A DNA stretch of 64,000 nucleotides, from the NCBI GenBank assembly GCA_964435625.1, contig CAYTAG010000001.1, positions 7,190 to 71,189 on the forward strand. Reading direction: 5' to 3'. Shown here in pieces: positions 1 to 64,000 of the stretch. Numbering within the stretch: the stretch's first letter is position 1; every line of letters starts with the position of its first letter. The DNA comes from an uncultured Halobacteriales archaeon. Lineage in GTDB: Archaea; Halobacteriota; Halobacteria; Halobacteriales; PXRE01. Below the pieces are notes generated by a model. The model was not told the origin of the DNA. It saw nothing but the letters and a program-made list of their open reading frames with translations, and ran no database searches. The translations under genes were made by a program, and so were the position numbers.

Positions 1-461
1 AGTGGCAGGTGCCATATCTCCACAATTTTCGGCCCTCATCTTAGTGTTTACTCAAAATACTGATATGTCTACGTACCGGTAGGAGTACGGATATACGTAT
101 GATTGTACGTATCGAGATGCTATTTAAAGAGTAAGCGACCCCAATCGTTTAAGCATTTAAACGGTCTTGAACTGGATATGTCGCCTCCGGAGCAAGGAAT
201 CGAGTCAGTCGTGCCTGGTCGTCAGGTTGTTGATGGATCGATTCGGCTGGCAAAACTGCCAGACTCCTACAAGCCATTGAAGTCCGGCGATTCAGTGGGC
301 GTCCTCGTACCACAACCGTACGGACGGCAACTGAATCTCCGGGCCAGCAACCCGGACATGAACGTGTACGTGGCGCTCCAACAGGGTCTGGTGATTGGTC
401 AACTGGTCGACCTCGCCAGCCCGAACCAACAGCAGCACCCCCAGGCTGACGGGGGGCATCA

Positions 462-1175
462 ATGAGCAGCGACGACGATGCCCCCGGTCGGGGTACGAAC
501 ACGTTGCTACAGCTGTACGTGCAGTCGCTCGACGCCCGAATCCAGTTCGTCGAATCCGCCGCCGCAGGCATGACCGCTGCCGAGCGCGAGGCCCACCACG
601 CGAACCTCCACTCGTCGATCCTGGCCTGGTGGGAGGCCCTCTGGCCCTACCTCGAGGAGCGCGACGACATGGAGCGCTGGCGCGAGGAGGTCAGGTTGTG
701 GCCGAAAGGGCCGGTCATCATCCGGGTCTTGCACTGCCAGCAGTGCGAGCAGTTCTACGAGTGGCGGAGCGACGGTAACCTCTTCCCGGGGGCGGACTGC
801 CCGATCTGCGGTCCTGGCTTCGTCCGACCGACGGAGGTCTACGACCGGACCGAGGAGGGGAAGATCAACTACGAGTGGGCACGCGGCCTCGACACGCTCG
901 ACGGCTGGCAGAACCGCACGACAACAGTCACGAAAGAGAAGGGAACGTTCAGGAAGAAAACCGTCGTCGAGGAGAAGCCGGTCCGGCTCCCGCCGGAGGT
1001 CCTCTTTCGCGTGGGCCGGCATCTCGACAAAGCCGCCGAACGGCTGGACCTGCTGGCCGACGTCGAGACCGAGGTCCCGAAAACGGAACTCGACATGGAG
1101 ACCATTGAAAACTTCCAGGCAACGGTCCAGGAAATCGTCCAGGAGGCCGCCGACGAAGGGGAGGTGTCGGCATGA
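462..1175 (+). CDS. hypothetical zinc-ribbon protein
   Basis: 237-aa acidic ORF. Cys pairs HCQQCEQ and DCPICGP. Stop overlaps the next start (ATGA at 1172). Confidence 0.6.
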   Translation: MSSDDDAPGRGTNTLLQLYVQSLDARIQFVESAAAGMTAAEREAHHANLHSSILAWWEALWPYLEERDDMERWREEVRLWPKGPVIIRVLHCQQCEQFYEWRSDGNLFPGADCPICGPGFVRPTEVYDRTEEGKINYEWARGLDTLDGWQNRTTTVTKEKGTFRKKTVVEEKPVRLPPEVLFRVGRHLDKAAERLDLLADVETEVPKTELDMETIENFQATVQEIVQEAADEGEVSA

Positions 1176-2140
1176 TTGGGGTCGGTTTGACTGGCGTCGG
1201 CGTGGTCGATCCGTTCTTCGCGTTGCTGTCGATGGTCCTGTTTGGCGCCATCACGGGCGCGGGCGACTCCAGCGTCGACTTCGAGGTCCCGAACAGCCTA
1301 CTCTACTCGGAGCTACACGAGACGTACATGAAGCGGGTCGCAGAAGGACGCGACCTCCGAGTAATCATCTCTGCCGACAATGCCGAGACGGGAGTCGGGA
1401 AGACTACTCTGGGCGTCTGTCTCGCGAAGCTCTGGGACATCTGGGGATGGGATGCCGCGAAGAAAGCGACGCTCGATCCTCGGGAGTACACGGTCCGGTA
1501 CGACGGCCTCCGGAAGGTCAGCGTCCAATACCTCCTGGAAGCCGAGCAGGCACTGGAAAAGCGACGGGCAATGTCAGACGAGATCGTGGCTGTCGGCCAC
1601 GACTTCGCCACGAAGCGCTACCGACAGTTGATCGGCATCCTCGACCTGCCGAGCAAGTCCATGATGGACGCCCGGATCGCGGATACACTCTGCGACTACT
1701 GGATCCTCGTCCGCGAACGAGGTCATGCGGTCGTGTTCGAGTTCGACGAGAACCAATTCACGGGTAAGACCTACTACAAGAAGGTCGAAGAGATCTCCTG
1801 GCCACCCCTCGACGGCGACCCGGACTACGAGGCCGTCGAACGGATGAAGGTCGAGTGGATGACGGACCAGACGCAATCGCGGTACGTGACCCGCGAGGAG
1901 TTCCAGGAGGCAAAGAAGAACTTCTGGCGGAAGGCCGAATTGAAAGCGACCTACAATCACGCCCAGGCGGCCTACGAGGTCAGCCAGGACGAGGACTCCG
2001 ATTTCTCCGCGACGCAAGCGGAGATTGGTCGCATCGTCGGACTGTCACAACCGCGAGTGAGTGACATTGTCAATGCCGATAGCTTCGACGATGTCTACTC
2101 ATCGTTCAAAGACAGCGCAGACGTCGAAATCGCGGGGTAG
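1172..2140 (+). CDS. P-loop NTPase with hydrophobic N-terminus and C-terminal HTH
   Basis: Walker A AETGVGKTT. N-terminal hydrophobic MIGVGLTGVGVVDPFFALLSMVLFGAI. C-terminal HTH-like ATQAEIGRIVGLSQPRVSDIV. Confidence 0.7.
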   Translation: MIGVGLTGVGVVDPFFALLSMVLFGAITGAGDSSVDFEVPNSLLYSELHETYMKRVAEGRDLRVIISADNAETGVGKTTLGVCLAKLWDIWGWDAAKKATLDPREYTVRYDGLRKVSVQYLLEAEQALEKRRAMSDEIVAVGHDFATKRYRQLIGILDLPSKSMMDARIADTLCDYWILVRERGHAVVFEFDENQFTGKTYYKKVEEISWPPLDGDPDYEAVERMKVEWMTDQTQSRYVTREEFQEAKKNFWRKAELKATYNHAQAAYEVSQDEDSDFSATQAEIGRIVGLSQPRVSDIVNADSFDDVYSSFKDSADVEIAG

Positions 2141-2448
2141 AGAGCCATGAACGCCAAATCAATATCGAACACAGCAAAATCGCACGACGGCACCGGCATC
2201 AGCAATATCAATCAGCAGGACACACACGTTACTTACTCTAATTCACGCGTGGTATCGCGCGGGGCGTCGCGCCGATACCCCGCCTCCGGGGGGGCACCCG
2301 GGCCTCGGATCGGTTCGTCGTTGGCCTCGATCGGTCGACCTCGGCCGCCCGCTCGTCGACGTCGACGGCGTCGCGATGCTCCTGGTGGGCGCGGCCGTCG
2401 ACTGTCCTCGAGGTCGCTCGTCGAGCGCAGCTGCGGGAGGGTCGCACG

Positions 2449-3615
2449 ATGAGCCGGCTCACCCGGATGACGGCCCGGCGGTTCCGCAAGCTGTTCGCGT
2501 GGGTGATCGCGCTCCTCCTGCTGGCCGCGCTCGTGCTGATTGTGCTCGCTCTCGCGTTCGTGCTGACGCCGGCGCCGGCGGAGCCGGCCGACGGTCGGAC
2601 GCTGGCCCCGCTTCTCGGCCTCGCGGGGGCGGTCCGGACGCCGGCAACATCTCAGGAATCCGAAACCTGTCTGACGGATTCGGCGGGGGCAAGCCGGCCG
2701 CGAGTTTCTATCGTGATCCCGACATATAACGAACGTGAGGTAATCTGGGCGACCGTCCAGGAGGTCCTCCTGACGGCGGAGGTGAGCGACCTCGACATCG
2801 AGGTGCTCGTCGTCGACGACGACAGTCCGGACAAGACCTGGTCGTTCGTCGAGTGGCAGTTCCGCGACGATCCGGTCCGGGTGATCCGTCGCGTCGACGA
2901 GCGGGGCCTCGCGACGGCCGTCCTGCGCGGCTTCCAGGAGGCGAACGGCGAGGTCCTCGTTTGCATGGACGCCGACGGCCAGCATCCGCCGGAGCGCCTG
3001 CCCGACCTCGTGCTCCCGTTCCAGCACGAGGACGTTGACGCCACCATCGGCTCACGTTACGTCGACGGTGGCGGCATCGACGGCTGGTCGCGGTCACGAC
3101 AGGTCATCAGCCGCGGCGGGACGCTCCTGGCCGAGGTGAGCGTCGGCCGCACCTGGCAGATTTCCGACCCCATGAGCGGCTTCTTCGCGGTGCGGCGCTC
3201 GCTCGTCGACGACATCCTCGAGGACCTCGACCCGACGGGGTACAAGGTCCTCCTGGAGATCCTCGCCCGGACGGACCCGCGCCGCGTGGTCGAAGTGCCG
3301 TTCACGTTCCGGGAGCGCCAGGCCGGGGTCAGCAAGCTCGACGCCCGCGAGACACTGCGGTTCCTCGCGCATCTGGGCGGCCTCTCCTGGCGCGAGGTCG
3401 ACGCCGTCGGCGTGGCGATCCTGGCGGTCGGCACGATGATGTTGGCCTCGGGGCCGCTGCCGCTGGCCGCGAACGTCGGCCTGTTCGGCCTCGCGGCGCT
3501 GGTGGTGAGCCTGCGGTCGGCCCGCGATCTCGCCGCCGACCTGACCGCCCTCGACGTCGAGGTCGCGACGCCCATCGGTGACGCCGCCGACGCCGAGGAG
3601 GTGAGCGCGGCGTGA
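2449..3615 (+). CDS. GT2 polyprenol-phosphate sugar synthase (Dpm1/AglD/GtrB-like) with N- and C-terminal TM segments
   Basis: Motifs VSIVIPTYNE, VVDDDSPDKT and DADGQHPPE. Hydrophobic N-terminus and C-terminal TM pair. Confidence 0.85.
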   Translation: MSRLTRMTARRFRKLFAWVIALLLLAALVLIVLALAFVLTPAPAEPADGRTLAPLLGLAGAVRTPATSQESETCLTDSAGASRPRVSIVIPTYNEREVIWATVQEVLLTAEVSDLDIEVLVVDDDSPDKTWSFVEWQFRDDPVRVIRRVDERGLATAVLRGFQEANGEVLVCMDADGQHPPERLPDLVLPFQHEDVDATIGSRYVDGGGIDGWSRSRQVISRGGTLLAEVSVGRTWQISDPMSGFFAVRRSLVDDILEDLDPTGYKVLLEILARTDPRRVVEVPFTFRERQAGVSKLDARETLRFLAHLGGLSWREVDAVGVAILAVGTMMLASGPLPLAANVGLFGLAALVVSLRSARDLAADLTALDVEVATPIGDAADAEEVSAA

Positions 3616-4928
3616 GCCTCCGCGATCTCGCGTCGGCGCCATCGGAGTGGGACCTGACGCTCGACGAGTGGGACCCCGGCGCCGCAAACGTCGTCGCGTC
3701 GCTCGCGGCGCTGGTCATCCTCCGGTACGCCCTGATGCTGTGGGAGCTGTTCCATCCGGCGCCGCTGGCCCAGACGATCACGCTAATCTACATCGTAGCC
3801 ATCGGCCTGGCGCTGCTCGGGCTGAGCGCCAGCGGCGTCGACCTCAGGGAGCACGCCGCCATCGTCGCCGTCATCGTGTTCTCGGTCCTTCTGGGGAGCT
3901 TCTACATATTCCTCGGGACGGGCCTGACCGTTCCTGCGCCCGGGCCCGACGCGGCGCTGTTCTCGCGGTACAGCGTCGACCTCCTACTGGCAGGCGAGAA
4001 CCCGTACGCGGCGAGCATGGCGCCCGCCTGGGACCTGTACGGCGCGGACCCGTTGTCGGTGACGCCGACGACCGACGGCAGCCACGTCACGTCGTTGTCG
4101 TACCCGGCGGGGTCGGTCCTGGCGTTCGTCCCGGCGACCGTCGCCGGCGTCGAGGACGTCGGCAAGACGGCGGGCCTGGTCGCCATCGCGACGCTGCTGT
4201 TCCTGGCCGTCTACTCGCCGTCGGAGTTCGTCCTGGCGCCGATCATCGTCCTGATGGTCCAGGACATCATCTTCGGGTCGTTCCTCGGCTTGCTCGACGC
4301 CCTCTGGCTGTTCCCGACGCTGGTCGCGATGCAACTGTGGGCGACCGACCGGCGCCGGGCCGCCGCGGTCGCCCTCGGCATCGCCTGCTCGATGAAGCAA
4401 CAGCCCTGGCTGATCACGCCGTTCCTGGCGATCTGGGTTTACAACGAGGCCGCGTCCTACCGCGCGTTCGGGCGCAGGGCGGCCACGCTGGGCGCGTACG
4501 GCCTCGCGCCCTTCATCGTGGTCAATGCCCCCTTCGTCATCTGGGACGCCCAGGCGTGGCTCACGAGCGTCCTGACACCGCTGAGCGGCGGCGGGGCGTC
4601 CCCCGTCAACCAGGGCGTCGGCCTGACGCTGCTGACGACCAGCGGCACCCTCCTGCTCCCGAAGGGCTTCTACGGGGTCCTTCTCGGGATCGTCACCATC
4701 TGGGCGCTCGTCCTGTACGCCGTCTACTGGGAGCGCGTCCGCTGGCTGGCCTGGCTGATGCCCGCGTTCCTGCTGTTTTTCCATTTCCGGTCGCTGTACT
4801 CCTACTTCCAGTTCGTCGTCCCGCTGGCGTACTTCGCGGCGCTGCACCAGTGGGACCTGGCCCGCGAGCGGGCGCCGGTCCCCGACGACGTCGTCTCCCG
4901 GGCCCGGGAGGTGGTCGCCCGTGTTTGA
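3612..4928 (+). CDS. polytopic membrane glycosyltransferase, GT-C / DUF2029 (GT87-like)
   Basis: 438 aa with many TM segments. Motif YSVDLLLAGENPYA is shared with its paralog at 6359. GTG start overlaps the upstream stop. Confidence 0.7.
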   Translation: MSLRDLASAPSEWDLTLDEWDPGAANVVASLAALVILRYALMLWELFHPAPLAQTITLIYIVAIGLALLGLSASGVDLREHAAIVAVIVFSVLLGSFYIFLGTGLTVPAPGPDAALFSRYSVDLLLAGENPYAASMAPAWDLYGADPLSVTPTTDGSHVTSLSYPAGSVLAFVPATVAGVEDVGKTAGLVAIATLLFLAVYSPSEFVLAPIIVLMVQDIIFGSFLGLLDALWLFPTLVAMQLWATDRRRAAAVALGIACSMKQQPWLITPFLAIWVYNEAASYRAFGRRAATLGAYGLAPFIVVNAPFVIWDAQAWLTSVLTPLSGGGASPVNQGVGLTLLTTSGTLLLPKGFYGVLLGIVTIWALVLYAVYWERVRWLAWLMPAFLLFFHFRSLYSYFQFVVPLAYFAALHQWDLARERAPVPDDVVSRAREVVARV

Positions 4929-5385
4929 CCCGACCGCCCTCTCCGTCGACGTCAAGCGAGCGCTCGTCATCCTCGCGGTCGGCCATCTGGCGTTCGTCGC
5001 CATCGGCGTGGGGGCGTCCTCCCTGGAGGCCGGGTCGCTGGACGTCGACGTCGAGGTCGTCGGCGTCGGAACCTCGAACGGCGGCAACGTCACCGTCGTT
5101 CACCTGCAGGTGACCAACAACGAACCGCACCCGATAGACCCCGTAGTCCGCGTGCCGTCGTCGTCCTGGAACGTGCGCAACGCCTGGACGCTTCGGGGCG
5201 GGCCAGACGTCCTCGCCCCGAACGAGACGGCCACCTACGCCGCCGTGGCGCCCGGCGAGCGCGCGGAGATCGTGCCGCCGGCCCAGGCGGTCATCGTGGT
5301 CACGAACGCCAGCACGCAACAGCGGACCGCCGTCGGGCCCGTTCGGCTCACTAACCAGACCCAGGGAGGTGAGTCCGGTGGCTGA
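4921..5385 (+). CDS. membrane-anchored hypothetical protein with N-glycosylation sequons
   Basis: N-terminal TM ALVILAVGHLAFVAIGV. Sequons NET, NAS and NQT. 8-nt overlap with the upstream gene. Confidence 0.5.
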   Translation: MFDPTALSVDVKRALVILAVGHLAFVAIGVGASSLEAGSLDVDVEVVGVGTSNGGNVTVVHLQVTNNEPHPIDPVVRVPSSSWNVRNAWTLRGGPDVLAPNETATYAAVAPGERAEIVPPAQAVIVVTNASTQQRTAVGPVRLTNQTQGGESGG

Positions 5386-5620
5386 CCCATCGTCCCCGTC
5401 CTCGTCTGGCGACGAGCACCCGACTGAGACAGACGAGGAGTCGCCGGTGGGCCCGCTCTGGGTGTTCTTGCTGATATTCTGGACGTTTATGGATCTGTTA
5501 ATCCTCGGTGTCGAAGCGCTGTCAGCAGTCCTCGTGGTCGTCACCGGTGTCGCGGGCTACCTTCTCCTCCGAGGAGCCTACCGCATCTGGGCCTCCATGG
5601 GGGTCAATAGCGATGCTTGA
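5369..5620 (+). CDS. small membrane protein
   Basis: Acidic N-terminus followed by two hydrophobic helices. GGAGGTGA lies just upstream; an alternative GTG start is at 5378. Confidence 0.5.
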   Translation: MSPVADPSSPSSSGDEHPTETDEESPVGPLWVFLLIFWTFMDLLILGVEALSAVLVVVTGVAGYLLLRGAYRIWASMGVNSDA

Positions 5621-5762
5621 CGAGCGCCGCCCCGCTGCGGGCCGCGAGGACCTGGGCGAGGATCGCTCCGTCGGTCCCGAGCGGGCCGTTGCCGGCCTCG
5701 GTCGGCTCACGAACGAATCGCACGCCAACAACCACCCGCGAGTCTACGAGGTGAACCGATGA
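5613..5762 (+). CDS. small hypothetical protein (49 aa)
   Basis: Internal Met of track ORF 5508..5762. Start sits in an ATGCTTGA overlap with the upstream stop, and its stop overlaps the next ATG (ATGA). Confidence 0.3.
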   Translation: MLDERRPAAGREDLGEDRSVGPERAVAGLGRLTNESHANNHPRVYEVNR

Positions 5763-6073
5763 TCCCAGAACCCTACAAACGAGCAGCCCGCGTCCCGTTC
5801 GCCAGCGAACCTGAGCGCATCGACTACCGAATCAGCGCGTTCCTCAAGCTCTACGTCGTCATGCCGCTGGCGCTGATAGCCGTCGGGGCAGTATTAACAC
5901 TGGTAGCCGACTGGGCCTGGCGGGCCGGCCACATTACAACATCTCAGGCCCTGCTCGTAGGGAATGCGCTCATCCTCATCTGTATTCTGATCCCGTATCT
6001 GATGCTCCTGATCGGTACCGTGGGCGCACTGAGACGACACCGCCGAGAACGGGGGGACGATGGGGATGCTTGA
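5759..6073 (+). CDS. membrane protein
   Basis: 104 aa with two to three hydrophobic helices. Coupled to neighbours at both ends. Confidence 0.55.
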   Translation: MIPEPYKRAARVPFASEPERIDYRISAFLKLYVVMPLALIAVGAVLTLVADWAWRAGHITTSQALLVGNALILICILIPYLMLLIGTVGALRRHRRERGDDGDA

Positions 6074-6362
6074 TAAGCAACAGATTGTCGACGGCCTTCA
6101 GCGCCTCTCCGTCAGGCGTGTGAAGCGCCAAGTCTCCCGGCTACTGGTCCCGGCCCCCGTCCCGGCGGACAAGGCCAGCGAGGCCACTAAAGAAGCAATC
6201 TATATGTTCCTCGCCCTGGGGCCAGGAGCCATCATCGGAGCCCTAGCAAGTTACGGGTTCCCGTTCTCGATGCGGACAGGAATATTTGTGGGGGTGACAC
6301 TCTCTACCTACTTCTTCGCCTGGCGCTATTTCATGAAAACCCGGAGGTGGCAGGACATATGA
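6060..6362 (+). CDS. membrane protein
   Basis: 100 aa with hydrophobic helices. An alternative Met at 6066 lies in an ATGCTTGA overlap. Confidence 0.55.
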   Translation: MGMLDKQQIVDGLQRLSVRRVKRQVSRLLVPAPVPADKASEATKEAIYMFLALGPGAIIGALASYGFPFSMRTGIFVGVTLSTYFFAWRYFMKTRRWQDI

Positions 6363-7633
6363 GGGACCGAGCAGGGGACCTCGTGGCCGTGTTCGCCGGC
6401 GCCGTCCTCATCCGGCTCGGGTTCGGCTTCCACGTCCAGTTCCTCGACGGGACGGGGCTGGCTGGCGTCGTCGTGCAGCTGACGCTCATCGCGCTCGGGC
6501 TGGCCTGCTTCGCCGCTGCCGTCTCACATCTCCCGGCGCGGCGGTACGCGCCGGATCTCGCGGGGATGGCCCTCGCTGCGGTCGCGATGGCCTGGGTCGT
6601 CCGGTTGCTCGTCCACCCGAGCGGTGGGATCGGGACCGACGCAATGCTGTACTCGCAGTACGCCGTCGACCTGCTGCTCGCTGGCGAGAACCCCTACGCC
6701 CACTCGATGCGCCCAGCGTTCGAACGGTACGGCGTCGAGGACATGGTCGGAACGGAACTGGCCACTGGCGGCCGTGTCGAGACGTTCTCGTATCCAGCCC
6801 TGTCGATCTGGTGGTTCCTCCCGCAGCGGCTCCTCGGGATCCCGAACCTCAACCTCACGACCGTCGGGGTCCTGGTCGCGACGCTGGCGTATCTCTCGGT
6901 CGAGGCCCCGGACGAATACGCGTTGGCGCCGTTGGCCGCACTGTTCGCGACGCCGAACCTGCTGAACTTCGCCGCGGGCGGGATTTTCGACCTGCTCTGG
7001 GTCCTCCCGCTCCTGGTCGCGATGAAGTGCTGGCATGAACAACGGTACGTGGCGGCGAGTGTCCTCCTGGGGATCGCCAGCGCCACGAAGCCCCAGGCCT
7101 GGCTCGTGCTGCCGTTCCTGGCCGTCTGGCTCTTCCGAGCCGCCCCGACGACCCAGGCGTTTCTCAAGCGCGCTCGGACCTGCATCTCGTGGGGCCTCGT
7201 CGCGTTCCTCGTTCCGAACCTGCCGTTCATCGTCTGGGACCCGCTGGCCTGGCTGGCGAGCCTCGACCGCGCCATCGGCCTCTTCAGGCCGCCGATGGTC
7301 CAGGACGGGGTCGGCCTCGTTGCCATCTCCACGCACGGCCCGGTTGCCATCCCGTCGGGGATTCTCACGGGCCTCGTGGTCGCTGTCCTGGCGGGCCTGC
7401 TCGGTCTCTACTGGCGGGCCTGGCCCGACGGCCGCTGGCTGGCCTGGATCGCCCCAACGCTACTGCTGTTCGTCCACTACCGGTCGATGCACAACTACTT
7501 CCTGTTCTTCGTCCCGGTCGCGTTCTACGTTGTGCTGCTGCAAGGCCGGGAGGACCAGGCCGGATCACGCGAGACTGAGCAGCCACCAGAGTCGTCGACG
7601 GCCCAGTCGACAGGGGGACGTCCCGATGCTTGA
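6359..7633 (+). CDS. polytopic membrane glycosyltransferase, GT-C / DUF2029 (GT87-like), paralog of 3612..4928
   Basis: Motif YSQYAVDLLLAGENPYA and collinear TM pattern with 3612..4928. ATG at 6359 forms an ATGA overlap with the upstream stop (the track ORF starts at GTG 6347). Confidence 0.7.
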   Translation: MRDRAGDLVAVFAGAVLIRLGFGFHVQFLDGTGLAGVVVQLTLIALGLACFAAAVSHLPARRYAPDLAGMALAAVAMAWVVRLLVHPSGGIGTDAMLYSQYAVDLLLAGENPYAHSMRPAFERYGVEDMVGTELATGGRVETFSYPALSIWWFLPQRLLGIPNLNLTTVGVLVATLAYLSVEAPDEYALAPLAALFATPNLLNFAAGGIFDLLWVLPLLVAMKCWHEQRYVAASVLLGIASATKPQAWLVLPFLAVWLFRAAPTTQAFLKRARTCISWGLVAFLVPNLPFIVWDPLAWLASLDRAIGLFRPPMVQDGVGLVAISTHGPVAIPSGILTGLVVAVLAGLLGLYWRAWPDGRWLAWIAPTLLLFVHYRSMHNYFLFFVPVAFYVVLLQGREDQAGSRETEQPPESSTAQSTGGRPDA

Positions 7634-8885
7634 CCGGACGGAGACGCAACTCGCGCACCTGTTGGAGCGGGTCGGAGCCGATCAGTATGTCGACCCTGCC
7701 CGAGCCGTCCGTTTCGCGGAGTGGTCCCTGGTTGGCCTGCTCGGCGCGGTCCTCGACCTCTCGGTCACGATCACGACGCTGCCGCACCTGCACTACTTGC
7801 TCGCGAACGGCCTCGGGTTCGTCCTAGCGGTCTCCTGGAACTTCAGCGGCAACTGGCTCATCACCTACGACCGGCCCGACGGGACCCTCGCCAGGCAGTT
7901 CGCCAGCTATGTCGGGCTACACGCCGTCACATTCGGAATTCGCGGCGCCGTCCTCGTCGTCCTCGTCGAGGCCGCCGGGACGGACGGCCTGACCGCGACC
8001 CTTGTCGCCGTCGGCGTGGCCGCCGTCTCAAACTTCGTGGGCACCGAGCGGATCTTCGGCGGCGCCGGCCACCTCTGGTTCGACGCGATCGCCGCACTCA
8101 ACCAGACCGCGCACGCCGTCTACTCCTCACGGCTCCGAAGCGCCCTGCAGCAGACCGGACTCTACACTATCCTTTACGGGCTGTATCTCCGGGCGTTTGG
8201 CCTGCTCTACCGCGAGGACCAGATCGACATCGAACACGGTGATGCCACGGCGACCCTCTACATGGAGACGGCGCCGGAGGTCGTGTCCGTGATGCACTCC
8301 CTCGAAAAAGAGCAGCACATCCTGGAGACGTTCGTCGGCGAACTCCGGCCGGACGACATCTGCCTCGACGTCGGCGCGAACCTCGGAGTCTACACCTGCC
8401 TCGCCGCCGACGCCGCCCACACCGTGACCGCCGTCGAGCCGCACCCGCCGACCGTCGCGCGGCTTCGCGAGAACGTTGCTCTCAACGACTACGACGAGAC
8501 GGTCACCGTCGTCGACGGCGCGCTCGCCGCCACGACCGGGACCGCCACCCTCGCGACCGAACGCGACGAGGTCGGGACCCAGACACCCTATCTCACCGAG
8601 CCAGCGTTCGGCGGACTCGAGGTCCCACAGTACCGTGGCGATGACCTCGTCAGAGGTAATGTCCCGCCGCCAACGGTCGTGAAGATCGACGTCGAGGGAG
8701 CCGAACTGGGTGTCCTGGCCGGACTCGAGGACACGCTCGCGTCCTGCCGGCTCGTCCTCTGCGAAGTCCATCACGACGCGGTCGGCAAGGCCGTCCAGAA
8801 CTGGTTCGAGATCCGTGGCTGGCAGCTGTCGACCATCCACGCAACCCACACGCAAACCTACCTCCTTGCAACCAACAATGACTGA
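7626..8885 (+). CDS. GtrA-like membrane domain fused to FkbM-family methyltransferase
   Basis: N-terminal FAEWSLVGLLGAVLDLSV...NGLGFVLAVSWNFSGNWLITY (GtrA-like, 4 TM). C-terminal LDVGANLGVYTCLAA ... VVKIDVEGAELGVL (FkbM-type). Start is the internal Met of track ORF 7035..8885, in an ATGCTTGA overlap. Confidence 0.75.
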   Translation: MLDRTETQLAHLLERVGADQYVDPARAVRFAEWSLVGLLGAVLDLSVTITTLPHLHYLLANGLGFVLAVSWNFSGNWLITYDRPDGTLARQFASYVGLHAVTFGIRGAVLVVLVEAAGTDGLTATLVAVGVAAVSNFVGTERIFGGAGHLWFDAIAALNQTAHAVYSSRLRSALQQTGLYTILYGLYLRAFGLLYREDQIDIEHGDATATLYMETAPEVVSVMHSLEKEQHILETFVGELRPDDICLDVGANLGVYTCLAADAAHTVTAVEPHPPTVARLRENVALNDYDETVTVVDGALAATTGTATLATERDEVGTQTPYLTEPAFGGLEVPQYRGDDLVRGNVPPPTVVKIDVEGAELGVLAGLEDTLASCRLVLCEVHHDAVGKAVQNWFEIRGWQLSTIHATHTQTYLLATNND

Positions 8886-8997
8886 GAAACCACGAGCAAC
8901 CAACCCCGGAGCAACCGAGACGCACAGACATTCGACCGGCGGCCAGTGCGATGCCGATGCGGCCGCGAATCGCGGGCAGACAACCGGCGGGGACGTG

Positions 8998-9189
8998 ATG
9001 GGGCTGGTCGTGCTGCTGATCGCACTCGCCGTTGCGCTCCTGGTCCTCGTCGACGGACTGTGGCGCCTCGCTGGATCCGTGCGATGGGAACTGAGAATCT
9101 GGGGCGTCTTCACCGCCCTCCTCACCGCGGTCTGGATCGGCGGCTACCTGCTCAGCCGCAAGGACGGGGGTGACGATGCCCGAGAGTAA
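8998..9189 (+). CDS. small membrane protein
   Basis: 63 aa, MGLVVLLIALAVALLVLV... with two hydrophobic helices. Internal Met of track ORF 8710..9189. Confidence 0.4.
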   Translation: MGLVVLLIALAVALLVLVDGLWRLAGSVRWELRIWGVFTALLTAVWIGGYLLSRKDGGDDARE

Positions 9190-9264
9190 CATCGCCGTCG
9201 ACGGCGAGGACGCCGACGGGGACGGCCTCGACGACGACCTCAACGCGGACCCGAACTCGCAACG

Positions 9265-9612
9265 ATGACTGGTGAGCAACAGCCCGACGCCCGAGACGAA
9301 ACGGCACACAGTCCCCTGAGCGACCTGAAAGAGATGATCCACGCCCTGCACGGCCACCGGGTCGCCCTCGTTCACAGCGACCTCCCGGACGACGTCCGGT
9401 CGGCCGTCGAGGCGAACGGGGAGCGACTGGCCCTCCTCAGGATTCTCCGGCTGATCGACCACTACGAGGACCACGGCGGGTTCCCCGACGCCTACGACGA
9501 TGGCGTTGCGTCGTACCAGGACCTCTCGAAGGCGACGCTCGGCGTCATCTCCGAGGCGCAGGCCGACGCCGACGACGCCACCGACCCGCGACCGGACACG
9601 ACTTTCCACTGA
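9265..9612 (+). CDS. hypothetical acidic protein
   Basis: 115-aa acidic ORF, co-directional in the cassette. Confidence 0.5.
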   Translation: MTGEQQPDARDETAHSPLSDLKEMIHALHGHRVALVHSDLPDDVRSAVEANGERLALLRILRLIDHYEDHGGFPDAYDDGVASYQDLSKATLGVISEAQADADDATDPRPDTTFH

Positions 9613-9616
9613 TCCA

Positions 9617-11005
9617 ATGACCGACAACACCCTCAGCATCCGAGCACGCATCGCATTGGCACTCATCGTCGTCGCGTCGGCCTCCTGGCTGGTCGTCGCG
9701 AACCTGCCCGGCGCCCAGGCCGCCCCCCCGATCAACGACGCGCTCCAGGACGGCGACCTAGAGGACCGCGTGGGCGAGCAGGTGGCGGCGCCGCCGCCGA
9801 CCGATGACCCGGTTGTGATCAGCAGCCAGGGCCACGCCGCGAAGCACTACGACGCGACGGTCGTCGCGATCAACCAACAGGGAACGCTGATGTACGCCGA
9901 TACCCGCCACGACGTCTACTTCGACGTCGACCCCATCGCCACCGGCAAGTACGACGTCCAGTACATCGGCGTGACGGACCACCGGGACGAGGACTGCCCG
10001 ACCGGCGAGAAGTGTACGAACAACCACATCATCCGCGCGAATCTCTCGACCGGCGAGCGAGAGACGCTGTACTCGGAGATTACGCCGAACCACTACGAGA
10101 GTCGGTGGCACGACGCCCAGCGCGTCGACGAGCGCCACTACCTCGTGGCGGGCCTCGAACACGACCGCCTCCTGCTGGTCGACGTGCAGGCGGACGAGAC
10201 GGTCTGGGAGTGGCACTTCAACGAGAGCGCCCACTTCGAGTCGCCGGCCGAGAGCGGCGGCGGGCCCGACGACTGGACCCACGTCAACGACGTCGAGTTG
10301 CTGGAGGACGGCCGGATCATGGTGTCGCCCCGGAACCACGACCAGGTCACGTTCCTCGAGGTCGCGAGCGCCGGCAACCTCACCAGTCCGAACGCGACGC
10401 TCCGCGTCGACGAGGAGTGGACGCTGGGCGCCGACGGCCGCCACAGCGTCCTCTTCGAGCAGCACAACCCCGACTACATCCCGCCCGAGCAGGGCGGGCC
10501 CGCCGTGATCGTCGCGGACTCCGAGAATGACCGCCTGATGGAGTACCAGCGCCACCCGAACGGCTCCTGGACGTCGACGTGGATGTGGCGGGACGACCAG
10601 ACCAACTGGCCGCGAGACGCCGACCGCCTCCCGGATGGCGACACGCTCATCACCGACTCCCGGGGCGACCGCGTCCTCCTGGTCGACCCCGACGGCGAGG
10701 TCGAGTGGAACGTCTCCATCGGCATCCCCTACGAGGCCGAGGTCATCGGGGCCGGCCCCGAGAGCACGGGCGGGCCCGCGGCGAGTTCCGACGCCTTCAC
10801 GTCCCGGGCAGATAGCAAGGGCTTCTTCCAGCGACTCCTGCCCGCGAAGCTCTATCACGGCGCCTCCGCTGTCCTACCCCGGGGCGTCGGCGTCGCGGAC
10901 GTCCTCGCCACGCTCGTCCTCTGGACCGCTGGCGGCGTCCTCGTCCAGGACGTCGTTCGGCGCCGGCGCAACACGCCGGACGAGACGGCCGGAAAAGCAG
11001 GATAG
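9617..11005 (+). CDS. secreted arylsulfotransferase-like (ASST family) beta-propeller protein with C-terminal TM
   Basis: Signal-like N-terminus ALALIVVASASWLVVANLPGAQA. Repeats WTHVNDVELLEDGRIMVSPRNHDQV and DSENDRLMEY / DSRGDRVLLVDPDGEVEW. Internal Met of track ORF 9500..11005. Confidence 0.55.
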   Translation: MTDNTLSIRARIALALIVVASASWLVVANLPGAQAAPPINDALQDGDLEDRVGEQVAAPPPTDDPVVISSQGHAAKHYDATVVAINQQGTLMYADTRHDVYFDVDPIATGKYDVQYIGVTDHRDEDCPTGEKCTNNHIIRANLSTGERETLYSEITPNHYESRWHDAQRVDERHYLVAGLEHDRLLLVDVQADETVWEWHFNESAHFESPAESGGGPDDWTHVNDVELLEDGRIMVSPRNHDQVTFLEVASAGNLTSPNATLRVDEEWTLGADGRHSVLFEQHNPDYIPPEQGGPAVIVADSENDRLMEYQRHPNGSWTSTWMWRDDQTNWPRDADRLPDGDTLITDSRGDRVLLVDPDGEVEWNVSIGIPYEAEVIGAGPESTGGPAASSDAFTSRADSKGFFQRLLPAKLYHGASAVLPRGVGVADVLATLVLWTAGGVLVQDVVRRRRNTPDETAGKAG

Positions 11006-11014
11006 GCCCGCCGC

Positions 11015-11644
11015 CTACCGTAGCGAGAGGTGCTCGACGGCCCGGTCGGAGATGTGGTCGGGGACCGGGCCCAGGTAGTTTTCTCGGAACGTCGTTCGGC
11101 CGGACTCGGTCTGGCGCCACCCGCCCCAGGACATGGTAAGTTGCTCAGCGATTGGGACGCCCTCGAACGCCAGCGAGTAGTAGCTGTCCGTCGCCCAGGT
11201 CCGCCGGAGGTCGTGCATCCCGAGGTCGTCCCAGGGCTGGTCGCCGTCGACGCGGTCGTCCTCGACGATCTCCTCGCGGGCGGCACTGATCCAGTTGCGG
11301 ACCTGGCGCTTGCCGACGTCGATCAGCGGTTCGTCCTGGCGGAGTCTCGCCGCGCTCTTCAAGAGCCGAATCCGCTGCACGAGGTCCTCGGAGATCGGGA
11401 CCTCGCGCTTGCCGGTCTTGCCGTCGGGAATAATCAGTACGTGGCCGTCGCCCCCGTTCGCGAGGGTACGGACGTGCTGGGGTTCAACCTGGACGACCTC
11501 GTCGGCCCGGAGACCGTGCAGGCCCAGCTGCATTGCGAGGCGTCGGCGCGGCTCTTCCTCAAGGACATCCAGGAGGACTTTCTGCTCGCTACGGGCCAGC
11601 CAGATCCGCAGGCCGTCTTCCTCAGGGTAGGGTCGCGTCTGCAT
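11015..11644 (-). CDS. tyrosine recombinase / phage-type integrase (short, 209 aa)
   Basis: GLRADEV (box I Arg), HDLRRTWAT (H-x-x-R), GGW, and a C-terminal Tyr in RENYLG. Confidence 0.85.
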   Translation of the reverse strand: MQTRPYPEEDGLRIWLARSEQKVLLDVLEEEPRRRLAMQLGLHGLRADEVVQVEPQHVRTLANGGDGHVLIIPDGKTGKREVPISEDLVQRIRLLKSAARLRQDEPLIDVGKRQVRNWISAAREEIVEDDRVDGDQPWDDLGMHDLRRTWATDSYYSLAFEGVPIAEQLTMSWGGWRQTESGRTTFRENYLGPVPDHISDRAVEHLSLR

Positions 11645-11646
11645 GG

Positions 11647-11769
11647 CTACCCGTCGAGTCCCTCCAGGTCGACGTCGAAGTCCCCGACGACGTGGACGAT
11701 CGTCGGTCGGTCAGCGTCACGCTCCCTCGCTGCGAGGTCCTCCAGTGAGGTGGGTTGGTGCTTGTTCAT
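11647..11769 (-). CDS. small hypothetical protein (40 aa) upstream of the integrase
   Basis: My own translation: MNKHQPTSLEDLAARERDADRPTIVHVVGDFDVDLEGLDG. ATGA overlap with the upstream gene. Below the track length cutoff. Confidence 0.3.
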   Translation of the reverse strand: MNKHQPTSLEDLAARERDADRPTIVHVVGDFDVDLEGLDG

Positions 11770-11957
11770 GCGTAATCCATCCCCACGAGAGCCGCCAGTA
11801 TCCCCGCTGTCGCCGCCATGTACGCCAGGGTTAGACGGCCGGTGAGAAGCGCCAGGATTGCCGCCAGCCCAGAGACGGCGACGGCAACCTTCGACAGCAG
11901 GATCATGCCGCTTCCGCGCCGGCTGCGCTTCCCCGATCCATCGATGTCCCGGCTCAT
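11766..11957 (-). CDS. small membrane protein
   Basis: 63 aa with two hydrophobic helices. Confidence 0.45.
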   Translation of the reverse strand: MSRDIDGSGKRSRRGSGMILLSKVAVAVSGLAAILALLTGRLTLAYMAATAGILAALVGMDYA

Positions 11958-12217
11958 GTTTTTCGGCGCTCCACGATGCTGGCTAAGAACGCGATCATCG
12001 CGAAGACCAGGAGGGTCAGCCCCGTCGCCATCAGGCCGGTGCCCAGGAAGGACAGCGGCCCGCCGTACAGATGGACCGCCCAGGCGACGCCGGCGAACAG
12101 CAGGCTCAGCACGACGGCTGTGCCGGCGCCGGCCAACGAGATGGCGTGGTCCTCCTCCGGCTCATCGCCTTCCACAGGAGGCGTGCTCGCCCGCTCTGCA
12201 GTGGATGCGTCGTCCAT
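11954..12217 (-). CDS. membrane protein
   Basis: 87 aa, acidic N-terminus then two TM helices. Confidence 0.5.
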   Translation of the reverse strand: MDDASTAERASTPPVEGDEPEEDHAISLAGAGTAVVLSLLFAGVAWAVHLYGGPLSFLGTGLMATGLTLLVFAMIAFLASIVERRKT

Positions 12218-12639
12218 CAGCCGATCACTCCGTGCTCCCGGGCGACCTCGGGGTCGGTCGTCTCCTCGACACGGGACTCGTCGTACCAGTTCCGTTGCTC
12301 CTTCAAATACCAGGTGGTCGCGCTTACGGCGAGGTAGACGACGGCATTCGCTCCGGTCAGTCGAACGGCCTCCGCCCAGGTTCCCGTCGGGCCCAGCAGT
12401 TTCAGAAGGATCGGGACGACAGCGCCCAGCAGGGCGCCTAACTGGAACACTCCGAGGAGTAGCAGAATAACGTGGTGCACCCTCGATTTGTACGGACTCC
12501 CGATCTCGACCGGCTCCGGCAACTCGCTGGGCTGTTCAGCCCCACAGTGTCGACAGTAGTTCGCGCGGTCTGGCCCCGGGACCGGGTTCCCGCAGTCGAT
12601 ACACTCGGCGCCGTCGGTGATTAGAGCTTCCTTTGTCAT
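12217..12639 (-). CDS. zinc-ribbon membrane protein
   Basis: CIDCGNPVPGPDRANYCRHCG followed by TM helices. Confidence 0.6.
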   Translation of the reverse strand: MTKEALITDGAECIDCGNPVPGPDRANYCRHCGAEQPSELPEPVEIGSPYKSRVHHVILLLLGVFQLGALLGAVVPILLKLLGPTGTWAEAVRLTGANAVVYLAVSATTWYLKEQRNWYDESRVEETTDPEVAREHGVIG

Positions 12640-12645
12640 TGTTGG

Positions 12646-12804
12646 TTACTTTGGCGCCAGCCCGGTGATGGCGTCTACGATCACTGCGACGATTAGAAAC
12701 GTCGCCACTAGCATCAGCACCGGAACCGCTTCGATTGGGATCAGGGTGGCGACCACCGCCAACACAATCACAATTCCTCCGACGCATATCCACGTCAGTA
12801 TCAT
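12646..12804 (-). CDS. small membrane protein (52 aa)
   Basis: My own translation: MILTWICVGGIVIVLAVVATLIPIEAVPVLMLVATFLIVAVIVDAITGLAPK. Below the track cutoff. Confidence 0.35.
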   Translation of the reverse strand: MILTWICVGGIVIVLAVVATLIPIEAVPVLMLVATFLIVAVIVDAITGLAPK

Positions 12805-12828
12805 CGGTCCATCGCCTCGCGCGGGCCC

Positions 12829-13047
12829 TCACCTATGGTCAAAGCTTCCGTCATCGTCAATGAACTCTTCCCAGGTGTCCTGGATGCGTTCTGGTTGATC
12901 TCCGATGCGCAGCGGGTAGCCGACCGCCTCGACGAAGGCGTCGTACGCCTCGGCCGGGTCAGCCTCCTGGAGGCCGCGCAGGAGTAGCTCGTGGCGGCCG
13001 TCTCTCTCCCGTTGCTCCTCGTTGTCGTAATGGAACTGGTCGGTCAT
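12829..13047 (-). CDS. hypothetical acidic protein
   Basis: Internal Met (MTDQFHYDNEEQ) gives an ATGA overlap with the upstream stop. Confidence 0.5.
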   Translation of the reverse strand: MTDQFHYDNEEQRERDGRHELLLRGLQEADPAEAYDAFVEAVGYPLRIGDQPERIQDTWEEFIDDDGSFDHR

Positions 13048-13430
13048 GCTGTTGCTTCCTGAGGATCTGATCCATCTACCTCTCGGGAAACCGTGATCCC
13101 ACACCTGCCGCACTGGCCGTGGATCTTATCTTCGAAGTCGCCGCAGTCCTGAACCTCCGCATACGGATCGCGGAACTCCACTTCGCAGTTCTGGCAGAAG
13201 AACCAGCGACTGACTTCCCGCTGGGTGTCGCCGTCGATCTCCGCGGAACCGCCGTCAGTGAGCGGTTCTCCAGCGGGAACCTCGTCCTCCCTGGCGTCGG
13301 GTTCACAGCCTCCGCATACCCACTCTTTCTGCACGGCTCCGTTGACCCGCGTGTTGATCGGCGTCAGCTTGTCGTGGTTGACGAGACATCGGCTACATGA
13401 CCCCCCTCGTTCAACTTGATCATTAGCCAT
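13044..13430 (-). CDS. zinc-finger protein
   Basis: CSRC...CGGC and CQNC...CGRCG cysteine pairs. Contains PLTDGGS. Confidence 0.6.
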   Translation of the reverse strand: MANDQVERGGSCSRCLVNHDKLTPINTRVNGAVQKEWVCGGCEPDAREDEVPAGEPLTDGGSAEIDGDTQREVSRWFFCQNCEVEFRDPYAEVQDCGDFEDKIHGQCGRCGITVSREVDGSDPQEATA

Positions 13431-13725
13431 TGTTCACCTCAAGGTGTGTCTCAACCCATTCATTATTCAGCTCAATATGTTTTGTTTTGTGGTAGATTAG
13501 AAGACCTAAAAGAGACATGACCAACAGGCCACCATAGATCGCTATAAATTTTGGTTCGATCACCGCAGAAAACCCCTCGTCGACCCATCTTTGCACGACA
13601 GCAATCGGTGTTAAAATAATGCTTAGGTAAGCCCCAATAACGCTGATTTTCCCGCGTGGTGTGCGGAAAAATGCCGCAGTCGCGTACATCGCCTGTTCTC
13701 TCTTTGAGGGCGTTTCTTGTGTCAT
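13423..13725 (-). CDS. membrane protein (low-GC gene)
   Basis: 100 aa with two TM helices. Visibly AT-richer codons than its neighbours. Confidence 0.55.
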   Translation of the reverse strand: MTQETPSKREQAMYATAAFFRTPRGKISVIGAYLSIILTPIAVVQRWVDEGFSAVIEPKFIAIYGGLLVMSLLGLLIYHKTKHIELNNEWVETHLEVNNG

Positions 13726-14081
13726 TGTTTACCAGTTGCTCCATGCCCGGGCGCGGATTCTACATCGTATCCCGCTTCCTGAAGGGCAGCGGTCAGTTCC
13801 GATTCGTCGTTCCCGCGTTCCCTCCACTCTTCCGAGAGATTCCACGCGCGGTCGATCACGGGCGATAAATGCAACCCGCCCTCGTCCGCATCTCGAATCC
13901 GGCCGACAGCGGCCACGTACTCGGAGAGAAGTTCTTCGTCGTCGAGGTGCTCGTACGGACGATCTCCGTTGGCGCGGTTCTCGTCGAGCGCTCGGCGCCG
14001 GTAGTAGCCCCGAGACGCGCCCGATGACGATCCCCGAATCGTGTTGAGTATGGTTTTGAGTTGACGAATCATGCCATTCAC
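13722..14081 (-). CDS. hypothetical protein
   Basis: 119-aa ORF coupled to neighbours. Confidence 0.55.
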   Translation of the reverse strand: MNGMIRQLKTILNTIRGSSSGASRGYYRRRALDENRANGDRPYEHLDDEELLSEYVAAVGRIRDADEGGLHLSPVIDRAWNLSEEWRERGNDESELTAALQEAGYDVESAPGHGATGKQ

Positions 14082-14269
14082 TCTTCAGAACTGAGGGCAT
14101 CCTCAACGGCGTCCTCCAGGCCGGCTTCGACGAGGTCCATGCGGATCTCGCTGATCCGCTCGCGAATGTCCTCGATCTCCATCTCCGCTTCGTTGGCGAG
14201 TTCGTCTTCCAGTTCTTCGAGCCGTCCGGCGATTTCCGCCACTTCATCCCCGAGTTCAGGTTCAGCCAT
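14078..14269 (-). CDS. small acidic coiled-coil protein
   Basis: 63 aa, Glu/Asp-rich heptad-like sequence. First gene of the minus-strand run ending at the integrase. Confidence 0.5.
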   Translation of the reverse strand: MAEPELGDEVAEIAGRLEELEDELANEAEMEIEDIRERISEIRMDLVEAGLEDAVEDALSSEE

Positions 14270-14597
14270 GTATTGACCACTTCCGGTTTACATTCCTTAC
14301 CGGCTTATTCCGGAACCTTAGTTCTTTGGTTCGGGCTGATCGCGGCGGTCGAGGAGGGGGTTCGGGGGGTTCAGCCCGGGGTTCGACCCGAGCGATTGCC
14401 GACAATCGGCCATTCCCGGAAGTCCGTCGACGCCCAGCGCGCAGCGCTGGCGGCACTCGTCGAGCGCAGACCCATCCCGTCTGGAGACTGAAAGTTCGCC
14501 TGCGCCCTGCAGCGCCGGCGACGCTCCGCGGTTTCACTACGAGACTGGGAAAACCGCCAGCAGGCGCCAGGATGGCCAACGGATAAACCACATCTCG

Positions 14598-14915
14598 CTA
14601 TACGTTTTGCAGACCCTCTTCGTTCCGAAGGTGATAACCACACGCGCTACAGGTGACCGCGTGTTTCTGGTTATATTCTTCTCGGTCGCTACTGAGGCAA
14701 AGGGAGCAGTCGCGGTATCCGCAGGGGCGAGACTCCCAAGTACACTCGTGGACTACCCCACTCCTCCCGTGGTAATCGAGGATGTAGGCAAGTGGTTCAG
14801 TACAGTGTGGACAACTAATCCTCGTGTACAACCGTGTCTCTGCTCTCCTGATCTCTCCGCCCTCTATATCATAATCGTCGATCCGGTACCCACATGCCGG
14901 GCAGCTGTCGTCCAT
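14598..14915 (-). CDS. multi zinc-ribbon protein
   Basis: CPACGY, CPHC and CSACGY motifs. Lower-GC gene. Confidence 0.6.
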   Translation of the reverse strand: MDDSCPACGYRIDDYDIEGGEIRRAETRLYTRISCPHCTEPLAYILDYHGRSGVVHECTWESRPCGYRDCSLCLSSDREEYNQKHAVTCSACGYHLRNEEGLQNV

Positions 14916-15048
14916 TATGCTTTCCCTCTTCGGCGGACGGACTTTAATTCCCAGCCCAACGGGGAAGCAGTACCAACTCCTACACTATTCCCTTCGAGTC
15001 TAACACAAGTCGCCGTGCAATTGGCGAAAACGGTTAGGCCATCGTTTC

Positions 15049-15480
15049 TCATGCCTCAATCTCCTCCCACTCCTCGGGGAGCGTGTCTTTGACAACCTCT
15101 CGAATGCCGTCGAACAACCCTTCGACCAGTTCCTCGGCAGTGTCGAATCGGTCCTGGTCCTTGAATGCCTCAGCGACCTGCTCGTCGTCAGCGACCAGCG
15201 AGACGGTCATCGTCACGCCGTCGGTTGCGAAGGTCACTGACTCCTCTGCGTCGTGGCTTTCGGGGCGACGTCGGACGTTCGGGAGACCGTCTTGCATCGA
15301 ACGAAGGTGGTTCTCAACCGCCCGATTGACGTTCACGTGGGGGACTTCCCCGCGCGCCTCGTTGCCTTCAGTCTTCACGATGGACTCGAAGCCGGCAGTC
15401 CAGAGGTTGCTCTCCGCGCTCCAGTCGTTGTTCAGTTCTTTCGGGTCTCGTCCCGATTCGTCGGCAGTTGATTCTGCCAT
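15049..15480 (-). CDS. hypothetical acidic protein
   Basis: Internal Met (MAESTADES) of track ORF 15049..15528. The longer form would run into the palindromic promoter region. Confidence 0.55.
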   Translation of the reverse strand: MAESTADESGRDPKELNNDWSAESNLWTAGFESIVKTEGNEARGEVPHVNVNRAVENHLRSMQDGLPNVRRRPESHDAEESVTFATDGVTMTVSLVADDEQVAEAFKDQDRFDTAEELVEGLFDGIREVVKDTLPEEWEEIEA

Positions 15481-15564
15481 GTTCTTGCGTACACACTCAA
15501 TAACCATAGTTCTTGCGCACATACGCAAATACTATGGTTCCTGCGTGCATGGTCAGATATAAGC
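15481..15564. promoter_or_regulatory. divergent promoter region with a 36-bp palindrome and three GTTCYTGCG direct repeats
   Basis: ACCATAGTTCTTGCG-CACATA-CGCAAATACTATGGT at about 15503-15538. GTTCTTGCGTACA, GTTCTTGCGCACA and GTTCCTGCGTGCA repeats. GATATAAG box. Confidence 0.5.
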
Positions 15565-15807
15565 GTGACAGAGCCGACCCGTCGAGGTGTGACCCGTCCG
15601 CGCGAACCGCCGTCCATCGAAGAGGTGTACGAGGCGATGGAGCCGAACCGCTGTTACGTCGCTGCGGATCTCCGCGCGGAGTTCGAGGGCGAGTACGATC
15701 CCGCCCACAACACGATTCGGAACCGGCTGGCCGAGCTCGTCGACGAAGGGCGGGTCGACCGCGAGAAGCACGTCAACGGCGCCGTCACCTACCGCCGACG
15801 CGAGTAA
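15565..15807 (+). CDS. small winged-helix DNA-binding protein
   Basis: 80 aa. SIEEVYEAM...YVAADLRAEFEGEYDPAHNTIRNRLAELVDEGRVDRE...VTYRR has a wHTH-like pattern. GTG start. Confidence 0.55.
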   Translation: MTEPTRRGVTRPREPPSIEEVYEAMEPNRCYVAADLRAEFEGEYDPAHNTIRNRLAELVDEGRVDREKHVNGAVTYRRRE

Positions 15808-15809
15808 AT

Positions 15810-17665
15810 GTTTTATCAGTCGGGGGTTAATCGAAGACGTATCAGGCCAGACTGAGTGGGGGACGATCCCGAGAACGAACCTGACGCCCCAAATTCCACA
15901 ACCACTACTGTCGCTTCATCTTCGGCCCTCGATCCCGTCGAGTACGTCGTCTCGCAGTTCGAGCACGCCTTAGAACAGGGGCTGGACCACGAGGTCGCCA
16001 TCGGCAACCTTGACCTGCCGACCGACCAGTTCGAGGACCAGTACCGCGACCGCGACGACGACCGCAAGTCGTTCGACGCGATGCTCCGCGCGTTTATCTA
16101 CATGCGGGTGAAGGGGCTGTCGTACAGCGAGATGGAACGCCAGTTCGACCGCTGGGGCGACCTCCCGCACCTCCTGCGGTTCGACGTCGACTACGTCTCC
16201 CGAGGGACGTTCAGCTACGCCAAACAGCACCGCTTCGACGAGGAGGCCTGGCAGTTCATCGTCGAGGCCAGCGACCGCATCCGTGAGGTCGCGGAAGAGC
16301 ACGGCGTCCGCCCTGAGTACCTCGCTGATGGCGGGCGCGACACCCCCGGCGTCGACGACGGGGGGCTGAAGAAGGTGGCCGTCCGCCGGACGCGCGAGCT
16401 CGTCTTCGGCGCCTGGACCACCGACCGCGCGGACAACCGCTCGTATAGCGACGAGGACCACATCCGCCAGGCAGCGTACATGGCGATGGCCGACTCCGGG
16501 ACGCCCGCCGGCAGTCGCCGGCACGAGGCCACCAACGCGGACGCGATGGCCGGCAACACGCACCTGGACATCACGAAGCGGTACGACGTCGTGGACGTGG
16601 TGCGGTGCTTCCGGGAATCGGTCGGCGCCGTCTACGACGTCCTGAAGTTCCGCGAGCAGTTCGCCCAACCGGCGATCTGCGCCGTCGACATTACGCCGTA
16701 TCCGTACTGGGGCGAGCCCGACGCGAACCCCATGATGGCCCGCATGACCTCGGGGATGCGCCCCGAGAAGCAGTCGCCGTACGCCCTGAAGTTCGCCACG
16801 ATCACCACGGCGGGCGACACCATCCCGACCATCCTCGGCATCGTCCCCGTTCAGGAGGAGTCGCCCTGGGGCGGGACGACGTACCCGACGGCGAAGCAGG
16901 TCGGCCAGCTGCTCGACCAGGCGACCGACTACGTGTCGGTAAGCCTGCTGCTGATGGACCGCGAGTACGACTCGCTGACGGTCGCGCGGGAAGTGACCGA
17001 GCGCGACGTGACCTTCCTGACGCCGTTGAGCAACCGTCGTGACCACCAGGACTACCACATCGAGTACATGCGCCGGCAGGAGATCCACGTCGACGTCGAA
17101 CCCTGGTATCTGGACGTGCGCGATCCCGACGGCACCGTCGACCAGACGCTGATGCTCCAGCATCTGTACGTCCCGTCGACGCAGGAAGGGACCCGAACCC
17201 AGGTCTTCCGGACGAACGACCCGTGGGTGGACGTCGACACAGCGGAGGGCTTCGCCACTCGCTACCGGACGCGCTGGGACGTCGAGAACCAGTTCAAGAC
17301 CATCAAGAACGAGTTTCTGGCGCTGACCACCAGCCGGGTGTACGTCGTGCGGATGTTCTACTTCTATCTCGGGTGCGCGCTACAGAACGCCTGGCGGTTG
17401 GCCGACTTCTACTATCAGGACGCCCATCCCGACCTGGAGTACGACGGTGCGCCCGAGCTCACCGCCGGGGAGTTCGTCGATCTCGCTGCGAAGGAACTCG
17501 GTGGACTCCTCGATTTCTAACCGCCTGCTGATACTACTTGGTAAGTGAGTGGTCGGTATCCGGATTCTGAAAGGTTGCGCGAAAGACGTGTGTTAAACCA
17601 TATACGACCCGTTTGACAGAGTATTAAATCGTGAACTACTGACTGTTCCGAAAGATTACCGGGAG
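15810..17665 (+). mobile_element. insertion sequence (boundaries approximate)
   Basis: Single transposase gene flanked by AT-richer non-coding DNA. Terminal inverted repeats and target duplication could not be confirmed by eye. Confidence 0.4.
15856..17520 (+). CDS. DDE transposase, IS4-like (haloarchaeal ISH type)
   Basis: AVDITPYPYW (D), LLLMDREYDS (D), YRTRWDVENQFKTIK (Y-2-R-3-E-6-K signature). Confidence 0.85.
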   Translation: MGDDPENEPDAPNSTTTTVASSSALDPVEYVVSQFEHALEQGLDHEVAIGNLDLPTDQFEDQYRDRDDDRKSFDAMLRAFIYMRVKGLSYSEMERQFDRWGDLPHLLRFDVDYVSRGTFSYAKQHRFDEEAWQFIVEASDRIREVAEEHGVRPEYLADGGRDTPGVDDGGLKKVAVRRTRELVFGAWTTDRADNRSYSDEDHIRQAAYMAMADSGTPAGSRRHEATNADAMAGNTHLDITKRYDVVDVVRCFRESVGAVYDVLKFREQFAQPAICAVDITPYPYWGEPDANPMMARMTSGMRPEKQSPYALKFATITTAGDTIPTILGIVPVQEESPWGGTTYPTAKQVGQLLDQATDYVSVSLLLMDREYDSLTVAREVTERDVTFLTPLSNRRDHQDYHIEYMRRQEIHVDVEPWYLDVRDPDGTVDQTLMLQHLYVPSTQEGTRTQVFRTNDPWVDVDTAEGFATRYRTRWDVENQFKTIKNEFLALTTSRVYVVRMFYFYLGCALQNAWRLADFYYQDAHPDLEYDGAPELTAGEFVDLAAKELGGLLDF

Positions 17666-17689
17666 ACTGTGACTGCTGGTCATCGCTGG

Positions 17690-25725: not shown

Positions 25726-26772
25726 ATGTCTCGCGCATCTTCCAGGACGGCTAGCCGCCCAGCTCACTGCGCCGACTACGTGGCGTTCACCGGCCGGGCG
25801 CCGTTCGCGCTCGACGCCTACCAGCTGGGCTTCGCGCCCGGCATCCGCGAGGACTACCGCCTCCGACAGCACCGCTACCCCACGCTCGACCTCCCGGTCT
25901 ACATGCTCGACAACGACTTTCGGGACCCCGACCCCGAGCGGTTCGCCGCCCGCGCCCGCGAGGTCAACCCTCGGGTGGCGGTCGTGGGCGACGCCGTCGA
26001 CGCCGCGGCCATGCGGGACCTCGTGGCGCTGGCCCGCGACCTCCAGCGCGAGGACGTCGTCGACGACCCGGTGGTGGTCCCGAAGTCCGTCGACGCGCTC
26101 GACGTCGTCCCCACGGACATGATCGTCGGCTACCCCGTGGGCTACTCCGACCGGACGGCGCCGGACTACTCCCGGCCCGGCGACTGGGCCGGCCGGCGCG
26201 TTCACGTGCTGGGCGGGACGCCGCCGACGGCCTGGCGGGCGATCCAGGACCTCACGGGGGCGCCGAAGCCGGGCGAGTCCCTGGCGGCGTTCGGCGCCGG
26301 CCACGGCGGCCACGACGTCGACGTCGTGGGCCTGGACTACAACGGCATCTTCGGGGTCGCCCAGAAGGGGGAGTTTTGGCACCGCGAGCGGCCCCACTGG
26401 CGGCGTGCGGACGATCTCTCGCTGCGGGGGACCGTCCGGCGGGGCCTCCAACAGATCCGCGCCTACTGGCGCGAGCGCGGTGTCTGGCCGGCCGAGCGTC
26501 CAGTGGGGCCGGTCGACGCGGTCCTCGACGACCCGACGCCCGCGGACGTCGACGTCCGGGTCTGCCCGCGCTGCGGGCGGCGGCCCGACCTCGAGGCCGC
26601 TGATACGGAGGTGGTCGCCTACGACGATGGCCAGGTACGGGCGTTCTGCGGAAACCGGTGCCGGCAGTGGGCAGAACTCCACGACGGCCTGGTGCCGCTC
26701 GATCCCGTTGCGGCGTCCGCCGCGCTGCATGAGTCCGACCGTCGACGAGAAAAGTGGGTTGGCCCAGCGTAG
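25726..26772 (+). CDS. uncharacterised alpha/beta (TIM-barrel-like) protein with C-terminal zinc ribbon; possible TGT/DpdA-superfamily member
   Basis: 348 aa. Ordered strings YMLDNDF, VVVPK, IVGYPVGYS, RVHVLGGTPP and GLDYNGIF, then CPRCG...CGNRC. The coding call is good; the family assignment is speculative. Confidence 0.4.
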   Translation: MSRASSRTASRPAHCADYVAFTGRAPFALDAYQLGFAPGIREDYRLRQHRYPTLDLPVYMLDNDFRDPDPERFAARAREVNPRVAVVGDAVDAAAMRDLVALARDLQREDVVDDPVVVPKSVDALDVVPTDMIVGYPVGYSDRTAPDYSRPGDWAGRRVHVLGGTPPTAWRAIQDLTGAPKPGESLAAFGAGHGGHDVDVVGLDYNGIFGVAQKGEFWHRERPHWRRADDLSLRGTVRRGLQQIRAYWRERGVWPAERPVGPVDAVLDDPTPADVDVRVCPRCGRRPDLEAADTEVVAYDDGQVRAFCGNRCRQWAELHDGLVPLDPVAASAALHESDRRREKWVGPA

Positions 26773-26895
26773 ACCGGAGCAGCCCCGGGATAAGCGAAGG
26801 TCAAGTTGTAACGCGCTCGGCTACCGTTATTAGAAATATATCTGAGAGGCTCATTTAGGCTCAGTATCCGTCTGAGGAGGATTGCGTTCGCCGTT

Positions 26896-27459
26896 TTAGT
26901 ACTCGTTGCCCCATCGGGCGTCGGCGGCCAGTACCCCAACAAAAAGCTCCAAAAAGATGAGTACTAGACCAAAGCTAGAGTCAGGCATCATAAGTATCAG
27001 CGCTACCGGCACCGCGATCAGAATGGGAATAGCAAGCAACATGAGCTTAAGGCGTCCCGTCATCTCATAGGATATCCAGCTGAATACGAATTGACGTGTG
27101 CTGTATGGCTCTTTAATCTCCCATTCACCGTCGTCGGGATATACCAACAGTTCATCGCCGATCAGATGTTGGATGTTCCCCGGCTCGTAGCCGTAGGATT
27201 CGGCCAGCCGCGCGAAGAAAAACGACGCATTCCAGGGCATGGGTTTATCGAATGTATAGGATTCTTCTTCGCCGTTTGGTAGTTTGGCTTCGAGCATAAT
27301 CTCGTCGCTATCGTGCTCTTCCACCTGCGTAATTTCCGCCTTGACGTACTTATCCTGAACCGTTTTAGAGTGTAGTTCCAACAACTCCTCGGACAGTTCC
27401 TCGGCAGCATCCGACGTATCGATTGTTTGTTCAAGATCGGTCATTGTCATGTTCTCCAT
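26896..27459 (-). CDS. acidic protein with C-terminal TM helices (low-GC gene)
   Basis: 187 aa. Glu-rich N-terminal half, two C-terminal TM helices, AT-richer codons. Confidence 0.55.
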   Translation of the reverse strand: MENMTMTDLEQTIDTSDAAEELSEELLELHSKTVQDKYVKAEITQVEEHDSDEIMLEAKLPNGEEESYTFDKPMPWNASFFFARLAESYGYEPGNIQHLIGDELLVYPDDGEWEIKEPYSTRQFVFSWISYEMTGRLKLMLLAIPILIAVPVALILMMPDSSFGLVLIFLELFVGVLAADARWGNEY

Positions 27460-27643
27460 TGATATGCAGCATCAACGTCTCGCGGTCAACTATTTCCCAT
27501 TCGATGCGTGACCCGTCAAGCCCCAGCGACTCTGCCAGTCCCTTTGGAACGGTAGTCGTGTACTGCGCTTCGATGCCATCATCACGCTCACGCTCGGTCT
27601 TGGTTATGGTGGTCTGAGGCATATTATATGTGATATCACCCAT
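27431..27643 (-). CDS. AbrB/SpoVT/MazE-type DNA-binding protein
   Basis: TTTVPKGLAESLGLDGSRIEWEIVDRETLMLHI. Internal Met of track ORF 27431..27853. Confidence 0.6.
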   Translation of the reverse strand: MGDITYNMPQTTITKTERERDDGIEAQYTTTVPKGLAESLGLDGSRIEWEIVDRETLMLHINGEHDNDRS

Positions 27644-27855
27644 AGAAGCACTAATAGGTTTCCGTGCATCGGGGGCCTCTACGACCGAGACGCCGCGCGG
27701 GCGGACCACGTGGGGCTGGCGTGATCGGCGCCGGCGGCGCGGGCGAGCAACGCGCCCGAGGGCCGTGGGCGGCAGCGACCGGACCGACGCCAGCGCCGGC
27801 GTCGACGCCACTGCCGAGCGAAACACCGTTATGGCCGGCGACCGAACGCCCACGC

Positions 27856-28182
27856 ATGACCACGGCCGCTGCGTCGAACGGCCTCTCGGTCGACGAGCGG
27901 GTCGACCGCCTGGAGGACCTCGCAGAAGAGCGCTGGGGCGACCGCTGGACGATCTCCGTCGAGCGGTACGCGGACGGGGACGTCTCGACGCTGGCCTACT
28001 GCAGTCACGGGACTGTGGATCGCGAGGACGTCGACGGCCCGGTCGTCGAAGTGGAACGCCTGCAGATCGACGCGGACGGCCGCGTGGGCTACGACCACGT
28101 TCACAAGCGGCGCGACGCGGTTGTGGCCGTCCTTGAGCGGGAGACGCTCGACGGCGGCGGCGACGAGGCCACCGACGCGTAG
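27856..28182 (+). CDS. hypothetical acidic protein
   Basis: Internal Met (MTTAAASNG) of track ORF 27664..28182. Confidence 0.5.
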   Translation: MTTAAASNGLSVDERVDRLEDLAEERWGDRWTISVERYADGDVSTLAYCSHGTVDREDVDGPVVEVERLQIDADGRVGYDHVHKRRDAVVAVLERETLDGGGDEATDA

Positions 28183-28270
28183 CGCCCGGTCGCTTCGGGT
28201 CGCTTCTCCTAGGCAGTGCCGACGCGCACCCGGCGCGGACGTCACCAAAAAATTGGTGTTTCCACGCCGC

Positions 28271-28435
28271 TTACTTTTGTGTGACCTCTCTGTGACAGTC
28301 CTCACAGAGTTGGTCGTACGTTTCGACCGTTCCGTCCGGCTGTTCCTCGCGGAAGTTGCCGGCGCGGAACCGCATGTCGTCGAGCGGCCCGTACCGTTTC
28401 TGGCACCGGTCGCAGGTCGTTTCGGTTGTCGGCAT
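28271..28435 (-). CDS. small zinc-ribbon protein (54 aa)
   Basis: My own translation: MPTTETTCDRCQKRYGPLDDMRFRAGNFREEQPDGTVETYDQLCEDCHREVTQK. GGAGGTGAG lies 5 nt upstream. Confidence 0.45.
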   Translation of the reverse strand: MPTTETTCDRCQKRYGPLDDMRFRAGNFREEQPDGTVETYDQLCEDCHREVTQK

Positions 28436-28504
28436 GTTTTTCTCACCTCCTAAGGCGTTCCACCCGTCCGGGCTTCCCGCCTCAATTAGTAGTAATACCC
28501 TCTC

Positions 28505-28545
28505 CTACTTAATACCTTCGGATCAATCCGAAAGTACTGTCTGGT
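28505..28545 (-). promoter_or_regulatory. operator/promoter copy 1 (TTCGGA-N4-TCCGAA plus TTAAGT box)
   Basis: Minus strand reads TTCGGATTGATCCGAAGGTATTAAGTAGGAG. Confidence 0.6.
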
Positions 28546-28730
28546 AAAAGCGAAGGGGTTTGAAACGGGCGACGTCCACCGCCGACGGGCGCCCGTCCCT
28601 GCAGGGGCCGCCGCGCCAGCGCTGGCGAGATCGAGGCCGTGCCGCGGGCGACAGCCACACCACGCCCGGCGCGCTGGCGGCCGTTGTGCTGCCGCTAGCG
28701 GCCGCGTGGGCCGCGGGTTGACACCGGGGC

Positions 28731-29075
28731 CTACACCCCAGGGTCGTCGTCCAGCGACCGGAGCGACGGCGGCAGCGCCGTCGGGTCCATCATCCAGGTG
28801 TAGTCCTGGATGCGCGTCGGGGTCGGTTCGAGCGTCACGAACCGGCCCGTTTCACCGGCCCACTTGACCGGTGCGTAATCCGTTTCGGCCATCGCGCCGA
28901 TCAGGAACCACACGCGGCCGGATTCGCCCTCGCGGGCGACGTTCTTCGCGAGCGTCGTCACGCGGGCGTACAGCGGTACGTCGTTGTCGACCGCGTCGAG
29001 ATGCCAAAGGCGGGCGACGATGCGCGCCTTGTACTCGTCGTCGGTGTAGTGTTCGTAGTCGTCGTCGGTGGACAT
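28731..29075 (-). CDS. hypothetical protein
   Basis: 114-aa acidic ORF. GGGAGGTGAG lies upstream. Confidence 0.55.
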   Translation of the reverse strand: MSTDDDYEHYTDDEYKARIVARLWHLDAVDNDVPLYARVTTLAKNVAREGESGRVWFLIGAMAETDYAPVKWAGETGRFVTLEPTPTRIQDYTWMMDPTALPPSLRSLDDDPGV

Positions 29076-29112
29076 TGGTTCTCACCTCCCACTTAGTCGT
29101 AACACGGCTACC

Positions 29113-29150
29113 CACTTAATATCTTCGGACTAATCCGAAGGTAGATTCTG
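29113..29150 (-). promoter_or_regulatory. operator/promoter copy 2
   Basis: Minus strand reads TTCGGATTAGTCCGAAGATATTAAGTGGGTA. Confidence 0.6.
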
Positions 29151-29187
29151 GTATATCCTGAGTGTGGTTCTGGTTGTGTGGTGAGTG

Positions 29188-29216
29188 CATTCGGATACTC
29201 CCGAAGGTGTTAAGTA
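29188..29216 (+). promoter_or_regulatory. operator/promoter copy 3
   Basis: TTCGGATACTCCCGAAGGTGTTAAGTAGGGC, about 25 nt upstream of ATG 29241. Confidence 0.55.
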
Positions 29217-29240
29217 GGGCCGGGAACAACTACTGCGTGT

Positions 29241-29672
29241 ATGCGAGAGCGCACCCCGCCGACGGACGAGGAATTGGAAGGTAGCGACCACCCGCCCGAC
29301 GTCGACGCTCCGGAGGACGTCGAGGTCCTCGACAGCCCGGGGGACATGATCGAGCAGGACCCGCTCGTGCAGCTGTTCGGGGACGGCGCCCAGGTGAAGG
29401 TCCTGGCCGTGCTGTTGAACGCGATTGATCCGCTCAACCCGTCGACGATCCAGGAGCGGGCGGACATCCACCACGACACCTGGTACCGGGTCCGCGACGA
29501 CCTCCTGGAGACGGGCCTCGTCGAGGAGGTCGGGAGCGTCGGCAACTCCCCGATCTACGCCGTCCCCGATGAGGTGGTGGACCTGCGCGTGCAGTGGCTC
29601 CAGCAGACCCGCGACTGGACGGCCGGGGTCATGTACCACAACATGAACCCGCCGACTGAAATGGAAAAATGA
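29241..29672 (+). CDS. winged-helix transcriptional regulator
   Basis: VKVLAVLLNAIDPLNPSTIQERADIHHDTWYRVRDDLLETGLVEEVGSVGNSPIYAV. Confidence 0.65.
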   Translation: MRERTPPTDEELEGSDHPPDVDAPEDVEVLDSPGDMIEQDPLVQLFGDGAQVKVLAVLLNAIDPLNPSTIQERADIHHDTWYRVRDDLLETGLVEEVGSVGNSPIYAVPDEVVDLRVQWLQQTRDWTAGVMYHNMNPPTEMEK

Positions 29673-29932
29673 CCTCCACGCGGTCGTTCGTCATCGCCAA
29701 CTTGACCGGGGTCGCGGCGGTTTACGTCGTCGCCATCGCCACCGGCCTGGCCGCCTACGGTGCCACTCGCCTGCTGTCGCTCGGACATCTCCCCTCGTTG
29801 GTCGTCTCCATGGCCGCGATCTGTGTCGGGGCAATCGCCGGGGCATACGGCGTCATCATGGCCAGCGTCCACGACCCGCCGGCCGACGACGACGTTGACG
29901 AGGCCGAAACCGAGGTCGCCCCCGACGAGTAG
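29669..29932 (+). CDS. membrane protein
   Basis: 87 aa, two to three TM helices, ATGA overlap. Confidence 0.5.
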   Translation: MTSTRSFVIANLTGVAAVYVVAIATGLAAYGATRLLSLGHLPSLVVSMAAICVGAIAGAYGVIMASVHDPPADDDVDEAETEVAPDE

Positions 29933-30190
29933 ATGATCCCCAGCAAGGTCGAGGCGGTTGTCCCGGACGCCCGCCGGCTTGCTGCCCACGGCCTCGCAGT
30001 CAGCCTGCTACTCGTTGGGGCCGTTGCCGCCCTGTTTCTGCTCATCCGTGGCAGTCGAATTTCGTACCAGGAGGGGCTGACACTGGCCTCCGAGGCGCTC
30101 CTGTTCGGTCACGCCATCGCGGCGATGGCCATCATCCTGATCGCCACGGTTCTCGGCCAGATCGTCCTGCAGGTCGCCGGCGTCGACTGA
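29933..30190 (+). CDS. membrane protein
   Basis: 85 aa, two TM helices. Start abuts the upstream stop. Confidence 0.5.
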   Translation: MIPSKVEAVVPDARRLAAHGLAVSLLLVGAVAALFLLIRGSRISYQEGLTLASEALLFGHAIAAMAIILIATVLGQIVLQVAGVD

Positions 30191-30352
30191 GCGCCGTCCC
30201 GGAGGTCGCCATTTCTGGACGAGTTAAGAAGCGCACGGCGCCGTAGCGGTGAGTCGGCAGAAATATCGACGGGGAGAACGTTGGTCCACCGCGGGCCATC
30301 TGGTCCGCGGGTCGGAGTCGCCCTCGTAGGCGACTTCGGGGCTGGTCCTGCG

Positions 30353-30904
30353 TTACTCGCGTTCGAGGCGCCGGTTGACGACCTGCTCAGCGACGTCCTC
30401 GGCGTGGTTCTGGATGACGACCTTTGTCGCGTCGGAGATCTCGTTGTCCGTCGCGTCGCGGATACCGCGGTCACGAAGCTCTGGCTCAACCTCGAAGTCG
30501 AAGAAGTCCTCAAGGTCGTCCCAGGTCCCCGGCAGCGCGTACCGGGTCGTCCCCCGTACCTCGTCGCTCGTGATCGCGCGGCCAGCGTCCGCCGCCCGCT
30601 CGTAGCGGTCGCGGTCGTCCGTCGCCTCGCCGGCCGGTTCATCCCGTGAGGCGGGGTCGGGACCGGGGTCGAGGTCGCGGTCCGGCCGCTCGGTCGTCTG
30701 GCCCGGTTGCGTCTCGGTCGACGTCCCTGCAGTGTCGTCGGGGTCGGCCGTCCGGGCCCCCGTTTCGTCCTCGGAGGTCTCGACCGGGTCAGCAGAGTCG
30801 GCGGGCGTATCCGCCGAGGCCTCTGCAGGCGGGCTCTGCCCGTTCTGGTCGTCGTCCTCGGTTCCGCCGTCGTCTCCTCCGAGGTTAAACGGGTCTTCAG
30901 ACAT
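30353..30904 (-). CDS. acidic disordered protein, candidate ParA partner / centromere-binding adaptor
   Basis: 183 aa. The long Asp/Glu/Thr/Pro-rich N-terminus looks disordered, and the C-terminal roughly 80 aa look structured. 8-nt overlap with the parA stop. Confidence 0.45.
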   Translation of the reverse strand: MSEDPFNLGGDDGGTEDDDQNGQSPPAEASADTPADSADPVETSEDETGARTADPDDTAGTSTETQPGQTTERPDRDLDPGPDPASRDEPAGEATDDRDRYERAADAGRAITSDEVRGTTRYALPGTWDDLEDFFDFEVEPELRDRGIRDATDNEISDATKVVIQNHAEDVAEQVVNRRLERE

Positions 30905-32006
30905 TTGCCACCTCGCTTTCGTCCTCGGTCACGGATTTGAACTGGTCCCCGCAGTCGGTGCATTTGCCGATCCGCAGCGGGTGGTCCTCGACGACAGCCC
31001 CGCAGTCCTTGCACCGCAGCTGCTCCGGTTGCCGGATCTCGTCGGTGATGCCGCCATGCTCGATGATGTCCGCCAGCTGGTCCAGCGGCCCGAGCAATTC
31101 GTTCTCAGGGTCGTGGTCGGACAGCGGTACCCTCGCATCGTACGCGTCGTCCAGGGCGACATTCTCCCGGAGTTGGGGGCGCAGATGCAGATCGCCGGAT
31201 TCGACACGGTCCCAGTCCTCCTCAGGGATCCTGGCGAACGGTGGCACGTGGGCGTCCGCGACGTCGGCGGCGGTCACCCCCTCGGGGAGCGTCCCGTTTT
31301 CGGGATCCGCGCCATCCAGCCCCGCCAGCAGAAGACTCGCGAAGTAGTCGCTGGTGTTCATCGCCTTCAGGAGGTTCTGGTCCTGGGTCTCGATGTCGAT
31401 CCGCTGGTTGAGCACTGTCGGCGTGGCCGCCAGGACGTTGACGTCGCGGCCGTAGTGGCGCAGGTGGCCGATGAGCTTCAGCATCACTCCCCGGAGTCCG
31501 GACACGGCCTGGGCGTTAGACTTCAGCGGCAAGATGACGTTCCCGGCCGCGACGGCCGCGTTCGTCACCAGTTCGGTGTTGGTCCCAGGCGTGTCGATCA
31601 GGATGAAATCGACCTCGTCGCCCAGCAGCGGATCAACGAGGTTGATCCGCATCCGTTCGTCGCTCGCTCCCCGCACCGAGTTTAACCGGGAGTTGACGGC
31701 CTCCAGGTTGTGTGCGGGGATGATGCCGAACCCGTGGCCCGTCTCGCGGATGATCGTCCGCGGATCCTCTTCGTCGACGAGGACGGTCCCCAGGTCTGGC
31801 CCATCGACCTTGCGGTCGAAGAACCCGAAACTCAGGGACAGGTGGCCGTCCGGGTCGGTGTCGATGAGCAGCACGCGGTGGCCGCGGTTGGCGAGGCGTT
31901 CGGCAAGTTCCCGCGCCAGCGGGGTCTTGCCGAACCCGCCTTTGAACATTCCGAGCATCACTGCTCGCGATTCACCTGGGTCGGAGTCGGTGTCGTAGGC
32001 TTGCAT
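30897..32006 (-). CDS. parA: ParA/Soj-family partition ATPase with C-terminal zinc ribbon
   Basis: Deviant Walker A FKGGFGKT. VLLIDTDP. Walker B FILIDTPG. C-terminal CKDCG...CTDCG. Confidence 0.85.
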   Translation of the reverse strand: MQAYDTDSDPGESRAVMLGMFKGGFGKTPLARELAERLANRGHRVLLIDTDPDGHLSLSFGFFDRKVDGPDLGTVLVDEEDPRTIIRETGHGFGIIPAHNLEAVNSRLNSVRGASDERMRINLVDPLLGDEVDFILIDTPGTNTELVTNAAVAAGNVILPLKSNAQAVSGLRGVMLKLIGHLRHYGRDVNVLAATPTVLNQRIDIETQDQNLLKAMNTSDYFASLLLAGLDGADPENGTLPEGVTAADVADAHVPPFARIPEEDWDRVESGDLHLRPQLRENVALDDAYDARVPLSDHDPENELLGPLDQLADIIEHGGITDEIRQPEQLRCKDCGAVVEDHPLRIGKCTDCGDQFKSVTEDESEVANV

Positions 32007-32019
32007 GGTCTCCTCCGAA

Positions 32020-32215
32020 GTAGTTCAATTGATCCAATTGGTTCAACTGGTTCGCTTGAACCAATTGGTGTAAGTGAACTACTCCATACGACCCAGTTAC
32101 TCCGAGTGGTTTGATAAAACCCTATGGTCTACCCCCGATTTGGTTTGAACCAATTAGTTCAATTGAACCGATTAACTGAATTGACTGATTCGCATGATTC
32201 AGGCCATTCAACTCA
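32020..32215. repeat. centromere-like (parS candidate) array of TTGAAC/GTTCAA and CAATTG palindromes
   Basis: CCAATTGGTTCAA-N9-TTGAACCAATTGG (32034-32068). GTTCAATTGAAC (about 32157-32168). Further GTTCAATTGATC and ATTCAACTCAAT copies. Confidence 0.6.
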
Positions 32216-32245
32216 ATCGGGTGGACTCGGCGGCCTCGAAGATTT

Positions 32246-32575
32246 ATGAGAACGCCAGGGAAGAAGGGACGTATGGCCGACGATACCTCGATCGTCGACT
32301 CGCTGCCGGATGGTCCCGTTCCCGAGTCGTTCCTGAACGACCTCGAAGTGCTCGACCGGGTCGAGACGGCGATCCCGATGATGGTCGGCGTCGGCAAGGG
32401 CGACGAAGAAGGTGAGGATCCCGTCCACTCGATTGCCCTGCAGATCGACGACGCCCACGCGCTCGTCCACGATCCCGACATCGAAGGGTGGCGCGACCTC
32501 GGGCCGACCGACTCTATCGACGAGGCGACGTTCCTGATCCAGCGGTTCCAGGAGGAGCAGTTCAACCTGCACTAA
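32246..32575 (+). CDS. hypothetical acidic protein
   Basis: 109-aa ORF. An alternative start (MADDTS) is at 32273. Confidence 0.45.
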   Translation: MRTPGKKGRMADDTSIVDSLPDGPVPESFLNDLEVLDRVETAIPMMVGVGKGDEEGEDPVHSIALQIDDAHALVHDPDIEGWRDLGPTDSIDEATFLIQRFQEEQFNLH

Positions 32576-32834
32576 TTCTGCGGATGGTGTCGACGATCCG
32601 GATCAACCCGGCGGCCACGACGTAGATCGCCGCGTAGAGCGCCAGGAGTTCGAGCGCGGGGACCAGGAAGGCGACGTTCCCGCCCAGCGCCAGCAGGACC
32701 CAGGCCACGCGGTAGAGCCGGCTGGGCGCTGGCGCGTCGTCGTGAACGCCCCGGACCCGGCGCCAGGGGTCGAGGACGAGCGTGATCCACAACCATGCGA
32801 GGACAGACCTCGGGTCTTTCTTGTCTGGACCCAT
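32562..32834 (-). CDS. membrane protein
   Basis: 90 aa, three hydrophobic helices. Confidence 0.45.
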   Translation of the reverse strand: MGPDKKDPRSVLAWLWITLVLDPWRRVRGVHDDAPAPSRLYRVAWVLLALGGNVAFLVPALELLALYAAIYVVAAGLIRIVDTIRRISAG

Positions 32835-32919
32835 ACGGGATCCCGACGGCGGACGGAGCCTTTAAACCCCGGACGTCGCAGCGGTCCTGATCGAGCGGAG
32901 ACCACGTTTCCGGTGGACA

Positions 32920-35900
32920 CTACGAGGTGTTCTGCAAACTCGCCAGTTCTGGCCCAACATCTCTCCGAGTGTACGCCGCCAGGCGTTTTTGGGGTTCACG
33001 AACGCCGAGGAACGCCGTCGAATCGGGGGGGTCCGGCGCGTCGACGAGCGCGCGGACGATGGGCAGCAGCGCTGCGATCCAGGGCCACTCATCGACGAGA
33101 TCCTGGACCGGGGGTAATCCATCGCGATCAGCGTAGAAGCACCGGCCGACCGGGTGCTCGGGATCGACGATCTCCTGGACATCGTCGACGAGGCGCTCGG
33201 CCATCTCCCAGAGGACCTGCGGCGCCGTCGCCAGGTCGTCGACGACCCACCACGGGAGTGCGACGTCCAGGACGTCCTCGTCGTCGCGCTCGACGCGCTC
33301 GGCCTCGACGTGATCCACGGGCAGCGCCAGCCGGTACTGGTAGTCCGTCCGGGGGTGAATCGAATCGACGGCATCCCCGCCGTCGAGGGCGACCAGCAGA
33401 CCCAGCGCGTGGAGTTTGTCCCGCCAGTTGCGGAACGACTGCGCCGAGATTCCGGCCGCGTCGACGAGGTCGGCTTGGCTCATGGACTCCGCAGTCAACA
33501 GGGTCGCGACGATCTGCCGCGGCGTCGACGGCCGACCCGGGAGCAACCGCCGCTCGTCGACGGTGCCCTCCTGGAGCGCCTGGGCGACTGCGCAGCGGAC
33601 CTCGTCGAGACGGAGGCCGCGACTGGACGCCTCCGAGGACAGCCAGTGGAGCGCGTTGATCGCGTCGATCGGAGACGGCAACAGCGCCCGGAGCACGCTC
33701 ACCGCCCGTCGCGACGGCCGGAGCCCGCCCTTGTTCCGGAGTGCCCAGCCCACCAGTTCGGCGTACACCGACCGGGGCACGTGCGACCGCACCGGGATGC
33801 GGGCCGCCAGTTCCGGCGCTCCCTCACGGGGTTCCAGCGGGTTGTCGAGGAGTCGGTCGAGCGGATCCTCCAGGTCCTCAACGCCGGGGCCGACGACCAG
33901 GACCTTCCCCAGCAACCGCGCCCACGTGTTGGGGCCTTCGACCTGAGGTTCCACGGCCCGGTCGACCTTCGACTGATCCTGCTCGTACAGCAACCGGTAC
34001 AGCGGTTGCCCGCCGTACTGTGAGCAGATGCTGGCCTGGATCGCCAGGTTCCGAGCCAGGTCCTCGGCGTCTTCTCCGTCGAAGTCCTGGGCGTACCGCG
34101 GGACCTTGACCACGCGGCAGACCTCGACGCCGGCCAGCCACAGCAACATCTCCATGCTCCCGGCCAGCCCGCTCGCCTTCCGCGTGATCTCGGCCCGGAG
34201 GTCCGCGACGTCCTCCTCGTGATCGCCCTGGCTGAGGCGACGGGTCAGGTCCAGGACTTGCTCGAGGCCGACCGTCAGGGCCTCGCAGAGATCGTCGCGA
34301 TCGTCGATGGTCCGCGAGTCCAACCACCCGACGTTACAGAGGTCCCGCAACAGCGCTGGATCGGAGATGCCGAGGCCGCCCAGGCCATCCCCGGCGGCGC
34401 CGTCGACGCGGGCCGGCGTGAGCACCTTTTCCCAGGTGCGCGGACTCGCCAACGCTCGTGCAATGCTGACCAGATACTGCATCGGATTGTCGTACTCGGC
34501 GGCGACGACCAGAACGTCCTCGTCGTAGTCGTAGCCCCAGCTGGGCTCTCGGCGGTCCGTCTGGACGTCCACCGGGTAGTCGTGGAGCGCAATCCCGCGG
34601 TCCGGCGATAGCGTCCGGTAGACGGTCTCTTCCCGCCGATTCAGATAGTTCACGCTGGCGTAGCCGTCGCCCATGCGGTTCCGCGGCCGGTCGGGCGTGG
34701 CGATCGCCTCGGCCGTCTCCTGTTCGGCATCGGGGGTCGTTCCACTCGAACCGGGGGTTGTCCCCCCCTCCCCCTGCGTCTGCCTGCGTGGGACACGGCT
34801 ATTGTCGATGGATTTTTGGACAGCATCAACGCTCTCGGGGAGGGTGGCCTGCTGGGTCAGATCGGCCACGTAGGCCCGGCCAGCAGGCATCAGACGGACA
34901 CGACGGTCGTGGTCCGGCCCATAGGACTCGATAAGCTCGTGGTCCCTGAGGAGCTTGAGATGGCCTCGAATCGTCTGGTCATCGTGGCCAGGGAACCCCG
35001 AGTAGAGCGCCCGGTAGCTGGCTGTCTCACTGTCGTATGACGCGAGTTTCCGGAGGATGGACACATGGGTCTCGTCGGGATCGAACCGCTGCTGCGCGGT
35101 TCTGACCAGGCTCTCGACGTCCACGGTGCCTGACGGGGGGCTAGTAGTAGGGGCATTGCATTGCTCGCGAACGCCCGGCGGTAACATCTCACGGTGGAGC
35201 TGGGCGAGACGTCGCTGGGTCAGGGTCGTCGCGATAATCGACACGTCGGCGCAGCGAGCGAGCGCGAAGAGCAACCGAAGGGTCTGTCGCCGCTGATCGG
35301 CCCGCCTCTCGAACCAGTCCCGTCGCAGCCGCACGTCCAGGCCGAACGTCGCGTCCCCCGCGTCCAGGACATCCATCAACCCGTCCACGACCTCGAGCCC
35401 GAGGTGGCCGACGATAGTCGGATCAGGCTGTCCGATCCCCGAGACGAGATCGAGTGCGTCCTGATGCCGCTGCAACGCCTCGTACTGTGCCGCGACGGGC
35501 CGGCGCCGTCGGTCGGCAAAGTCCGTTTTGGACACGTCCTCATGCGGTCGATCCAACCCTGTCAGCACCCAGGCGACTGGCGCCCAGGGCCCATCGAGGC
35601 CAGCATCCTCGAGGGCGCGGGCGCGCTCGTGAGACGGCACGTCGGCGAGCGCGGTGCGAACCGCGTCGATCAGCGCGTCCTGGAACTCCGTCGACGTCGC
35701 GATTCGCTTCCAGATTGCCGAGGGAGGTGAGTCGTCTAGGTCGATGGTCCCCTCCGAAATCCGCTGCTGCTGGCGGATCGAAACGGACCCCGCAGCGGAC
35801 CACTCGACCGGTAACTCGTCCGGTTTCTCGGCCGCCCACTCGTCGAGACGCTCGGCGACCTCCTCAGAATACGCCGCCTGCCGCTGCTCAGTCCATCGGA

Positions 35901-36333
35901 ACTCGTTCTGCGCCGCGGACCAGTCGCGTGATCGCTTGAGGTGAGTCTCCGCAGCCTCACTGAACAGCTGCGTATGGTGGGAGTCCTCGGGAACCGCATC
36001 CGCAAAGGCATCCCGTTTCGACGACGACACCTCGACGTCGGCGTCGGGGCCGAGATCATCGAACCGCTCTTCGACGACCTCGGCCTGGGCGGCGTAATCG
36101 TCCATCTCCGCATACCGATCCTCATCCCCCGACCAGATGGATAGGATCCTGCCCCGAAGTTCCGCGGCGCCGTCCCTCTCGTCGTGCTGGGCCAGTGGCC
36201 GAAGCTTCGAGGCGCGGTGCTGCTTCCGGCAATTCGGGCAAGTCAAGCGATCCCGTGTCCGTCGATGCTCCCGCTCAACCAGCCACGGGATGTCGCACCG
36301 CGAACACCCGACGACATCCCAGCCCCCGCTCAT
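32920..36333 (-). CDS. large multi-domain protein with N-terminal zinc ribbon and several wHTH-like segments; function unknown
   Basis: 1137 aa, acidic. CSRCD...CPNC at the N-terminus. HTH-like LSQADLVDAAGISAQSFRNWRDKLHALGLLV. No P-loop seen. Confidence 0.7.
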   Translation of the reverse strand: MSGGWDVVGCSRCDIPWLVEREHRRTRDRLTCPNCRKQHRASKLRPLAQHDERDGAAELRGRILSIWSGDEDRYAEMDDYAAQAEVVEERFDDLGPDADVEVSSSKRDAFADAVPEDSHHTQLFSEAAETHLKRSRDWSAAQNEFRWTEQRQAAYSEEVAERLDEWAAEKPDELPVEWSAAGSVSIRQQQRISEGTIDLDDSPPSAIWKRIATSTEFQDALIDAVRTALADVPSHERARALEDAGLDGPWAPVAWVLTGLDRPHEDVSKTDFADRRRRPVAAQYEALQRHQDALDLVSGIGQPDPTIVGHLGLEVVDGLMDVLDAGDATFGLDVRLRRDWFERRADQRRQTLRLLFALARCADVSIIATTLTQRRLAQLHREMLPPGVREQCNAPTTSPPSGTVDVESLVRTAQQRFDPDETHVSILRKLASYDSETASYRALYSGFPGHDDQTIRGHLKLLRDHELIESYGPDHDRRVRLMPAGRAYVADLTQQATLPESVDAVQKSIDNSRVPRRQTQGEGGTTPGSSGTTPDAEQETAEAIATPDRPRNRMGDGYASVNYLNRREETVYRTLSPDRGIALHDYPVDVQTDRREPSWGYDYDEDVLVVAAEYDNPMQYLVSIARALASPRTWEKVLTPARVDGAAGDGLGGLGISDPALLRDLCNVGWLDSRTIDDRDDLCEALTVGLEQVLDLTRRLSQGDHEEDVADLRAEITRKASGLAGSMEMLLWLAGVEVCRVVKVPRYAQDFDGEDAEDLARNLAIQASICSQYGGQPLYRLLYEQDQSKVDRAVEPQVEGPNTWARLLGKVLVVGPGVEDLEDPLDRLLDNPLEPREGAPELAARIPVRSHVPRSVYAELVGWALRNKGGLRPSRRAVSVLRALLPSPIDAINALHWLSSEASSRGLRLDEVRCAVAQALQEGTVDERRLLPGRPSTPRQIVATLLTAESMSQADLVDAAGISAQSFRNWRDKLHALGLLVALDGGDAVDSIHPRTDYQYRLALPVDHVEAERVERDDEDVLDVALPWWVVDDLATAPQVLWEMAERLVDDVQEIVDPEHPVGRCFYADRDGLPPVQDLVDEWPWIAALLPIVRALVDAPDPPDSTAFLGVREPQKRLAAYTRRDVGPELASLQNTS

Positions 36334-36679
36334 GGATCAACCACCGGGAAGATCCCCTGCTGAAGCGGGATCGAGCCGCTGCTATCCACGGTCACCCCGG
36401 GGGTCAGGCCCCGGATCCCGGCTTCTCGACTCCTAAATTGGCTCATGGGCGCAGCCCCGCGCCTGGTCGCCAGCGTGCGGGTCGCGCTGCCCGAACCGGA
36501 TCGCCCGCGAGAACCGCAGAGACGCCACTCTCGGCGGTGGGCAATCTTTATGTGCTCGGAGGGAGAACCAGAGGATGTCCAATCGCCCGGTTCTCCGCGA
36601 CGTTGTGTCCCTAGCTTGCGCTCTGTCGTTTCTTCGGAGGGCCTTATAAATCTCCGTCTGACGAATGACGTATAGTTGA

Positions 36680-36735
36680 CATCCCCCAACTCGCGGCCCC
36701 CGGCGCGAACACAGGCCGGGATGGAGTTGGGGATG
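36680..36735 (-). terminator. nested hairpin downstream of the 34-gene operon
   Basis: CATCCCCCAACTC ... GAGTTGGGGATG arms enclose an inner CCCGGC...GCCGGG stem, directly after the stop at 36753. Confidence 0.4.
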
Positions 36736-36752
36736 CACATAGGTCTGGGAAG

Positions 36753-37367
36753 TTAGTCTGTGGCCGACCACTCGTCGAGCGTCGTCTGGCCGGTCGCGTC
36801 CGGCCGGCCAGCCTCGTCGACGGCGCCGCTCGACGAGCAGGACGGATCAGCATCGCCGGCGTCGCCGTCGAAAACGGTCGCGGCGCCGTTGCCCGTCGGC
36901 CCTAGATCTCGCCCGGGCGCGTCGCGATGGTCGACCGCAGGCTCGCCGCAGGTCCCGCAGCGGAGGCCGGCGCCCGGGCCGTCCGGGATGATCGGCGCGT
37001 CGCAGTCGTCACACCAGGGGATCTCCTCGTCGAGGTCGCTGGCCTGGGCGTCGAGCGCGTCCCGGAGGACCTCGACGTCGTAGTCGACGGCCTGCTCGCC
37101 GCGGACGTCCGGGGCCGCGACGTCGACGCCGGCCATCTCGGCGGCCCGCTCGATGGCGGCCTCGTAGTGGTGGACGCAGGTCAGGACCTCGGCGCCGGCG
37201 ACGTCGACGCTGATCCTGGATGCGTGGCCGCAGAAGCCGTCGACGGCCAGCGCCACGCGGTCGAACTGGTCGTCGTCGGGGTCCGGGACCGTCCCACAGG
37301 GCGGGCTCGTCCGGGGCGGGAGCGTGCTGATTGTCGGGACGGCCGCCTCCGACGGCGCCTCAGACAT
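36753..37367 (-). CDS. hypothetical Cys-containing acidic protein
   Basis: Start set at the internal Met (MSEAPSE), preceded by GGAGGGT. CDDC...CGTCG. Confidence 0.55.
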   Translation of the reverse strand: MSEAPSEAAVPTISTLPPRTSPPCGTVPDPDDDQFDRVALAVDGFCGHASRISVDVAGAEVLTCVHHYEAAIERAAEMAGVDVAAPDVRGEQAVDYDVEVLRDALDAQASDLDEEIPWCDDCDAPIIPDGPGAGLRCGTCGEPAVDHRDAPGRDLGPTGNGAATVFDGDAGDADPSCSSSGAVDEAGRPDATGQTTLDEWSATD

Positions 37368-37560
37368 CGGTGGACCCTCCATCACAGCCGATGCCTGTGT
37401 GTAGGTCGCGGCGATCACACCAGGTATCGGTGCAAATCCAAGCCTCGCCGGTCTTGATGAAAGCCCGCGAGCCGTCGCGCCCTACGGATGTTAGTACCTG
37501 ACGCCCTCCGCAGTCGGGACAGTCCCTCTCGTCACCGAGTGAGCGGTCAGTACTGTTCAT
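37360..37560 (-). CDS. small zinc-ribbon protein
   Basis: CPDCGG...CTDTWC. Internal Met gives an ATGA overlap. Confidence 0.5.
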   Translation of the reverse strand: MNSTDRSLGDERDCPDCGGRQVLTSVGRDGSRAFIKTGEAWICTDTWCDRRDLHTGIGCDGGSTDV

Positions 37561-37784
37561 GACTCGCTCACCCGCCATCCATCAGCAGGTTGCTGGTATC
37601 CTCCCTCGTACCCGCAGTGAGGACACGGCCGACCACCGCAGAGGCACGCCCGATTGCAACAGTCCGGACACACGTGGTGACCGACACCGCGCTCGACGAA
37701 CTCCTGGGGTGGGTGGGAGAGCCCGCGCTCGTTGCGGTACGGTTCATCTGCCGTGTCAAACCTGTTAGCAGTGTCCTCAGACAT
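37557..37784 (-). CDS. small Cys-rich zinc-finger protein
   Basis: CPDCCNRACLCGGRPCPHCG. Confidence 0.5.
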   Translation of the reverse strand: MSEDTANRFDTADEPYRNERGLSHPPQEFVERGVGHHVCPDCCNRACLCGGRPCPHCGYEGGYQQPADGWRVSES

Positions 37785-38571
37785 CTGCCGGCCCCCCTGG
37801 ATGCCCACCGAACGTGGTGAGATCTGGCTGAAGACAGTCCGGCTTCGGGATGTCGAGGACGTCGATGGGCGCGTGATGGAGGAGCCAGTAAACGTACTCC
37901 TTCGGGACCGCCGACCGGACGCCCTGCTTGCCCCACTCGGCGGGGACGCCTTTCGCGTCGGCCAGGGCTTGCACGGACTGCTCGTCGCGGGTGTCTATCG
38001 AAATCTCCGGCGTGCCCGGGGCAACGGCGTTCGGGCACTCGAATGAGGTCTGGAAATGGCGTTCGAGGTCGTAGGGCTGACCGAAGGCCAACCCGTTCAA
38101 TCGCACGTCCGGGTCGAGGTCCCCGACCCGCGTGGCCCCGGGGACGTTCTCGATGATCCAGTGGCGCGACCACTGCCGATAGTGGACGTCGACGACGCGG
38201 CTTCGATGCAGGTAGCGAAGACCTGCCTCAAGGGCCGCTTCGCGCGACCCGTAGTGGATCGGTGCGAGGGACGTGTACGGCGAGCAGGGCGGACTCGCCC
38301 AGATGAGATCCGCGAACGGCGCCCCGATGGGCGGCCGAGTCATGTCCGCCTGGACGAAGTGCCCAGGGTACGTGTCGGACCGATCCACGATGTCGAACCC
38401 GATGAGGTTGATGTCCTGGTCCAGCTGAGCGAGCGCGTGGCCGACGCCGCCATGGCCGCAGAACAGATCGAGGACGAGCGGCGTCTCCGGATCGTCGAAG
38501 ATGTTGTCCTGGATCGGCGGGCGGACCACCTCCGATCCCCCACCACCGCCCACAGACGCGTCACTCGCCAT
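37777..38571 (-). CDS. DNA (cytosine-5) methyltransferase
   Basis: Motif I LDLFCGHGG, motif IV SPPCSPYT, motif VI IIENVPG. Internal Met of track ORF 37777..38703. Confidence 0.85.
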   Translation of the reverse strand: MASDASVGGGGGSEVVRPPIQDNIFDDPETPLVLDLFCGHGGVGHALAQLDQDINLIGFDIVDRSDTYPGHFVQADMTRPPIGAPFADLIWASPPCSPYTSLAPIHYGSREAALEAGLRYLHRSRVVDVHYRQWSRHWIIENVPGATRVGDLDPDVRLNGLAFGQPYDLERHFQTSFECPNAVAPGTPEISIDTRDEQSVQALADAKGVPAEWGKQGVRSAVPKEYVYWLLHHAPIDVLDIPKPDCLQPDLTTFGGHPGGPADV

Positions 38572-38839
38572 CGTCACCCTCCTCGACAGGCCGCCGGTCG
38601 GCAATCTCGACGTGGCCGTAGAGTTCGCACGTCGGGCACTGCACCGGCCCGCAACAGTCCCCGCACTGTCCGGCCATGGCGTCACAGTCCCTGCTGAAGA
38701 CATGGACCCGGCCGCGGGCCGTCTTGACCTCCGTCCGCACCGGGTACTCGTCGGCCCACTGGCCGCCGCAGTTCCCGCACGCGTACTCGACCTCGAACGC
38801 GGGGGGCGCGCTGGCAGCCTCGCCGTTGGTCGGCGTCAC
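38561..38839 (-). CDS. zinc-ribbon protein
   Basis: CGNCGG...CGDCCGPVQCPTC. Confidence 0.6.
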   Translation of the reverse strand: MTPTNGEAASAPPAFEVEYACGNCGGQWADEYPVRTEVKTARGRVHVFSRDCDAMAGQCGDCCGPVQCPTCELYGHVEIADRRPVEEGDDGE

Positions 38840-39045
38840 GTCGAATCCCCTCCGAACGGCCTCCGAAGCGTTAACAGGGCAGCAACGATCACGGCCACGG
38901 CGGCCACATCCCGGCTCCGCAGAAGGAACCGGATGCCGGCGTACAGGACCCCGAGTAGGTACCAGACCGAGCGGTCGGGGGTCTGCTGGGAGTGGTCGGC
39001 AGTGCGGTCCGGTCGTCGGTTAGAGTCGTTCCGTGTGCTGGTCAT
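38836..39045 (-). CDS. small membrane protein
   Basis: 69 aa, two hydrophobic helices. Confidence 0.5.
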   Translation of the reverse strand: MTSTRNDSNRRPDRTADHSQQTPDRSVWYLLGVLYAGIRFLLRSRDVAAVAVIVAALLTLRRPFGGDST

Positions 39046-39362
39046 GCGTTCTCACTCTCCGTGTGCTGGTCGGCCTGGTCGCCGTCGAACTCGTCGAGAA
39101 GGCGATGGAGTCCGTCGTCCGCCTCCAACCAGTCCTGGATCTCTGGTCGCGTCATCGGCCGGGGCAACGGCACGTACTGGACCGGTTCCGCCGCGATGGC
39201 CGGCCCATCCGACTTCTCGGACCACTGCTCCCGGGCGTCGTGGCGGCCAAACCAGATCCGGCCCTTCCCGGACACCTCCGGCCCCTGCATGATGGTGAGC
39301 CAATCCCAGGAGTCGGCGTCGGGCTCCGCTGCGTCGGCGGCCTCCGGGGACCGCTCAGGCAT
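39042..39362 (-). CDS. hypothetical acidic protein
   Basis: Start at the Met preceded by GGAGGTGG. Confidence 0.5.
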   Translation of the reverse strand: MPERSPEAADAAEPDADSWDWLTIMQGPEVSGKGRIWFGRHDAREQWSEKSDGPAIAAEPVQYVPLPRPMTRPEIQDWLEADDGLHRLLDEFDGDQADQHTESENA

Positions 39363-40449
39363 CCGTACCACCTCCCTGATAGGCGTCGAGGCCGGCCTGC
39401 TGGTCGGGAAGGTCCGGGTACGGCTCCCGGTACGCGGGCCCGTCCCCGATGGTCTCCGGCGTCGGGCGGCGCCGCCAGGCTTTGGCCCAGGCCCGCTCGG
39501 CGGGAGAGCCCTGCTCGGTCAGGCGCTCGTCCGGCCAGAGGTGGACCCGCTGGCCGAGGTCGGCGCCGAGGTCCTGGACGGTCCGCAGGTGGCGGAACGC
39601 GTACTCGATCCAGACGCGGGGGTCCTGGCAGTCCGCCAGCGCCCGGGCCAGATTCACCTGGCCGGCCTCGCGGGCCGCCTCGATGCAGCCCTCGTAGTTC
39701 GCCCCGCGGGGGTTGATCGGCTCCGTGAACACGACCGTCGGGTCGAGGCGGTCCTGGAGCGTCGCCAGCAGGCGCCGGAGGTCCTCCCGGTCCTGGGTCG
39801 GGTACGTGGGCGACATCGAGACGTAGACCGGGACGCCGGCGTCGGCCAACCGCTCCAGGCCGCGCAGGCGGCGCTCGACGGTCGGGGCGCCCGGTTCCAG
39901 CGCCCGGACGGCGGCCTCGTCGAGCGCGGGGATCGAGGCGCCGACCGTCACGAGGTCGCGCTCGGCCAGCGCGGCCAGGAACTCGGCATCCCGCTCAGCG
40001 GCCAGGTGCGGCTTGCGGGTGAGGATGCGGACCGGGCGCCAATGGCCCGCCAGCACCATCACCGCTGCGCGGGTAACCGCCGCGACGGCGGGCGTCTGGT
40101 ACGGGTCCGTGGAGATGCTCATATGGACGACGCCCTGGCCGCGCCGCGTGCAGGGCCACTCCCGGTCGTCGGCCAGGTACCGCTGGCAGTCCTGGGCGAG
40201 ATGCTGCGGGAGGTCCTCGCGGACGAGCAAGTAGTCGCCCCAGTCGCCGGCCGGGTCCTCGATCCCCGCGTCGTCGAACTTGTCGCCGGGGTCGCCCCAG
40301 ATGGCCGGCATCGACGGCACGAAGCAGAAGCGACAGCCGTGGAGACAGCCGTCCGCGACGTTGACCACCAGGTCGCTCAGGCCCTTCTTGACGAGGTCCG
40401 AGTCCGACAGCGCTGTCGTCGATGGCGAGGTGGTGATCGTCGGCGTCAT
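39355..40449 (-). CDS. radical SAM protein, SplB / DNA-repair-photolyase-like (COG1533 type)
   Basis: CLHGCRFC (CxxxCxxC). ISTDPYQ. TRKPHL...RD. The overall pattern resembles the SPL-like family. Confidence 0.7.
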   Translation of the reverse strand: MTPTITTSPSTTALSDSDLVKKGLSDLVVNVADGCLHGCRFCFVPSMPAIWGDPGDKFDDAGIEDPAGDWGDYLLVREDLPQHLAQDCQRYLADDREWPCTRRGQGVVHMSISTDPYQTPAVAAVTRAAVMVLAGHWRPVRILTRKPHLAAERDAEFLAALAERDLVTVGASIPALDEAAVRALEPGAPTVERRLRGLERLADAGVPVYVSMSPTYPTQDREDLRRLLATLQDRLDPTVVFTEPINPRGANYEGCIEAAREAGQVNLARALADCQDPRVWIEYAFRHLRTVQDLGADLGQRVHLWPDERLTEQGSPAERAWAKAWRRRPTPETIGDGPAYREPYPDLPDQQAGLDAYQGGGTDA

Positions 40450-40892
40450 CGGATCGCCTCCAACAGATCCTCTGCGGTCATTTTTGAGGCGATAAACTGG
40501 CCAACAGCGGCCGGCCGATCCTCAACCACGGCCTCTGCCGTTTGGTAAATCGGAACCGACGTCCGCAGGCCCCCTTGCTCGCACTGAACCTCCCGGGCAG
40601 CCATCTCGACGTCGCAGAGCCCGAGGACCTCGTCATCGGCGAAGACGATGTAAATGCTCTCCAGCCCTTCCGGTGGTTCAGACGGTTCACCATCCCGAAC
40701 AGCCTGCTGGCCGTCGTAGTAGGGTCCTGTCGCGCACACGGCCTCTGCATCGGCGGACAGCATCTCTCGCAGACGGACGGCCTCGGAGCCATCGTAGAAC
40801 GCCGCGAACGGCGTCCAGTCGCCAAAGCCGTCCATCACGACAACGAGATCTGCGCCCCCGTAGTCGCACTCTACCGAGGACGGCTCGCTCAA
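40446..40892 (-). CDS. hypothetical acidic protein
   Basis: 148-aa ORF, 4-nt overlaps at both ends. Confidence 0.55.
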   Translation of the reverse strand: MSEPSSVECDYGGADLVVVMDGFGDWTPFAAFYDGSEAVRLREMLSADAEAVCATGPYYDGQQAVRDGEPSEPPEGLESIYIVFADDEVLGLCDVEMAAREVQCEQGGLRTSVPIYQTAEAVVEDRPAAVGQFIASKMTAEDLLEAIR

Positions 40893-41086
40893 GCCGACTC
40901 ACCCCCCCAGTCGGTTATAATCGCCTGCAGGACGGTCACCGCGAGATAGAAGCCGATCCCCAGGAACGCCGCGAGAGCCAGATGCGACGGCGGCGAATCG
41001 ACGCCGATAACCAGCATCGCCACGAGGCCGGCACCGGCTGCGGCCAGTGGGGACGCTTCATCAAGATACCATCGGAGCCGGCTCAT
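40889..41086 (-). CDS. small membrane protein
   Basis: 65 aa, two TM helices. Confidence 0.5.
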   Translation of the reverse strand: MSRLRWYLDEASPLAAAGAGLVAMLVIGVDSPPSHLALAAFLGIGFYLAVTVLQAIITDWGGESA

Positions 41087-41616
41087 GCAGACCCTCCCTG
41101 GAACTGGTCGAGCGTCGCGTGCTCGGATTGCTGGGTCCCCGAGGACTCCCGTTCGATCTCGTCCGGCGCCGGATGGTGCGCGACGTCGATGTCGGTCTCG
41201 CTAGCGAGGACGTCCGCTAGGAGCCGTCGATGGCACCACAGCGGGTCGCGCTCCCAGCAGATGAGCCACACGTCGTGGCCCGCGTCCGCGCGGTCCAGGA
41301 CGCGCCGCTGGACCTGCTGGAGGACCTGATGCGGCTCCGGTTGCGCCAGATGGTCCCGGTAGCGGCTCTCGAAGTCGACGGTCGCCCAGGCGACCTGCAT
41401 GGGCCGCGCGGCGCCGTCCTCGTCGGCCGCCTCCTCGACCTGCTTCGTCGGGGCCAGGAGGTCCTCGGGCGGGCCCAGCGTCTCCTCGTTCCAGTCCACG
41501 ATTGCGTGGACGAAGTCCCGAGGGCGCCGAACCACGCCGAGGACGAGGTCGTCCGGCGCGGGCTCTGCGACCTCGGACCCCGTCGAGAGGGCGCTGAAGT
41601 ACGAGGTCCGGATCAA
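41083..41616 (-). CDS. DUF488-family protein
   Basis: N-terminal MIRTSYF and the C-terminal signature VWLICWERDPLWCHRRLLADVL. Confidence 0.55.
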   Translation of the reverse strand: MIRTSYFSALSTGSEVAEPAPDDLVLGVVRRPRDFVHAIVDWNEETLGPPEDLLAPTKQVEEAADEDGAARPMQVAWATVDFESRYRDHLAQPEPHQVLQQVQRRVLDRADAGHDVWLICWERDPLWCHRRLLADVLASETDIDVAHHPAPDEIERESSGTQQSEHATLDQFQGGSA

Positions 41617-42047
41617 CGCTGGTCACCCCCGTCATCCCAGGCTTCCAGACACACCCACGAGCAGAACGCCACCTGCCCGTCGTCGGTGCTCCGGTACGTC
41701 CACCCGGGAATCCGGTTCCCGACTGTGATGTTGTACTTCTCGACACCGCATTGCACACACTCCGCCTCGCACACCTGGACCCGACGGAGGTGGGCGTGCG
41801 GACAGTACGGACACGAGACGACGGCATACCCGGTCCAGGCTGTGAACACCCACAGCAGGTTGCCAACCGGAGTCATGGCGAGCAAGAATCCGATGGCAAT
41901 CGCTCCGAGGATCGCCAGCACCAGGACGCTAGTGTCGAACAGCAGGGTGACTGCCGCGAGGGAGCCGCCCGTCAGCAACCCGGACCCGAGTCGAGTGATG
42001 ATCAGGCCTCGTCTCGCGTCCGTCCGGGTATCGAAAGCGGACCCCAT
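41613..42047 (-). CDS. membrane protein with Cys cluster
   Basis: TM helices followed by CPYCPHAH...CEAECVQCG. Confidence 0.55.
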   Translation of the reverse strand: MGSAFDTRTDARRGLIITRLGSGLLTGGSLAAVTLLFDTSVLVLAILGAIAIGFLLAMTPVGNLLWVFTAWTGYAVVSCPYCPHAHLRRVQVCEAECVQCGVEKYNITVGNRIPGWTYRSTDDGQVAFCSWVCLEAWDDGGDQR

Positions 42048-42370
42048 CAGGCGTCACCCCCGTCATCGGTGGGTGATCGGTCGGCCTCACGGACGGCAGG
42101 GGGCGGACCGGACTCGACGCGGCCACGCCAGTAGCCGAGGCCCAGCCACAGGCACAAAGCCAGCAGCGCGGCGACGAAGTCGAAGGCGTCCCCCGTCGCG
42201 GTCGCGCGGACGAAGACGTCCATCAGTAGCGCGATGACGGTAAACACAATCGCCGCCTGTAGCACCGGCGTCGACCGGCCGTCGTTGACTTCCCGATACA
42301 GGCTTTCGACCAGAATCAGGAGTAGGAAGACGCCAAACCCGATGTCATGGGCCTGGAGTTGGAGGATCAT
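42047..42370 (-). CDS. membrane protein
   Basis: 107 aa, three TM helices. Confidence 0.55.
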   Translation of the reverse strand: MILQLQAHDIGFGVFLLLILVESLYREVNDGRSTPVLQAAIVFTVIALLMDVFVRATATGDAFDFVAALLALCLWLGLGYWRGRVESGPPPAVREADRSPTDDGGDA

Positions 42371-43005
42371 GCCGCACCACCTGCCTCCTCGGCGGTCATG
42401 GCCGCGTCGATGTCCTCGATCAGGGCGACCGGTGGGTGGTCCGGGGCGGTCGGCTCCTCGCCGCAGATGTGGAGCGGATGCGAGCAGGGCCCGCAGTAGG
42501 CGTTGACGCCGCCGTCGACGTGGTAGATGGGCAGGCCCATCACGACGACGGCCTTGCCCCAGCGCCGGCGCTCGCCGTCCTGGTCGGGGCGCTCACAGCA
42601 ACAGCAGTCGACGGTCGCGTCCTCGTCGACGTCGACGTCGACGTACCGGAGCACGCCCCAGGCGCGGAGGCCGCCGACGCGGGCCGACCGATACCGCCGC
42701 AGAAGCCAGCGGCCCCAATTGGCGCCGGCGTAGACGATGACGGCCATGAAGGACCCGGCGACCACGAATTCGAGGCCCGACATGAGAACGCCATACGCCT
42801 GGCTGGTGAACTCTGCGAGATCCGCCAGCGAATGAGTAAAGACGGGCTCACTGGATCCCTGGCCTCGACCCAGGGCAGCCGACTGGAGGACCGAGTCCGT
42901 GACTACGGACGCAACATAGAAACAGACGAGGGCCAGCACTAACCCGGCGGTGAGACGCCACACCATCAGGAAAGCCGCCATCGGCTCTCTCTGGCGGCGC
43001 TTCAC
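42367..43005 (-). CDS. membrane protein with C-terminal Cys cluster
   Basis: TM helices followed by CCCCERPD...CGPCSHPLHIC. Confidence 0.55.
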   Translation of the reverse strand: MKRRQREPMAAFLMVWRLTAGLVLALVCFYVASVVTDSVLQSAALGRGQGSSEPVFTHSLADLAEFTSQAYGVLMSGLEFVVAGSFMAVIVYAGANWGRWLLRRYRSARVGGLRAWGVLRYVDVDVDEDATVDCCCCERPDQDGERRRWGKAVVVMGLPIYHVDGGVNAYCGPCSHPLHICGEEPTAPDHPPVALIEDIDAAMTAEEAGGAA

Positions 43006-43643
43006 GCCGGCTCACCTCCCTCGCCGTCGGTCACGGCGTCGAGGACCTGCCGGGCGCGCTCGGAGGGGTCGTCGCCGGTGATGAACCCTCGGTGCGTGCC
43101 CTGCTCGAACGGCGGCAGGTCCACCGGCGGCATTAGCGGGAGCGCGAGGTCGATCCAGCGCTGTTGGCCGTCGGCTTCGCGCAGGTACCAGTGGGTCGCG
43201 TCCACGTCGTCGACGCCCTCGACGTCGCTCCAGCTGAGGCAGTAGATCTCCGGGTCGCAGTCACGGAGGTGGTAGTAGGCTTCCGCTGCGGGGTAGCACA
43301 GCCCCAGCAGCGGGTCCTCGTCCTCGCCGGTGTCGTACCCGTCCATCTGGAGTTCGGGGTGCTCACGAAGGTACTCGCGGATCTGCAGGGCGTCCTGATC
43401 CGGGACGACCAGGACCCGCTCGGGGAGCACGTAGCCCTCGCCGAGGCAGACCGAGCACCGGCCGTCCTCGTGGATGCAGTGCCCCTTCGCGTGACAGATG
43501 TCGTCGATGCAGCTGAACCCGCGACCGCGACATGACGGGCACCGGCGCTGGCGGTCGCAGTGACACTGCGGCGTGGGCTGGTTGCAGGTCCGGCAAACGT
43601 TGATCAGGTCCCGGGATGGACCCGAGTCGAGGTCAATCGCCAT
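43002..43643 (-). CDS. Cys-rich zinc-finger protein (DnaJ-type CxxCxGxG-like repeat)
   Basis: CRTCNQ...CPSCRGRG...CSVCLGEG. Internal Met preceded by GGAGGTGA. Confidence 0.6.
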   Translation of the reverse strand: MAIDLDSGPSRDLINVCRTCNQPTPQCHCDRQRRCPSCRGRGFSCIDDICHAKGHCIHEDGRCSVCLGEGYVLPERVLVVPDQDALQIREYLREHPELQMDGYDTGEDEDPLLGLCYPAAEAYYHLRDCDPEIYCLSWSDVEGVDDVDATHWYLREADGQQRWIDLALPLMPPVDLPPFEQGTHRGFITGDDPSERARQVLDAVTDGEGGEPA

Positions 43644-44610
43644 CCGGCTCACCTCCCTCGTCAGCCTCCGGGGTGGTGTCAGGATCGCCGTCGGACGCAG
43701 CCGGGAGGGCCTCCGTCGGGTCGTGCCCAGCTTCAATCCGCTCCAAGAGCGCGTCCATGCCCGCTTCGAGTTCGTCGACCTCCTCGGCCATCCGCTCCGT
43801 GGACTGGTCGATCCGGCGTCGGAGGCTGTCGATTTCCCCTCGTAGCGAACCGTAGCGGTCCTGCTGGAACAGCTTCGTGAGCCGCCACGCGAGTTCGAGC
43901 GTCTGGATCTGCTCCTCGTCGAACGAATAGGTGGAGAGGAAGTCGAACCCGGCCTCCTGGAGCGCGTCCCAGTTGTCCGCCTTCCGCCGGAGGCGGTCGA
44001 GGTTCCGGTCGATCTCCCGCTCGGCCACGCCCTCGTCGATGGCCTCCTGGTACCCGCGCGACCGGGCTTCCTCGAGGTCGTCCTTCGTGTAGTTCGACTC
44101 GTCGCCCACGGTCTGTTTGAGGAACCGGACCCAGAACCGGCGGCCGGGCTCGCCCTGCTGGTGTTCGGTAAGCTCCGAGTCCTGGAGCTTGTACAGCTGT
44201 TCGGAGTTGGGCTTGAGTTCCAGGTAGCCCCAGCCGTCGGGGATCTCGGACTCCTCGACGACGCCCTTCGGGGCGACGACGTAGAACTCGTCCGCGAGTC
44301 GGACGAAGTAATCGGCCTTCGTGCCGTCGCGCTTCTCCCGGAGCCAGTCCGACCGACTGGCCTTGAACTCGAACCCGACGACCTTGTAGTTGCGCGAGGG
44401 GAGGGTGTTCACCGCGAGGCAGTCACAGACGCGCCCGTCGCTGCCAGGCGCGCCGTACTCGAACATGAGAACCCACTCGGGGGCGTCGAACCGCCGCCGG
44501 ACAGAGAGCTTGATCTTGCTCGTCACCTCGGCGTCCGACAGTTCGTCGAGCGGCTTCTCGTGAAGCTCCCGCCATCGCTCGTCAACCGCGTCGTCGTCAG
44601 ACCGCGACAT
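43633..44610 (-). CDS. PD-(D/E)xK nuclease-fold protein, MmcB-like, with C-terminal coiled-coil/acidic tail
   Basis: VCDCLAV...VVGFEFKASRSDWLRE...YFVRLADEFYVVAP. Confidence 0.55.
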   Translation of the reverse strand: MSRSDDDAVDERWRELHEKPLDELSDAEVTSKIKLSVRRRFDAPEWVLMFEYGAPGSDGRVCDCLAVNTLPSRNYKVVGFEFKASRSDWLREKRDGTKADYFVRLADEFYVVAPKGVVEESEIPDGWGYLELKPNSEQLYKLQDSELTEHQQGEPGRRFWVRFLKQTVGDESNYTKDDLEEARSRGYQEAIDEGVAEREIDRNLDRLRRKADNWDALQEAGFDFLSTYSFDEEQIQTLELAWRLTKLFQQDRYGSLRGEIDSLRRRIDQSTERMAEEVDELEAGMDALLERIEAGHDPTEALPAASDGDPDTTPEADEGGEPDGD

Positions 44611-45004
44611 CCGTCAGCACCTCCTGAGGATCGGGATCCGTCTCGTCTGTCCGGTACCACTGGATCGACCCGCACTCGGGGCAGGGATGCTCGTGCGCCG
44701 GGTTGACCGGCCGCTCGAACACGAACAGCGCCTCACAGTCCCGGCATCGGCCCACGCCGTCGCCGGGCGCCCCGAGTTGGACCCAGATCGTCGTCCGGGG
44801 ACACGCCGAGAGGTTCTTCGACTCCTCCCGGCGGCCGCAGCCGCGGCACTCGTAGGCCGTCGGTTGCTGGGTGCGGCTGTTCCGCCGGACGACGGCCAGA
44901 TGGTGCCCGTTGACGACGTGGAGCCGCTGGTTGGCTTGCCGGATGGGGTGGTCACCTCCGGCAGTGGCGACGTCGCTCTCCGGCTCAGGCATTGGAGATC
45001 GCAC
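44597..45004 (-). CDS. zinc-ribbon protein
   Basis: CRGCG...CRDC...CPECG. Confidence 0.55.
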   Translation of the reverse strand: MRSPMPEPESDVATAGGDHPIRQANQRLHVVNGHHLAVVRRNSRTQQPTAYECRGCGRREESKNLSACPRTTIWVQLGAPGDGVGRCRDCEALFVFERPVNPAHEHPCPECGSIQWYRTDETDPDPQEVLTDVAV

Positions 45005-45533
45005 CTCCCGTGCCGGTCGACTGGTCCATAACGAGTCGATCCTGGATCTGCTCGATCTGTGTCATGATGAACTCGGCTGCTTGCTGTGGCGTCTCGATTG
45101 CAGGATGGCGGTCGATGATCGCTTCCGCCAGGTCGGTGACGTCGTCCCGCACCTCCTGCCGAAGGTCACGGACTGCGTCCGGCGCCCCCCGGAGGTAGTA
45201 GGCGTCGGCCCGTGACCGGGGCGTTCCCGTAAGGTCGAGGCCCGAAAGCCCGACCCACTCCTCGCAGGTGAAGCAGTACGTGTCCGGCACTTCGACGGTC
45301 ACGTCGGCTTCCATCCCTGGCCCGACGTCCGGGTGGATCGTGATCTGCGAGGTCGTGTCCCGCACGAGGTGGTGGCGATGCTCCTGGAGCGCCCGGCGGC
45401 GCTCGTCGCCGGCGAGCGCCTTCGCACTGTACTCCTCGCGGACCCGGTCGGAGAGCGCCGCGTCGATGGCCTCCTGATCGGGCGGCTCCTGGCCGTGTCC
45501 TGCCGGAACGGTGTCCCTCCCCTCGTCAGACAT
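44985..45533 (-). CDS. hypothetical acidic protein
   Basis: 182-aa ORF. GGAGGTG lies upstream. Confidence 0.55.
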   Translation of the reverse strand: MSDEGRDTVPAGHGQEPPDQEAIDAALSDRVREEYSAKALAGDERRRALQEHRHHLVRDTTSQITIHPDVGPGMEADVTVEVPDTYCFTCEEWVGLSGLDLTGTPRSRADAYYLRGAPDAVRDLRQEVRDDVTDLAEAIIDRHPAIETPQQAAEFIMTQIEQIQDRLVMDQSTGTGGAISNA

Positions 45534-46101
45534 CGGCCGGCACCTCCCAGGAGAGCGACCTCGACCGAATCTCGTCGGGCGAGACGCGCTCCAGCACGTT
45601 CGACGAGGAGTCGAGGTTGAAGGCCAGGGCCTTGTCGTCGGACTCCCGTTCGGCGGGACCGACGACGATCCGGTACTGATCGCCGGACCAGTGCTCGGCG
45701 GTCACGCCGGGCGCCAGGTCCTCGGGTGCGACGCCGATGTCGACGGCCTCGATCCGCTCGACCGCCCCCTGTCGGACCCGGTCCATCTCGTTGCCGTGGT
45801 AGAGGCGCTCGGCCGCCCACAGCGTCCCCCAGCCGTCACGGGGTTCGTAGGTAGCCTCCAGGTCCCAGATGGTCCCGTCGACGTGGACCTCGACGGAGCA
45901 GTAGCCGCCGGGCGGCTCGCCGTCGACGGCGAAGCGGTGGACCGTCCCGCACTGGGGGTCCGCATCCGCGGGTTCGAAGACGACCGTCTCGTCACGGACC
46001 AGGTCCTCGACGAGCGGGTGCGGATCGAGGTGGTCCGCGCAATGGTCAGGCACCGCGACCGCCCCCCTCAAGAGAGTGTAAATCCTTCCAGGTCGGCCCA
46101 C
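45526..46101 (-). CDS. hypothetical protein (start uncertain; GTG at 46053 is possible)
   Basis: 191-aa track ORF. The shorter start reduces the overlap with the upstream gene from 56 to 8 nt. Confidence 0.5.
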   Translation of the reverse strand: MGRPGRIYTLLRGAVAVPDHCADHLDPHPLVEDLVRDETVVFEPADADPQCGTVHRFAVDGEPPGGYCSVEVHVDGTIWDLEATYEPRDGWGTLWAAERLYHGNEMDRVRQGAVERIEAVDIGVAPEDLAPGVTAEHWSGDQYRIVVGPAERESDDKALAFNLDSSSNVLERVSPDEIRSRSLSWEVPADV

Positions 46102-46534
46102 TCACCCGGTCAGTGCGGTCGGATCGACTCCCACCGGAGTCGGCGCCGGCGCCGCCGTCCCCGCCGCAGCGGTCCGCGTCACTCCGGGAGCCGTCACCGT
46201 CGACGTTAACGTCGGCCGCAAGGGCAAGGTCCCGGAGTTCAATCCAATCCAGGCGCTCAACTTCACGGTCGGACCCGATGACCTCGCGGATCGCCGCCAG
46301 TTTCTCCGGGACCGTGCGCGAAGCGGCGTCCTCAATCCCGAGGCCGGCCGCGATGGCCTCCAGGTGGCCGGAGACGAACTCGATTGCCGCCAGCGAGTTC
46401 GAGTTCGACTGCTGGACTCGCTCCCGGAAGTCGGCGCCGAAGCCGAAGTGGTCAGCAATCGCAATCCGAAGGTCAACTGACCGCGCCGAGGCGTCGATGG
46501 TCGATGTCTCGTCGCGGGAGCGACTTGCCGTCAC
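46046..46534 (-). CDS. hypothetical protein
   Basis: 162-aa ORF, coupled. Confidence 0.5.
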   Translation of the reverse strand: MTASRSRDETSTIDASARSVDLRIAIADHFGFGADFRERVQQSNSNSLAAIEFVSGHLEAIAAGLGIEDAASRTVPEKLAAIREVIGSDREVERLDWIELRDLALAADVNVDGDGSRSDADRCGGDGGAGADSGGSRSDRTDRVSGPTWKDLHSLEGGGRGA

Positions 46535-46941
46535 GTCCCACCACCTCGCAGCGAGGACGTCTTGCGACCGATCACGCTGGGGTCGTGCTCGGCCACGTCA
46601 TCGTCGGCTGTATCGTAGAGGAGTTCGAGCGGGAGGTCGACCAGGTCCGTCTCCTGGTCGATGACCCATGCGACCTCCGGGTAGCGCTTCCCGATGGTGG
46701 CCTCGTGACAGTCGGCCGCCGCCGCGACCTGGCCCTGGGTGCGCCGGTCGTTGCTGAGCGTGGCCGCGAGGTAGGTGCAGGCCGCCGCCATCGTCGTGGG
46801 CTTTTTCCCCGAGGCGACGGGGTGCATCGCAACCTCGTCGGCCATGTCCCGGGCGAGGGCCGCCGTCTCGTCGCGGAGGTCCAGGCCGGCCAGGACCTCG
46901 TCGATCACGTCCGCCGCGGTCCGGATCTCGGTCCGGCTCAC
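46531..46941 (-). CDS. TFB/TFIIB cyclin-repeat-like protein (single repeat, no zinc ribbon)
   Basis: GKKPTTMAAACTYLAATLSNDRRTQGQVAAAADCHEATIGKRYPEV. Confidence 0.55.
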   Translation of the reverse strand: MSRTEIRTAADVIDEVLAGLDLRDETAALARDMADEVAMHPVASGKKPTTMAAACTYLAATLSNDRRTQGQVAAAADCHEATIGKRYPEVAWVIDQETDLVDLPLELLYDTADDDVAEHDPSVIGRKTSSLRGGGT

Positions 46942-47297
46942 GGCGAGTCACCTCCCTCGGCCAGGGCCCGACGAGACGCCCGGCGGCGGACATCGAACGC
47001 CATCAGCAAGCGGATCCACGCGATATTGAGCAGGACCACCCCGACCACGCCCACGACGGCGCCGCCGACATACGCCCATCCCACGGTGACCTTGAACCAG
47101 GTGCCTGCCGCCTCGGCCGAGACGCCCTGGAACGACACCGCGATGCCCGCCACGAGGATCGTGACGCCGAGCAGGGCCAGCATCAGCGCGTCCGTCTGCG
47201 CCCAGCTGTAGCGCCGCCACTCCTCGGGGGAGAACGGCGCCGGCGCGGGCGCGGCCTCATCGTCGGAGGGCGCGGGCAGGCGCTCAGGCTCAGCCAT
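46938..47297 (-). CDS. membrane protein
   Basis: Internal Met (MAEPERL) preceded by GGAGGTG. Three TM helices. Confidence 0.5.
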   Translation of the reverse strand: MAEPERLPAPSDDEAAPAPAPFSPEEWRRYSWAQTDALMLALLGVTILVAGIAVSFQGVSAEAAGTWFKVTVGWAYVGGAVVGVVGVVLLNIAWIRLLMAFDVRRRASRRALAEGGDSP

Positions 47298-47550
47298 CGA
47301 TACCACGCACCTCCAATTTCCTCCGGGCTTTCTGCCGGATCTCGTCCGCTCGATCCTCGAGTCCGAGGCTACGCACCTCGTACTCGACACAGAAATCGAG
47401 TGGCGCATCTTCGAGGACGCCCACGACGACATTATAAACGGCGTCCTCCACCAGTTCATCCTCGCTGAAGTCGTCCGGCCAGATCCGCACGCCAGACAGA
47501 TCGTAATGGCCGGCCCGTTCTGGAGGCCCCCCGACGTCCGAATCAGTCAT
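47290..47550 (-). CDS. hypothetical acidic protein
   Basis: Internal Met (MTDSDVGG). 8-nt overlap. Confidence 0.5.
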   Translation of the reverse strand: MTDSDVGGPPERAGHYDLSGVRIWPDDFSEDELVEDAVYNVVVGVLEDAPLDFCVEYEVRSLGLEDRADEIRQKARRKLEVRGIDG

Positions 47551-48040
47551 CGCTACCCCGCTCCTGTTCACGTCCCGTCTCGGGGGCGCGGGCGCTCAGT
47601 CCGTCCCCGACCGGGCCCAGGTCCTCGGGAGGCAACCAGACCGCTCTGTAAATCTCATCGTGGTTCTCGAACGCCGCGATTTCGACACCACCCTCGGCGT
47701 CGGTGAGCGCGATGCCGTACCCGTCGTCGGTCTCGTTGACGACCTCAACGAACTCGCAGTCGCGCTTGAGGGTCCACTGAGATCGCTCTACGTCGGGATA
47801 GTCCGAGGAGCGCCACCGCCGAATCCGCGGTTGCAAGACGGCGACAACGACCACAGCCACGCCGAGGACAACCAATATGGCCAGGAACGGGGCCACCGGA
47901 GGTGGTGACACGGGCCCGACAGGCACCGCCGGCATGGCCAGGTGATACAACCCCGCGATGACGATGATAACTATCGATAGCATGGTCACGGACGCCAGGA
48001 CCGTCCCCGTATCTAACGGCCGTCCTCGGAGCTTAGGCAT
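47543..48040 (-). CDS. membrane protein
   Basis: Internal Met (MPKLRGRP) preceded by GGAGGTGG. Two TM helices. Confidence 0.5.
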   Translation of the reverse strand: MPKLRGRPLDTGTVLASVTMLSIVIIVIAGLYHLAMPAVPVGPVSPPPVAPFLAILVVLGVAVVVVAVLQPRIRRWRSSDYPDVERSQWTLKRDCEFVEVVNETDDGYGIALTDAEGGVEIAAFENHDEIYRAVWLPPEDLGPVGDGLSARAPETGREQERGSDD

Positions 48041-49865
48041 CCGGACCACCTCCCTCGGCGCCGGCACTCGTGGGCCGATCCGAGAACGGCGGGCCGCACA
48101 ACTCGTCGTGCAGATCGTCGATCCGCATCGCGAGGTAGCGGGCCGTGATCGGCTTGACGCCGAGGTGGTCCGCGAGGGCAGCCACCGAGTTGACGTCCGC
48201 GCGGTCGCCGGCGTCAACGACGTCCGCGCGCTCGACATCCTCGGGGACCTCGACGCCGGCGACCGTGTGGGACGCCTCGTCGAGACGGCGTGGAGCGTTG
48301 GTGTCGCGGTTGTTGATGTCGACGTCGACGAACGCAGTGCCGCCGTCCGGTGCCGTGGCCGAGGCGTCGCCGTCCTCGTCGCCGCCCTCCGCAGCGCCGG
48401 CATCGGACTGCTCAGCCGGGTCCGCTTCCGACCCGCCATCGTCGGTCCCCAGCACCTCGTCGACGTTCACGCCCAGGCTACACTCGTCACAGAACTCGCC
48501 GCGGGACGGGACTGCGGCGTCCTCTGAAACCGCCGTGACGTTCGTTTGTTCGTACGTGGTGAGTGGGTCGCACTCCGGGTCCTCGTGGAGCGTCTTCCCA
48601 GTGCCACCGGTGCCGCCTCCTGCCGCCTTGTAGAGCGGGCCGTCGACGACGTCTCCGACGAGCGTGACGTCCCTGGACTCGCTGGTCTCCTGATCCTGGG
48701 AGCCGTACTTCGTGGTGGCGTCTGGGTCAACGTCGTCGGGGATGTCCCGCTCGTCCACCGGCACCGTCTCCGCCCCGTCGGCCTCGTCGTCGTGGCTGTC
48801 GGCGCCGTCGACGTCGACGGCGACACCGGCGCCGCCGTTAGCATCCTCGGTGCCGGCGTCGTCCTGGTCGGCCCGGACCTCGAACTTGTGGGTCCGTTGC
48901 CGAATCGTCGCGTGGGTGACCTCGAACCACTCCGCAGCGGCCCGGAACGTCTCCTCGCGCTCGACCGCCCACGTCACGTGGGTTTCGTCGTCCTCGTCGA
49001 GCGGCGGCTCTGCGGGCGGCTCTGCGTCCTCGTCGACGTCGTCCGGGGCCGGCGCCGGACCGTCGTCGGCATCAGCGAGGCGGTACAGGTTGCGTCGGCG
49101 GTCCTCAGGGTCGGAGCGGGCCTCGACTCGGTCCTCGCGCTGGAGGGCCGACAGCACGTTCCGGTAGTGCGAGGACGACGTCTCCAGGCGCTTCTTGATC
49201 TCGCTGCTCGGAAGCTCCCCTGCCTTGTCGAGGATCGCCAGGATCTCCTCCTCGACCGATGGGTCCTCGACAGCATCGTCCGCGGCTTCGTCCTCAGCCT
49301 CGTCATCGTCCCCGCCGTGTGCCTTCGTCCGATGGATCTTCATCGCGCGCTCGGAGCCGAACGTCTCCTCGCATCCGTCGACGGCACACGGCACCTGGCC
49401 CTCCTCCGCGTCCTGGTTGGACTCCGGTTCTGCGTCCTCCGTCTCGTCGTCCTGCTCGCCGTCCTCCGCGTCGTCGAGTCGGTCGCGGTGCTCGGCCAGG
49501 GACTTGCCCTCGATTTTGGGCGGGTCGGCTTCCTCATCGGCCAGGGGGTCCGGCTCGATCCGCACTGGTCCGTCGGATTTTGTCCCCGCCGCCGGCGACG
49601 GGATCGGCAATTCGGAAGCGTCGGGTACCTGCGCGTTGCGGTCGGACAGAACGTCCCCGAATTGAGGCGTGACCTGCAGACCCTCGTCGCTGATGCCCTC
49701 CGCGGGCACATCGATCAGCAACTCGGCGCGGTGCTGGCCGTCCTGGGCCGGCGAGGCATCGTCGACGAGGCCAGCATCGGCCACGAGACAGCCGGTGCCC
49801 TCCAGGAGGTCCACCACGTCGGCCAGCGCCCGCAGCGCTGCCGCGGTGGAGACGTCGTCGCTCAC
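48033..49865 (-). CDS. large acidic protein with C2H2 zinc finger and wHTH
   Basis: CAVDGCEETFGSERAMKIHRTKAH. ILAILDKAGELPSSEIKKRLETSSSHYRNVLSALQREDRV. Confidence 0.65.
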   Translation of the reverse strand: MSDDVSTAAALRALADVVDLLEGTGCLVADAGLVDDASPAQDGQHRAELLIDVPAEGISDEGLQVTPQFGDVLSDRNAQVPDASELPIPSPAAGTKSDGPVRIEPDPLADEEADPPKIEGKSLAEHRDRLDDAEDGEQDDETEDAEPESNQDAEEGQVPCAVDGCEETFGSERAMKIHRTKAHGGDDDEAEDEAADDAVEDPSVEEEILAILDKAGELPSSEIKKRLETSSSHYRNVLSALQREDRVEARSDPEDRRRNLYRLADADDGPAPAPDDVDEDAEPPAEPPLDEDDETHVTWAVEREETFRAAAEWFEVTHATIRQRTHKFEVRADQDDAGTEDANGGAGVAVDVDGADSHDDEADGAETVPVDERDIPDDVDPDATTKYGSQDQETSESRDVTLVGDVVDGPLYKAAGGGTGGTGKTLHEDPECDPLTTYEQTNVTAVSEDAAVPSRGEFCDECSLGVNVDEVLGTDDGGSEADPAEQSDAGAAEGGDEDGDASATAPDGGTAFVDVDINNRDTNAPRRLDEASHTVAGVEVPEDVERADVVDAGDRADVNSVAALADHLGVKPITARYLAMRIDDLHDELCGPPFSDRPTSAGAEGGGPDA

Positions 49866-50251
49866 GCTTGCTCACCTCCTTCGCGCCGGCCACCAACCGG
49901 CGACGGTCCATTCTCGCGGCCCCCGTTGACGAGGTACTTGTAGTCCTGGTCCTCGCCGGCGAGGACGGGCGACCGCTGGTCGCGCTGGTCGTCCTGGTCC
50001 TGCTCCCCGGCGTCCTCCTGGTCGGCCACACGCGGCGGCCGTTGCCGGCCTTCCGCGAGGGCCCGCCGGTAGCGCTCGACCTCGGCCCGGAGACGGTCGA
50101 CGTCCTCAACGAGGTCGTCGCTCGGGAGGTCCGCCGGGACGATCACGAGCATCCGCCCTCGACTCGTCTCGATGGACACGAGCAGGTGGTCGCCGTGGTT
50201 CTGGTGGACGGCGGCCGGATCGAGGGCGACCTCCGAGTCCTGGGACGACAT
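49862..50251 (-). CDS. hypothetical protein
   Basis: Internal Met (MSSQDSEV) in a TGATG overlap with the upstream stop. Confidence 0.5.
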   Translation of the reverse strand: MSSQDSEVALDPAAVHQNHGDHLLVSIETSRGRMLVIVPADLPSDDLVEDVDRLRAEVERYRRALAEGRQRPPRVADQEDAGEQDQDDQRDQRSPVLAGEDQDYKYLVNGGRENGPSPVGGRREGGEQA

Positions 50252-50628
50252 CAGAAGACCACCCCCACGACCGCGAGACCGGCAACCAGACACAGACTCA
50301 CGATGACAGCAGTGGCCCCAGCAATCCGCATCAGGCGGCTGACGTCTGTCGGGTCAACCTCGTACTTGCGCGACGCCCACTGCGCCGCCAGAGATGCCCC
50401 TAGTTTACCTGACCAGTGAAGGATCAAAAACACGGCCAACAGAACCAGAAGGAGGAACACGGCGCCAGCCGCCGATTCCCAGTTCGACGGGAGCGACCAA
50501 TTAGCCCCATGGCTCTTGATGACCGCGGCAAAGACGGCGGTCGTCATCGCGAGGTTGAGCGAGAGGAGGCTGAGGACCGCCACCAGGCGGAAATCGAACT
50601 TCGGCCAGACCGACGAGTCGTCCGTCAA
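50251..50628 (-). CDS. membrane protein
   Basis: 125 aa, four TM helices. The C-terminus, AVVGVVF, is shared with the next gene. Confidence 0.5.
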   Translation of the reverse strand: MTDDSSVWPKFDFRLVAVLSLLSLNLAMTTAVFAAVIKSHGANWSLPSNWESAAGAVFLLLVLLAVFLILHWSGKLGASLAAQWASRKYEVDPTDVSRLMRIAGATAVIVSLCLVAGLAVVGVVF

Positions 50629-50933
50629 AACACCACCCCCACGACCGCGAGGACGAGCAGGATGAACACGACCACGCCGAGGACCGCGGCGACGCGTGGG
50701 CTCATCTCGATGGTGTCGGAGCCGACGCGAAACGCCGTGGGTTCGACCGACCGCTCGACGGGCCGGAGATGCACGCCGTCGAGGCGGTCCGCATCGAGCG
50801 GATCACCGCACGACACGTTGAGGGCAGCGCCTTGCTGAAGCGACTCCAGGTCGAAGTCGTCGACGTCGATTTCGAGTTCGTAGTAGGCTCCTTCGTCGTC
50901 GTCGCTGACGTCGACGACCGACAGGGACGTCAC
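50625..50933 (-). CDS. tail-anchored protein
   Basis: 102 aa. Acidic N-terminal domain with a C-terminal TM ending AVVGVVF. Confidence 0.5.
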   Translation of the reverse strand: MTSLSVVDVSDDDEGAYYELEIDVDDFDLESLQQGAALNVSCGDPLDADRLDGVHLRPVERSVEPTAFRVGSDTIEMSPRVAAVLGVVVFILLVLAVVGVVF

Positions 50934-51892
50934 GTCTCGTCACCTCCATCGGTGGGGACGTGCGGACTGCACGCCGCGCACATGGCCCCGCTCGGCAGGT
51001 GGACGCAGTTGCAGTCGGCCAGCGATTCGTCGGGCGCCGTGGCCGGGTTGCCTGCCGCATCCTGGTCGGCAGCCTCCTGCTCAGGGCCGCCGTCCGTCAG
51101 GAGCATCGGATCGTCGTCCGCGGGGACGAGACGCAGGCCGCCGGCCGCCCGCTCGTAGAGGCGGACTTCGTCGTCGCCAGCGACGCCGAGGTGGTCGAGC
51201 GCCTGGCCGCCCACGCCGATCCGGCCGTCCTCCCAGACCTCGTGGCTGCCCATCAAGCGGGGGTCCGAGGCGTCGGCGTCCCGGACCAGGGCGACGCTTT
51301 CATTCGGTTCTTCGAGGGCATGGACCTCGGCAATGTCCTCGCCCCAGGGCCCTTTCGTCCGGAGATTGAAGATCACCTCGCGGTTGGAGATCGAGTAGGT
51401 GCCGAGGTAGCCGTCGCCGGTAGGGTTGACGTACTTCGATCCGCCGTCGGAGCGGAGTGGCCCCGTCTCGGAGCCGAGGTTCTCCGCGATGTTTTGGCAT
51501 CGCGAACACTGGTCCAGGTCGAGCAGGCGTTCCGCAACGGCCCGGGGCACCTCCAGGTACCCCAGGCCGGCATAGCCACAGACCGGCTTTTGCTTCCCGG
51601 AGTTGTCGACCACCTCGTGGTAAACGGAGTGGACCTGCGATGGCTGGGTGGTGGCGGCGTCCTGGTCGACGGTGGCCGTGGGCAGCGTGCTGATCGCCAC
51701 GGACACCGTATCGTCGCGCTCGTCGTCGAACAGGAGCAGCAGGTCAGCGGCCGCCCGGAACACCTCGCTCCGGGACGGCCACTGGCCATCCTCGACGAGG
51801 TCCTGGACCGCGTCGACGGCCTCCTGTCGGTACCGGACGGTCTCGCGGGCCGTCTCGCCCTCGACGGACGATGGCGAGGCGTCACTCACCAT
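50930..51892 (-). CDS. ribbon-helix-helix plus AbrB-like domain protein
   Basis: RHH-like ETVRYRQEAVDAVQDLVEDGQWPSRSEVFRAAADLL. SKYVNPTGDGYLG. GGQALDHLGVAGDDEVRLYE. Start at the Met preceded by GGAGGTGA. Confidence 0.6.
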   Translation of the reverse strand: MVSDASPSSVEGETARETVRYRQEAVDAVQDLVEDGQWPSRSEVFRAAADLLLLFDDERDDTVSVAISTLPTATVDQDAATTQPSQVHSVYHEVVDNSGKQKPVCGYAGLGYLEVPRAVAERLLDLDQCSRCQNIAENLGSETGPLRSDGGSKYVNPTGDGYLGTYSISNREVIFNLRTKGPWGEDIAEVHALEEPNESVALVRDADASDPRLMGSHEVWEDGRIGVGGQALDHLGVAGDDEVRLYERAAGGLRLVPADDDPMLLTDGGPEQEAADQDAAGNPATAPDESLADCNCVHLPSGAMCAACSPHVPTDGGDET

Positions 51893-52838
51893 CGTCCTCA
51901 CCTCCCGACGGCTCAACCTGCTCGCGGATCTCCTCGGCGTCGTGGCGGTTCAGCAGGCTCACCACGGCGCCGACGTCCCGGGCGTCGTCCATCGTCGGGC
52001 ACCGCACCTCGACGACTTCAACGGTCCCGTAACTGTCGGCCTCGTGGTCGTAGACGGTTTTCTCGCCGGCGTGGTGGTTGGTGATCTCATCCTGTCCCTC
52101 GCCGGCGCCGGCTTCCGACGCTTTCCCAGCGGGGTCACCGGCAGGCGTCCCGCCGTCGGTTGCGAGATGCCCATCGTCGTCGCCCAGGGGCCGCCCGCAC
52201 GACGGGCAGTAGTCCCAGGACGGTGCACAGAGCCGGTCGCAGTCGCAGGCCTCCTGGGCCGGCAGCGGTGTCCCGTCCTCGTTCTCCTCGGCCCCCTCAG
52301 TCTCGGAGACAGTCTGACCGCCGTCCGTCGCGAGGCGGGCCTGGTCGTCTGCGCGGTCGGTGCGCTGGACGTCGACGATCTCTCCGAGCGCCCCCCCTGC
52401 CTCGGAGTGCACCGACTCCCACGCCGGCCACAGCAGCAGGTCGGGGTCGTCCTCCCGCGCCAGGACGACCTCGGGAGTCCCGGTCGGGGCGCCGTGCTCG
52501 TCGGTGATCGGCCTGATCGCCCCGACCTTCGCGGTCCGCTCCGGGTCGTACTTCGATCTCGGCGTCTCGTAGGTGACCTGGAGTTCGTCGTCCTCCGCGA
52601 GGTCAGTAATGCCGAACAGGTCGTCCTGGTGCCACAGTGACCCCGAACACTGGCCACAGCCGTCGACCGGCGGGACGATCTCTCCCCAGGTGGCCCTCAG
52701 TTCGACGTCGCGAACGTCGTCGACGTCGACCTTCTGGCCGCAGGCCAGCAGATGCTTCCGGCCCTCCATCTCGACGGAGATGTGCCACTGCAGGGACCGA
52801 AACCGTTCGTCGACGAGGACCAGCGTCGTCTCGCTCAT
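51882..52838 (-). CDS. hypothetical acidic protein with Cys cluster
   Basis: 318 aa. CDCDRLC...CPSCG. Two LATDGG motifs. Confidence 0.55.
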   Translation of the reverse strand: MSETTLVLVDERFRSLQWHISVEMEGRKHLLACGQKVDVDDVRDVELRATWGEIVPPVDGCGQCSGSLWHQDDLFGITDLAEDDELQVTYETPRSKYDPERTAKVGAIRPITDEHGAPTGTPEVVLAREDDPDLLLWPAWESVHSEAGGALGEIVDVQRTDRADDQARLATDGGQTVSETEGAEENEDGTPLPAQEACDCDRLCAPSWDYCPSCGRPLGDDDGHLATDGGTPAGDPAGKASEAGAGEGQDEITNHHAGEKTVYDHEADSYGTVEVVEVRCPTMDDARDVGAVVSLLNRHDAEEIREQVEPSGGEDDGE

Positions 52839-54037
52839 GCGGCATCACCGTCCTCGTCCGTGGTGGCGGTCTGTTGCTGGTCCTCGAGGACGTGGCAGGC
52901 GTGTCTCGCGACGGCGACCGGGTTCGCGTCCAGCGAGTGTGCGACGTGGGAGATGTGGGCCGCGAGTTGGTAGAACGCGAAGTCGTCGAGGACGGCGTCC
53001 GCCTGGAACGAGGGGATCGTCTCGGTCCCGTCCTCGTCCGACACGATCACCATCACCGACTCGACCTCCTCGGGGTCCACGTCGACGAGGTACTCCCCGA
53101 GCGCCTGCAGGTGGTCGGCGTGACTGTCGAGGTCGCCGTCGAACCAGGCGAGCGGGTGGTCGTCCGGCAGGTCCTCCGGGGCCGTGTGAACGTCGACGCC
53201 GCCGTCCTGGACTTTTTCGTCAACAGCCTGGTCGCCGTCCGCCATGACGCGGGGATCGTCGTCGGCGTCGACGAGTAGCACTTCGTCGGACCCGTGTTCG
53301 TAAGCCCGGACGTCATCGTCCGGCCCAACCCCCAGCGCGTCGAGGGCAGGCCCCCCGACGCTGAATAGCGGATAGTTCCGCTCATTCGTGACAGTGCCCG
53401 CGTCGAGGATCTTGCGGTCCCCGGGTTCGGTGGTGATGGCCACTCCGTCCTCGGCGGCCACGATGTCCGCGTCGTCGCCGTCGTCGAGGCCCAAATGCCG
53501 GAGGGCGTCGCCCCCGAGTTGCGTCCGCTTCCGGGAGTCGACACCGAACACGCCGAGGTAGCCGTCGCCAGTCTCGCGGACGTACTTCGATCCGCCGTCG
53601 GTCCGAGCGTCGTGGCCCTCGTTGCAGCCTTCGATACCGCAACCAGTCAGACCGCATTCAGGACACTCCCAACAGGCGTCCCCGGCCGGAGTAGGTTCGG
53701 CATCACAGGAGATGCACTCGTCGGGGATTTGTTCAGACGTGCCCCCGTCGGCCATCGCGACCGCCGTCGCCGCGTCGCCCCCGCTGCAGGTCGGGCAGGC
53801 CGACCAGCGCTCGTCGAGCGTGTCGGGGTCAACCTCATTCACGCCCGCGTTCGGCAGGTCCGGGCAGTGGCGGTCCTCGTGGTACTCGTCCTCGCCCTCG
53901 GCGCGGAGGCCCGCCGGAGCGGTGTAAACGCTCTCGGTGTCGAACTGCCGCCAGCGGTCGGCTCCGCAGTCGCACTCCGCAGCGGGCAACTCCTCGTAGA
54001 CCTGCTGGCAGTTCCGACACTCGAAGGCGGTCGCCAT
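52835..54037 (-). CDS. zinc-ribbon plus AbrB-like domain protein, paralog of 50930..51892
   Basis: CRNC...CDCG at the N-terminus. SKYVRETGDGYLG. GGDALRHLGLDDGDDADIV and GGPALDALGVGPDDDVRAYE. Internal Met preceded by GGAGGTGG. Confidence 0.6.
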   Translation of the reverse strand: MATAFECRNCQQVYEELPAAECDCGADRWRQFDTESVYTAPAGLRAEGEDEYHEDRHCPDLPNAGVNEVDPDTLDERWSACPTCSGGDAATAVAMADGGTSEQIPDECISCDAEPTPAGDACWECPECGLTGCGIEGCNEGHDARTDGGSKYVRETGDGYLGVFGVDSRKRTQLGGDALRHLGLDDGDDADIVAAEDGVAITTEPGDRKILDAGTVTNERNYPLFSVGGPALDALGVGPDDDVRAYEHGSDEVLLVDADDDPRVMADGDQAVDEKVQDGGVDVHTAPEDLPDDHPLAWFDGDLDSHADHLQALGEYLVDVDPEEVESVMVIVSDEDGTETIPSFQADAVLDDFAFYQLAAHISHVAHSLDANPVAVARHACHVLEDQQQTATTDEDGDAA

Positions 54038-54900
54038 CAGGCCCCACCTCCCTCGCGGTCGTTGGCGTCCTCGATCTTCTCTGCCAGGTGACGGAGCGCC
54101 GCGGCCGGCGTCTCTCCACCAACATCCTGATAGTTGATGCCGGTGTCGACGCTTGCCGACCAAATCTCGCGTTCTTCGTCTCCGTCGCGGACTGCCGTCC
54201 GCCCGACCGAGATTTCAAACCGACGGCCATCATCATCCTGGCTATCCGTATCCGCAGGCGCGGCGCCGTCCGTCGCGAGGGCGAAGTAGTAGGATGACGA
54301 CTCGAGATCGTCCCAACTTCCGTGGGTAGCGAGGACCTCCCACGCGTGCATCAACTCGGAGTCCGGCACCGGCCCACCTGCGAACGTGTCGTGGTCGGTC
54401 TGATGGTAGTGCGCCGCCGCCGCCGTCGTGATCTCAGAGTCGCGAGTCGGCTGCTCGACGTCGAACTGCTCGGCCACCAGGAACGAGCAGTCGTTGCAGA
54501 TGTTGAGGACGCGGCCCTCAGTGTCGACGTCGTCGTCCTCCAGACCCTCGTCGCTCGCCGTGGTGGCCAGCCCACCGTCAGCGACGGCCTTGCCCGGGTC
54601 GACGTAGATGACGTCCTCAAGGCGGTCGAGTTCCGTCCGCAGCAGGTCCTCGCCGGCCTCGGTGGGTGCGTACCAGTTCGTCCGCCGGTCGCGCTGGCCC
54701 TTCTCGATGTACCCCTTCTCGACGAGGTCGTCGAGGTTCGGGTACAGCCGGCCGTGGTTGACCTCCTCGTAGATCGCTTGCAGGCGCTCCTTGATGGCGA
54801 GGCCGTGCGGGGGGTCGTCCAACTCGTGGTCGAGACGCGCCGTCTCGATCAGGACGTTCCACTGGAACGCGGTCAGGACCGACCAGGGCGTCGCCTTCAT
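54037..54900 (-). CDS. PadR-like wHTH regulator with C-terminal extension
   Basis: HGLAIKERLQAIYEEVNHGRLYPNLDDLVEKGYIEKGQRDRRTNWYAPTEAG. Confidence 0.65.
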   Translation of the reverse strand: MKATPWSVLTAFQWNVLIETARLDHELDDPPHGLAIKERLQAIYEEVNHGRLYPNLDDLVEKGYIEKGQRDRRTNWYAPTEAGEDLLRTELDRLEDVIYVDPGKAVADGGLATTASDEGLEDDDVDTEGRVLNICNDCSFLVAEQFDVEQPTRDSEITTAAAAHYHQTDHDTFAGGPVPDSELMHAWEVLATHGSWDDLESSSYYFALATDGAAPADTDSQDDDGRRFEISVGRTAVRDGDEEREIWSASVDTGINYQDVGGETPAAALRHLAEKIEDANDREGGGA

Positions 54901-55370
54901 GCCTCATCCCCCCGTTTGAGGTCGACCAGTCGATGGTCGATGTACTGCTGGACCTCGTCGGGGTCGGGGTAGCCGTCGGCCTTCCGCAGCGTCGCGCCGG
55001 TGAGCGCGTCGACGATCTCCTCGCCGCCTAGGTCGCCGTCCTGGTGCAGCTTCCGGAGGTCGTCTCGGGTGGCCACGACCTCCTCAGCGGTCGCCTTCCA
55101 GTCCGGCACGTCGACGTCCGAGGCGCCCTGGAGGTCCTCGTAGACGACGCGCTTGACCTGTGTCTCGGGGACGCAGATCTCGGCGGCGAGCGTCGGCGTC
55201 TCCAGTTCCGGGACTTCGACCTCAAGTTCGACCTTGACCGGGTACTCAGTCGGCTTCCGGTCGCTCTTGTCTGGTTTGGTCTTCCGGAACCGGAGGTCAT
55301 CGTCGCGCCAGTCGACGAGCACCCACCCACGGTAGGTCTTCGTCCGGGCGTCACGACTGCCGTCGGTCAC
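54897..55370 (-). CDS. hypothetical protein
   Basis: 157-aa ORF. GGAGGTGAG lies upstream. Confidence 0.55.
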   Translation of the reverse strand: MTDGSRDARTKTYRGWVLVDWRDDDLRFRKTKPDKSDRKPTEYPVKVELEVEVPELETPTLAAEICVPETQVKRVVYEDLQGASDVDVPDWKATAEEVVATRDDLRKLHQDGDLGGEEIVDALTGATLRKADGYPDPDEVQQYIDHRLVDLKRGDEA

Positions 55371-56386
55371 GCCCCCTCACCTCCGTTGGGCTCGCCCTGC
55401 TCGTCGCCGACCTCGTCCCAGACCGCTATACCGACAGCGAGCGGCCCAGGCAGTTCCGTGTAGTGATTCCTAATCGGCTCCCAGCCGTCATCGTCCTCCC
55501 GTTCCAATAGCCGAACCGTGCCCCCGTAGTCGACTCCGATTGCTCTGTCTCCGTTGACCAACAGGCTGTCGTGGGTTGTATCAGAATCCTGCAATTCCCA
55601 GTCCTCAGGAAGAAGCTGACGAATATTCTCCTCCCTCTTCTTCCGAAGCGTTCCTTCGTCGGAGGCCTGGCCGCCGTCCGTCACGAGTTGCGCCTGCTCG
55701 TCGGTGGTGGGGCCATCGGGGCAGGGGTCGAACTCCTCCAGGACCTCGTACGCGCGCTCGCGGCGGTCGGCGTGCGGCGGGATCGACGCCGAGTAGGTGC
55801 TCGACGCGTCGATACAGCGCTCGCCGGCGCCGGCCGAACACGTGGGGCAGTCGACGGCGGTCTCCGGCTCCAGGCCGCGCCAGACGGCCTGGCAGGCGAT
55901 ACAGACAGTGATCGTCTCCCCTCTCGTCCCGTCGTGGATCCGCGCCCACTGGTGGGCGCCCTCGACGAGGGTGGGGTCGTCGACCGACGCGTGGGTGTTG
56001 CAAACCGGCAGGTCGTTCGTCGCGTACGCGCTGTACGAGCAGGGCTTCCCGCTGCCGGTGAGCGCGAGACAGTCCTCGTCGACGTCGGCGCCGTGGACGA
56101 CGGCCTCGAACGGCCAGTCGATCCGTTCCGGCGTGTCTTCGCCGCCATCGGTCGCGACGTCGCTGCTGTCGACGTTCACCGGCCGCTTGCGGCCCTGGCC
56201 CTGATTCTGGTAGAGGTCCGGGATCCGCGAGTCAGAGATCTGGTGCCCGCACGGGTCGAGTCGCACTTCGTCCGGGCCGACGGCGTCGATCCCTGCCACC
56301 GGGGCACCGCAGGTCGTACAGTACCCAGTCTGGTTGTCGTTCTGTGCTCCGGAATCCTTTTGCGTCGTGTGGTCCGATTGGTACAT
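55367..56386 (-). CDS. multi zinc-finger protein, first gene of the 34-gene operon
   Basis: Start at the internal Met (MYQSDHTT). The longer track ORF (to 56983) would overlap the opposite-strand repressor gene. CTTCG...CGH, CIAC...CPTC. Confidence 0.6.
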   Translation of the reverse strand: MYQSDHTTQKDSGAQNDNQTGYCTTCGAPVAGIDAVGPDEVRLDPCGHQISDSRIPDLYQNQGQGRKRPVNVDSSDVATDGGEDTPERIDWPFEAVVHGADVDEDCLALTGSGKPCSYSAYATNDLPVCNTHASVDDPTLVEGAHQWARIHDGTRGETITVCIACQAVWRGLEPETAVDCPTCSAGAGERCIDASSTYSASIPPHADRRERAYEVLEEFDPCPDGPTTDEQAQLVTDGGQASDEGTLRKKREENIRQLLPEDWELQDSDTTHDSLLVNGDRAIGVDYGGTVRLLEREDDDGWEPIRNHYTELPGPLAVGIAVWDEVGDEQGEPNGGEGA

Positions 56387-56659
56387 GGTTGCGGCACCGT
56401 GGTTGCCGGAACCGACGCGGGCCGGAGCCCCTTTCTCCGGCTCGCAGATTCTACGAGACCAGCAACCGCTCAGCCAACGTCCAGCGTGGAGTGTGGCGCG
56501 GAGCCCGTCATCGGTTCCTATCTGCCTTGAGACACTATAGTTAAATAAGCTTAACCCTACATCACTAGTTCTGAACAGATAGTCTGGTAGCGACCATTTA
56601 CTGTTTTCTGAGTCACCCTCCACGGTGAGAATAAACGACGCTCCATCGTCTATGATACC
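56387..56659. promoter_or_regulatory. divergent control region between the repressor-like gene and the long operon
   Basis: AT-rich core GAGACACTATAGTTAAATAAGCTTAACCCTACATCACTAG. Hairpin CCGGAG-N7-CTCCGG near 56432. Confidence 0.5.
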
Positions 56660-56950
56660 ATGAGAATAAGGCTGCCGGCAGACTGGATGGTGCCCGCCGA
56701 CGAGCGGGTGCTGGAATATCTCTACACCGAGGGCCCGAAATCCCCGTCGAACATTGCCCGCGACGACCGGGTAGATTTCTCTCGAACGACGGTTAACACT
56801 CGTCTTCTGAAACTCGCAGCTGCAGGTCTGGTTAACAAGGACGAAATCGGCCGTGGCATCTACGAGATCTCGGACAAGGGCGAAAAGTTCCTCACTGGCG
56901 AGTTCGATGCTCGGGACCTCCCGGATCCCGATACCGACGGCGAGATTTGA
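56660..56950 (+). CDS. phiH1-repressor-like winged-helix regulator
   Basis: MRIRLPADWMVPADERVLEYLYTEGPKSPSNIA...TVNTRLLKLAAAGLVNKDEIGRGIYEISDKGEKFLTGE. Confidence 0.75.
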   Translation: MRIRLPADWMVPADERVLEYLYTEGPKSPSNIARDDRVDFSRTTVNTRLLKLAAAGLVNKDEIGRGIYEISDKGEKFLTGEFDARDLPDPDTDGEI

Positions 56951-56983
56951 TCGTCGCCCCCGAGCGAGGATCTTAGATGCCAT

Positions 56984-57229
56984 CTACCGGCCCTCCCGGA
57001 ACGCCACCTCGGTCCAGGTGTCCAGCTTGCGGTCGACGAGGGCCTCGACGAAGTAGCCCTCGTCACACGACCAGCAGTGGACCTCGTCGGCGCCCGGGTC
57101 GATCTCGCGCAGAAACACGTGGCCCCGAGGACACCCGAGGCGATAGGGGTCTTTAAAGGCCTCCGCCGGAGGACGGCCCTGGTTGTCGGTTCCGCTACTT
57201 ATATCCCTGGCTGTGGTGTAGTGGCTCAT
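56984..57229 (-). CDS. small zinc-finger protein
   Basis: CPRGH...CWSCDEG. Confidence 0.5.
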   Translation of the reverse strand: MSHYTTARDISSGTDNQGRPPAEAFKDPYRLGCPRGHVFLREIDPGADEVHCWSCDEGYFVEALVDRKLDTWTEVAFREGR

Positions 57230-57703
57230 GCGTGTCCCTCTAGCCGCGTTTTCGTTCGGAGCGTTGGGACGCGCGGCCTCGGCGCTGGACCCGCCGGGGC
57301 CAAATCACTGGCACCCGCCGCGCGCCGTGCAAATCAGGAAGTGCTTAGGTAATAATTCTCATGGGTATGACCATCCTGAAAGTGAAATTGGAATTATACT
57401 GCGCCTCGTATAGTGATTGAACCATCTGGTGGTTTCGGAATATTGAGACGGAGCGGCGATCCAAATTATGTCTGATACCCGATAACTATCGGACTGCGGC
57501 GAGAATCGCCGGTGAAAGTGAAACGCGGATTGGCGTAGGAACTTCCTGACGACCCGAAATAATGTGCTACTTCAAAGAGGTTGGGAAAAGAATCCACTAA
57601 CTGATTATATTCTCTCTGCGATTGAGAATGACGAACCAGCTGAACCCTATCCGTTGATGATATGACAACAGAGCAAGCAAAGATTAGTAAGCATTGATAC
57701 GCA

Positions 57704-58060
57704 ATGGTTGAACTGACAAGCATGGAATCCGAACCCGATGGTAAATACACACTTCCTCACAAGATCATCACTGGTGCGACGATCATCTACGTCGTTCTCG
57801 GGGCGATCCTCTGGGTGACCGTCCCGCCGTATTACGATAGACTAATCGGTCGATTGATCCTCACCCCCGCCATGTTTGGTGCGATTCTGGCCCACCCGGT
57901 CGCGCTCTATTACTACTACAAAGATAACAAATCGCTTGAACAGCACGGGATCAATCCGCCGACCTGGTACATTTACATTGGACTATCATTCCTCGTGACG
58001 GGGTTCGTGACGGCGCCGCTCTACTTGCTCCAGCGACGATCCCGCATCGCCAACGGGTAA
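57704..58060 (+). CDS. membrane protein (lower-GC gene)
   Basis: 118 aa, four TM helices. Confidence 0.55.
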   Translation: MVELTSMESEPDGKYTLPHKIITGATIIYVVLGAILWVTVPPYYDRLIGRLILTPAMFGAILAHPVALYYYYKDNKSLEQHGINPPTWYIYIGLSFLVTGFVTAPLYLLQRRSRIANG

Positions 58061-58068
58061 AGCTATCC

Positions 58069-59175
58069 TCACTCCCACCACTCGGTCCGCCGCTCAGCGA
58101 ACGACGCGTCCGGGGAGAGGACGTCGGGCCGATCCTCGCCGGTCAGGCCGACCAGCGTGGCCAGGTGGTACGCCACGTGCCAGCCGACGGCGTCCTCGTC
58201 GGCCGCCGCCGTCATCACGGAGGCTCCGTCGTAAAACTCCGGGGCGCCGTCGCGGTCAGTATCGAGGCGGTCGGTCGAGATGCAACTCCCGCCCTCGAAC
58301 TCGGCGCCGCAGATGCCCTCCTGGTGGCTCACGTAGATTACGACGTCGGCATACTCCGCGCGCTCGGCCTCGACGAACGTCACGTCCTCGGCCAGGCTCC
58401 TATCTGCCCCCTCGCGGAAGTAGTCGATGGCGTGCGCGACCTGCTGGCGCTCCGTCTCGGTCAGCTGCTCGCCCTCGTCGGACGCAACGTAGTAGGTAAG
58501 TCGCGGCGTCTCCTCGTCCTCCCAGGGCCACTCCCGCGCCGAGAGATCGGGTTGCGGGAACCGCTGGATGTCGGGCAGCGTGTCGTTCATCAGCGGCATC
58601 GGTGCCTCGCCGTGGGCGATGCCCTGGAGGTGGCCGAACTCGTGCTTCAGGATCGTGACCGTCGAGGGGTCGTCCCATCCGGCCTCGATGTCGATCCGCG
58701 CCGGCGGCGTCACGTCGTCGTCCTGTGTGAGCGTGTCCGCACAGCCCACGTGGTCGTTCGAGTACGACCGCCCGCAGGACCGCATCTCCTCCTGGATCCG
58801 GACCAGGATGTCCGGCGAGGACGCGTCCGCGTCCAGTTCGAACTGCGCGGGATAGGTCGCGTAGTCGGCGTTGTGCTCGTTCCAGTAGTCCAGCGCCTCC
58901 TGGACGAGCGGGGCGAAGTCCCGCGACTCGTTGACGTCGGTCTCGATCCCGACGGTCAGCGTCTCTTTCGCCCACGGGTTCGGAACCGGCGTCGGCGTCG
59001 GGGTCGGCGTCGCTGTTGGGGTCGACGTCGGCGTCGCCGGCGCGTCCGAGGGGGTCGCAGTCCCGCTCGGCGTGTCGGTCTCCGCCGGCGTGGACGCCGG
59101 GCCGCCACCCATACACCCCGCAAGGACGAGTACCGCGGCCAGGATCAGCGCTCGGCCGGGAGAGGTTCGTACCAT
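58069..59175 (-). CDS. secreted metzincin-type zinc metalloprotease lipoprotein
   Basis: Lipobox LVLAGC. Thr/Pro-rich linker. HEFGHLQGIAH (HExxHxxGxxH) with a downstream PLM Met-turn candidate. Confidence 0.7.
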   Translation of the reverse strand: MVRTSPGRALILAAVLVLAGCMGGGPASTPAETDTPSGTATPSDAPATPTSTPTATPTPTPTPVPNPWAKETLTVGIETDVNESRDFAPLVQEALDYWNEHNADYATYPAQFELDADASSPDILVRIQEEMRSCGRSYSNDHVGCADTLTQDDDVTPPARIDIEAGWDDPSTVTILKHEFGHLQGIAHGEAPMPLMNDTLPDIQRFPQPDLSAREWPWEDEETPRLTYYVASDEGEQLTETERQQVAHAIDYFREGADRSLAEDVTFVEAERAEYADVVIYVSHQEGICGAEFEGGSCISTDRLDTDRDGAPEFYDGASVMTAAADEDAVGWHVAYHLATLVGLTGEDRPDVLSPDASFAERRTEWWE

Positions 59176-59200
59176 ATTAAAACGATTGCTTGCACGATAA

Positions 59201-59644
59201 TTATAGCTTGTCTCGCTGCATCAACAGAAGCAGGTCGCCAACGCCCGGGAGCGTGTAGAACGCCAGTTGGAGCGTGCAGTAGGCGATGGCCACGATCTCC
59301 CAGGCCGTCAGGGGCAGGCGACTCCAGACCCAGAGGACCAGCCCCCAGGCCCCGACCCAGCCGAACACGAGCGGGGCGAGGTAGGCGGCCTGGATGGCCC
59401 AGCGCGGCGTCTCGGGGACCCAGTAGATGTCGACGGCTGTCCGCGAGGACCACTCAAACTCTGTGCGAATCGACCAGGGCCAGGCGACGGCGGCGTGCGA
59501 GAGTTCGTGGAGGACGATCCCCGGCAGCAGGGTCACGAGGACGCCCAGTTGCGCGAACGGCGGCAGCGCCCGCCACCAGGCCGGCGTCCCCCGCTCGGCC
59601 ACCGTCGACGCCGTCTCGGAGAGTGACAAACGCATGATCGTCAC
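59201..59644 (-). CDS. membrane protein with HExxH motif
   Basis: VLHELSHAAV within a polytopic TM protein. Confidence 0.45.
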   Translation of the reverse strand: MTIMRLSLSETASTVAERGTPAWWRALPPFAQLGVLVTLLPGIVLHELSHAAVAWPWSIRTEFEWSSRTAVDIYWVPETPRWAIQAAYLAPLVFGWVGAWGLVLWVWSRLPLTAWEIVAIAYCTLQLAFYTLPGVGDLLLLMQRDKL

Positions 59645-60018
59645 CCCCGGTCAAAGATGGCGTAGTACGCCAGGCCCAGGGCGACGGTAACGAGCAGGCC
59701 CAGGAACACGGCAACAGGCCCCTCGACGTTGGCGATGAGCGTCGCCGGGAAGAGCGTGAGGACGACGGCCGGCGGGTAAATCGACTCTGTCCACCAGTAC
59801 AGGCTGACCATGTAGAACGAGACCAGGATCGTCGTCGCCAGTGCCTCGCCGATGTTGAGAAAGACCGGCCCGAGGACGCACCACGCCCAGTCGCCAGTCA
59901 TGTGGCAGTCGCGAAGCCAGTCCGTCCCCCGGTGGCCGCTCAGGACTAGTCGAGCGAGCGCCTGTGCAACGACCGGCCAGCCCGCGGCGATCACGAGGAG
60001 TTGGTTGCTCGGAAACAT
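59641..60018 (-). CDS. membrane protein
   Basis: 125 aa, four TM helices. Confidence 0.5.
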   Translation of the reverse strand: MFPSNQLLVIAAGWPVVAQALARLVLSGHRGTDWLRDCHMTGDWAWCVLGPVFLNIGEALATTILVSFYMVSLYWWTESIYPPAVVLTLFPATLIANVEGPVAVFLGLLVTVALGLAYYAIFDRG

Positions 60019-60022
60019 GGTG

Positions 60023-60412
60023 TCACCGGAGGACGAAGTCGAACCCCCTGATGATGATGAGGAGCGACAGGCCCACGGCGAAGTCGAACATCGTCTGGAT
60101 GCTCATCGCGATGGGCCAGGAAACGCCCCAGGACCGCAGGGCGTTGTAGACGCCGCCCAGCAAGAGGCCAAAGACGGCCATGAACGTCTTGCCGGCTCCG
60201 ACTGCGAGGCCGAAGATCGACGGGCCGACGCCGCCGCCGCCCGCGCCGAACACGCCCGGCTCCTGGATGTCGCCCGACGACTCGTTAACCTCTTGCTGCA
60301 TCCCGGTGTCGAAGCCGACGCCAGCAACCTGGTAGAAGCCCATCGCGGTCAGGGTGGTCGTGGCGAGGGTGACCGCGACGACGAGCATCCCTAGCTTGAT
60401 GGCTCCCTGCAT
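60023..60412 (-). CDS. membrane protein with Gly-rich loop
   Basis: 129 aa. TM helices and a GVFGAGGGGVGPSIFG loop. Confidence 0.5.
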   Translation of the reverse strand: MQGAIKLGMLVVAVTLATTTLTAMGFYQVAGVGFDTGMQQEVNESSGDIQEPGVFGAGGGGVGPSIFGLAVGAGKTFMAVFGLLLGGVYNALRSWGVSWPIAMSIQTMFDFAVGLSLLIIIRGFDFVLR

Positions 60413-63400
60413 CAGCGATACCCCCCCGAAACGCGGAGATGCCCTCCGATGGCGATGGTCATCGCAATAACCCAGAACCCGGGGTAGATCTCGACCAGAC
60501 CCATCCCGGTGAGCAGTCCGGCGACCATGCAGGTGGCGATGGCCCCCCGCGTCGCCTGGACGACCCCGCTCAACGTGATCGTCGTCAGCACGAACAGGAA
60601 GCTAAAGATGCCCGACCAGGGCTCGCCCAGCGGGAAGTCGTCGACGACGGAGATGCTGCCCGGCCGCTCGATCTGCCCGATCTCCTCGCCGGACCGGACC
60701 GCCGTCCAGTTGACCACCCAGCGCGTGTCCCCGTTGGGCAGGTCAACCTCCGCCGAGTAGTTCCCGAGTTCGAACACTTCGTCCTCGTGAATGTAGTTGC
60801 TGTAGTTGCCGGCCTCGTGGACGCGGACGTAGTAGTCACGGGTCTCCTGCGCGGGATCGCTGTAGGTAATGATCAGCTTGCGGTTGCCGTTCTCCTCGAC
60901 GATCTCCGAGGTCGACAGGAAGGTCTGGTTCTCCTGCGCGGAGAAGCGAATCTCGCCCACGCGGATGGTCTTCGGGTTGTCCTCGTCGAGCGCCTGGTAC
61001 GGCCCAACGACGCGGACGGTACCGTCGTCGCGGAGCAGTTTCAGTCGGTAGCGGACGCCTTGCTCCAGGTTGATCGCGTAGGAGTTGTCCGCCCCGAAGT
61101 AGTCACCGCCGATGGTGACCCACTCGATGCCGTTCGACGCGGTCGTGTTCAACGCGCGCTCGACGACCAGACGGGTGCTCTCGATGGGGAACTGGCCGGT
61201 GAGGTCCTCCAGTTCGAAGCGGTTGTAGACCGTCGTGACGTTGTTGGGGTCGTCTAGCAGCAGGTAGACCTCTTGCTGCTGGACGAGCGAGTCGACGTGG
61301 ATGCGCCGATTGTGGTAGCCCTCGGCCTCCGCGACGACGATGAACGACTGATCAGCAGGGAGGCCACTCATGTCGATCTCCCCGTTGGTCGTCGTCCGCT
61401 CAACCACGAGGTCGTCCTCGCCGTAGAACCGCACCCGGACCTCGACGTTGGTCAGCTTGTCCATCGGGTCCGACTCGTTGTAGATCGTGAGATCGCTCGG
61501 TAGCACGAACGTGGCCGTCCCGGTCTCCGGCCCGCGATCCGACCCGCCCCAGGAGTCCGAGACCTCGACGTGCCAGTCGTGCTCGTCCGTCTCGACCGCA
61601 CTGAGCGATACCGACGCCGTCCCGTTGCCGCCCAGAATATCGGAGGCCTGGTAGTCCCCGTCGACGTAGAACGAGACGTTGAGTTGCTCGCCCCGCACTG
61701 TCCCGAAATCCCGGTCGGAGACGTCCGCGCTGAGCGTTACTGGGTCCTCGTCGATGGTGTCCGTCGTGTTCGGCTCCAGTGACGTGTCGTCGACGATAGG
61801 ATCCTCGTTCCGCACGATCGCTCCCTCGTCGTGGAGCCGTGCCGTGTGGTCCGGATCGGTCTGCTCAACGTCGACGCTGATCCGAACCTGATCGCCGCTG
61901 AACTCGCTCCAGGACTGCGTGAGGTTCTGCGACGAGGAGACCGTCGTCGACGCGAGCGTCGTCCAGGAGAATCCGTCATCGGTCGATCCCTCCCAGGTCA
62001 CGTCGGCCGTCGCGTTCCGGAGCGTGAGGTCGGAGACCCCCTCAACGCTGTGAGTCACGTCGTGCGTGGCCTGGTATGAACTCGTCTCTGGGAGTTGCGC
62101 ACCCGGATGGTTAAACAGCCACTCGTGGTCCGAGGCGGTAAGCTCCCGGTTGTAGACCCGCAGGTCGTCGATGGAGCCGTTCATGTGGAACTCGTCTCCC
62201 CCTCGTTCCCCGGCCACGAGGTCGCCGGTGAAGCTCGTGATCGGGCTGGACGAGTGTTCGCCGCTTCCGACCAGTTCGCCGTCCAGGTAGAGCTTGTTCT
62301 CCGTCCCCGAGATCACGGCGGTGACGTAATGCCACTCCCCCGTCGAGATCGAGGTCCGGTATCGGTATTCGTCGACGTCGTCGATGTCATCATAAATCCC
62401 GATCCGGCCGCCACCGGCCCGGATGCCCCACCCGTCCGTGGCGACTGATCTAAACTTGTTCACGACGAACCGGTCCGACTGATTCTCGGGCAGGTAGAGC
62501 CGGAAGGAGATGCTGAAGTTCGACGCGCCGTAGTTCCCGGTCGCCATCGACCCATCGCCGTCGAACGAAATCGCCTGCCCGGCCGGGCCATCGACCCAGG
62601 TCCCGTTCGTGATGGACATATCGTCGCCCTCGTCACCGAAGGCAGTCTCGCCCTGTCCAGCATCGAGCGCCCAGCGCTCGGTCGCGGTCGCGGAGAGCTT
62701 GCTGTCATGGTAGCGGTGTAGCCGCTGGATCTGCCCCGGCGTCAGCGCCTCCGAATAGACGCGCAGGTCATCGACAGTCCCGGGGAAGTGCTCCGATTCG
62801 GATCCATTCGCGACGTACAGCGGTTCAATCGACGTACCCAGCTGGTCATAAGGAGTCTCGGTCGAGGCGGCGATCTGCCCATCGACGAGGAGGAACGCCA
62901 TTCCGCTTGGATCGACCGTGAGGGCGACGTGGTGCCACTCGCCGTCGTTGATCTTGATTCCGCTATTCAAAGTCTCCAAGGAATTGTTGCCACTCCCGTC
63001 CGTCACCCTGAAATTTGCCTTCGTGATGTTGGCCTGCATGTGGATCCGATATTGTCTCCAATTATTTTTGGAGACGATGCCCCTCGTCCCGGCCTCGCCA
63101 TCCAGCTTGATCCAGGTCGATACCGTGAGGCCGTCCGTCGGGTTGAGCGAGGGATCGTTGGGCACCTTGACCTGATCGTCGGTCCCGTCAAAGCTCAGGG
63201 CCTGGCCCGTCACGCCAGTCGTCCAGGACGCCCCCGTGATCGCGCCGTCGTTGCTCCCCACGTGATCGTGGGCCGCCGACCCGCTCCCCTCGTCGAACGC
63301 CCACCGCGAGACCGCGGTCGACCGGTACGTGTTGTGGCCGACGAACCCGGCCTCGCCGCTCCGCTCGACGTCGGCGTTCGTCAGTGACCCGTTCGAGAGC

Positions 63401-63546
63401 TCGCTCGCCGTCTCGTGGTGGCTGACGAGAGTCGAGTTCGCCGCCGAGACTGGTTGCGCCGAGAGGGCCAGCAACGCGACGAAGACCACGACGCCGGCCC
63501 ACGCGTACCGGCGACGGCGGCTTCGGTTTCGGCCCGGTCCCCTCAT
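60412..63546 (-). CDS. large secreted, C-terminally membrane-anchored protein with two LamG (concanavalin-like lectin) domains
   Basis: Signal-like N-terminus (internal Met MRGPGRNRSRRRRYAWAGVVVFVALLALSAQPVSA). LamG_3-like ALSFDG...GTVDDLRVYSEALT and AISFDG...GSIDDLRVYNRELT. Many N-x-S/T sequons. C-terminal TM helices. Confidence 0.75.
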   Translation of the reverse strand: MRGPGRNRSRRRRYAWAGVVVFVALLALSAQPVSAANSTLVSHHETASELSNGSLTNADVERSGEAGFVGHNTYRSTAVSRWAFDEGSGSAAHDHVGSNDGAITGASWTTGVTGQALSFDGTDDQVKVPNDPSLNPTDGLTVSTWIKLDGEAGTRGIVSKNNWRQYRIHMQANITKANFRVTDGSGNNSLETLNSGIKINDGEWHHVALTVDPSGMAFLLVDGQIAASTETPYDQLGTSIEPLYVANGSESEHFPGTVDDLRVYSEALTPGQIQRLHRYHDSKLSATATERWALDAGQGETAFGDEGDDMSITNGTWVDGPAGQAISFDGDGSMATGNYGASNFSISFRLYLPENQSDRFVVNKFRSVATDGWGIRAGGGRIGIYDDIDDVDEYRYRTSISTGEWHYVTAVISGTENKLYLDGELVGSGEHSSSPITSFTGDLVAGERGGDEFHMNGSIDDLRVYNRELTASDHEWLFNHPGAQLPETSSYQATHDVTHSVEGVSDLTLRNATADVTWEGSTDDGFSWTTLASTTVSSSQNLTQSWSEFSGDQVRISVDVEQTDPDHTARLHDEGAIVRNEDPIVDDTSLEPNTTDTIDEDPVTLSADVSDRDFGTVRGEQLNVSFYVDGDYQASDILGGNGTASVSLSAVETDEHDWHVEVSDSWGGSDRGPETGTATFVLPSDLTIYNESDPMDKLTNVEVRVRFYGEDDLVVERTTTNGEIDMSGLPADQSFIVVAEAEGYHNRRIHVDSLVQQQEVYLLLDDPNNVTTVYNRFELEDLTGQFPIESTRLVVERALNTTASNGIEWVTIGGDYFGADNSYAINLEQGVRYRLKLLRDDGTVRVVGPYQALDEDNPKTIRVGEIRFSAQENQTFLSTSEIVEENGNRKLIITYSDPAQETRDYYVRVHEAGNYSNYIHEDEVFELGNYSAEVDLPNGDTRWVVNWTAVRSGEEIGQIERPGSISVVDDFPLGEPWSGIFSFLFVLTTITLSGVVQATRGAIATCMVAGLLTGMGLVEIYPGFWVIAMTIAIGGHLRVSGGYR

Positions 63547-63953
63547 CGGCGGATCCCCCCGAAGACGTCGTCGCGGATCGGCGCCCAGAAGTAGTAGACG
63601 TCGGCCGCGATGATGAAGAACGCAGGGACGTAGGCGGCCACGATGTCCTCGGCGTAGGCGACGATCCACAGCCAGGAGAGTTCCTGCAGGGCATCCGTCG
63701 CGGTCCCGCCGTCACGGGCCAGCTCGAAGATCGGGCCGCCCATGAGCGAGAACACGAAGGCGAACAGCACCATCAGCGCGTTCACGATGACCAGCGTGAA
63801 CGCCCGGATGGCGATGTTCCCCGAGGACGGGCCCGGGAGCCGAGAGGCGATCAGCCACTCCATCCCGATGCCCAGGAGCAGGATGAACGGGAGCCACTCC
63901 CAGGAGAGGATGATCGTCTCCTGGGCGATCTGCGCGAACGTCCGGCCGGACAT
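63543..63953 (-). CDS. membrane protein (may be 5-prime partial)
   Basis: 136 aa, four TM helices. The frame stays open upstream of the Met to the window edge (…LETSLVDAITQQDQW-M), so the true start may lie beyond 64000. Confidence 0.5.
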   Translation of the reverse strand: MSGRTFAQIAQETIILSWEWLPFILLLGIGMEWLIASRLPGPSSGNIAIRAFTLVIVNALMVLFAFVFSLMGGPIFELARDGGTATDALQELSWLWIVAYAEDIVAAYVPAFFIIAADVYYFWAPIRDDVFGGIRR

Positions 63954-64000
63954 CCACTGGTCTTGTTGCGTGATCGCGTCGACGAGCGAGGTTTCGAGGG

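What the first reader, a model, noticed from the sequence alone, without database searches (positions are those of the whole stretch)
36753..56950. 34-gene, zero-gap unidirectional operon under a divergent phiH-repressor-like gene, with no recognisable virion or replication genes
Seen: 34 consecutive minus-strand ORFs run from 56386 down to 36753, and every junction overlaps by 1 to about 55 nt. They follow a 273-bp AT-rich control region, and a wHTH gene of the phiH1-repressor type is transcribed the other way. A nested hairpin follows the last stop. The content is dominated by DNA-binding proteins (PadR-like, RHH, AbrB-like, C2H2+wHTH, a TFB cyclin repeat), more than 10 zinc-ribbon or Cys-cluster proteins, about 9 small membrane proteins, and a DNA-modification/repair subset. 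Established: in halophage phiH the repressor gene sits divergent to the early lytic transcript. Inference: this is a repressor-gated early or takeover module of a temperate virus or virus-like plasmid. I cannot recognise any capsid, portal, terminase, tail, polymerase, helicase or Orc1/RepH gene in it or elsewhere in the window. It may therefore belong to a mobile-element class whose replication and transfer machinery is not yet described.
Basis: partly seen in the sequence, partly recalled or inferred. Interest (0 to 1): 0.7.

Follow-up and report, generated by a model that had tools for sequence, protein, structure and literature searches.

The report
Regulatory operon of lemon-shaped-virus-like plasmid
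The 34-gene block is real, but it is the repressor-controlled regulatory operon of a large haloarchaeal virus-plasmid hybrid whose replication gene (RepH), partition gene (ParA) and a homolog of the main particle protein of the recently described lemon-shaped virus LSV-48N lie right beside it, so it is not a new class of mobile element.

Summary
There are 34 minus-strand genes (56386 to 36753). All 33 junctions overlap, mostly by 4 or 8 nt, and 25 of 34 starts carry Shine-Dalgarno motifs. A 273-nt control region separates the block from a divergent wHTH gene that matches PDB 3B73 'PhiH1 repressor-like protein' and RepR of phiH and PhiCh1. The domain calls (PadR, TFB repeat, radical SAM, DUF488) and the counts (9 membrane proteins, 13 Cys-cluster proteins) are right.

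The claim of 'no replication or virion genes anywhere' is wrong. The next gene downstream (32920-36333) is a full-length RepH. ParA follows. Upstream (60412-63546) lies a homolog of the most abundant virion protein of lemon-shaped virus LSV-48N.

The whole window is collinear with LSV-48N (25 kb) and with a 34-kb Natrinema plasmid. The shared order is a structural and membrane gene cluster, the RepR-like gene, then a divergent operon with a PadR-like gene at or near its head, ending next to a large replication-type gene.

The block is therefore an expanded, mostly orphan version of a known operon type. LSV-48N has 12 genes there, V_ICIS4 has 29, and the phiH right arm has about 36. It sits on a replicon of at least 68 kb that carries RepH and ParA. 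It is a new variant of a known kind, of moderate interest.

The parts
56660..56950 (+). Divergent regulator, 96 aa, wHTH of the PhiH1-repressor (RepR) type
   Evidence: PDB 3B73 'PhiH1 repressor-like protein', E=3.5e-12, full length. 33%/85 aa to PhiCh1 RepR and 31% to phiH RepR. 32%/82 aa to LSV-48N CDS0001. 36% to the L017 MarR-type gene and 41% to the L003 gene.
56387..56659 (.). 273-nt divergent control region. It has an AT-rich core (about 56520-56600) with TATA-like boxes in both directions. Inverted operator-like 11-mers CGTGGAGKGTG lie at 56485-56495 and 56614-56624. The operon leader of about 130 nt has two hairpins (56417-56445 and 56387-56413).
   Evidence: Sequence and GC profile. 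The 11-mer occurs exactly only at these two sites in the 64 kb. The region is the same length (about 270 nt) in LSV-48N and L017. The leader hairpins are also predicted in L017 with 4 compensatory pairs, from only 2 sequences. The promoter and operator roles are inferred.
36753..56386 (-). 34-gene translationally coupled operon (g01-g34)
   Evidence: Gene chain from codon-position GC, overlapping junctions and SD motifs. Only one TATA-like hexamer lies on the sense strand in 19.6 kb.
55367..56386 (-). g01, 339-aa multi-zinc-finger protein
   Evidence: Pfam Phage_zn_bind_8, 4e-6. The N-terminus is weakly similar to LSV-48N CDS0037, which is the first gene of that operon (E=0.003). Two TDGG motifs.
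54897..55370 (-). g02, conserved halovirus protein of unknown function
   Evidence: phrog_21750, 8e-31. Homologs in phiH (PhiH1_320), PhiCh1, Hardycor1, HHTV-1 and HSTV-2. The AF2 model (pLDDT 75) has no fold neighbour in the PDB or BFVD.
54037..54900 (-). g03, PadR-like regulator
   Evidence: Pfam PadR, 6e-13. 47-48%/83 aa to phiH PhiH1_295 and PhiCh1 ORF56. 38%/106 aa to LSV-48N CDS0036. 42% to the first operon gene of L017.
50930..54037 (-). g04, g05 and g06: Cys-cluster proteins. g04 and g06 share a paralogous 'TDGGSKYV..TGDGYLG' domain, and g06 has a weak RHH.
   Evidence: Repeat D14, 88% nt identity. RHH_1, 0.003. g06 has 1 homolog in 5.8 billion proteins. The domain model has pLDDT 52 and gives no fold call.
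48033..49865 (-). g10, 610-aa acidic protein with C2H2-like zinc finger and wHTH
   Evidence: Pfam HTH_27 and MarR. The sequence contains CAVDGCEETFGSERAMKIHRTKAH.
46531..46941 (-). g14, single TFIIB/TFB cyclin repeat
   Evidence: Pfam TFIIB, 2e-13. phrog_20431, 1e-10. A TFB-like gene is also reported in Tebi-SV1 (PMC13612827).
43633..44610 (-). g19, phage-type nuclease-like ('DNA repair') protein with a C-terminal coiled coil
   Evidence: phrog_14517, 4e-30, and phrog_5429. Homologs in many bacterial phages. About 90 haloarchaeal homologs in varied contexts.
41083..41616 (-). g24, DUF488 protein
   Evidence: Pfam DUF488-N3a, 1e-9. phrog_2450, 5e-21. 34%/140 aa to LSV-48N CDS0028 in the equivalent operon.
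39355..40449 (-). g27, radical SAM protein of the PA0069/Rv2578c (SplB-like) group
   Evidence: Pfam Radical_SAM, 3e-14. NCBIfam rSAM_PA0069, 3e-25, below cutoff. 43-48% to radical SAM genes on haloarchaeal plasmids.
37777..38571 (-). g31, small DNA methyltransferase-like protein
   Evidence: phrog_363 'DNA methyltransferase', 9e-14. Motifs FCGHGG and SPPC are visible in the sequence. The C5 specificity is inferred.
36679..36745 (-). Nested hairpin after the last stop codon (candidate operon terminator)
   Evidence: Fold of -42.1 kcal/mol, z=-1.85. The terminator role is inferred.
36334..36752 (.). 419-nt non-coding spacer with a TTTATAA box (about 36650) and a second hairpin. It is a candidate repH promoter or regulatory region.
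   Evidence: Sequence. The only ORF here encodes a basic, non-halophile-like peptide. TATA-like hit at 36650.
32920..36333 (-). repH, 1137-aa plasmid/virus replication protein RepH
   Evidence: tblastn to ChaoS9 repH: 100% coverage, 31% identity, 2e-83 against the phage collection; E=4e-104 for the same match in a local search of ChaoS9 alone. Also matches phiH and PhiCh1 repH and pHV2, pNG 'replication protein H' and 40 other haloarchaeal plasmids. N-terminal DUF5817.
30353..32006 (-). parA (30897-32006) plus a downstream 183-aa acidic partner
   Evidence: Pfam AAA_31, CbiA and ParA. Similar to ParA of ChaoS9, phiH, PhiCh1 and L017.
56984..57229 (-). 81-aa zinc-ribbon gene convergent with the regulator. 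It is the positional counterpart of LSV-48N CDS0002.
   Evidence: ORF with a coding GC3 pattern. The position was compared with LSV-48N. No sequence similarity.
58069..59175 (-). Matrixin-like lipoprotein (lipobox LAGC, HEFGH motif)
   Evidence: Pfam Peptidase_M10, 5e-7. 37% to the L017 gene at the same position.
59201..60412 (-). Three small polytopic membrane proteins (147, 125 and 129 aa)
   Evidence: 40-50% to L003. The 147-aa protein is similar to LSV-48N CDS0008, PL23, V_ICIS4 and L017.
60412..63546 (-). Large secreted and membrane-anchored LamG protein (1044 aa from the start at 63546). It is a homolog of the most abundant LSV-48N virion protein.
   Evidence: Pfam Laminin_G_3. The C-terminal 460 aa are 33% identical to LSV-48N CDS0012 over 85% coverage, 1e-44. 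Also similar to V_ICIS4, PL23, L017 and L018. In the proteomics the 672-aa protein next to a 122-aa one is the most abundant virion protein (PMC12714723 Dataset EV2); its mapping to CDS0012 is inferred from gene order and sizes.
177..2140 (+). Three-gene operon (95 aa, 237 aa, and a 322-aa P-loop NTPase at 1172-2140) behind an AT-rich promoter region (1-176). It is the counterpart of LSV-48N CDS0021-0023 and L017 25152-26915.
   Evidence: 34%/181 aa to L017 and 27% to PL23. Walker A lies at the same place as in LSV CDS0023, which hits Zot. Sequence.
11015..11644 (-). Small tyrosine integrase/recombinase
   Evidence: 59%/209 aa to LSV-48N CDS0025, 2e-80. Pfam Phage_integrase, weak.

Best explanation
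The block is the non-structural (regulatory, DNA-metabolism and host-interaction) operon of a large virus-plasmid hybrid of a haloarchaeon. The element spans at least 68 kb and comes from a contig of 71.6 kb. Its backbone is collinear with the lemon-shaped temperate virus LSV-48N (proposed family Almyrocitroviridae) and with related 23-34-kb plasmids. It additionally carries the RepH and ParA replication and partition genes known from phiH-type proviruses and haloarchaeal plasmids.

Proposed mechanism. A RepR/PhiH1-type winged-helix repressor (56660-56950) is transcribed divergently from an AT-rich core. It probably binds the two inverted 11-mers that flank this core, and so controls the leftward promoter. 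That promoter yields one long transcript with a structured leader of about 130 nt. The 34 genes are translated by coupling, through overlapping stop and start codons and SD motifs embedded in the preceding gene. The products are mainly DNA-binding proteins (multi-zinc-finger proteins, PadR, RHH, wHTH, a TFB repeat). There are also a DNA modification and repair set (nuclease-like protein, DUF488, SplB-like radical SAM, methyltransferase) and 9 small membrane proteins. Together they would reprogramme host and element transcription and protect or modify the element's DNA. The operon ends at a hairpin. repH follows behind its own 419-nt spacer and occupies the slot where LSV-48N and L017 have other large replication-type genes.

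Shown: the gene structure, the homologies and the collinearity. Inferred: repressor binding, a single transcript, the functions of the orphan genes, circularity and particle formation.
For: Gene chain and coupling. Regulator identity. RepH and ParA.

Shared genes and order with LSV-48N: the regulator, the PadR-like gene near the head of the operon, weakly the first gene, DUF488 in the same operon, the integrase (59%), the major virion protein homolog and a small membrane protein.

Collinearity with circular plasmid CP084478. The order is LamG/membrane cluster, matrixin-like gene, RepR-like gene, divergent PadR-led operon, large protein, ParA, integrase, glycosyltransferase and NTPase operon. 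L003 shares the regulator, g19 and the LamG cluster. L022 extends the element with two more structural-cluster-type ORFs. The divergent control regions have the same length, about 270 nt.

Comparable long overlapping operons occur in V_ICIS4 (29 genes), LSV-48N (12 genes) and the phiH right arm (about 36 genes after a divergent imm gene and a 151-nt leader).

Literature. LSV-48N is temperate, chronically shed, exists both as an episome and integrated, encodes PadR-like, wHTH and AbrB-like regulators, and is associated with lower transcription of host defence genes (PMC12714723). In phiH, RepR represses lytic transcription and the L region replicates as a plasmid (PMC6471424).
Against: Only 3-4 of the 34 block genes (g01 weakly, g03, g24, and g02 with phiH) have counterparts in the related elements. 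The rest are orphans or cassette-like, so functional equivalence of the whole operon is an extrapolation.

The element is about 3 times larger than any described family member. No candidate major capsid protein has been identified, and the ORF of at least 1437 aa has no detectable similarity to the family's second large protein. RepH is not found in LSV-48N or L017.

I could not see the last 3 kb or so of the contig, nor prove circularity. No transcription data are available. The terminator hairpin and the leader fold are only marginally better than shuffles (z=-1.85 and -1.45). One TATA-like hexamer inside g12 (47438) could be an internal promoter.
Confidence: 0.7

Rival explanations
1. One reading: the block belongs to a mobile-element class whose replication and transfer machinery is not yet described.
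For: Most block products are orphans with no family hit. No head, tail or terminase gene turned up among the ORFs searched in the window. The LamG cluster has no relatives among IMG/VR viral contigs.
Against: A full-length RepH lies directly downstream and ParA is nearby. A virion-protein homolog, an integrase, a P-loop NTPase and the regulator/PadR design of LSV-48N are all present. That family has been published and named (PMC12714723, PMC13612827).
Confidence: 0.04
2. It is a degraded phiH-type (Vertoviridae) provirus, or a pPhiHL-like L-segment plasmid. It would keep the lysogeny and replication region (RepR, PadR-led early operon, RepH, ParA) but would have lost its head and tail genes.
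For: Five phiH/PhiCh1 homologs (RepR, PadR-like PhiH1_295, PhiH1_320, RepH, ParA). The phiH L segment replicates autonomously as a plasmid (PMC6471424). The architecture resembles the phiH right arm.
Against: No other phiH, PhiCh1 or ChaoS9 gene is shared. The gene order differs, since in phiH repH follows repR directly. The flanks are collinear with LSV-48N and CP084478, including a lemon-shaped-virus virion protein. No remnants of terminase, portal, capsid or tail genes were found.
Confidence: 0.08
3. It is an ordinary RepH/ParA plasmid that acquired LSV-like and phiH-like genes by recombination and no longer forms particles. On this view the 34-gene operon is a constitutively or auto-regulated accessory operon, not an inducible 'early' module.
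For: RepH and ParA are plasmid maintenance genes found on more than 40 haloarchaeal plasmids. The window carries cargo: a glycosylation cluster, a DDE transposase and DUF6610. The element is far larger than the family's known genomes. Block genes such as g19 and the radical SAM gene occur in unrelated contexts. Recombination between haloarchaeal plasmids and viruses is reported (PMC10818511).
Against: Collinearity with a whole circular relative (CP084478) and with LSV-48N extends around the window. That argues for a coherent element and against scattered remnants. The structural-cluster ORFs are intact and long.
Confidence: 0.17
4. It is a pR1SE-type plasmid (apHPV) that spreads in self-encoded membrane vesicles. 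The small membrane proteins and the LamG protein would be vesicle components.
For: pR1SE carries a RepH as ORF1. The largest core protein of apHPVs has a variable N-terminus and a conserved C-terminus, like the LamG protein here (PMC10818511). The window encodes many small membrane proteins.
Against: No S8 peptidase or VirB4/HerA-like ATPase was found among the ORFs scanned. The closest complete relative, CP084478, is not in the apHPV table, whereas another plasmid of the same strain is. The LamG protein is instead homologous to an LSV-48N virion protein. pR1SE itself could not be fetched for a direct comparison.
Confidence: 0.03

Closest known systems
Haloferax virus LSV-48N and relatives (proposed family Almyrocitroviridae; also Halorubrum virus V_ICIS4 and the plasmids N. 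pharaonis PL23, Natrinema DC36 CP084478 and Halobaculum pCBA1158-3)
   Same: The gene order is shared: structural and membrane-protein cluster, small convergent gene, RepR-like wHTH gene, a divergent control region of about 270 nt, a tightly overlapping operon with a PadR-like gene at or near its head that contains DUF488 and a methyltransferase, and a large replication-type gene. Also shared are homologs of the most abundant virion protein, a small membrane protein and the integrase (59%), and a P-loop NTPase operon in the same slot.
   Different: The genome is at least 68 kb against 23-34 kb. The operon has 34 genes (19.6 kb) against 12 (7.7 kb) in LSV-48N. RepH and ParA replace the DUF7845-HTH protein of LSV-48N. 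There is an extra glycosylation cluster and an IS. The second large structural ORF (at least 1437 aa) shows no detectable similarity. About 30 of the 34 operon genes have no counterpart. No evidence of particles.
Lysogeny, early and replication region of phiH, PhiCh1 and ChaoS9 (Vertoviridae), and the L-segment plasmid pPhiHL
   Same: Homologs of RepR, the PadR-like first early gene, PhiH1_320, RepH and ParA. A divergent small regulator faces a long leader (151 nt in phiH T1-T3). A unidirectional, overlapping gene array of about 19 kb is rich in CxxC proteins, methyltransferases and small membrane proteins.
   Different: No terminase, portal, capsid, sheath or baseplate genes. In phiH, repH directly follows the repR-controlled promoter and the PadR operon is controlled from the imm side. 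Here one promoter region precedes the PadR-type operon, and repH lies at the operon's end.
RepH-type haloarchaeal plasmids (pHV2, pNRC100/pHH1 family, pNG plasmids)
   Same: A RepH homolog of comparable length and domain order (N-terminal zinc ribbon DUF5817, C-terminal HTH region). ParA is nearby.
   Different: Those plasmids do not carry the LSV-like structural cluster or the RepR and PadR operon in this arrangement. An AT-rich origin next to repH is not evident here: the spacer GC is 0.64.
pR1SE and apHPV vesicle plasmids
   Same: They are haloarchaeal plasmid-virus intermediates that carry cargo and many membrane proteins. pR1SE has a RepH.
   Different: The defining core genes were not found and the relatives are not listed among apHPVs.

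Membership tests
LSV-48N-like lemon-shaped viruses (proposed Almyrocitroviridae) | Homolog of the most abundant LSV-48N virion protein (CDS0012), followed by small membrane proteins | tested here: met
   33% identity over 85% of the C-terminal 462 aa, E=1e-44. The 147-aa protein is similar to CDS0008. The identification of CDS0012 as the abundant virion protein is inferred from Dataset EV2.
LSV-48N-like lemon-shaped viruses (proposed Almyrocitroviridae) | RepR/MecI-like wHTH gene divergent from an operon with a PadR-like gene at or near its head, at the same place relative to the structural cluster | tested here: met
   The control-region length is about 270 nt in both.
LSV-48N-like lemon-shaped viruses (proposed Almyrocitroviridae) | Tyrosine integrase(s) of the family | tested here: met
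   Window 11015-11644 is 59% identical to CDS0025 over 209 aa. The second, larger integrase was not found.
LSV-48N-like lemon-shaped viruses (proposed Almyrocitroviridae) | Most genes shared with the type virus, with a genome of about 25 kb | tested here: not met
   Only about 7 of about 80 window ORFs have LSV-48N homologs at E<=0.01. The element is at least 68 kb.
LSV-48N-like lemon-shaped viruses (proposed Almyrocitroviridae) | Second large structural protein (CDS0015-like) and a hydrophobic major capsid protein | tested here: inconclusive
   An ORF of at least 1437 aa sits in the equivalent position but shows no similarity. Candidate small hydrophobic proteins exist, but no test for a capsid protein was possible.
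LSV-48N-like lemon-shaped viruses (proposed Almyrocitroviridae) | Production of lemon-shaped particles, with both episomal and integrated forms | not testable with these tools
   Needs TEM, supernatant DNA and read-coverage data.
phiH-type myoviruses (Vertoviridae, Myohalovirus/Chaovirus) | Terminase, portal, HK97-type capsid, tail sheath and baseplate genes | tested here: not met
   None of these genes was found by tblastn of all window proteins against ChaoS9 (all but its first 5.2 kb), which covers the capsid, sheath, tube, tape-measure and baseplate genes. Pfam and PHROGs on the large ORFs found none either.
phiH-type myoviruses (Vertoviridae, Myohalovirus/Chaovirus) | L-region genes: repR, repH, parA and the PadR-like early gene | tested here: met
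   (E from 3e-6 to 2e-50).
RepH replicons | Full-length RepH protein | tested here: met
   100% coverage of ChaoS9 RepH, 2e-83. 42 plasmid records, including pHV2 and pNG 'replication protein H'.
RepH replicons | AT-rich origin region adjacent to repH and autonomous replication | tested here: inconclusive
   The spacer upstream of repH has GC 0.64. AT-rich regions lie at 32007-32245 (0.45) and 57230-57703 (0.50). Replication cannot be tested here.
pR1SE-like vesicle plasmids (apHPV) | Core ORF6-9 (including an S8 peptidase) and ORF17, 21 and 23-25 (including a VirB4/HerA-like ATPase) | tested here: not met
   No S8 peptidase or VirB4/HerA domain in the ORFs scanned. The relative CP084478 is absent from the apHPV table. 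A direct comparison with pR1SE was not possible.

The most novel reading that the evidence does not exclude
The roughly 72-kb replicon could be a functional 'giant' member of the lemon-shaped virus lineage. On this reading a RepH/ParA plasmid keeps the Almyrocitroviridae-type particle module and uses elastic spindle-shaped particles to move a genome three times the usual size, including a cell-surface glycosylation cluster. The 34-gene repressor-gated operon would be its host-reprogramming arsenal. Within that operon, the recurrent 'DDxxxLxTDGG' linear motif in the first gene products, which is shared with the early proteins of LSV-48N, Hardycor1, phiH and PhiCh1, would be a common docking motif for a host factor.
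Probability: 0.2. Interest if true: 0.7.

Novelty: new variant of a known kind. Interest (0 to 1): 0.45.

Why it matters
The finding links three things that are usually treated separately in haloarchaea: phiH-type lysogeny and replication genes (RepR, RepH, ParA), the just-described lemon-shaped virus family of LSV-48N, and 'plasmids' such as PL23 that are probably episomal viruses. It shows that the repressor-plus-PadR operon is a portable control module. It also shows that the replication slot at the end of this operon is exchangeable: RepH here, a DUF7845-HTH protein in LSV-48N, and another protein in CP084478.

LSV-48N infection is associated with lower transcription of host defence genes. 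A relative with a three-fold larger arsenal of DNA-binding proteins is therefore a natural place to look for the effectors. For annotation, the practical lesson is that several small haloarchaeal 'plasmids' and this contig carry a recognisable virus module.

Tried and rejected
1. DNA-level search of the whole block against phages and plasmids gave only three matches of 39-96 nt in g02 and g03.

2. A concatenated-protein tblastn of g11-g27 against plasmids hit essentially only the radical SAM gene.

3. ChaoS9 shares only RepH and ParA.

4. g19 was used as an anchor to find related loci in genomes, viral contigs and assemblies. It proved to be a cassette-like gene in unrelated contexts, except in L003.

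5. PDB sequence searches with RepH, g19, the 938-aa ORF and the LamG C-terminal profile found nothing.

6. NCBIfam and PADLOC gave no convincing defence system, only weak DUF488 and MTase hits.

7. Rfam found no known RNA in the window.

8. tRNA scan found none, so there is no tRNA att site.

9. A search for long direct repeats as att sites returned only codon-bias repeats.

10. The pR1SE hypothesis was rejected.

11. The LamG cluster has no relatives among IMG/VR viral contigs.

12. RepH shows no similarity to LSV-48N CDS0026.

13. Structure of g02: a moderate model with no fold neighbour.

14. Structure of the g04/g06 domain: the model is too poor to use.

15. A metagenome scan with a leader-derived pattern returned only chance hits in GC-rich DNA.

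16. Attempts to fetch DNA beyond the left edge failed.

17. I considered the TATA-like hexamer at 47438 as an internal promoter for a longer g13. I rejected this because the N-terminal extension is not protein-like.

Full report
OBSERVATION

The window is haloarchaeal-type DNA of about 67% GC, where raw ORF lists are noisy. I therefore rebuilt the gene chain from codon-position GC. Real genes here show GC1 about 0.7, GC2 about 0.47 and GC3 about 0.87.

Exactly 34 consecutive minus-strand genes run from 56386 to 36753. All 33 junctions overlap. With SD-guided start choices (g18 at 44992, g28 at 39362, g33 at 37560, g34 at 37367), most overlaps are 4 nt (ATGA/GTGA) or 8 nt. A match of at least 5 nt to the anti-16S motif precedes 25 of 34 starts, against 9% of internal in-frame ATG/GTG codons. 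This also explains why so many products end in '..GG(D/E)xA': the SD of the next gene is read as Gly-Gly. My calls are identical to the deposited proteins for g02, g03, g06, g10, g19, g27 and the regulator. All of these are singletons from one 71,636-bp NCBI contig.

The control region (56387-56659) is 273 nt with an AT-rich core. The divergent 96-aa gene matches PDB 3B73 'PhiH1 repressor-like protein' (E=3.5e-12). The hairpin after the last stop exists but is only moderately better than shuffles (z=-1.85).

So are the counts of 9 membrane proteins and 13 Cys-cluster proteins. Only 'AbrB-like' for g04 and g06 stays unverified. On the sense strand the 19.6-kb block holds a single TATA-like hexamer, at 47438, and it is probably incidental.

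The next gene downstream on the same strand (32920-36333) lies 420 nt after the block. It is a full-length RepH. It covers 100% of ChaoS9 repH (31% identity, E=2e-83). It also matches repH of phiH and PhiCh1, the replication proteins of pHV2 and pNG plasmids, and about 40 other haloarchaeal plasmids. ParA follows at 30897-32006. The statement that no RepH is recognisable in the window is therefore wrong, and so is the inference of undescribed replication machinery.

RELATION TO phiH

Local tblastn of all window proteins against phiH, PhiCh1, ChaoS9 and Hardycor1 gave five shared genes. The regulator matches RepR. g03 matches the PadR-like first gene of the early lytic transcripts T1-T3, at 47-48% identity. 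g02 matches PhiH1_320, which belongs to a family (phrog_21750) also present in HHTV-1, HSTV-2 and Hardycor1. RepH and ParA complete the set.

The phiH annotation shows the same architecture in its right arm. There a small divergent gene and a 151-nt leader precede about 36 same-strand, overlapping genes over 19 kb. These are rich in CxxC-motif proteins, methyltransferases and small membrane proteins. It also follows that a zero-gap array of more than 30 genes is normal for haloarchaeal viruses. No tailed-virus structural gene was found in the window.

RELATION TO LEMON-SHAPED VIRUSES

Contig L003 was found through g19. Besides g19 it shares the regulator and a cluster at 59.2-63.7 kb, in the same order. 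That cluster consists of a 1044-aa LamG protein with a signal peptide and C-terminal membrane anchor, followed by three small polytopic membrane proteins and a matrixin-like lipoprotein.

The conserved C-terminal half of the LamG protein recurs on small plasmids: Natrinema DC36 CP084478, Halobaculum pCBA1158-3 and N. pharaonis PL23. It matches CDS0012 of Haloferax virus LSV-48N (33% over 85% of the query, E=1e-44) and a protein of Halorubrum virus V_ICIS4.

LSV-48N is a temperate, chronically shed lemon-shaped virus that founds a new family (PMC12714723). The family has since been named Almyrocitroviridae (PMC13612827). In the supernatant proteomics, its most abundant virion protein is a 672-aa protein next to a 122-aa one. 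This maps by order and size to CDS0012 and CDS0011 (inference).

The window further shares several features with LSV-48N:
- the regulator (CDS0001);
- the PadR-like gene (CDS0036) and, weakly, the first gene (CDS0037) at the head of the divergent operon;
- DUF488 (CDS0028) further down the same operon;
- an integrase (59% identity);
- a small membrane protein (CDS0008).

The complete circular plasmid CP084478 is collinear with the window all the way round. The order is: structural and membrane cluster; matrixin-like gene; RepR-like gene; a control region of about 270 nt; a PadR-led operon; a large protein; ParA; integrase; glycosyltransferase; and a three-gene NTPase operon that faces the structural cluster. 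The window's left edge (1-176) is the AT-rich promoter region of that NTPase operon. The 322-aa P-loop protein (1172-2140) is homologous to the CP084478 and PL23 genes. It has its Walker A motif where LSV CDS0023, a Zot-like protein, has its own.

L022 is a 13.7-kb assembly contig that is 100% identical to window 54733-64000. It extends the element to about 68.4 kb and adds a 179-aa membrane protein and an ORF of at least 1437 aa upstream of the LamG gene. The roughly 3 kb still unseen would close the circle, if the contig is circular (inference).

INTERPRETATION

The block is the counterpart of the regulator-side operon of this lineage. That operon has 12 genes over 7.7 kb in LSV-48N, 29 genes over 9.9 kb in V_ICIS4 and about 10 genes in CP084478. 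Here it has expanded to 34 genes over 19.6 kb, and most of the additions are orphans.

The slot at the end of the operon holds a different large replication-type protein in each element: RepH here, a DUF7845-HTH protein in LSV-48N and a 554-aa protein in CP084478. The LSV-48N authors list PadR-like, wHTH and AbrB-like regulators. They suggest these may act on host genes, because infection is associated with lower transcription of defence genes.

The two exact inverted copies of CGTGGAGKGTG flank the AT-rich core and occur nowhere else in the 64 kb. They are candidate operators. The leader of about 130 nt has two hairpins that are also predicted in CP084478, with four compensatory pairs. With only two sequences and a fold z-score of -1.45, this is no more than suggestive.

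STRUCTURE-BASED CHECK

g02 gave a model with pLDDT 75, consisting of a three-stranded sheet plus a helical bundle. It has no significant neighbour in the PDB or BFVD other than its own homolog. The domain shared by g04 and g06 gave an unusable model. I found no hidden capsid, tail or replication fold, but only two of the 34 products could be tested.

RIVALS

- A degraded phiH-type provirus is unlikely, because the flanks are LSV-like and no tailed-virus remnants exist.
- A pR1SE-type vesicle plasmid is unlikely, because its core genes are absent and the relatives are not listed as apHPVs.
- The main live alternative is a plain RepH plasmid that has captured virus modules and no longer makes particles. 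The size of about 72 kb, the cargo genes and the IS favour this view. The intact, collinear structural ORFs argue against it.

VERDICT

The element is a new, much enlarged variant of a recently described virus/plasmid lineage that carries RepH and ParA. It is not a new class.

Noticed in passing
window 51085-51123, 52316-52354, 53230-53268, 55669-55707 (DNA repeat D11); peptide sites in g01, g04, g05, g06; also ORF 17984-20800: A short linear peptide motif 'phi-x-TDGG', often 'DDxxxLxTDGG' in acidic linkers, occurs 7 times in the block (0.33 expected from shuffling). All copies are in g01, g04, g05 and g06, and there are 3 more in the 938-aa ORF. It is also frequent in the regulator-side operons of LSV-48N (5-6 copies), L003 (8) and Hardycor1 (4), and in the PadR-like proteins of phiH, PhiCh1 and CP084478. 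A literature search found no description of it.
   Followed up: partly
window 51401-51450 and 53552-53601 (g06, g04): g04 and g06 share a paralogous domain, 'TDGGSKYV..TGDGYLG...VGG.ALD.LGV..DD.VR.YE', with 88% nt identity over 50 nt. There is only one other homolog in 5.8 billion proteins. The fold could not be predicted, so 'AbrB-like' is unverified.
   Followed up: partly
window 56387-56445 (operon leader) and L017 12397-12505: Two hairpins lie directly upstream of the first start codon, and the proximal one covers the ribosome-binding region. They are conserved between the window and plasmid CP084478 with 4 compensatory base pairs, although the first gene differs. This may be a translational or antisense control element, like the phiH T1 leader. 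Only two sequences are available.
   Followed up: partly
window 50625-50933 and 50251-50628 (g07, g08): Two adjacent small membrane proteins end in the same C-terminal hydrophobic tail, '..(L)AVVGVVF'.
   Followed up: no
window 17984-20800 (-): This 938-aa ORF has no hit in Pfam, PHROGs, NCBIfam, PADLOC or the PDB. It has three TDGG linkers, a g04/g06-like 'RLYVRDPGEGYL' stretch and a C-terminal Cys cluster. It is a singleton in the protein collection.
   Followed up: partly
window 22425-22482 and 23306-23363: A 58-nt inverted repeat (91% complementary, 823 nt apart) contains a TATA-like box and a start codon. It brackets two small minus-strand genes (22564-23210). It is either a duplicated divergent promoter and 5' region or a MITE-like element.
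   Followed up: no
window 29241-30190 (+): A second small wHTH of the same HVO_A0261_N/TrmB type as the RepR-like regulator (143 aa) heads a three-gene plus-strand unit next to parA.
   Followed up: no
window 2449-11005 (+): A cell-surface glycosylation-type cluster: a GT2 glycosyltransferase, two paralogous polytopic membrane proteins (3612-4928 and 6347-7633, phrog_21437; a 110-nt repeat at 4736/7429), a GtrA-FkbM methyltransferase fusion and an arylsulfotransferase-like protein. CP084478 and pCBA1158-3 carry a glycosyltransferase plus methyltransferase at the same relative position.
   Followed up: partly
window 13000-17520: A low-GC stretch (0.56-0.59) is followed by a 554-aa DDE transposase (15856-17520). 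It is probably an IS or foreign insertion.
   Followed up: no
window 57230-58060: This is the most AT-rich part of the window (GC about 0.50-0.54). It has an exact 11-nt direct repeat, TGAAAGTGAAA (57377, 57513), and a 14-nt inverted repeat. A 118-aa membrane protein follows on the plus strand. It is a candidate origin or second control region between the structural cluster and the regulator.
   Followed up: no
L022 2-4315 (about 64.1-68.4 kb on the window scale): An ORF of at least 1437 aa lies upstream of the LamG gene. It has long Gly/Ser-rich low-complexity ends, no family hit, and no similarity to the large proteins at the equivalent position in LSV-48N or CP084478.
   Followed up: partly
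window 36753-56386, C-termini of most products: Most proteins of the block end in 'GG(E/D)xA'-type tails, because the Shine-Dalgarno sequence (GGAGGTGA) of the next gene lies inside the coding end of the previous one. This is a useful signature for calling starts in such operons.
   Followed up: yes

Follow-up and report, generated by a model that had tools for sequence, protein, structure and literature searches.

Four genes for DNA-acting enzymes, namely a mini C5-methyltransferase, a spore photoproduct lyase (SPL)-like radical SAM enzyme, a DUF488 protein, and an MmcB-like nuclease, lie in one operon of a RepH-type haloarchaeal mobile element, which is a plasmid or plasmid-like provirus and is the source of the window (the whole 64,000-nucleotide stretch of DNA that was analyzed). 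The four genes are a loose mosaic of separately acquired cargo and do not form a fixed four-enzyme pathway; each of them, taken singly, is common mobile-element cargo. On balance, and with modest confidence, we regard this variable accessory part of the operon as mosaic cargo whose enzymes would methylate DNA and repair or process it in step with replication, with proposed docking on PCNA; its core pair would be the radical SAM enzyme and DUF488.

The accessory operon and its four DNA-acting enzymes

The element was assigned to the RepH type because the operon directly precedes a gene for a RepH replication protein and one for ParA. Sequence and profile comparison showed that the 1137-aa RepH-type replication protein (32920..36333, minus strand, as are all genes below) has an N-terminal DUF5817 domain, is 31% identical to ChaoS9 RepH across its full length, and matches phrog_17376 in PHROGs (1.5e-98). 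Its gene is followed downstream by that of a ParA/MinD-type partition ATPase (30897..32006) and is separated from the operon by a gap of 419 nt. All four DNA-acting genes belong to this single long, translationally coupled operon, in which neighbors overlap by 1-20 nt and Shine-Dalgarno-like GGAGG/GGTGA sequences precede 15 of the 22 starts by 5-12 nt. The motifs quoted for the four genes in the first-pass annotation were all found on the minus strand where it had placed them, its family calls (C5-methyltransferase, radical SAM, DUF488, and MmcB-like) hold, and the interleaved small Cys-rich and hydrophobic proteins that it described are seen in the translations. These are a 92-aa Cys-rich zinc-ribbon-like protein (38561..38839), a 109-aa acidic protein (39042..39371), and a 148-aa acidic protein (40446..40892), all three without a family match; a 69-aa hydrophobic protein whose gene overlaps each neighbor by 4 nt (38836..39045); membrane-type proteins of 65 aa (40889..41086) and 107 aa (42047..42370); a 144-aa protein with a membrane segment and a CxxC...CxxC motif (41613..42047); a 212-aa membrane and Cys-rich protein (42367..43005), relatives of which occur near the radical SAM gene in two related loci (L006 and L007); and a 244-aa zinc-finger protein (43002..43736) that matches phrog_12251 and probably starts at M32 (~43643). 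The last gene of the operon encodes a 221-aa acidic Cys-motif protein (36753..37418). Searches with Pfam, NCBIfam, PHROGs, and PADLOC found no restriction endonuclease or defense family among the neighbors, and the window proteins that were scanned included no recognizable nucleotide-precursor or hypermodification enzyme.

The methyltransferase ORF (37777..38703) carries LDLFCGHGG, ASPPCSPY, and IIENVPG, which contain motifs I (FCGHGG), IV (PPC), and VI (ENV), as well as RHFQTSF and RSAVP, and its target-recognition domain is nearly absent. Because the database protein (P0001) has 264 aa, translation probably begins at M45 (38571), which gives a minimal C5-cytosine-methyltransferase-fold protein encoded at 37777..38571. 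This protein did not match PF00145 at E<=0.01, and as a single sequence it had no sequence match in the PDB. The fold was assigned from a PHROGs match (phrog_363, 'DNA methyltransferase', 9e-14), from a family profile that matched DNMT2 (5e-7) across motifs I-VI, and from an AlphaFold model (pLDDT 82.5) whose top 33 Foldseek matches were all C5-cytosine methyltransferases (E ~1e-7), including EhMeth, DNMT1, DNMT3A/B, and MET1. Phage stretches in IMG/VR resemble its N-terminal half (482 stretches, 28-40% identity), and its relatives adjoin PF00145, D12, Eco57I, or Dam methyltransferases. Its description as an orphan was borne out, as it has no nuclease partner and its mobile-element relatives lie among other DNA methyltransferases. 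That it acts on DNA we infer only from this context, because the protein fails the Pfam model and the tRNA enzyme DNMT2 is among its best PDB relatives.

The SPL-family (COG1533-type) radical SAM enzyme (39355..40449) belongs to a mobile-element clade and carries the cluster motif CLHGCRFC and ISTDPYQ. It matched Pfam Radical_SAM (2.9e-14), its matches to NCBIfam PA0069 and Rv2578c were far under the cut-offs, and its homologues bear names such as 'SPL family radical SAM' or 'DNA repair photolyase'. The best match of its AlphaFold model (pLDDT 85.3) was spore photoproduct lyase (TM ~0.5, rmsd 3.4-4.5 Å, 14-15% identity), whereas most other top-ranked radical SAM matches deviated by 8-11 Å; the SPL-like label thus stands in that SPL is the closest solved structure. 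Likeness to the true SPL sequence was limited to the cluster loop (E 0.28). In the window enzyme TDPY replaces TDCY, and since Pro stands where the other 31 aligned homologues keep Cys, this copy may be altered or impaired. At mostly non-mobile-element radical SAM loci, the neighbors included GMT-wHTH (7), NAD-ligase (3), and MutS (2) genes (146 ORFs scanned, 27 loci). Archaeal SplB-like genes are nreB-adjacent and have been tied to the PCNA-binding factor NreB (PMC4929162).

The DUF488 protein (41083..41616) carries CWERDPLWCHRRL, exceeds both Pfam cut-offs (PF22751 DUF488-N3a and PF04343), and has the invariant residues C120, E122, C128, H129, and R130; haloarchaeal homologues keep a C-terminal L-x-[DE]-F tail. 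In betapleolipovirus-like loci its relatives, SNJ2 gp21 among them, precede DUF7845, and most haloarchaeal DUF488-N3a genes have no nearby radical SAM gene. Burroughs and Aravind in 2023 reportedly placed DUF488 (PF04343) and its subclade DUF488-N3a (PF22751) in the rhodanese-phosphatase superfamily, and are said to have predicted nucleic-acid modification roles for the DUF488 clade.

The MmcB-like protein (43633..44610), which carries FEFKASRSDW, consists of a PD-(D/E)xK nuclease domain (residues ~55-140) and a long helical C-terminal region, and the triad D63/E81/K83 is invariant in its family. It had no direct Pfam match, 6 of its 43 homologues matched PF06319, and it matched phrog_5429 'DNA repair protein' in PHROGs (3e-15). 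Its relatives included 60 bacteriophage records and 4697 representative clusters, and the family is broadly phage-borne with a length of ~250-300 aa. In Caulobacter crescentus, MmcB (PF06319) is an SOS-induced PD-(D/E)xK endonuclease connected with mitomycin C and cisplatin, that is, crosslink damage (PMC9578287).

Conservation of the gene set and the radical SAM-DUF488 pair

Conservation of the four-gene neighborhood, named beforehand as the refuting test, is absent: among 120 related loci, all four families occur together in the window only, and at no other locus does the MmcB-like gene co-occur with any of the other three. The proposal of a single pathway of four genes was therefore not borne out. 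The further suggestion that the co-occurring enzymes might hint at the function of DUF488 held for the radical SAM enzyme, which is, with DUF488, the one recurrent pair of the four, the link being sparse. The two genes are directly adjacent in three distant low-GC loci, in the orders DnaB, two small genes, DUF488-N3a, radical SAM, D12 methyltransferase (L096), radical SAM then DUF488 with a gap of 14 nt (L114), and DUF5131, DUF488, radical SAM (L027). A fourth locus (L085) has the order NucS-like, radical SAM, HNH, two DUF488 genes, DuOB, in which 2 kb separate DUF488 from the radical SAM gene; the window pair has two intervening genes. In two haloarchaeal elements (L005 and L057) the radical SAM gene is instead preceded, at a distance of 1.5-2.6 kb, by DUF4326, and L057 goes on with a mini-methyltransferase and MCM. 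A relationship between DUF488 and DUF4326 was not confirmed by hhalign, which gave 2% probability and aligned the C..E.D...CH motif only. A control set of 80 phage C5-methyltransferase loci (1.18 Mb) contained no DUF488, SPL-like radical SAM, or MmcB-like gene. DUF488 was present in only 3 of the 87 loci fetched with the radical SAM protein, many of them on short contigs; the direct contrast of the pair with the control set gave P ~0.07, and the Poisson argument uses an assumed background density.

Proposed PCNA docking and alternative explanations

The radical SAM enzyme (QAGLDAY, 39379..39399), the methyltransferase (QPDLTTF, 37810..37830), and the 221-aa protein (QTTLDEW) share a C-terminal QxxLxx[FYW], which fits the Haloferax PCNA-binding (PIP) consensus QxxLxxFx (PMC7776575); the motif is missing from the MmcB-like protein. 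Among radical SAM proteins, the strict form occurs in 18 of 31 from the mobile-element clade and 0 of 89 from the chromosomal clade (shuffled mean 0.3), a relaxed form in 47 of 120 methyltransferase-family members (shuffled mean 2.7), and L..[FYW] in 12 of 14 DUF488 proteins (shuffled mean 1.4), counts that overstate the evidence because homologues are not independent samples. At ORF C-termini in related loci, the PIP-like motif was enriched 12-fold. Because these three proteins and, in a Q-less form, DUF488 end in PIP-like peptides, we propose that the tails dock them on the host PCNA clamp, as the sequences suggest. The docked enzymes would then act on element DNA during or shortly after replication. 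The mini C5-methyltransferase would be an orphan self-methylase, most likely marking element DNA against host restriction; the radical SAM enzyme may attack a DNA lesion or base by radical chemistry; and DUF488, a phosphatase-like-fold Cys/His/Arg enzyme, may next process the resulting sugar-phosphate or DNA-end intermediate. The MmcB-like protein would be an independent, phage-type structure or lesion nuclease. We lean toward repair from the NreB link of archaeal SplB-like genes, the repair-type radical SAM neighbors, and the crosslink role of MmcB.

We consider unlikely a multi-step base hypermodification in which element DNA would be worked on in turn by DUF488 or DUF4326, the radical SAM enzyme, and the methyltransferase-fold protein to yield a non-canonical base blocking host restriction. 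Such a series would fit the two elements with DUF4326: the otherwise unrelated L057, with DUF4326, radical SAM, mini-methyltransferase, and a replication gene (MCM), repeats the window order of phosphatase-fold enzyme, radical SAM, mini C5-methyltransferase, and replication gene, and L005 has an N6_N4 methyltransferase immediately upstream of the radical SAM gene. The consecutive DUF488, radical SAM, and D12 genes of L096, the DpdA of L006, encoded 2 kb away from the radical SAM enzyme, and the role reportedly predicted for the DUF488 clade point the same way, and the near-absent target-recognition domain would suit a non-sequence-specific enzyme. However, the class of the partner methyltransferase varies (C5-like, D12 N6A, or N4/N6), which argues against the radical SAM enzyme acting on a methylated base; a radical SAM gene is lacking from four loci of the methyltransferase family, methyltransferases are frequent in such modules anyway, and precursor-level enzymes (hydroxymethylase, kinase, aminotransferase, and Que genes) were not found among the scanned window proteins.

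The repair-type contexts of other, mostly non-mobile-element radical SAM loci also count against hypermodification and would agree with UV or desiccation repair, in which a true SPL, aided by the MmcB-like nuclease, mends 5-thyminyl-5,6-dihydrothymine in dehydrated high-salt DNA. Although the closest solved structure and the names of the homologues favor this role, we regard it as highly unlikely in view of the marginal sequence likeness, low TM and identity values, and NCBIfam scores described above, and the window has no photolyase/Uvr context. The UV-repair toolkit that the first-pass annotation envisaged for a high-irradiance niche gained no specific support, as spore photoproduct is undocumented in archaea (PMC4929162) and the conserved Cys of the family is lost. 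A restriction-modification or other defense system, with the methyltransferase shielding self DNA and the MmcB-like nuclease restricting, is extremely improbable. The two genes share an operon, the methyltransferase weakly matched mad2 in PADLOC (3.8e-6), and DUF488 weakly matched PDC candidates; however, the methyltransferase and nuclease genes are 5 kb and ten genes apart and co-occur nowhere else among the 120 related loci, the nuclease had no PADLOC match and is of a widely phage-borne family, and the methyltransferase relatives group with other methyltransferases rather than nucleases.

Comparison with known systems

Phage thymidine and 7-deazaguanine hypermodification clusters (radical SAM with kinases/transferases; Dpd) resemble the mosaic cargo in their virus-borne mix of radical SAM and DNA-modifying enzymes, and in L006 the DpdA gene close to a radical SAM homologue recalls the Dpd system; by contrast, none of DpdA, Que, hydroxymethylase, and kinase occurs among the scanned window proteins, and the gene set of the window is not conserved. 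Orphan phage and plasmid C5-methyltransferases (PF00145; M.HhaI, DNMT2/EhMeth, and the DNMT3 catalytic domain) share with the window enzyme the Rossmann fold, motifs I (FxGxG), IV (PC), and VI (ENV), the location on a mobile element without a nuclease partner, and relatives beside other methyltransferases. The window type differs in being only ~220-265 aa with ~40 residues in place of the target-recognition domain, in failing PF00145, in having RHF(E/Q)TSF rather than QxRxR as motif VIII, and in its PIP-like tail.

The CxxxCxxC cluster motif, the partial TIM-barrel radical SAM fold, and a thematic tie to PCNA-associated repair are common to SplB/'SPL family' (COG1533) proteins and the window radical SAM enzyme, to which chromosomal haloarchaeal members are 47-50% identical. 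In contrast to them, the window enzyme lies in a separate mobile-element clade, has a C-terminal extension with QxxLxx[FY], has Pro for the TDCY Cys, and has no NreB or GMT-wHTH partner detected beside it. The window nuclease shares the PD-(D/E)xK triad with Caulobacter MmcB, which is chromosomal and SOS-regulated, whereas the window protein is mobile-element-encoded, scores below the Pfam model, and has an extra helical C-terminal half of ~180 aa. Like other rhodanese-phosphatase DUF488-N3a proteins, the window copy keeps the Cys/Glu/Cys-His-Arg residues and is virus- or plasmid-borne beside nucleic-acid enzymes, and the DuOB and HNH partners in L085 agree with the conflict or DNA-end-processing systems reportedly predicted for DUF488. 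In haloarchaea, DUF488 is usually partnered with DUF7845 (the betapleolipovirus large protein) and not with a radical SAM enzyme, whereas the window DUF488 is encoded within a RepH operon and carries an acidic linker and an L-x-D-F tail.

Operon and replicon

The GC content of the window is about 0.67–0.70, and a GC3-based filter keeps a single minus-strand gene run across the genes of a mini C5-methyltransferase, an SPL-like radical SAM protein, a DUF488-N3a protein and an MmcB-like nuclease. Overlaps of 1–20 nt link the genes of a segment that reaches from 36753 to 47459 or beyond, and GGAGG/GGTGA-type sites lie 5–12 nt before 15 of the 22 starts in this segment (36753–47459, minus strand), inside the preceding gene. 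These overlaps, together with the Shine-Dalgarno-like sites in upstream genes, indicate that 36753–47459 is a translationally coupled operon. The operon also encodes a small protein with a single TFIIB cyclin repeat (46531–46941). In L014, one of the 120 related loci that were fetched (each given an L number), DUF488 is immediately preceded by a similar TFIIB gene (5774–6205). The last operon gene (36753–37418, minus strand) encodes a 221-aa acidic Cys-motif protein that has no family match, ends in the PIP-like peptide QTTLDEW (QxxLxx[FYW], resembling the PCNA-binding motif) and borders the gap that precedes repH.

Across this gap of 419 nt lies the gene of a 1137-aa protein (32920–36333), which carries DUF5817 at its N-terminus, matches phrog_17376 ('replication protein') at 1.5e-98 and shares 31% identity, across its whole length, with RepH of Halobacterium virus ChaoS9. 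Relatives of this RepH-type protein are present on 42 haloarchaeal plasmids, and QKRLAAY occurs in it about 23 residues before its end. ParA (30897–32006) comes next, and the two proteins class the element as RepH/ParA-type, either a plasmid or a provirus resembling one. Neither a capsid nor a terminase gene turned up in the scan of the large window proteins, megablast of 36500–45100 against plasmids and phages gave no match, an Rfam search over 30000–58000 found nothing, and repeat scans of two intergenic gaps revealed nothing iteron-like.

Several further features were observed in the window. A 27-nt direct repeat (50251–50277 and 50625–50651; 93% identity, spacing 374 nt) encloses the sole sizeable gap within the long minus-strand gene run. 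Islands of lower GC content (0.57–0.60 versus about 0.68) occupy 12001–16000 and 56001–58000, and a DDE_Tnp_1 transposase lies at 15856–17520. At 60412–63669 (and 59201–59644) we found a 1085-aa Laminin_G_3 protein that shares 38% identity, end to end, with a 1039-aa protein of L015 and matches L016 in part. Both are pleolipovirus-like loci with DUF488 and DUF7845, and the match hints at a virus-derived module within the window.

The four enzymes

The first-pass annotation had described 37777–44610 as a DNA modification and repair sub-cluster, and every motif that it quoted was found in place. The methyltransferase gene (37777–38571, minus strand) probably starts at M45. In C5 methyltransferases, motif I (FxGxG) binds SAM, the Pro-Cys of motif IV supplies the catalytic Cys and motif VI reads ENV; all three are found here, as FCGHGG, SPPC and IENV. 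The alignment of 32 homologues shows no variation at P95, C96 and E141 and almost none at N142 and V143, and it keeps the motif I GxGG, the motif IV Pro-Cys, ENV, RHFETSF and RSAIP. The protein gave no Pfam match to PF00145 at E ≤ 0.01, a precomputed PF00145 match exists for only 3 of 120 homologues, and the single sequence matched nothing in the PDB. It matched phrog_363 ('DNA methyltransferase') in PHROGs at 9e-14, its family profile matched DNMT2 at 5e-7 across motifs I–VI, and a Foldseek search of the PDB with its AlphaFold model (pLDDT 82.5) returned C5 methyltransferases as all of the top 33 structures (E 1.6e-7 to 3e-5, TM up to 0.51). Where a target-recognition domain (TRD, between motifs VIII and IX) would be expected, the stretch from RHFQTSF to the C-terminal helices measures only about 40 residues. 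On the strength of the phrog_363, DNMT2 and Foldseek matches and the conserved motifs, the protein is predicted to be a very small enzyme of the C5-methyltransferase fold with the TRD almost absent. We found 148 haloarchaeal homologues of about 220–320 aa, and this family, mostly named 'hypothetical' and missed by Pfam, bears on the reading of haloarchaeal methylomes.

The radical SAM protein (39355–40449, minus strand; Pfam Radical_SAM) contains CLHGCRFC, a CxxxCxxC cluster motif, and scores 54 bits against PF04055 (cut-off 29.5); its homologues are annotated as 'SPL family radical SAM' or 'DNA repair photolyase'. By sequence it falls outside true SplB, as its profile matched SPL in the PDB at E 0.28 with the cluster loop alone aligned, and its scores for NCBIfam PA0069 (88.8 versus a cut-off of 360) and Rv2578c (59.3 versus 430) fall far under the cut-offs. 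For the AlphaFold model (pLDDT 85.3), 4FHG, 4K9R, 4FHF and 4FHC came at or near the top (TM about 0.5, rmsd 3.4–4.5 Å over 244–267 columns), and SPL is the closest solved fold to this predicted structure. True SplB has a catalytic Cys (C140/141) as H-atom donor. In the alignment of the window protein with its own family, residue 116 is Pro (ISTDPYQ) at a position where all 31 other sequences carry Cys (TDCY). Because this Cys of the family is replaced, the window copy may be a catalytic variant, altered or impaired.

The closest clade (51–60% identity) resides in virus-like loci that carry genes for N6_N4 methyltransferase, DUF4326, Dam, DpdA, DUF6884, DUF6610, integrase and terminase-like proteins. 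A DUF6610 protein also lies in the window at 25726–26772, and another in L007 (17034–17972), about 8 kb from a homologous radical SAM gene. The loci L041–L120 hold other, mostly non-mobile-element radical SAM genes, and many of them look chromosomal. A scan of 146 ORFs beside SPL-family radical SAM genes at 27 loci gave the PF22560 GMT-like wHTH as the commonest family (7), with NAD-dependent DNA ligase next (3) and then MutS (2), a neighbourhood of DNA-repair type. Archaeal SplB-like genes have been linked with the PCNA-binding repair factor NreB; their function is called unknown, and reviews flag the enzymes as an open question (PMC4929162).

The DUF488-N3a protein (41083–41616, minus strand) matches PF22751 (39.1 versus a threshold of 27) and PF04343 (30.9 versus 22.2), and its Cys...Cys-His-Arg active-site set (C120, E122, C128, H129 and R130) is invariant in 14 homologues. 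In its relatives (47–52% identity) the gene closely precedes that of a DUF7845 protein some 540–680 aa long, an arrangement seen in SNJ2 (gp21 to gp19) and in integrated betapleolipovirus-like loci. In L013, L015, L016, L017 (SNJ2) and L019–L026 the large protein usually comes after DUF488-N3a on the same strand, directly or past a few small ORFs, and DUF7845 was matched by 6 of the flanking ORFs scanned beside haloarchaeal DUF488-N3a genes.

The MmcB-like protein (43633–44610, minus strand; 325 aa), a putative nuclease, has no Pfam match itself, and 6 of 43 homologues match PF06319, at best with 1e-6. It matches phrog_5429 ('DNA repair protein') at 3e-15, and the D...(D/E)xK triad (D63, E81 and K83) is invariant in 43 sequences. 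This family spans 4697 representative clusters, with relatives in 60 bacteriophage records, and its alignment proved too divergent to be used for scanning loci.

Gene neighbourhoods and C-terminal tails

We searched the 120 fetched loci with HMMs for all four families. Only the window has all four, so a conserved four-family neighbourhood, the point on which the first-pass annotation had staked its sub-cluster, did not hold. Outside the window the MmcB-like gene never occurs with the other three families in these loci, and pairs are rare, except that the radical SAM is found with either DUF488 or DUF4326; a tblastn comparison based on 36 window proteins agreed. When viral contigs were scanned with the single radical SAM protein or the single DUF488 protein nothing was found, and a scan with the DUF488 alignment found one weak locus. 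Relatives of the methyltransferase adjoin other DNA methyltransferases (PF00145, D12, Eco57I and Dam) in mobile-element contexts, and neither a radical SAM nor a DUF488 gene was found at their loci. As a control we took 80 phage loci with a C5-methyltransferase (1.18 Mb), and no DUF488, SPL-like radical SAM or MmcB-like gene was present in them.

The radical SAM–DUF488 pair recurs in distant, lower-GC contigs. One of these loci (L096) has the order DnaB, two small genes, DUF488-N3a, radical SAM and D12 methyltransferase; in L114 the radical SAM gene is followed by DUF488 after 14 nt; L027 has DUF5131, DUF488 and radical SAM with overlapping ends; and L085 has NucS-like, radical SAM, HNH, two DUF488 genes and DuOB. 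DUF488 is found in 3 of 87 radical-SAM-fetched loci. These numbers are small, yet chance is a poor explanation for same-strand junctions in three unrelated contigs. In the haloarchaeal elements L005 and L057, DUF4326 lies 1.5–2.6 kb upstream of the radical SAM gene. L057 mirrors the order of the window (DUF4326, radical SAM, mini-methyltransferase, then MCM where the window has RepH), and the genes between the shared ones are unrelated. DUF488 and DUF4326 are said to have been related to each other by Burroughs and Aravind in 2023; in our hhalign comparison only the active-site motif aligned, with 2% probability. To our knowledge neither family has a known function, and the SPL-like radical SAM beside DUF488 or DUF4326 is a testable lead.

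The C-terminal tails of the radical SAM protein (QAGLDAYQ), the methyltransferase (QPDLTTFG) and the 221-aa protein (QTTLDEWS) match the Haloferax PIP-box consensus QxxLxxFx (PMC7776575). Counted over homologues, which are not independent of one another, the strict motif lies in the last 30 residues of 18 of 31 members of the mobile-element radical SAM clade versus 0 of 89 chromosomal ones (shuffled mean 0.3), the relaxed QxxLxx[FYWVI] occurs in 47 of 120 members of the methyltransferase family (shuffled mean 2.7), and the DUF488 tail motif is present in 12 of 14 proteins (shuffled mean 1.4). Other hypersaline subclades end in TTLNSFF, QSALDEF or QTLSSF, and in all SNJ2 gp21-type haloarchaeal DUF488-N3a proteins an acidic linker leads into a terminal [ST]L-x-[DE]-F. 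Across these loci the tail motif is about 12-fold enriched at the C-termini of ORFs. We rejected a terminal 'GG' as part of the motif, because many proteins end in '..GG..' where the Shine-Dalgarno (GGAGG/GGTGA) of the next overlapping gene lies. Since a short motif is conserved within otherwise variable tails, these sequences suggest a putative docking peptide. The clade-restricted tail points to the sliding clamp as a possible recruitment platform, which can be tested with peptides.

A proposed mosaic toolkit and its alternatives

We lean towards reading the cluster as an accessory toolkit of mosaic composition within a replication operon; one pair in it recurs, that of the radical SAM and DUF488 or DUF4326, and docking on the clamp is a probable theme. 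A three-enzyme hypermodification pathway seems unlikely to us. It would suit the viral replication modules in which the radical SAM steadily lies near DNA methyltransferases and in one case near DpdA, but the class of the partner methyltransferase varies, which argues against a chemical chain running through methylation. Hypermodification at the precursor level was rejected, as the required enzymes are absent among the scanned proteins.

True spore-photoproduct repair by the radical SAM enzyme is improbable in view of its profile and NCBIfam scores. Evidence weighed in favour of repair in general was SPL as the nearest fold, the GMT-wHTH, NAD-dependent ligase and MutS genes near other radical SAM loci, and the role of MmcB as a crosslink-damage nuclease (PMC9578287). 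The first-pass annotation was right that the C5-methyltransferase has no recognisable restriction partner: searches of Pfam, NCBIfam, PHROGs and PADLOC placed no restriction or defence family among the neighbours. A restriction-modification or defence system is highly improbable, and restriction-modification was rejected because no nuclease family was found beside the methyltransferase, whose relatives are flanked by methyltransferases, and because the MmcB-like gene never co-occurs.

We tentatively propose, as a bolder and rather doubtful reading, that haloarchaeal viruses and plasmids fit DNA enzymes with C-terminal PCNA-docking peptides, forming a clamp-tethered toolbelt on nascent element DNA with a conserved two-step processing or modification module. 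The toolbelt would comprise the SPL-like radical SAM enzymes that belong to the mobile-element clade, the TRD-less mini C5-methyltransferases and DUF488-N3a, and the two-step module of radical SAM and DUF488/DUF4326 would be common to archaeal viruses and bacterial phages. If true, this would give a first concrete, testable function for DUF488 and the archaeal SplB-like enzymes. The four genes are further members of known families, and their assembly as a four-gene 'system' is itself ordinary, as orphan methyltransferases, nucleases and repair-type enzymes commonly gather near the replication genes of mobile elements.
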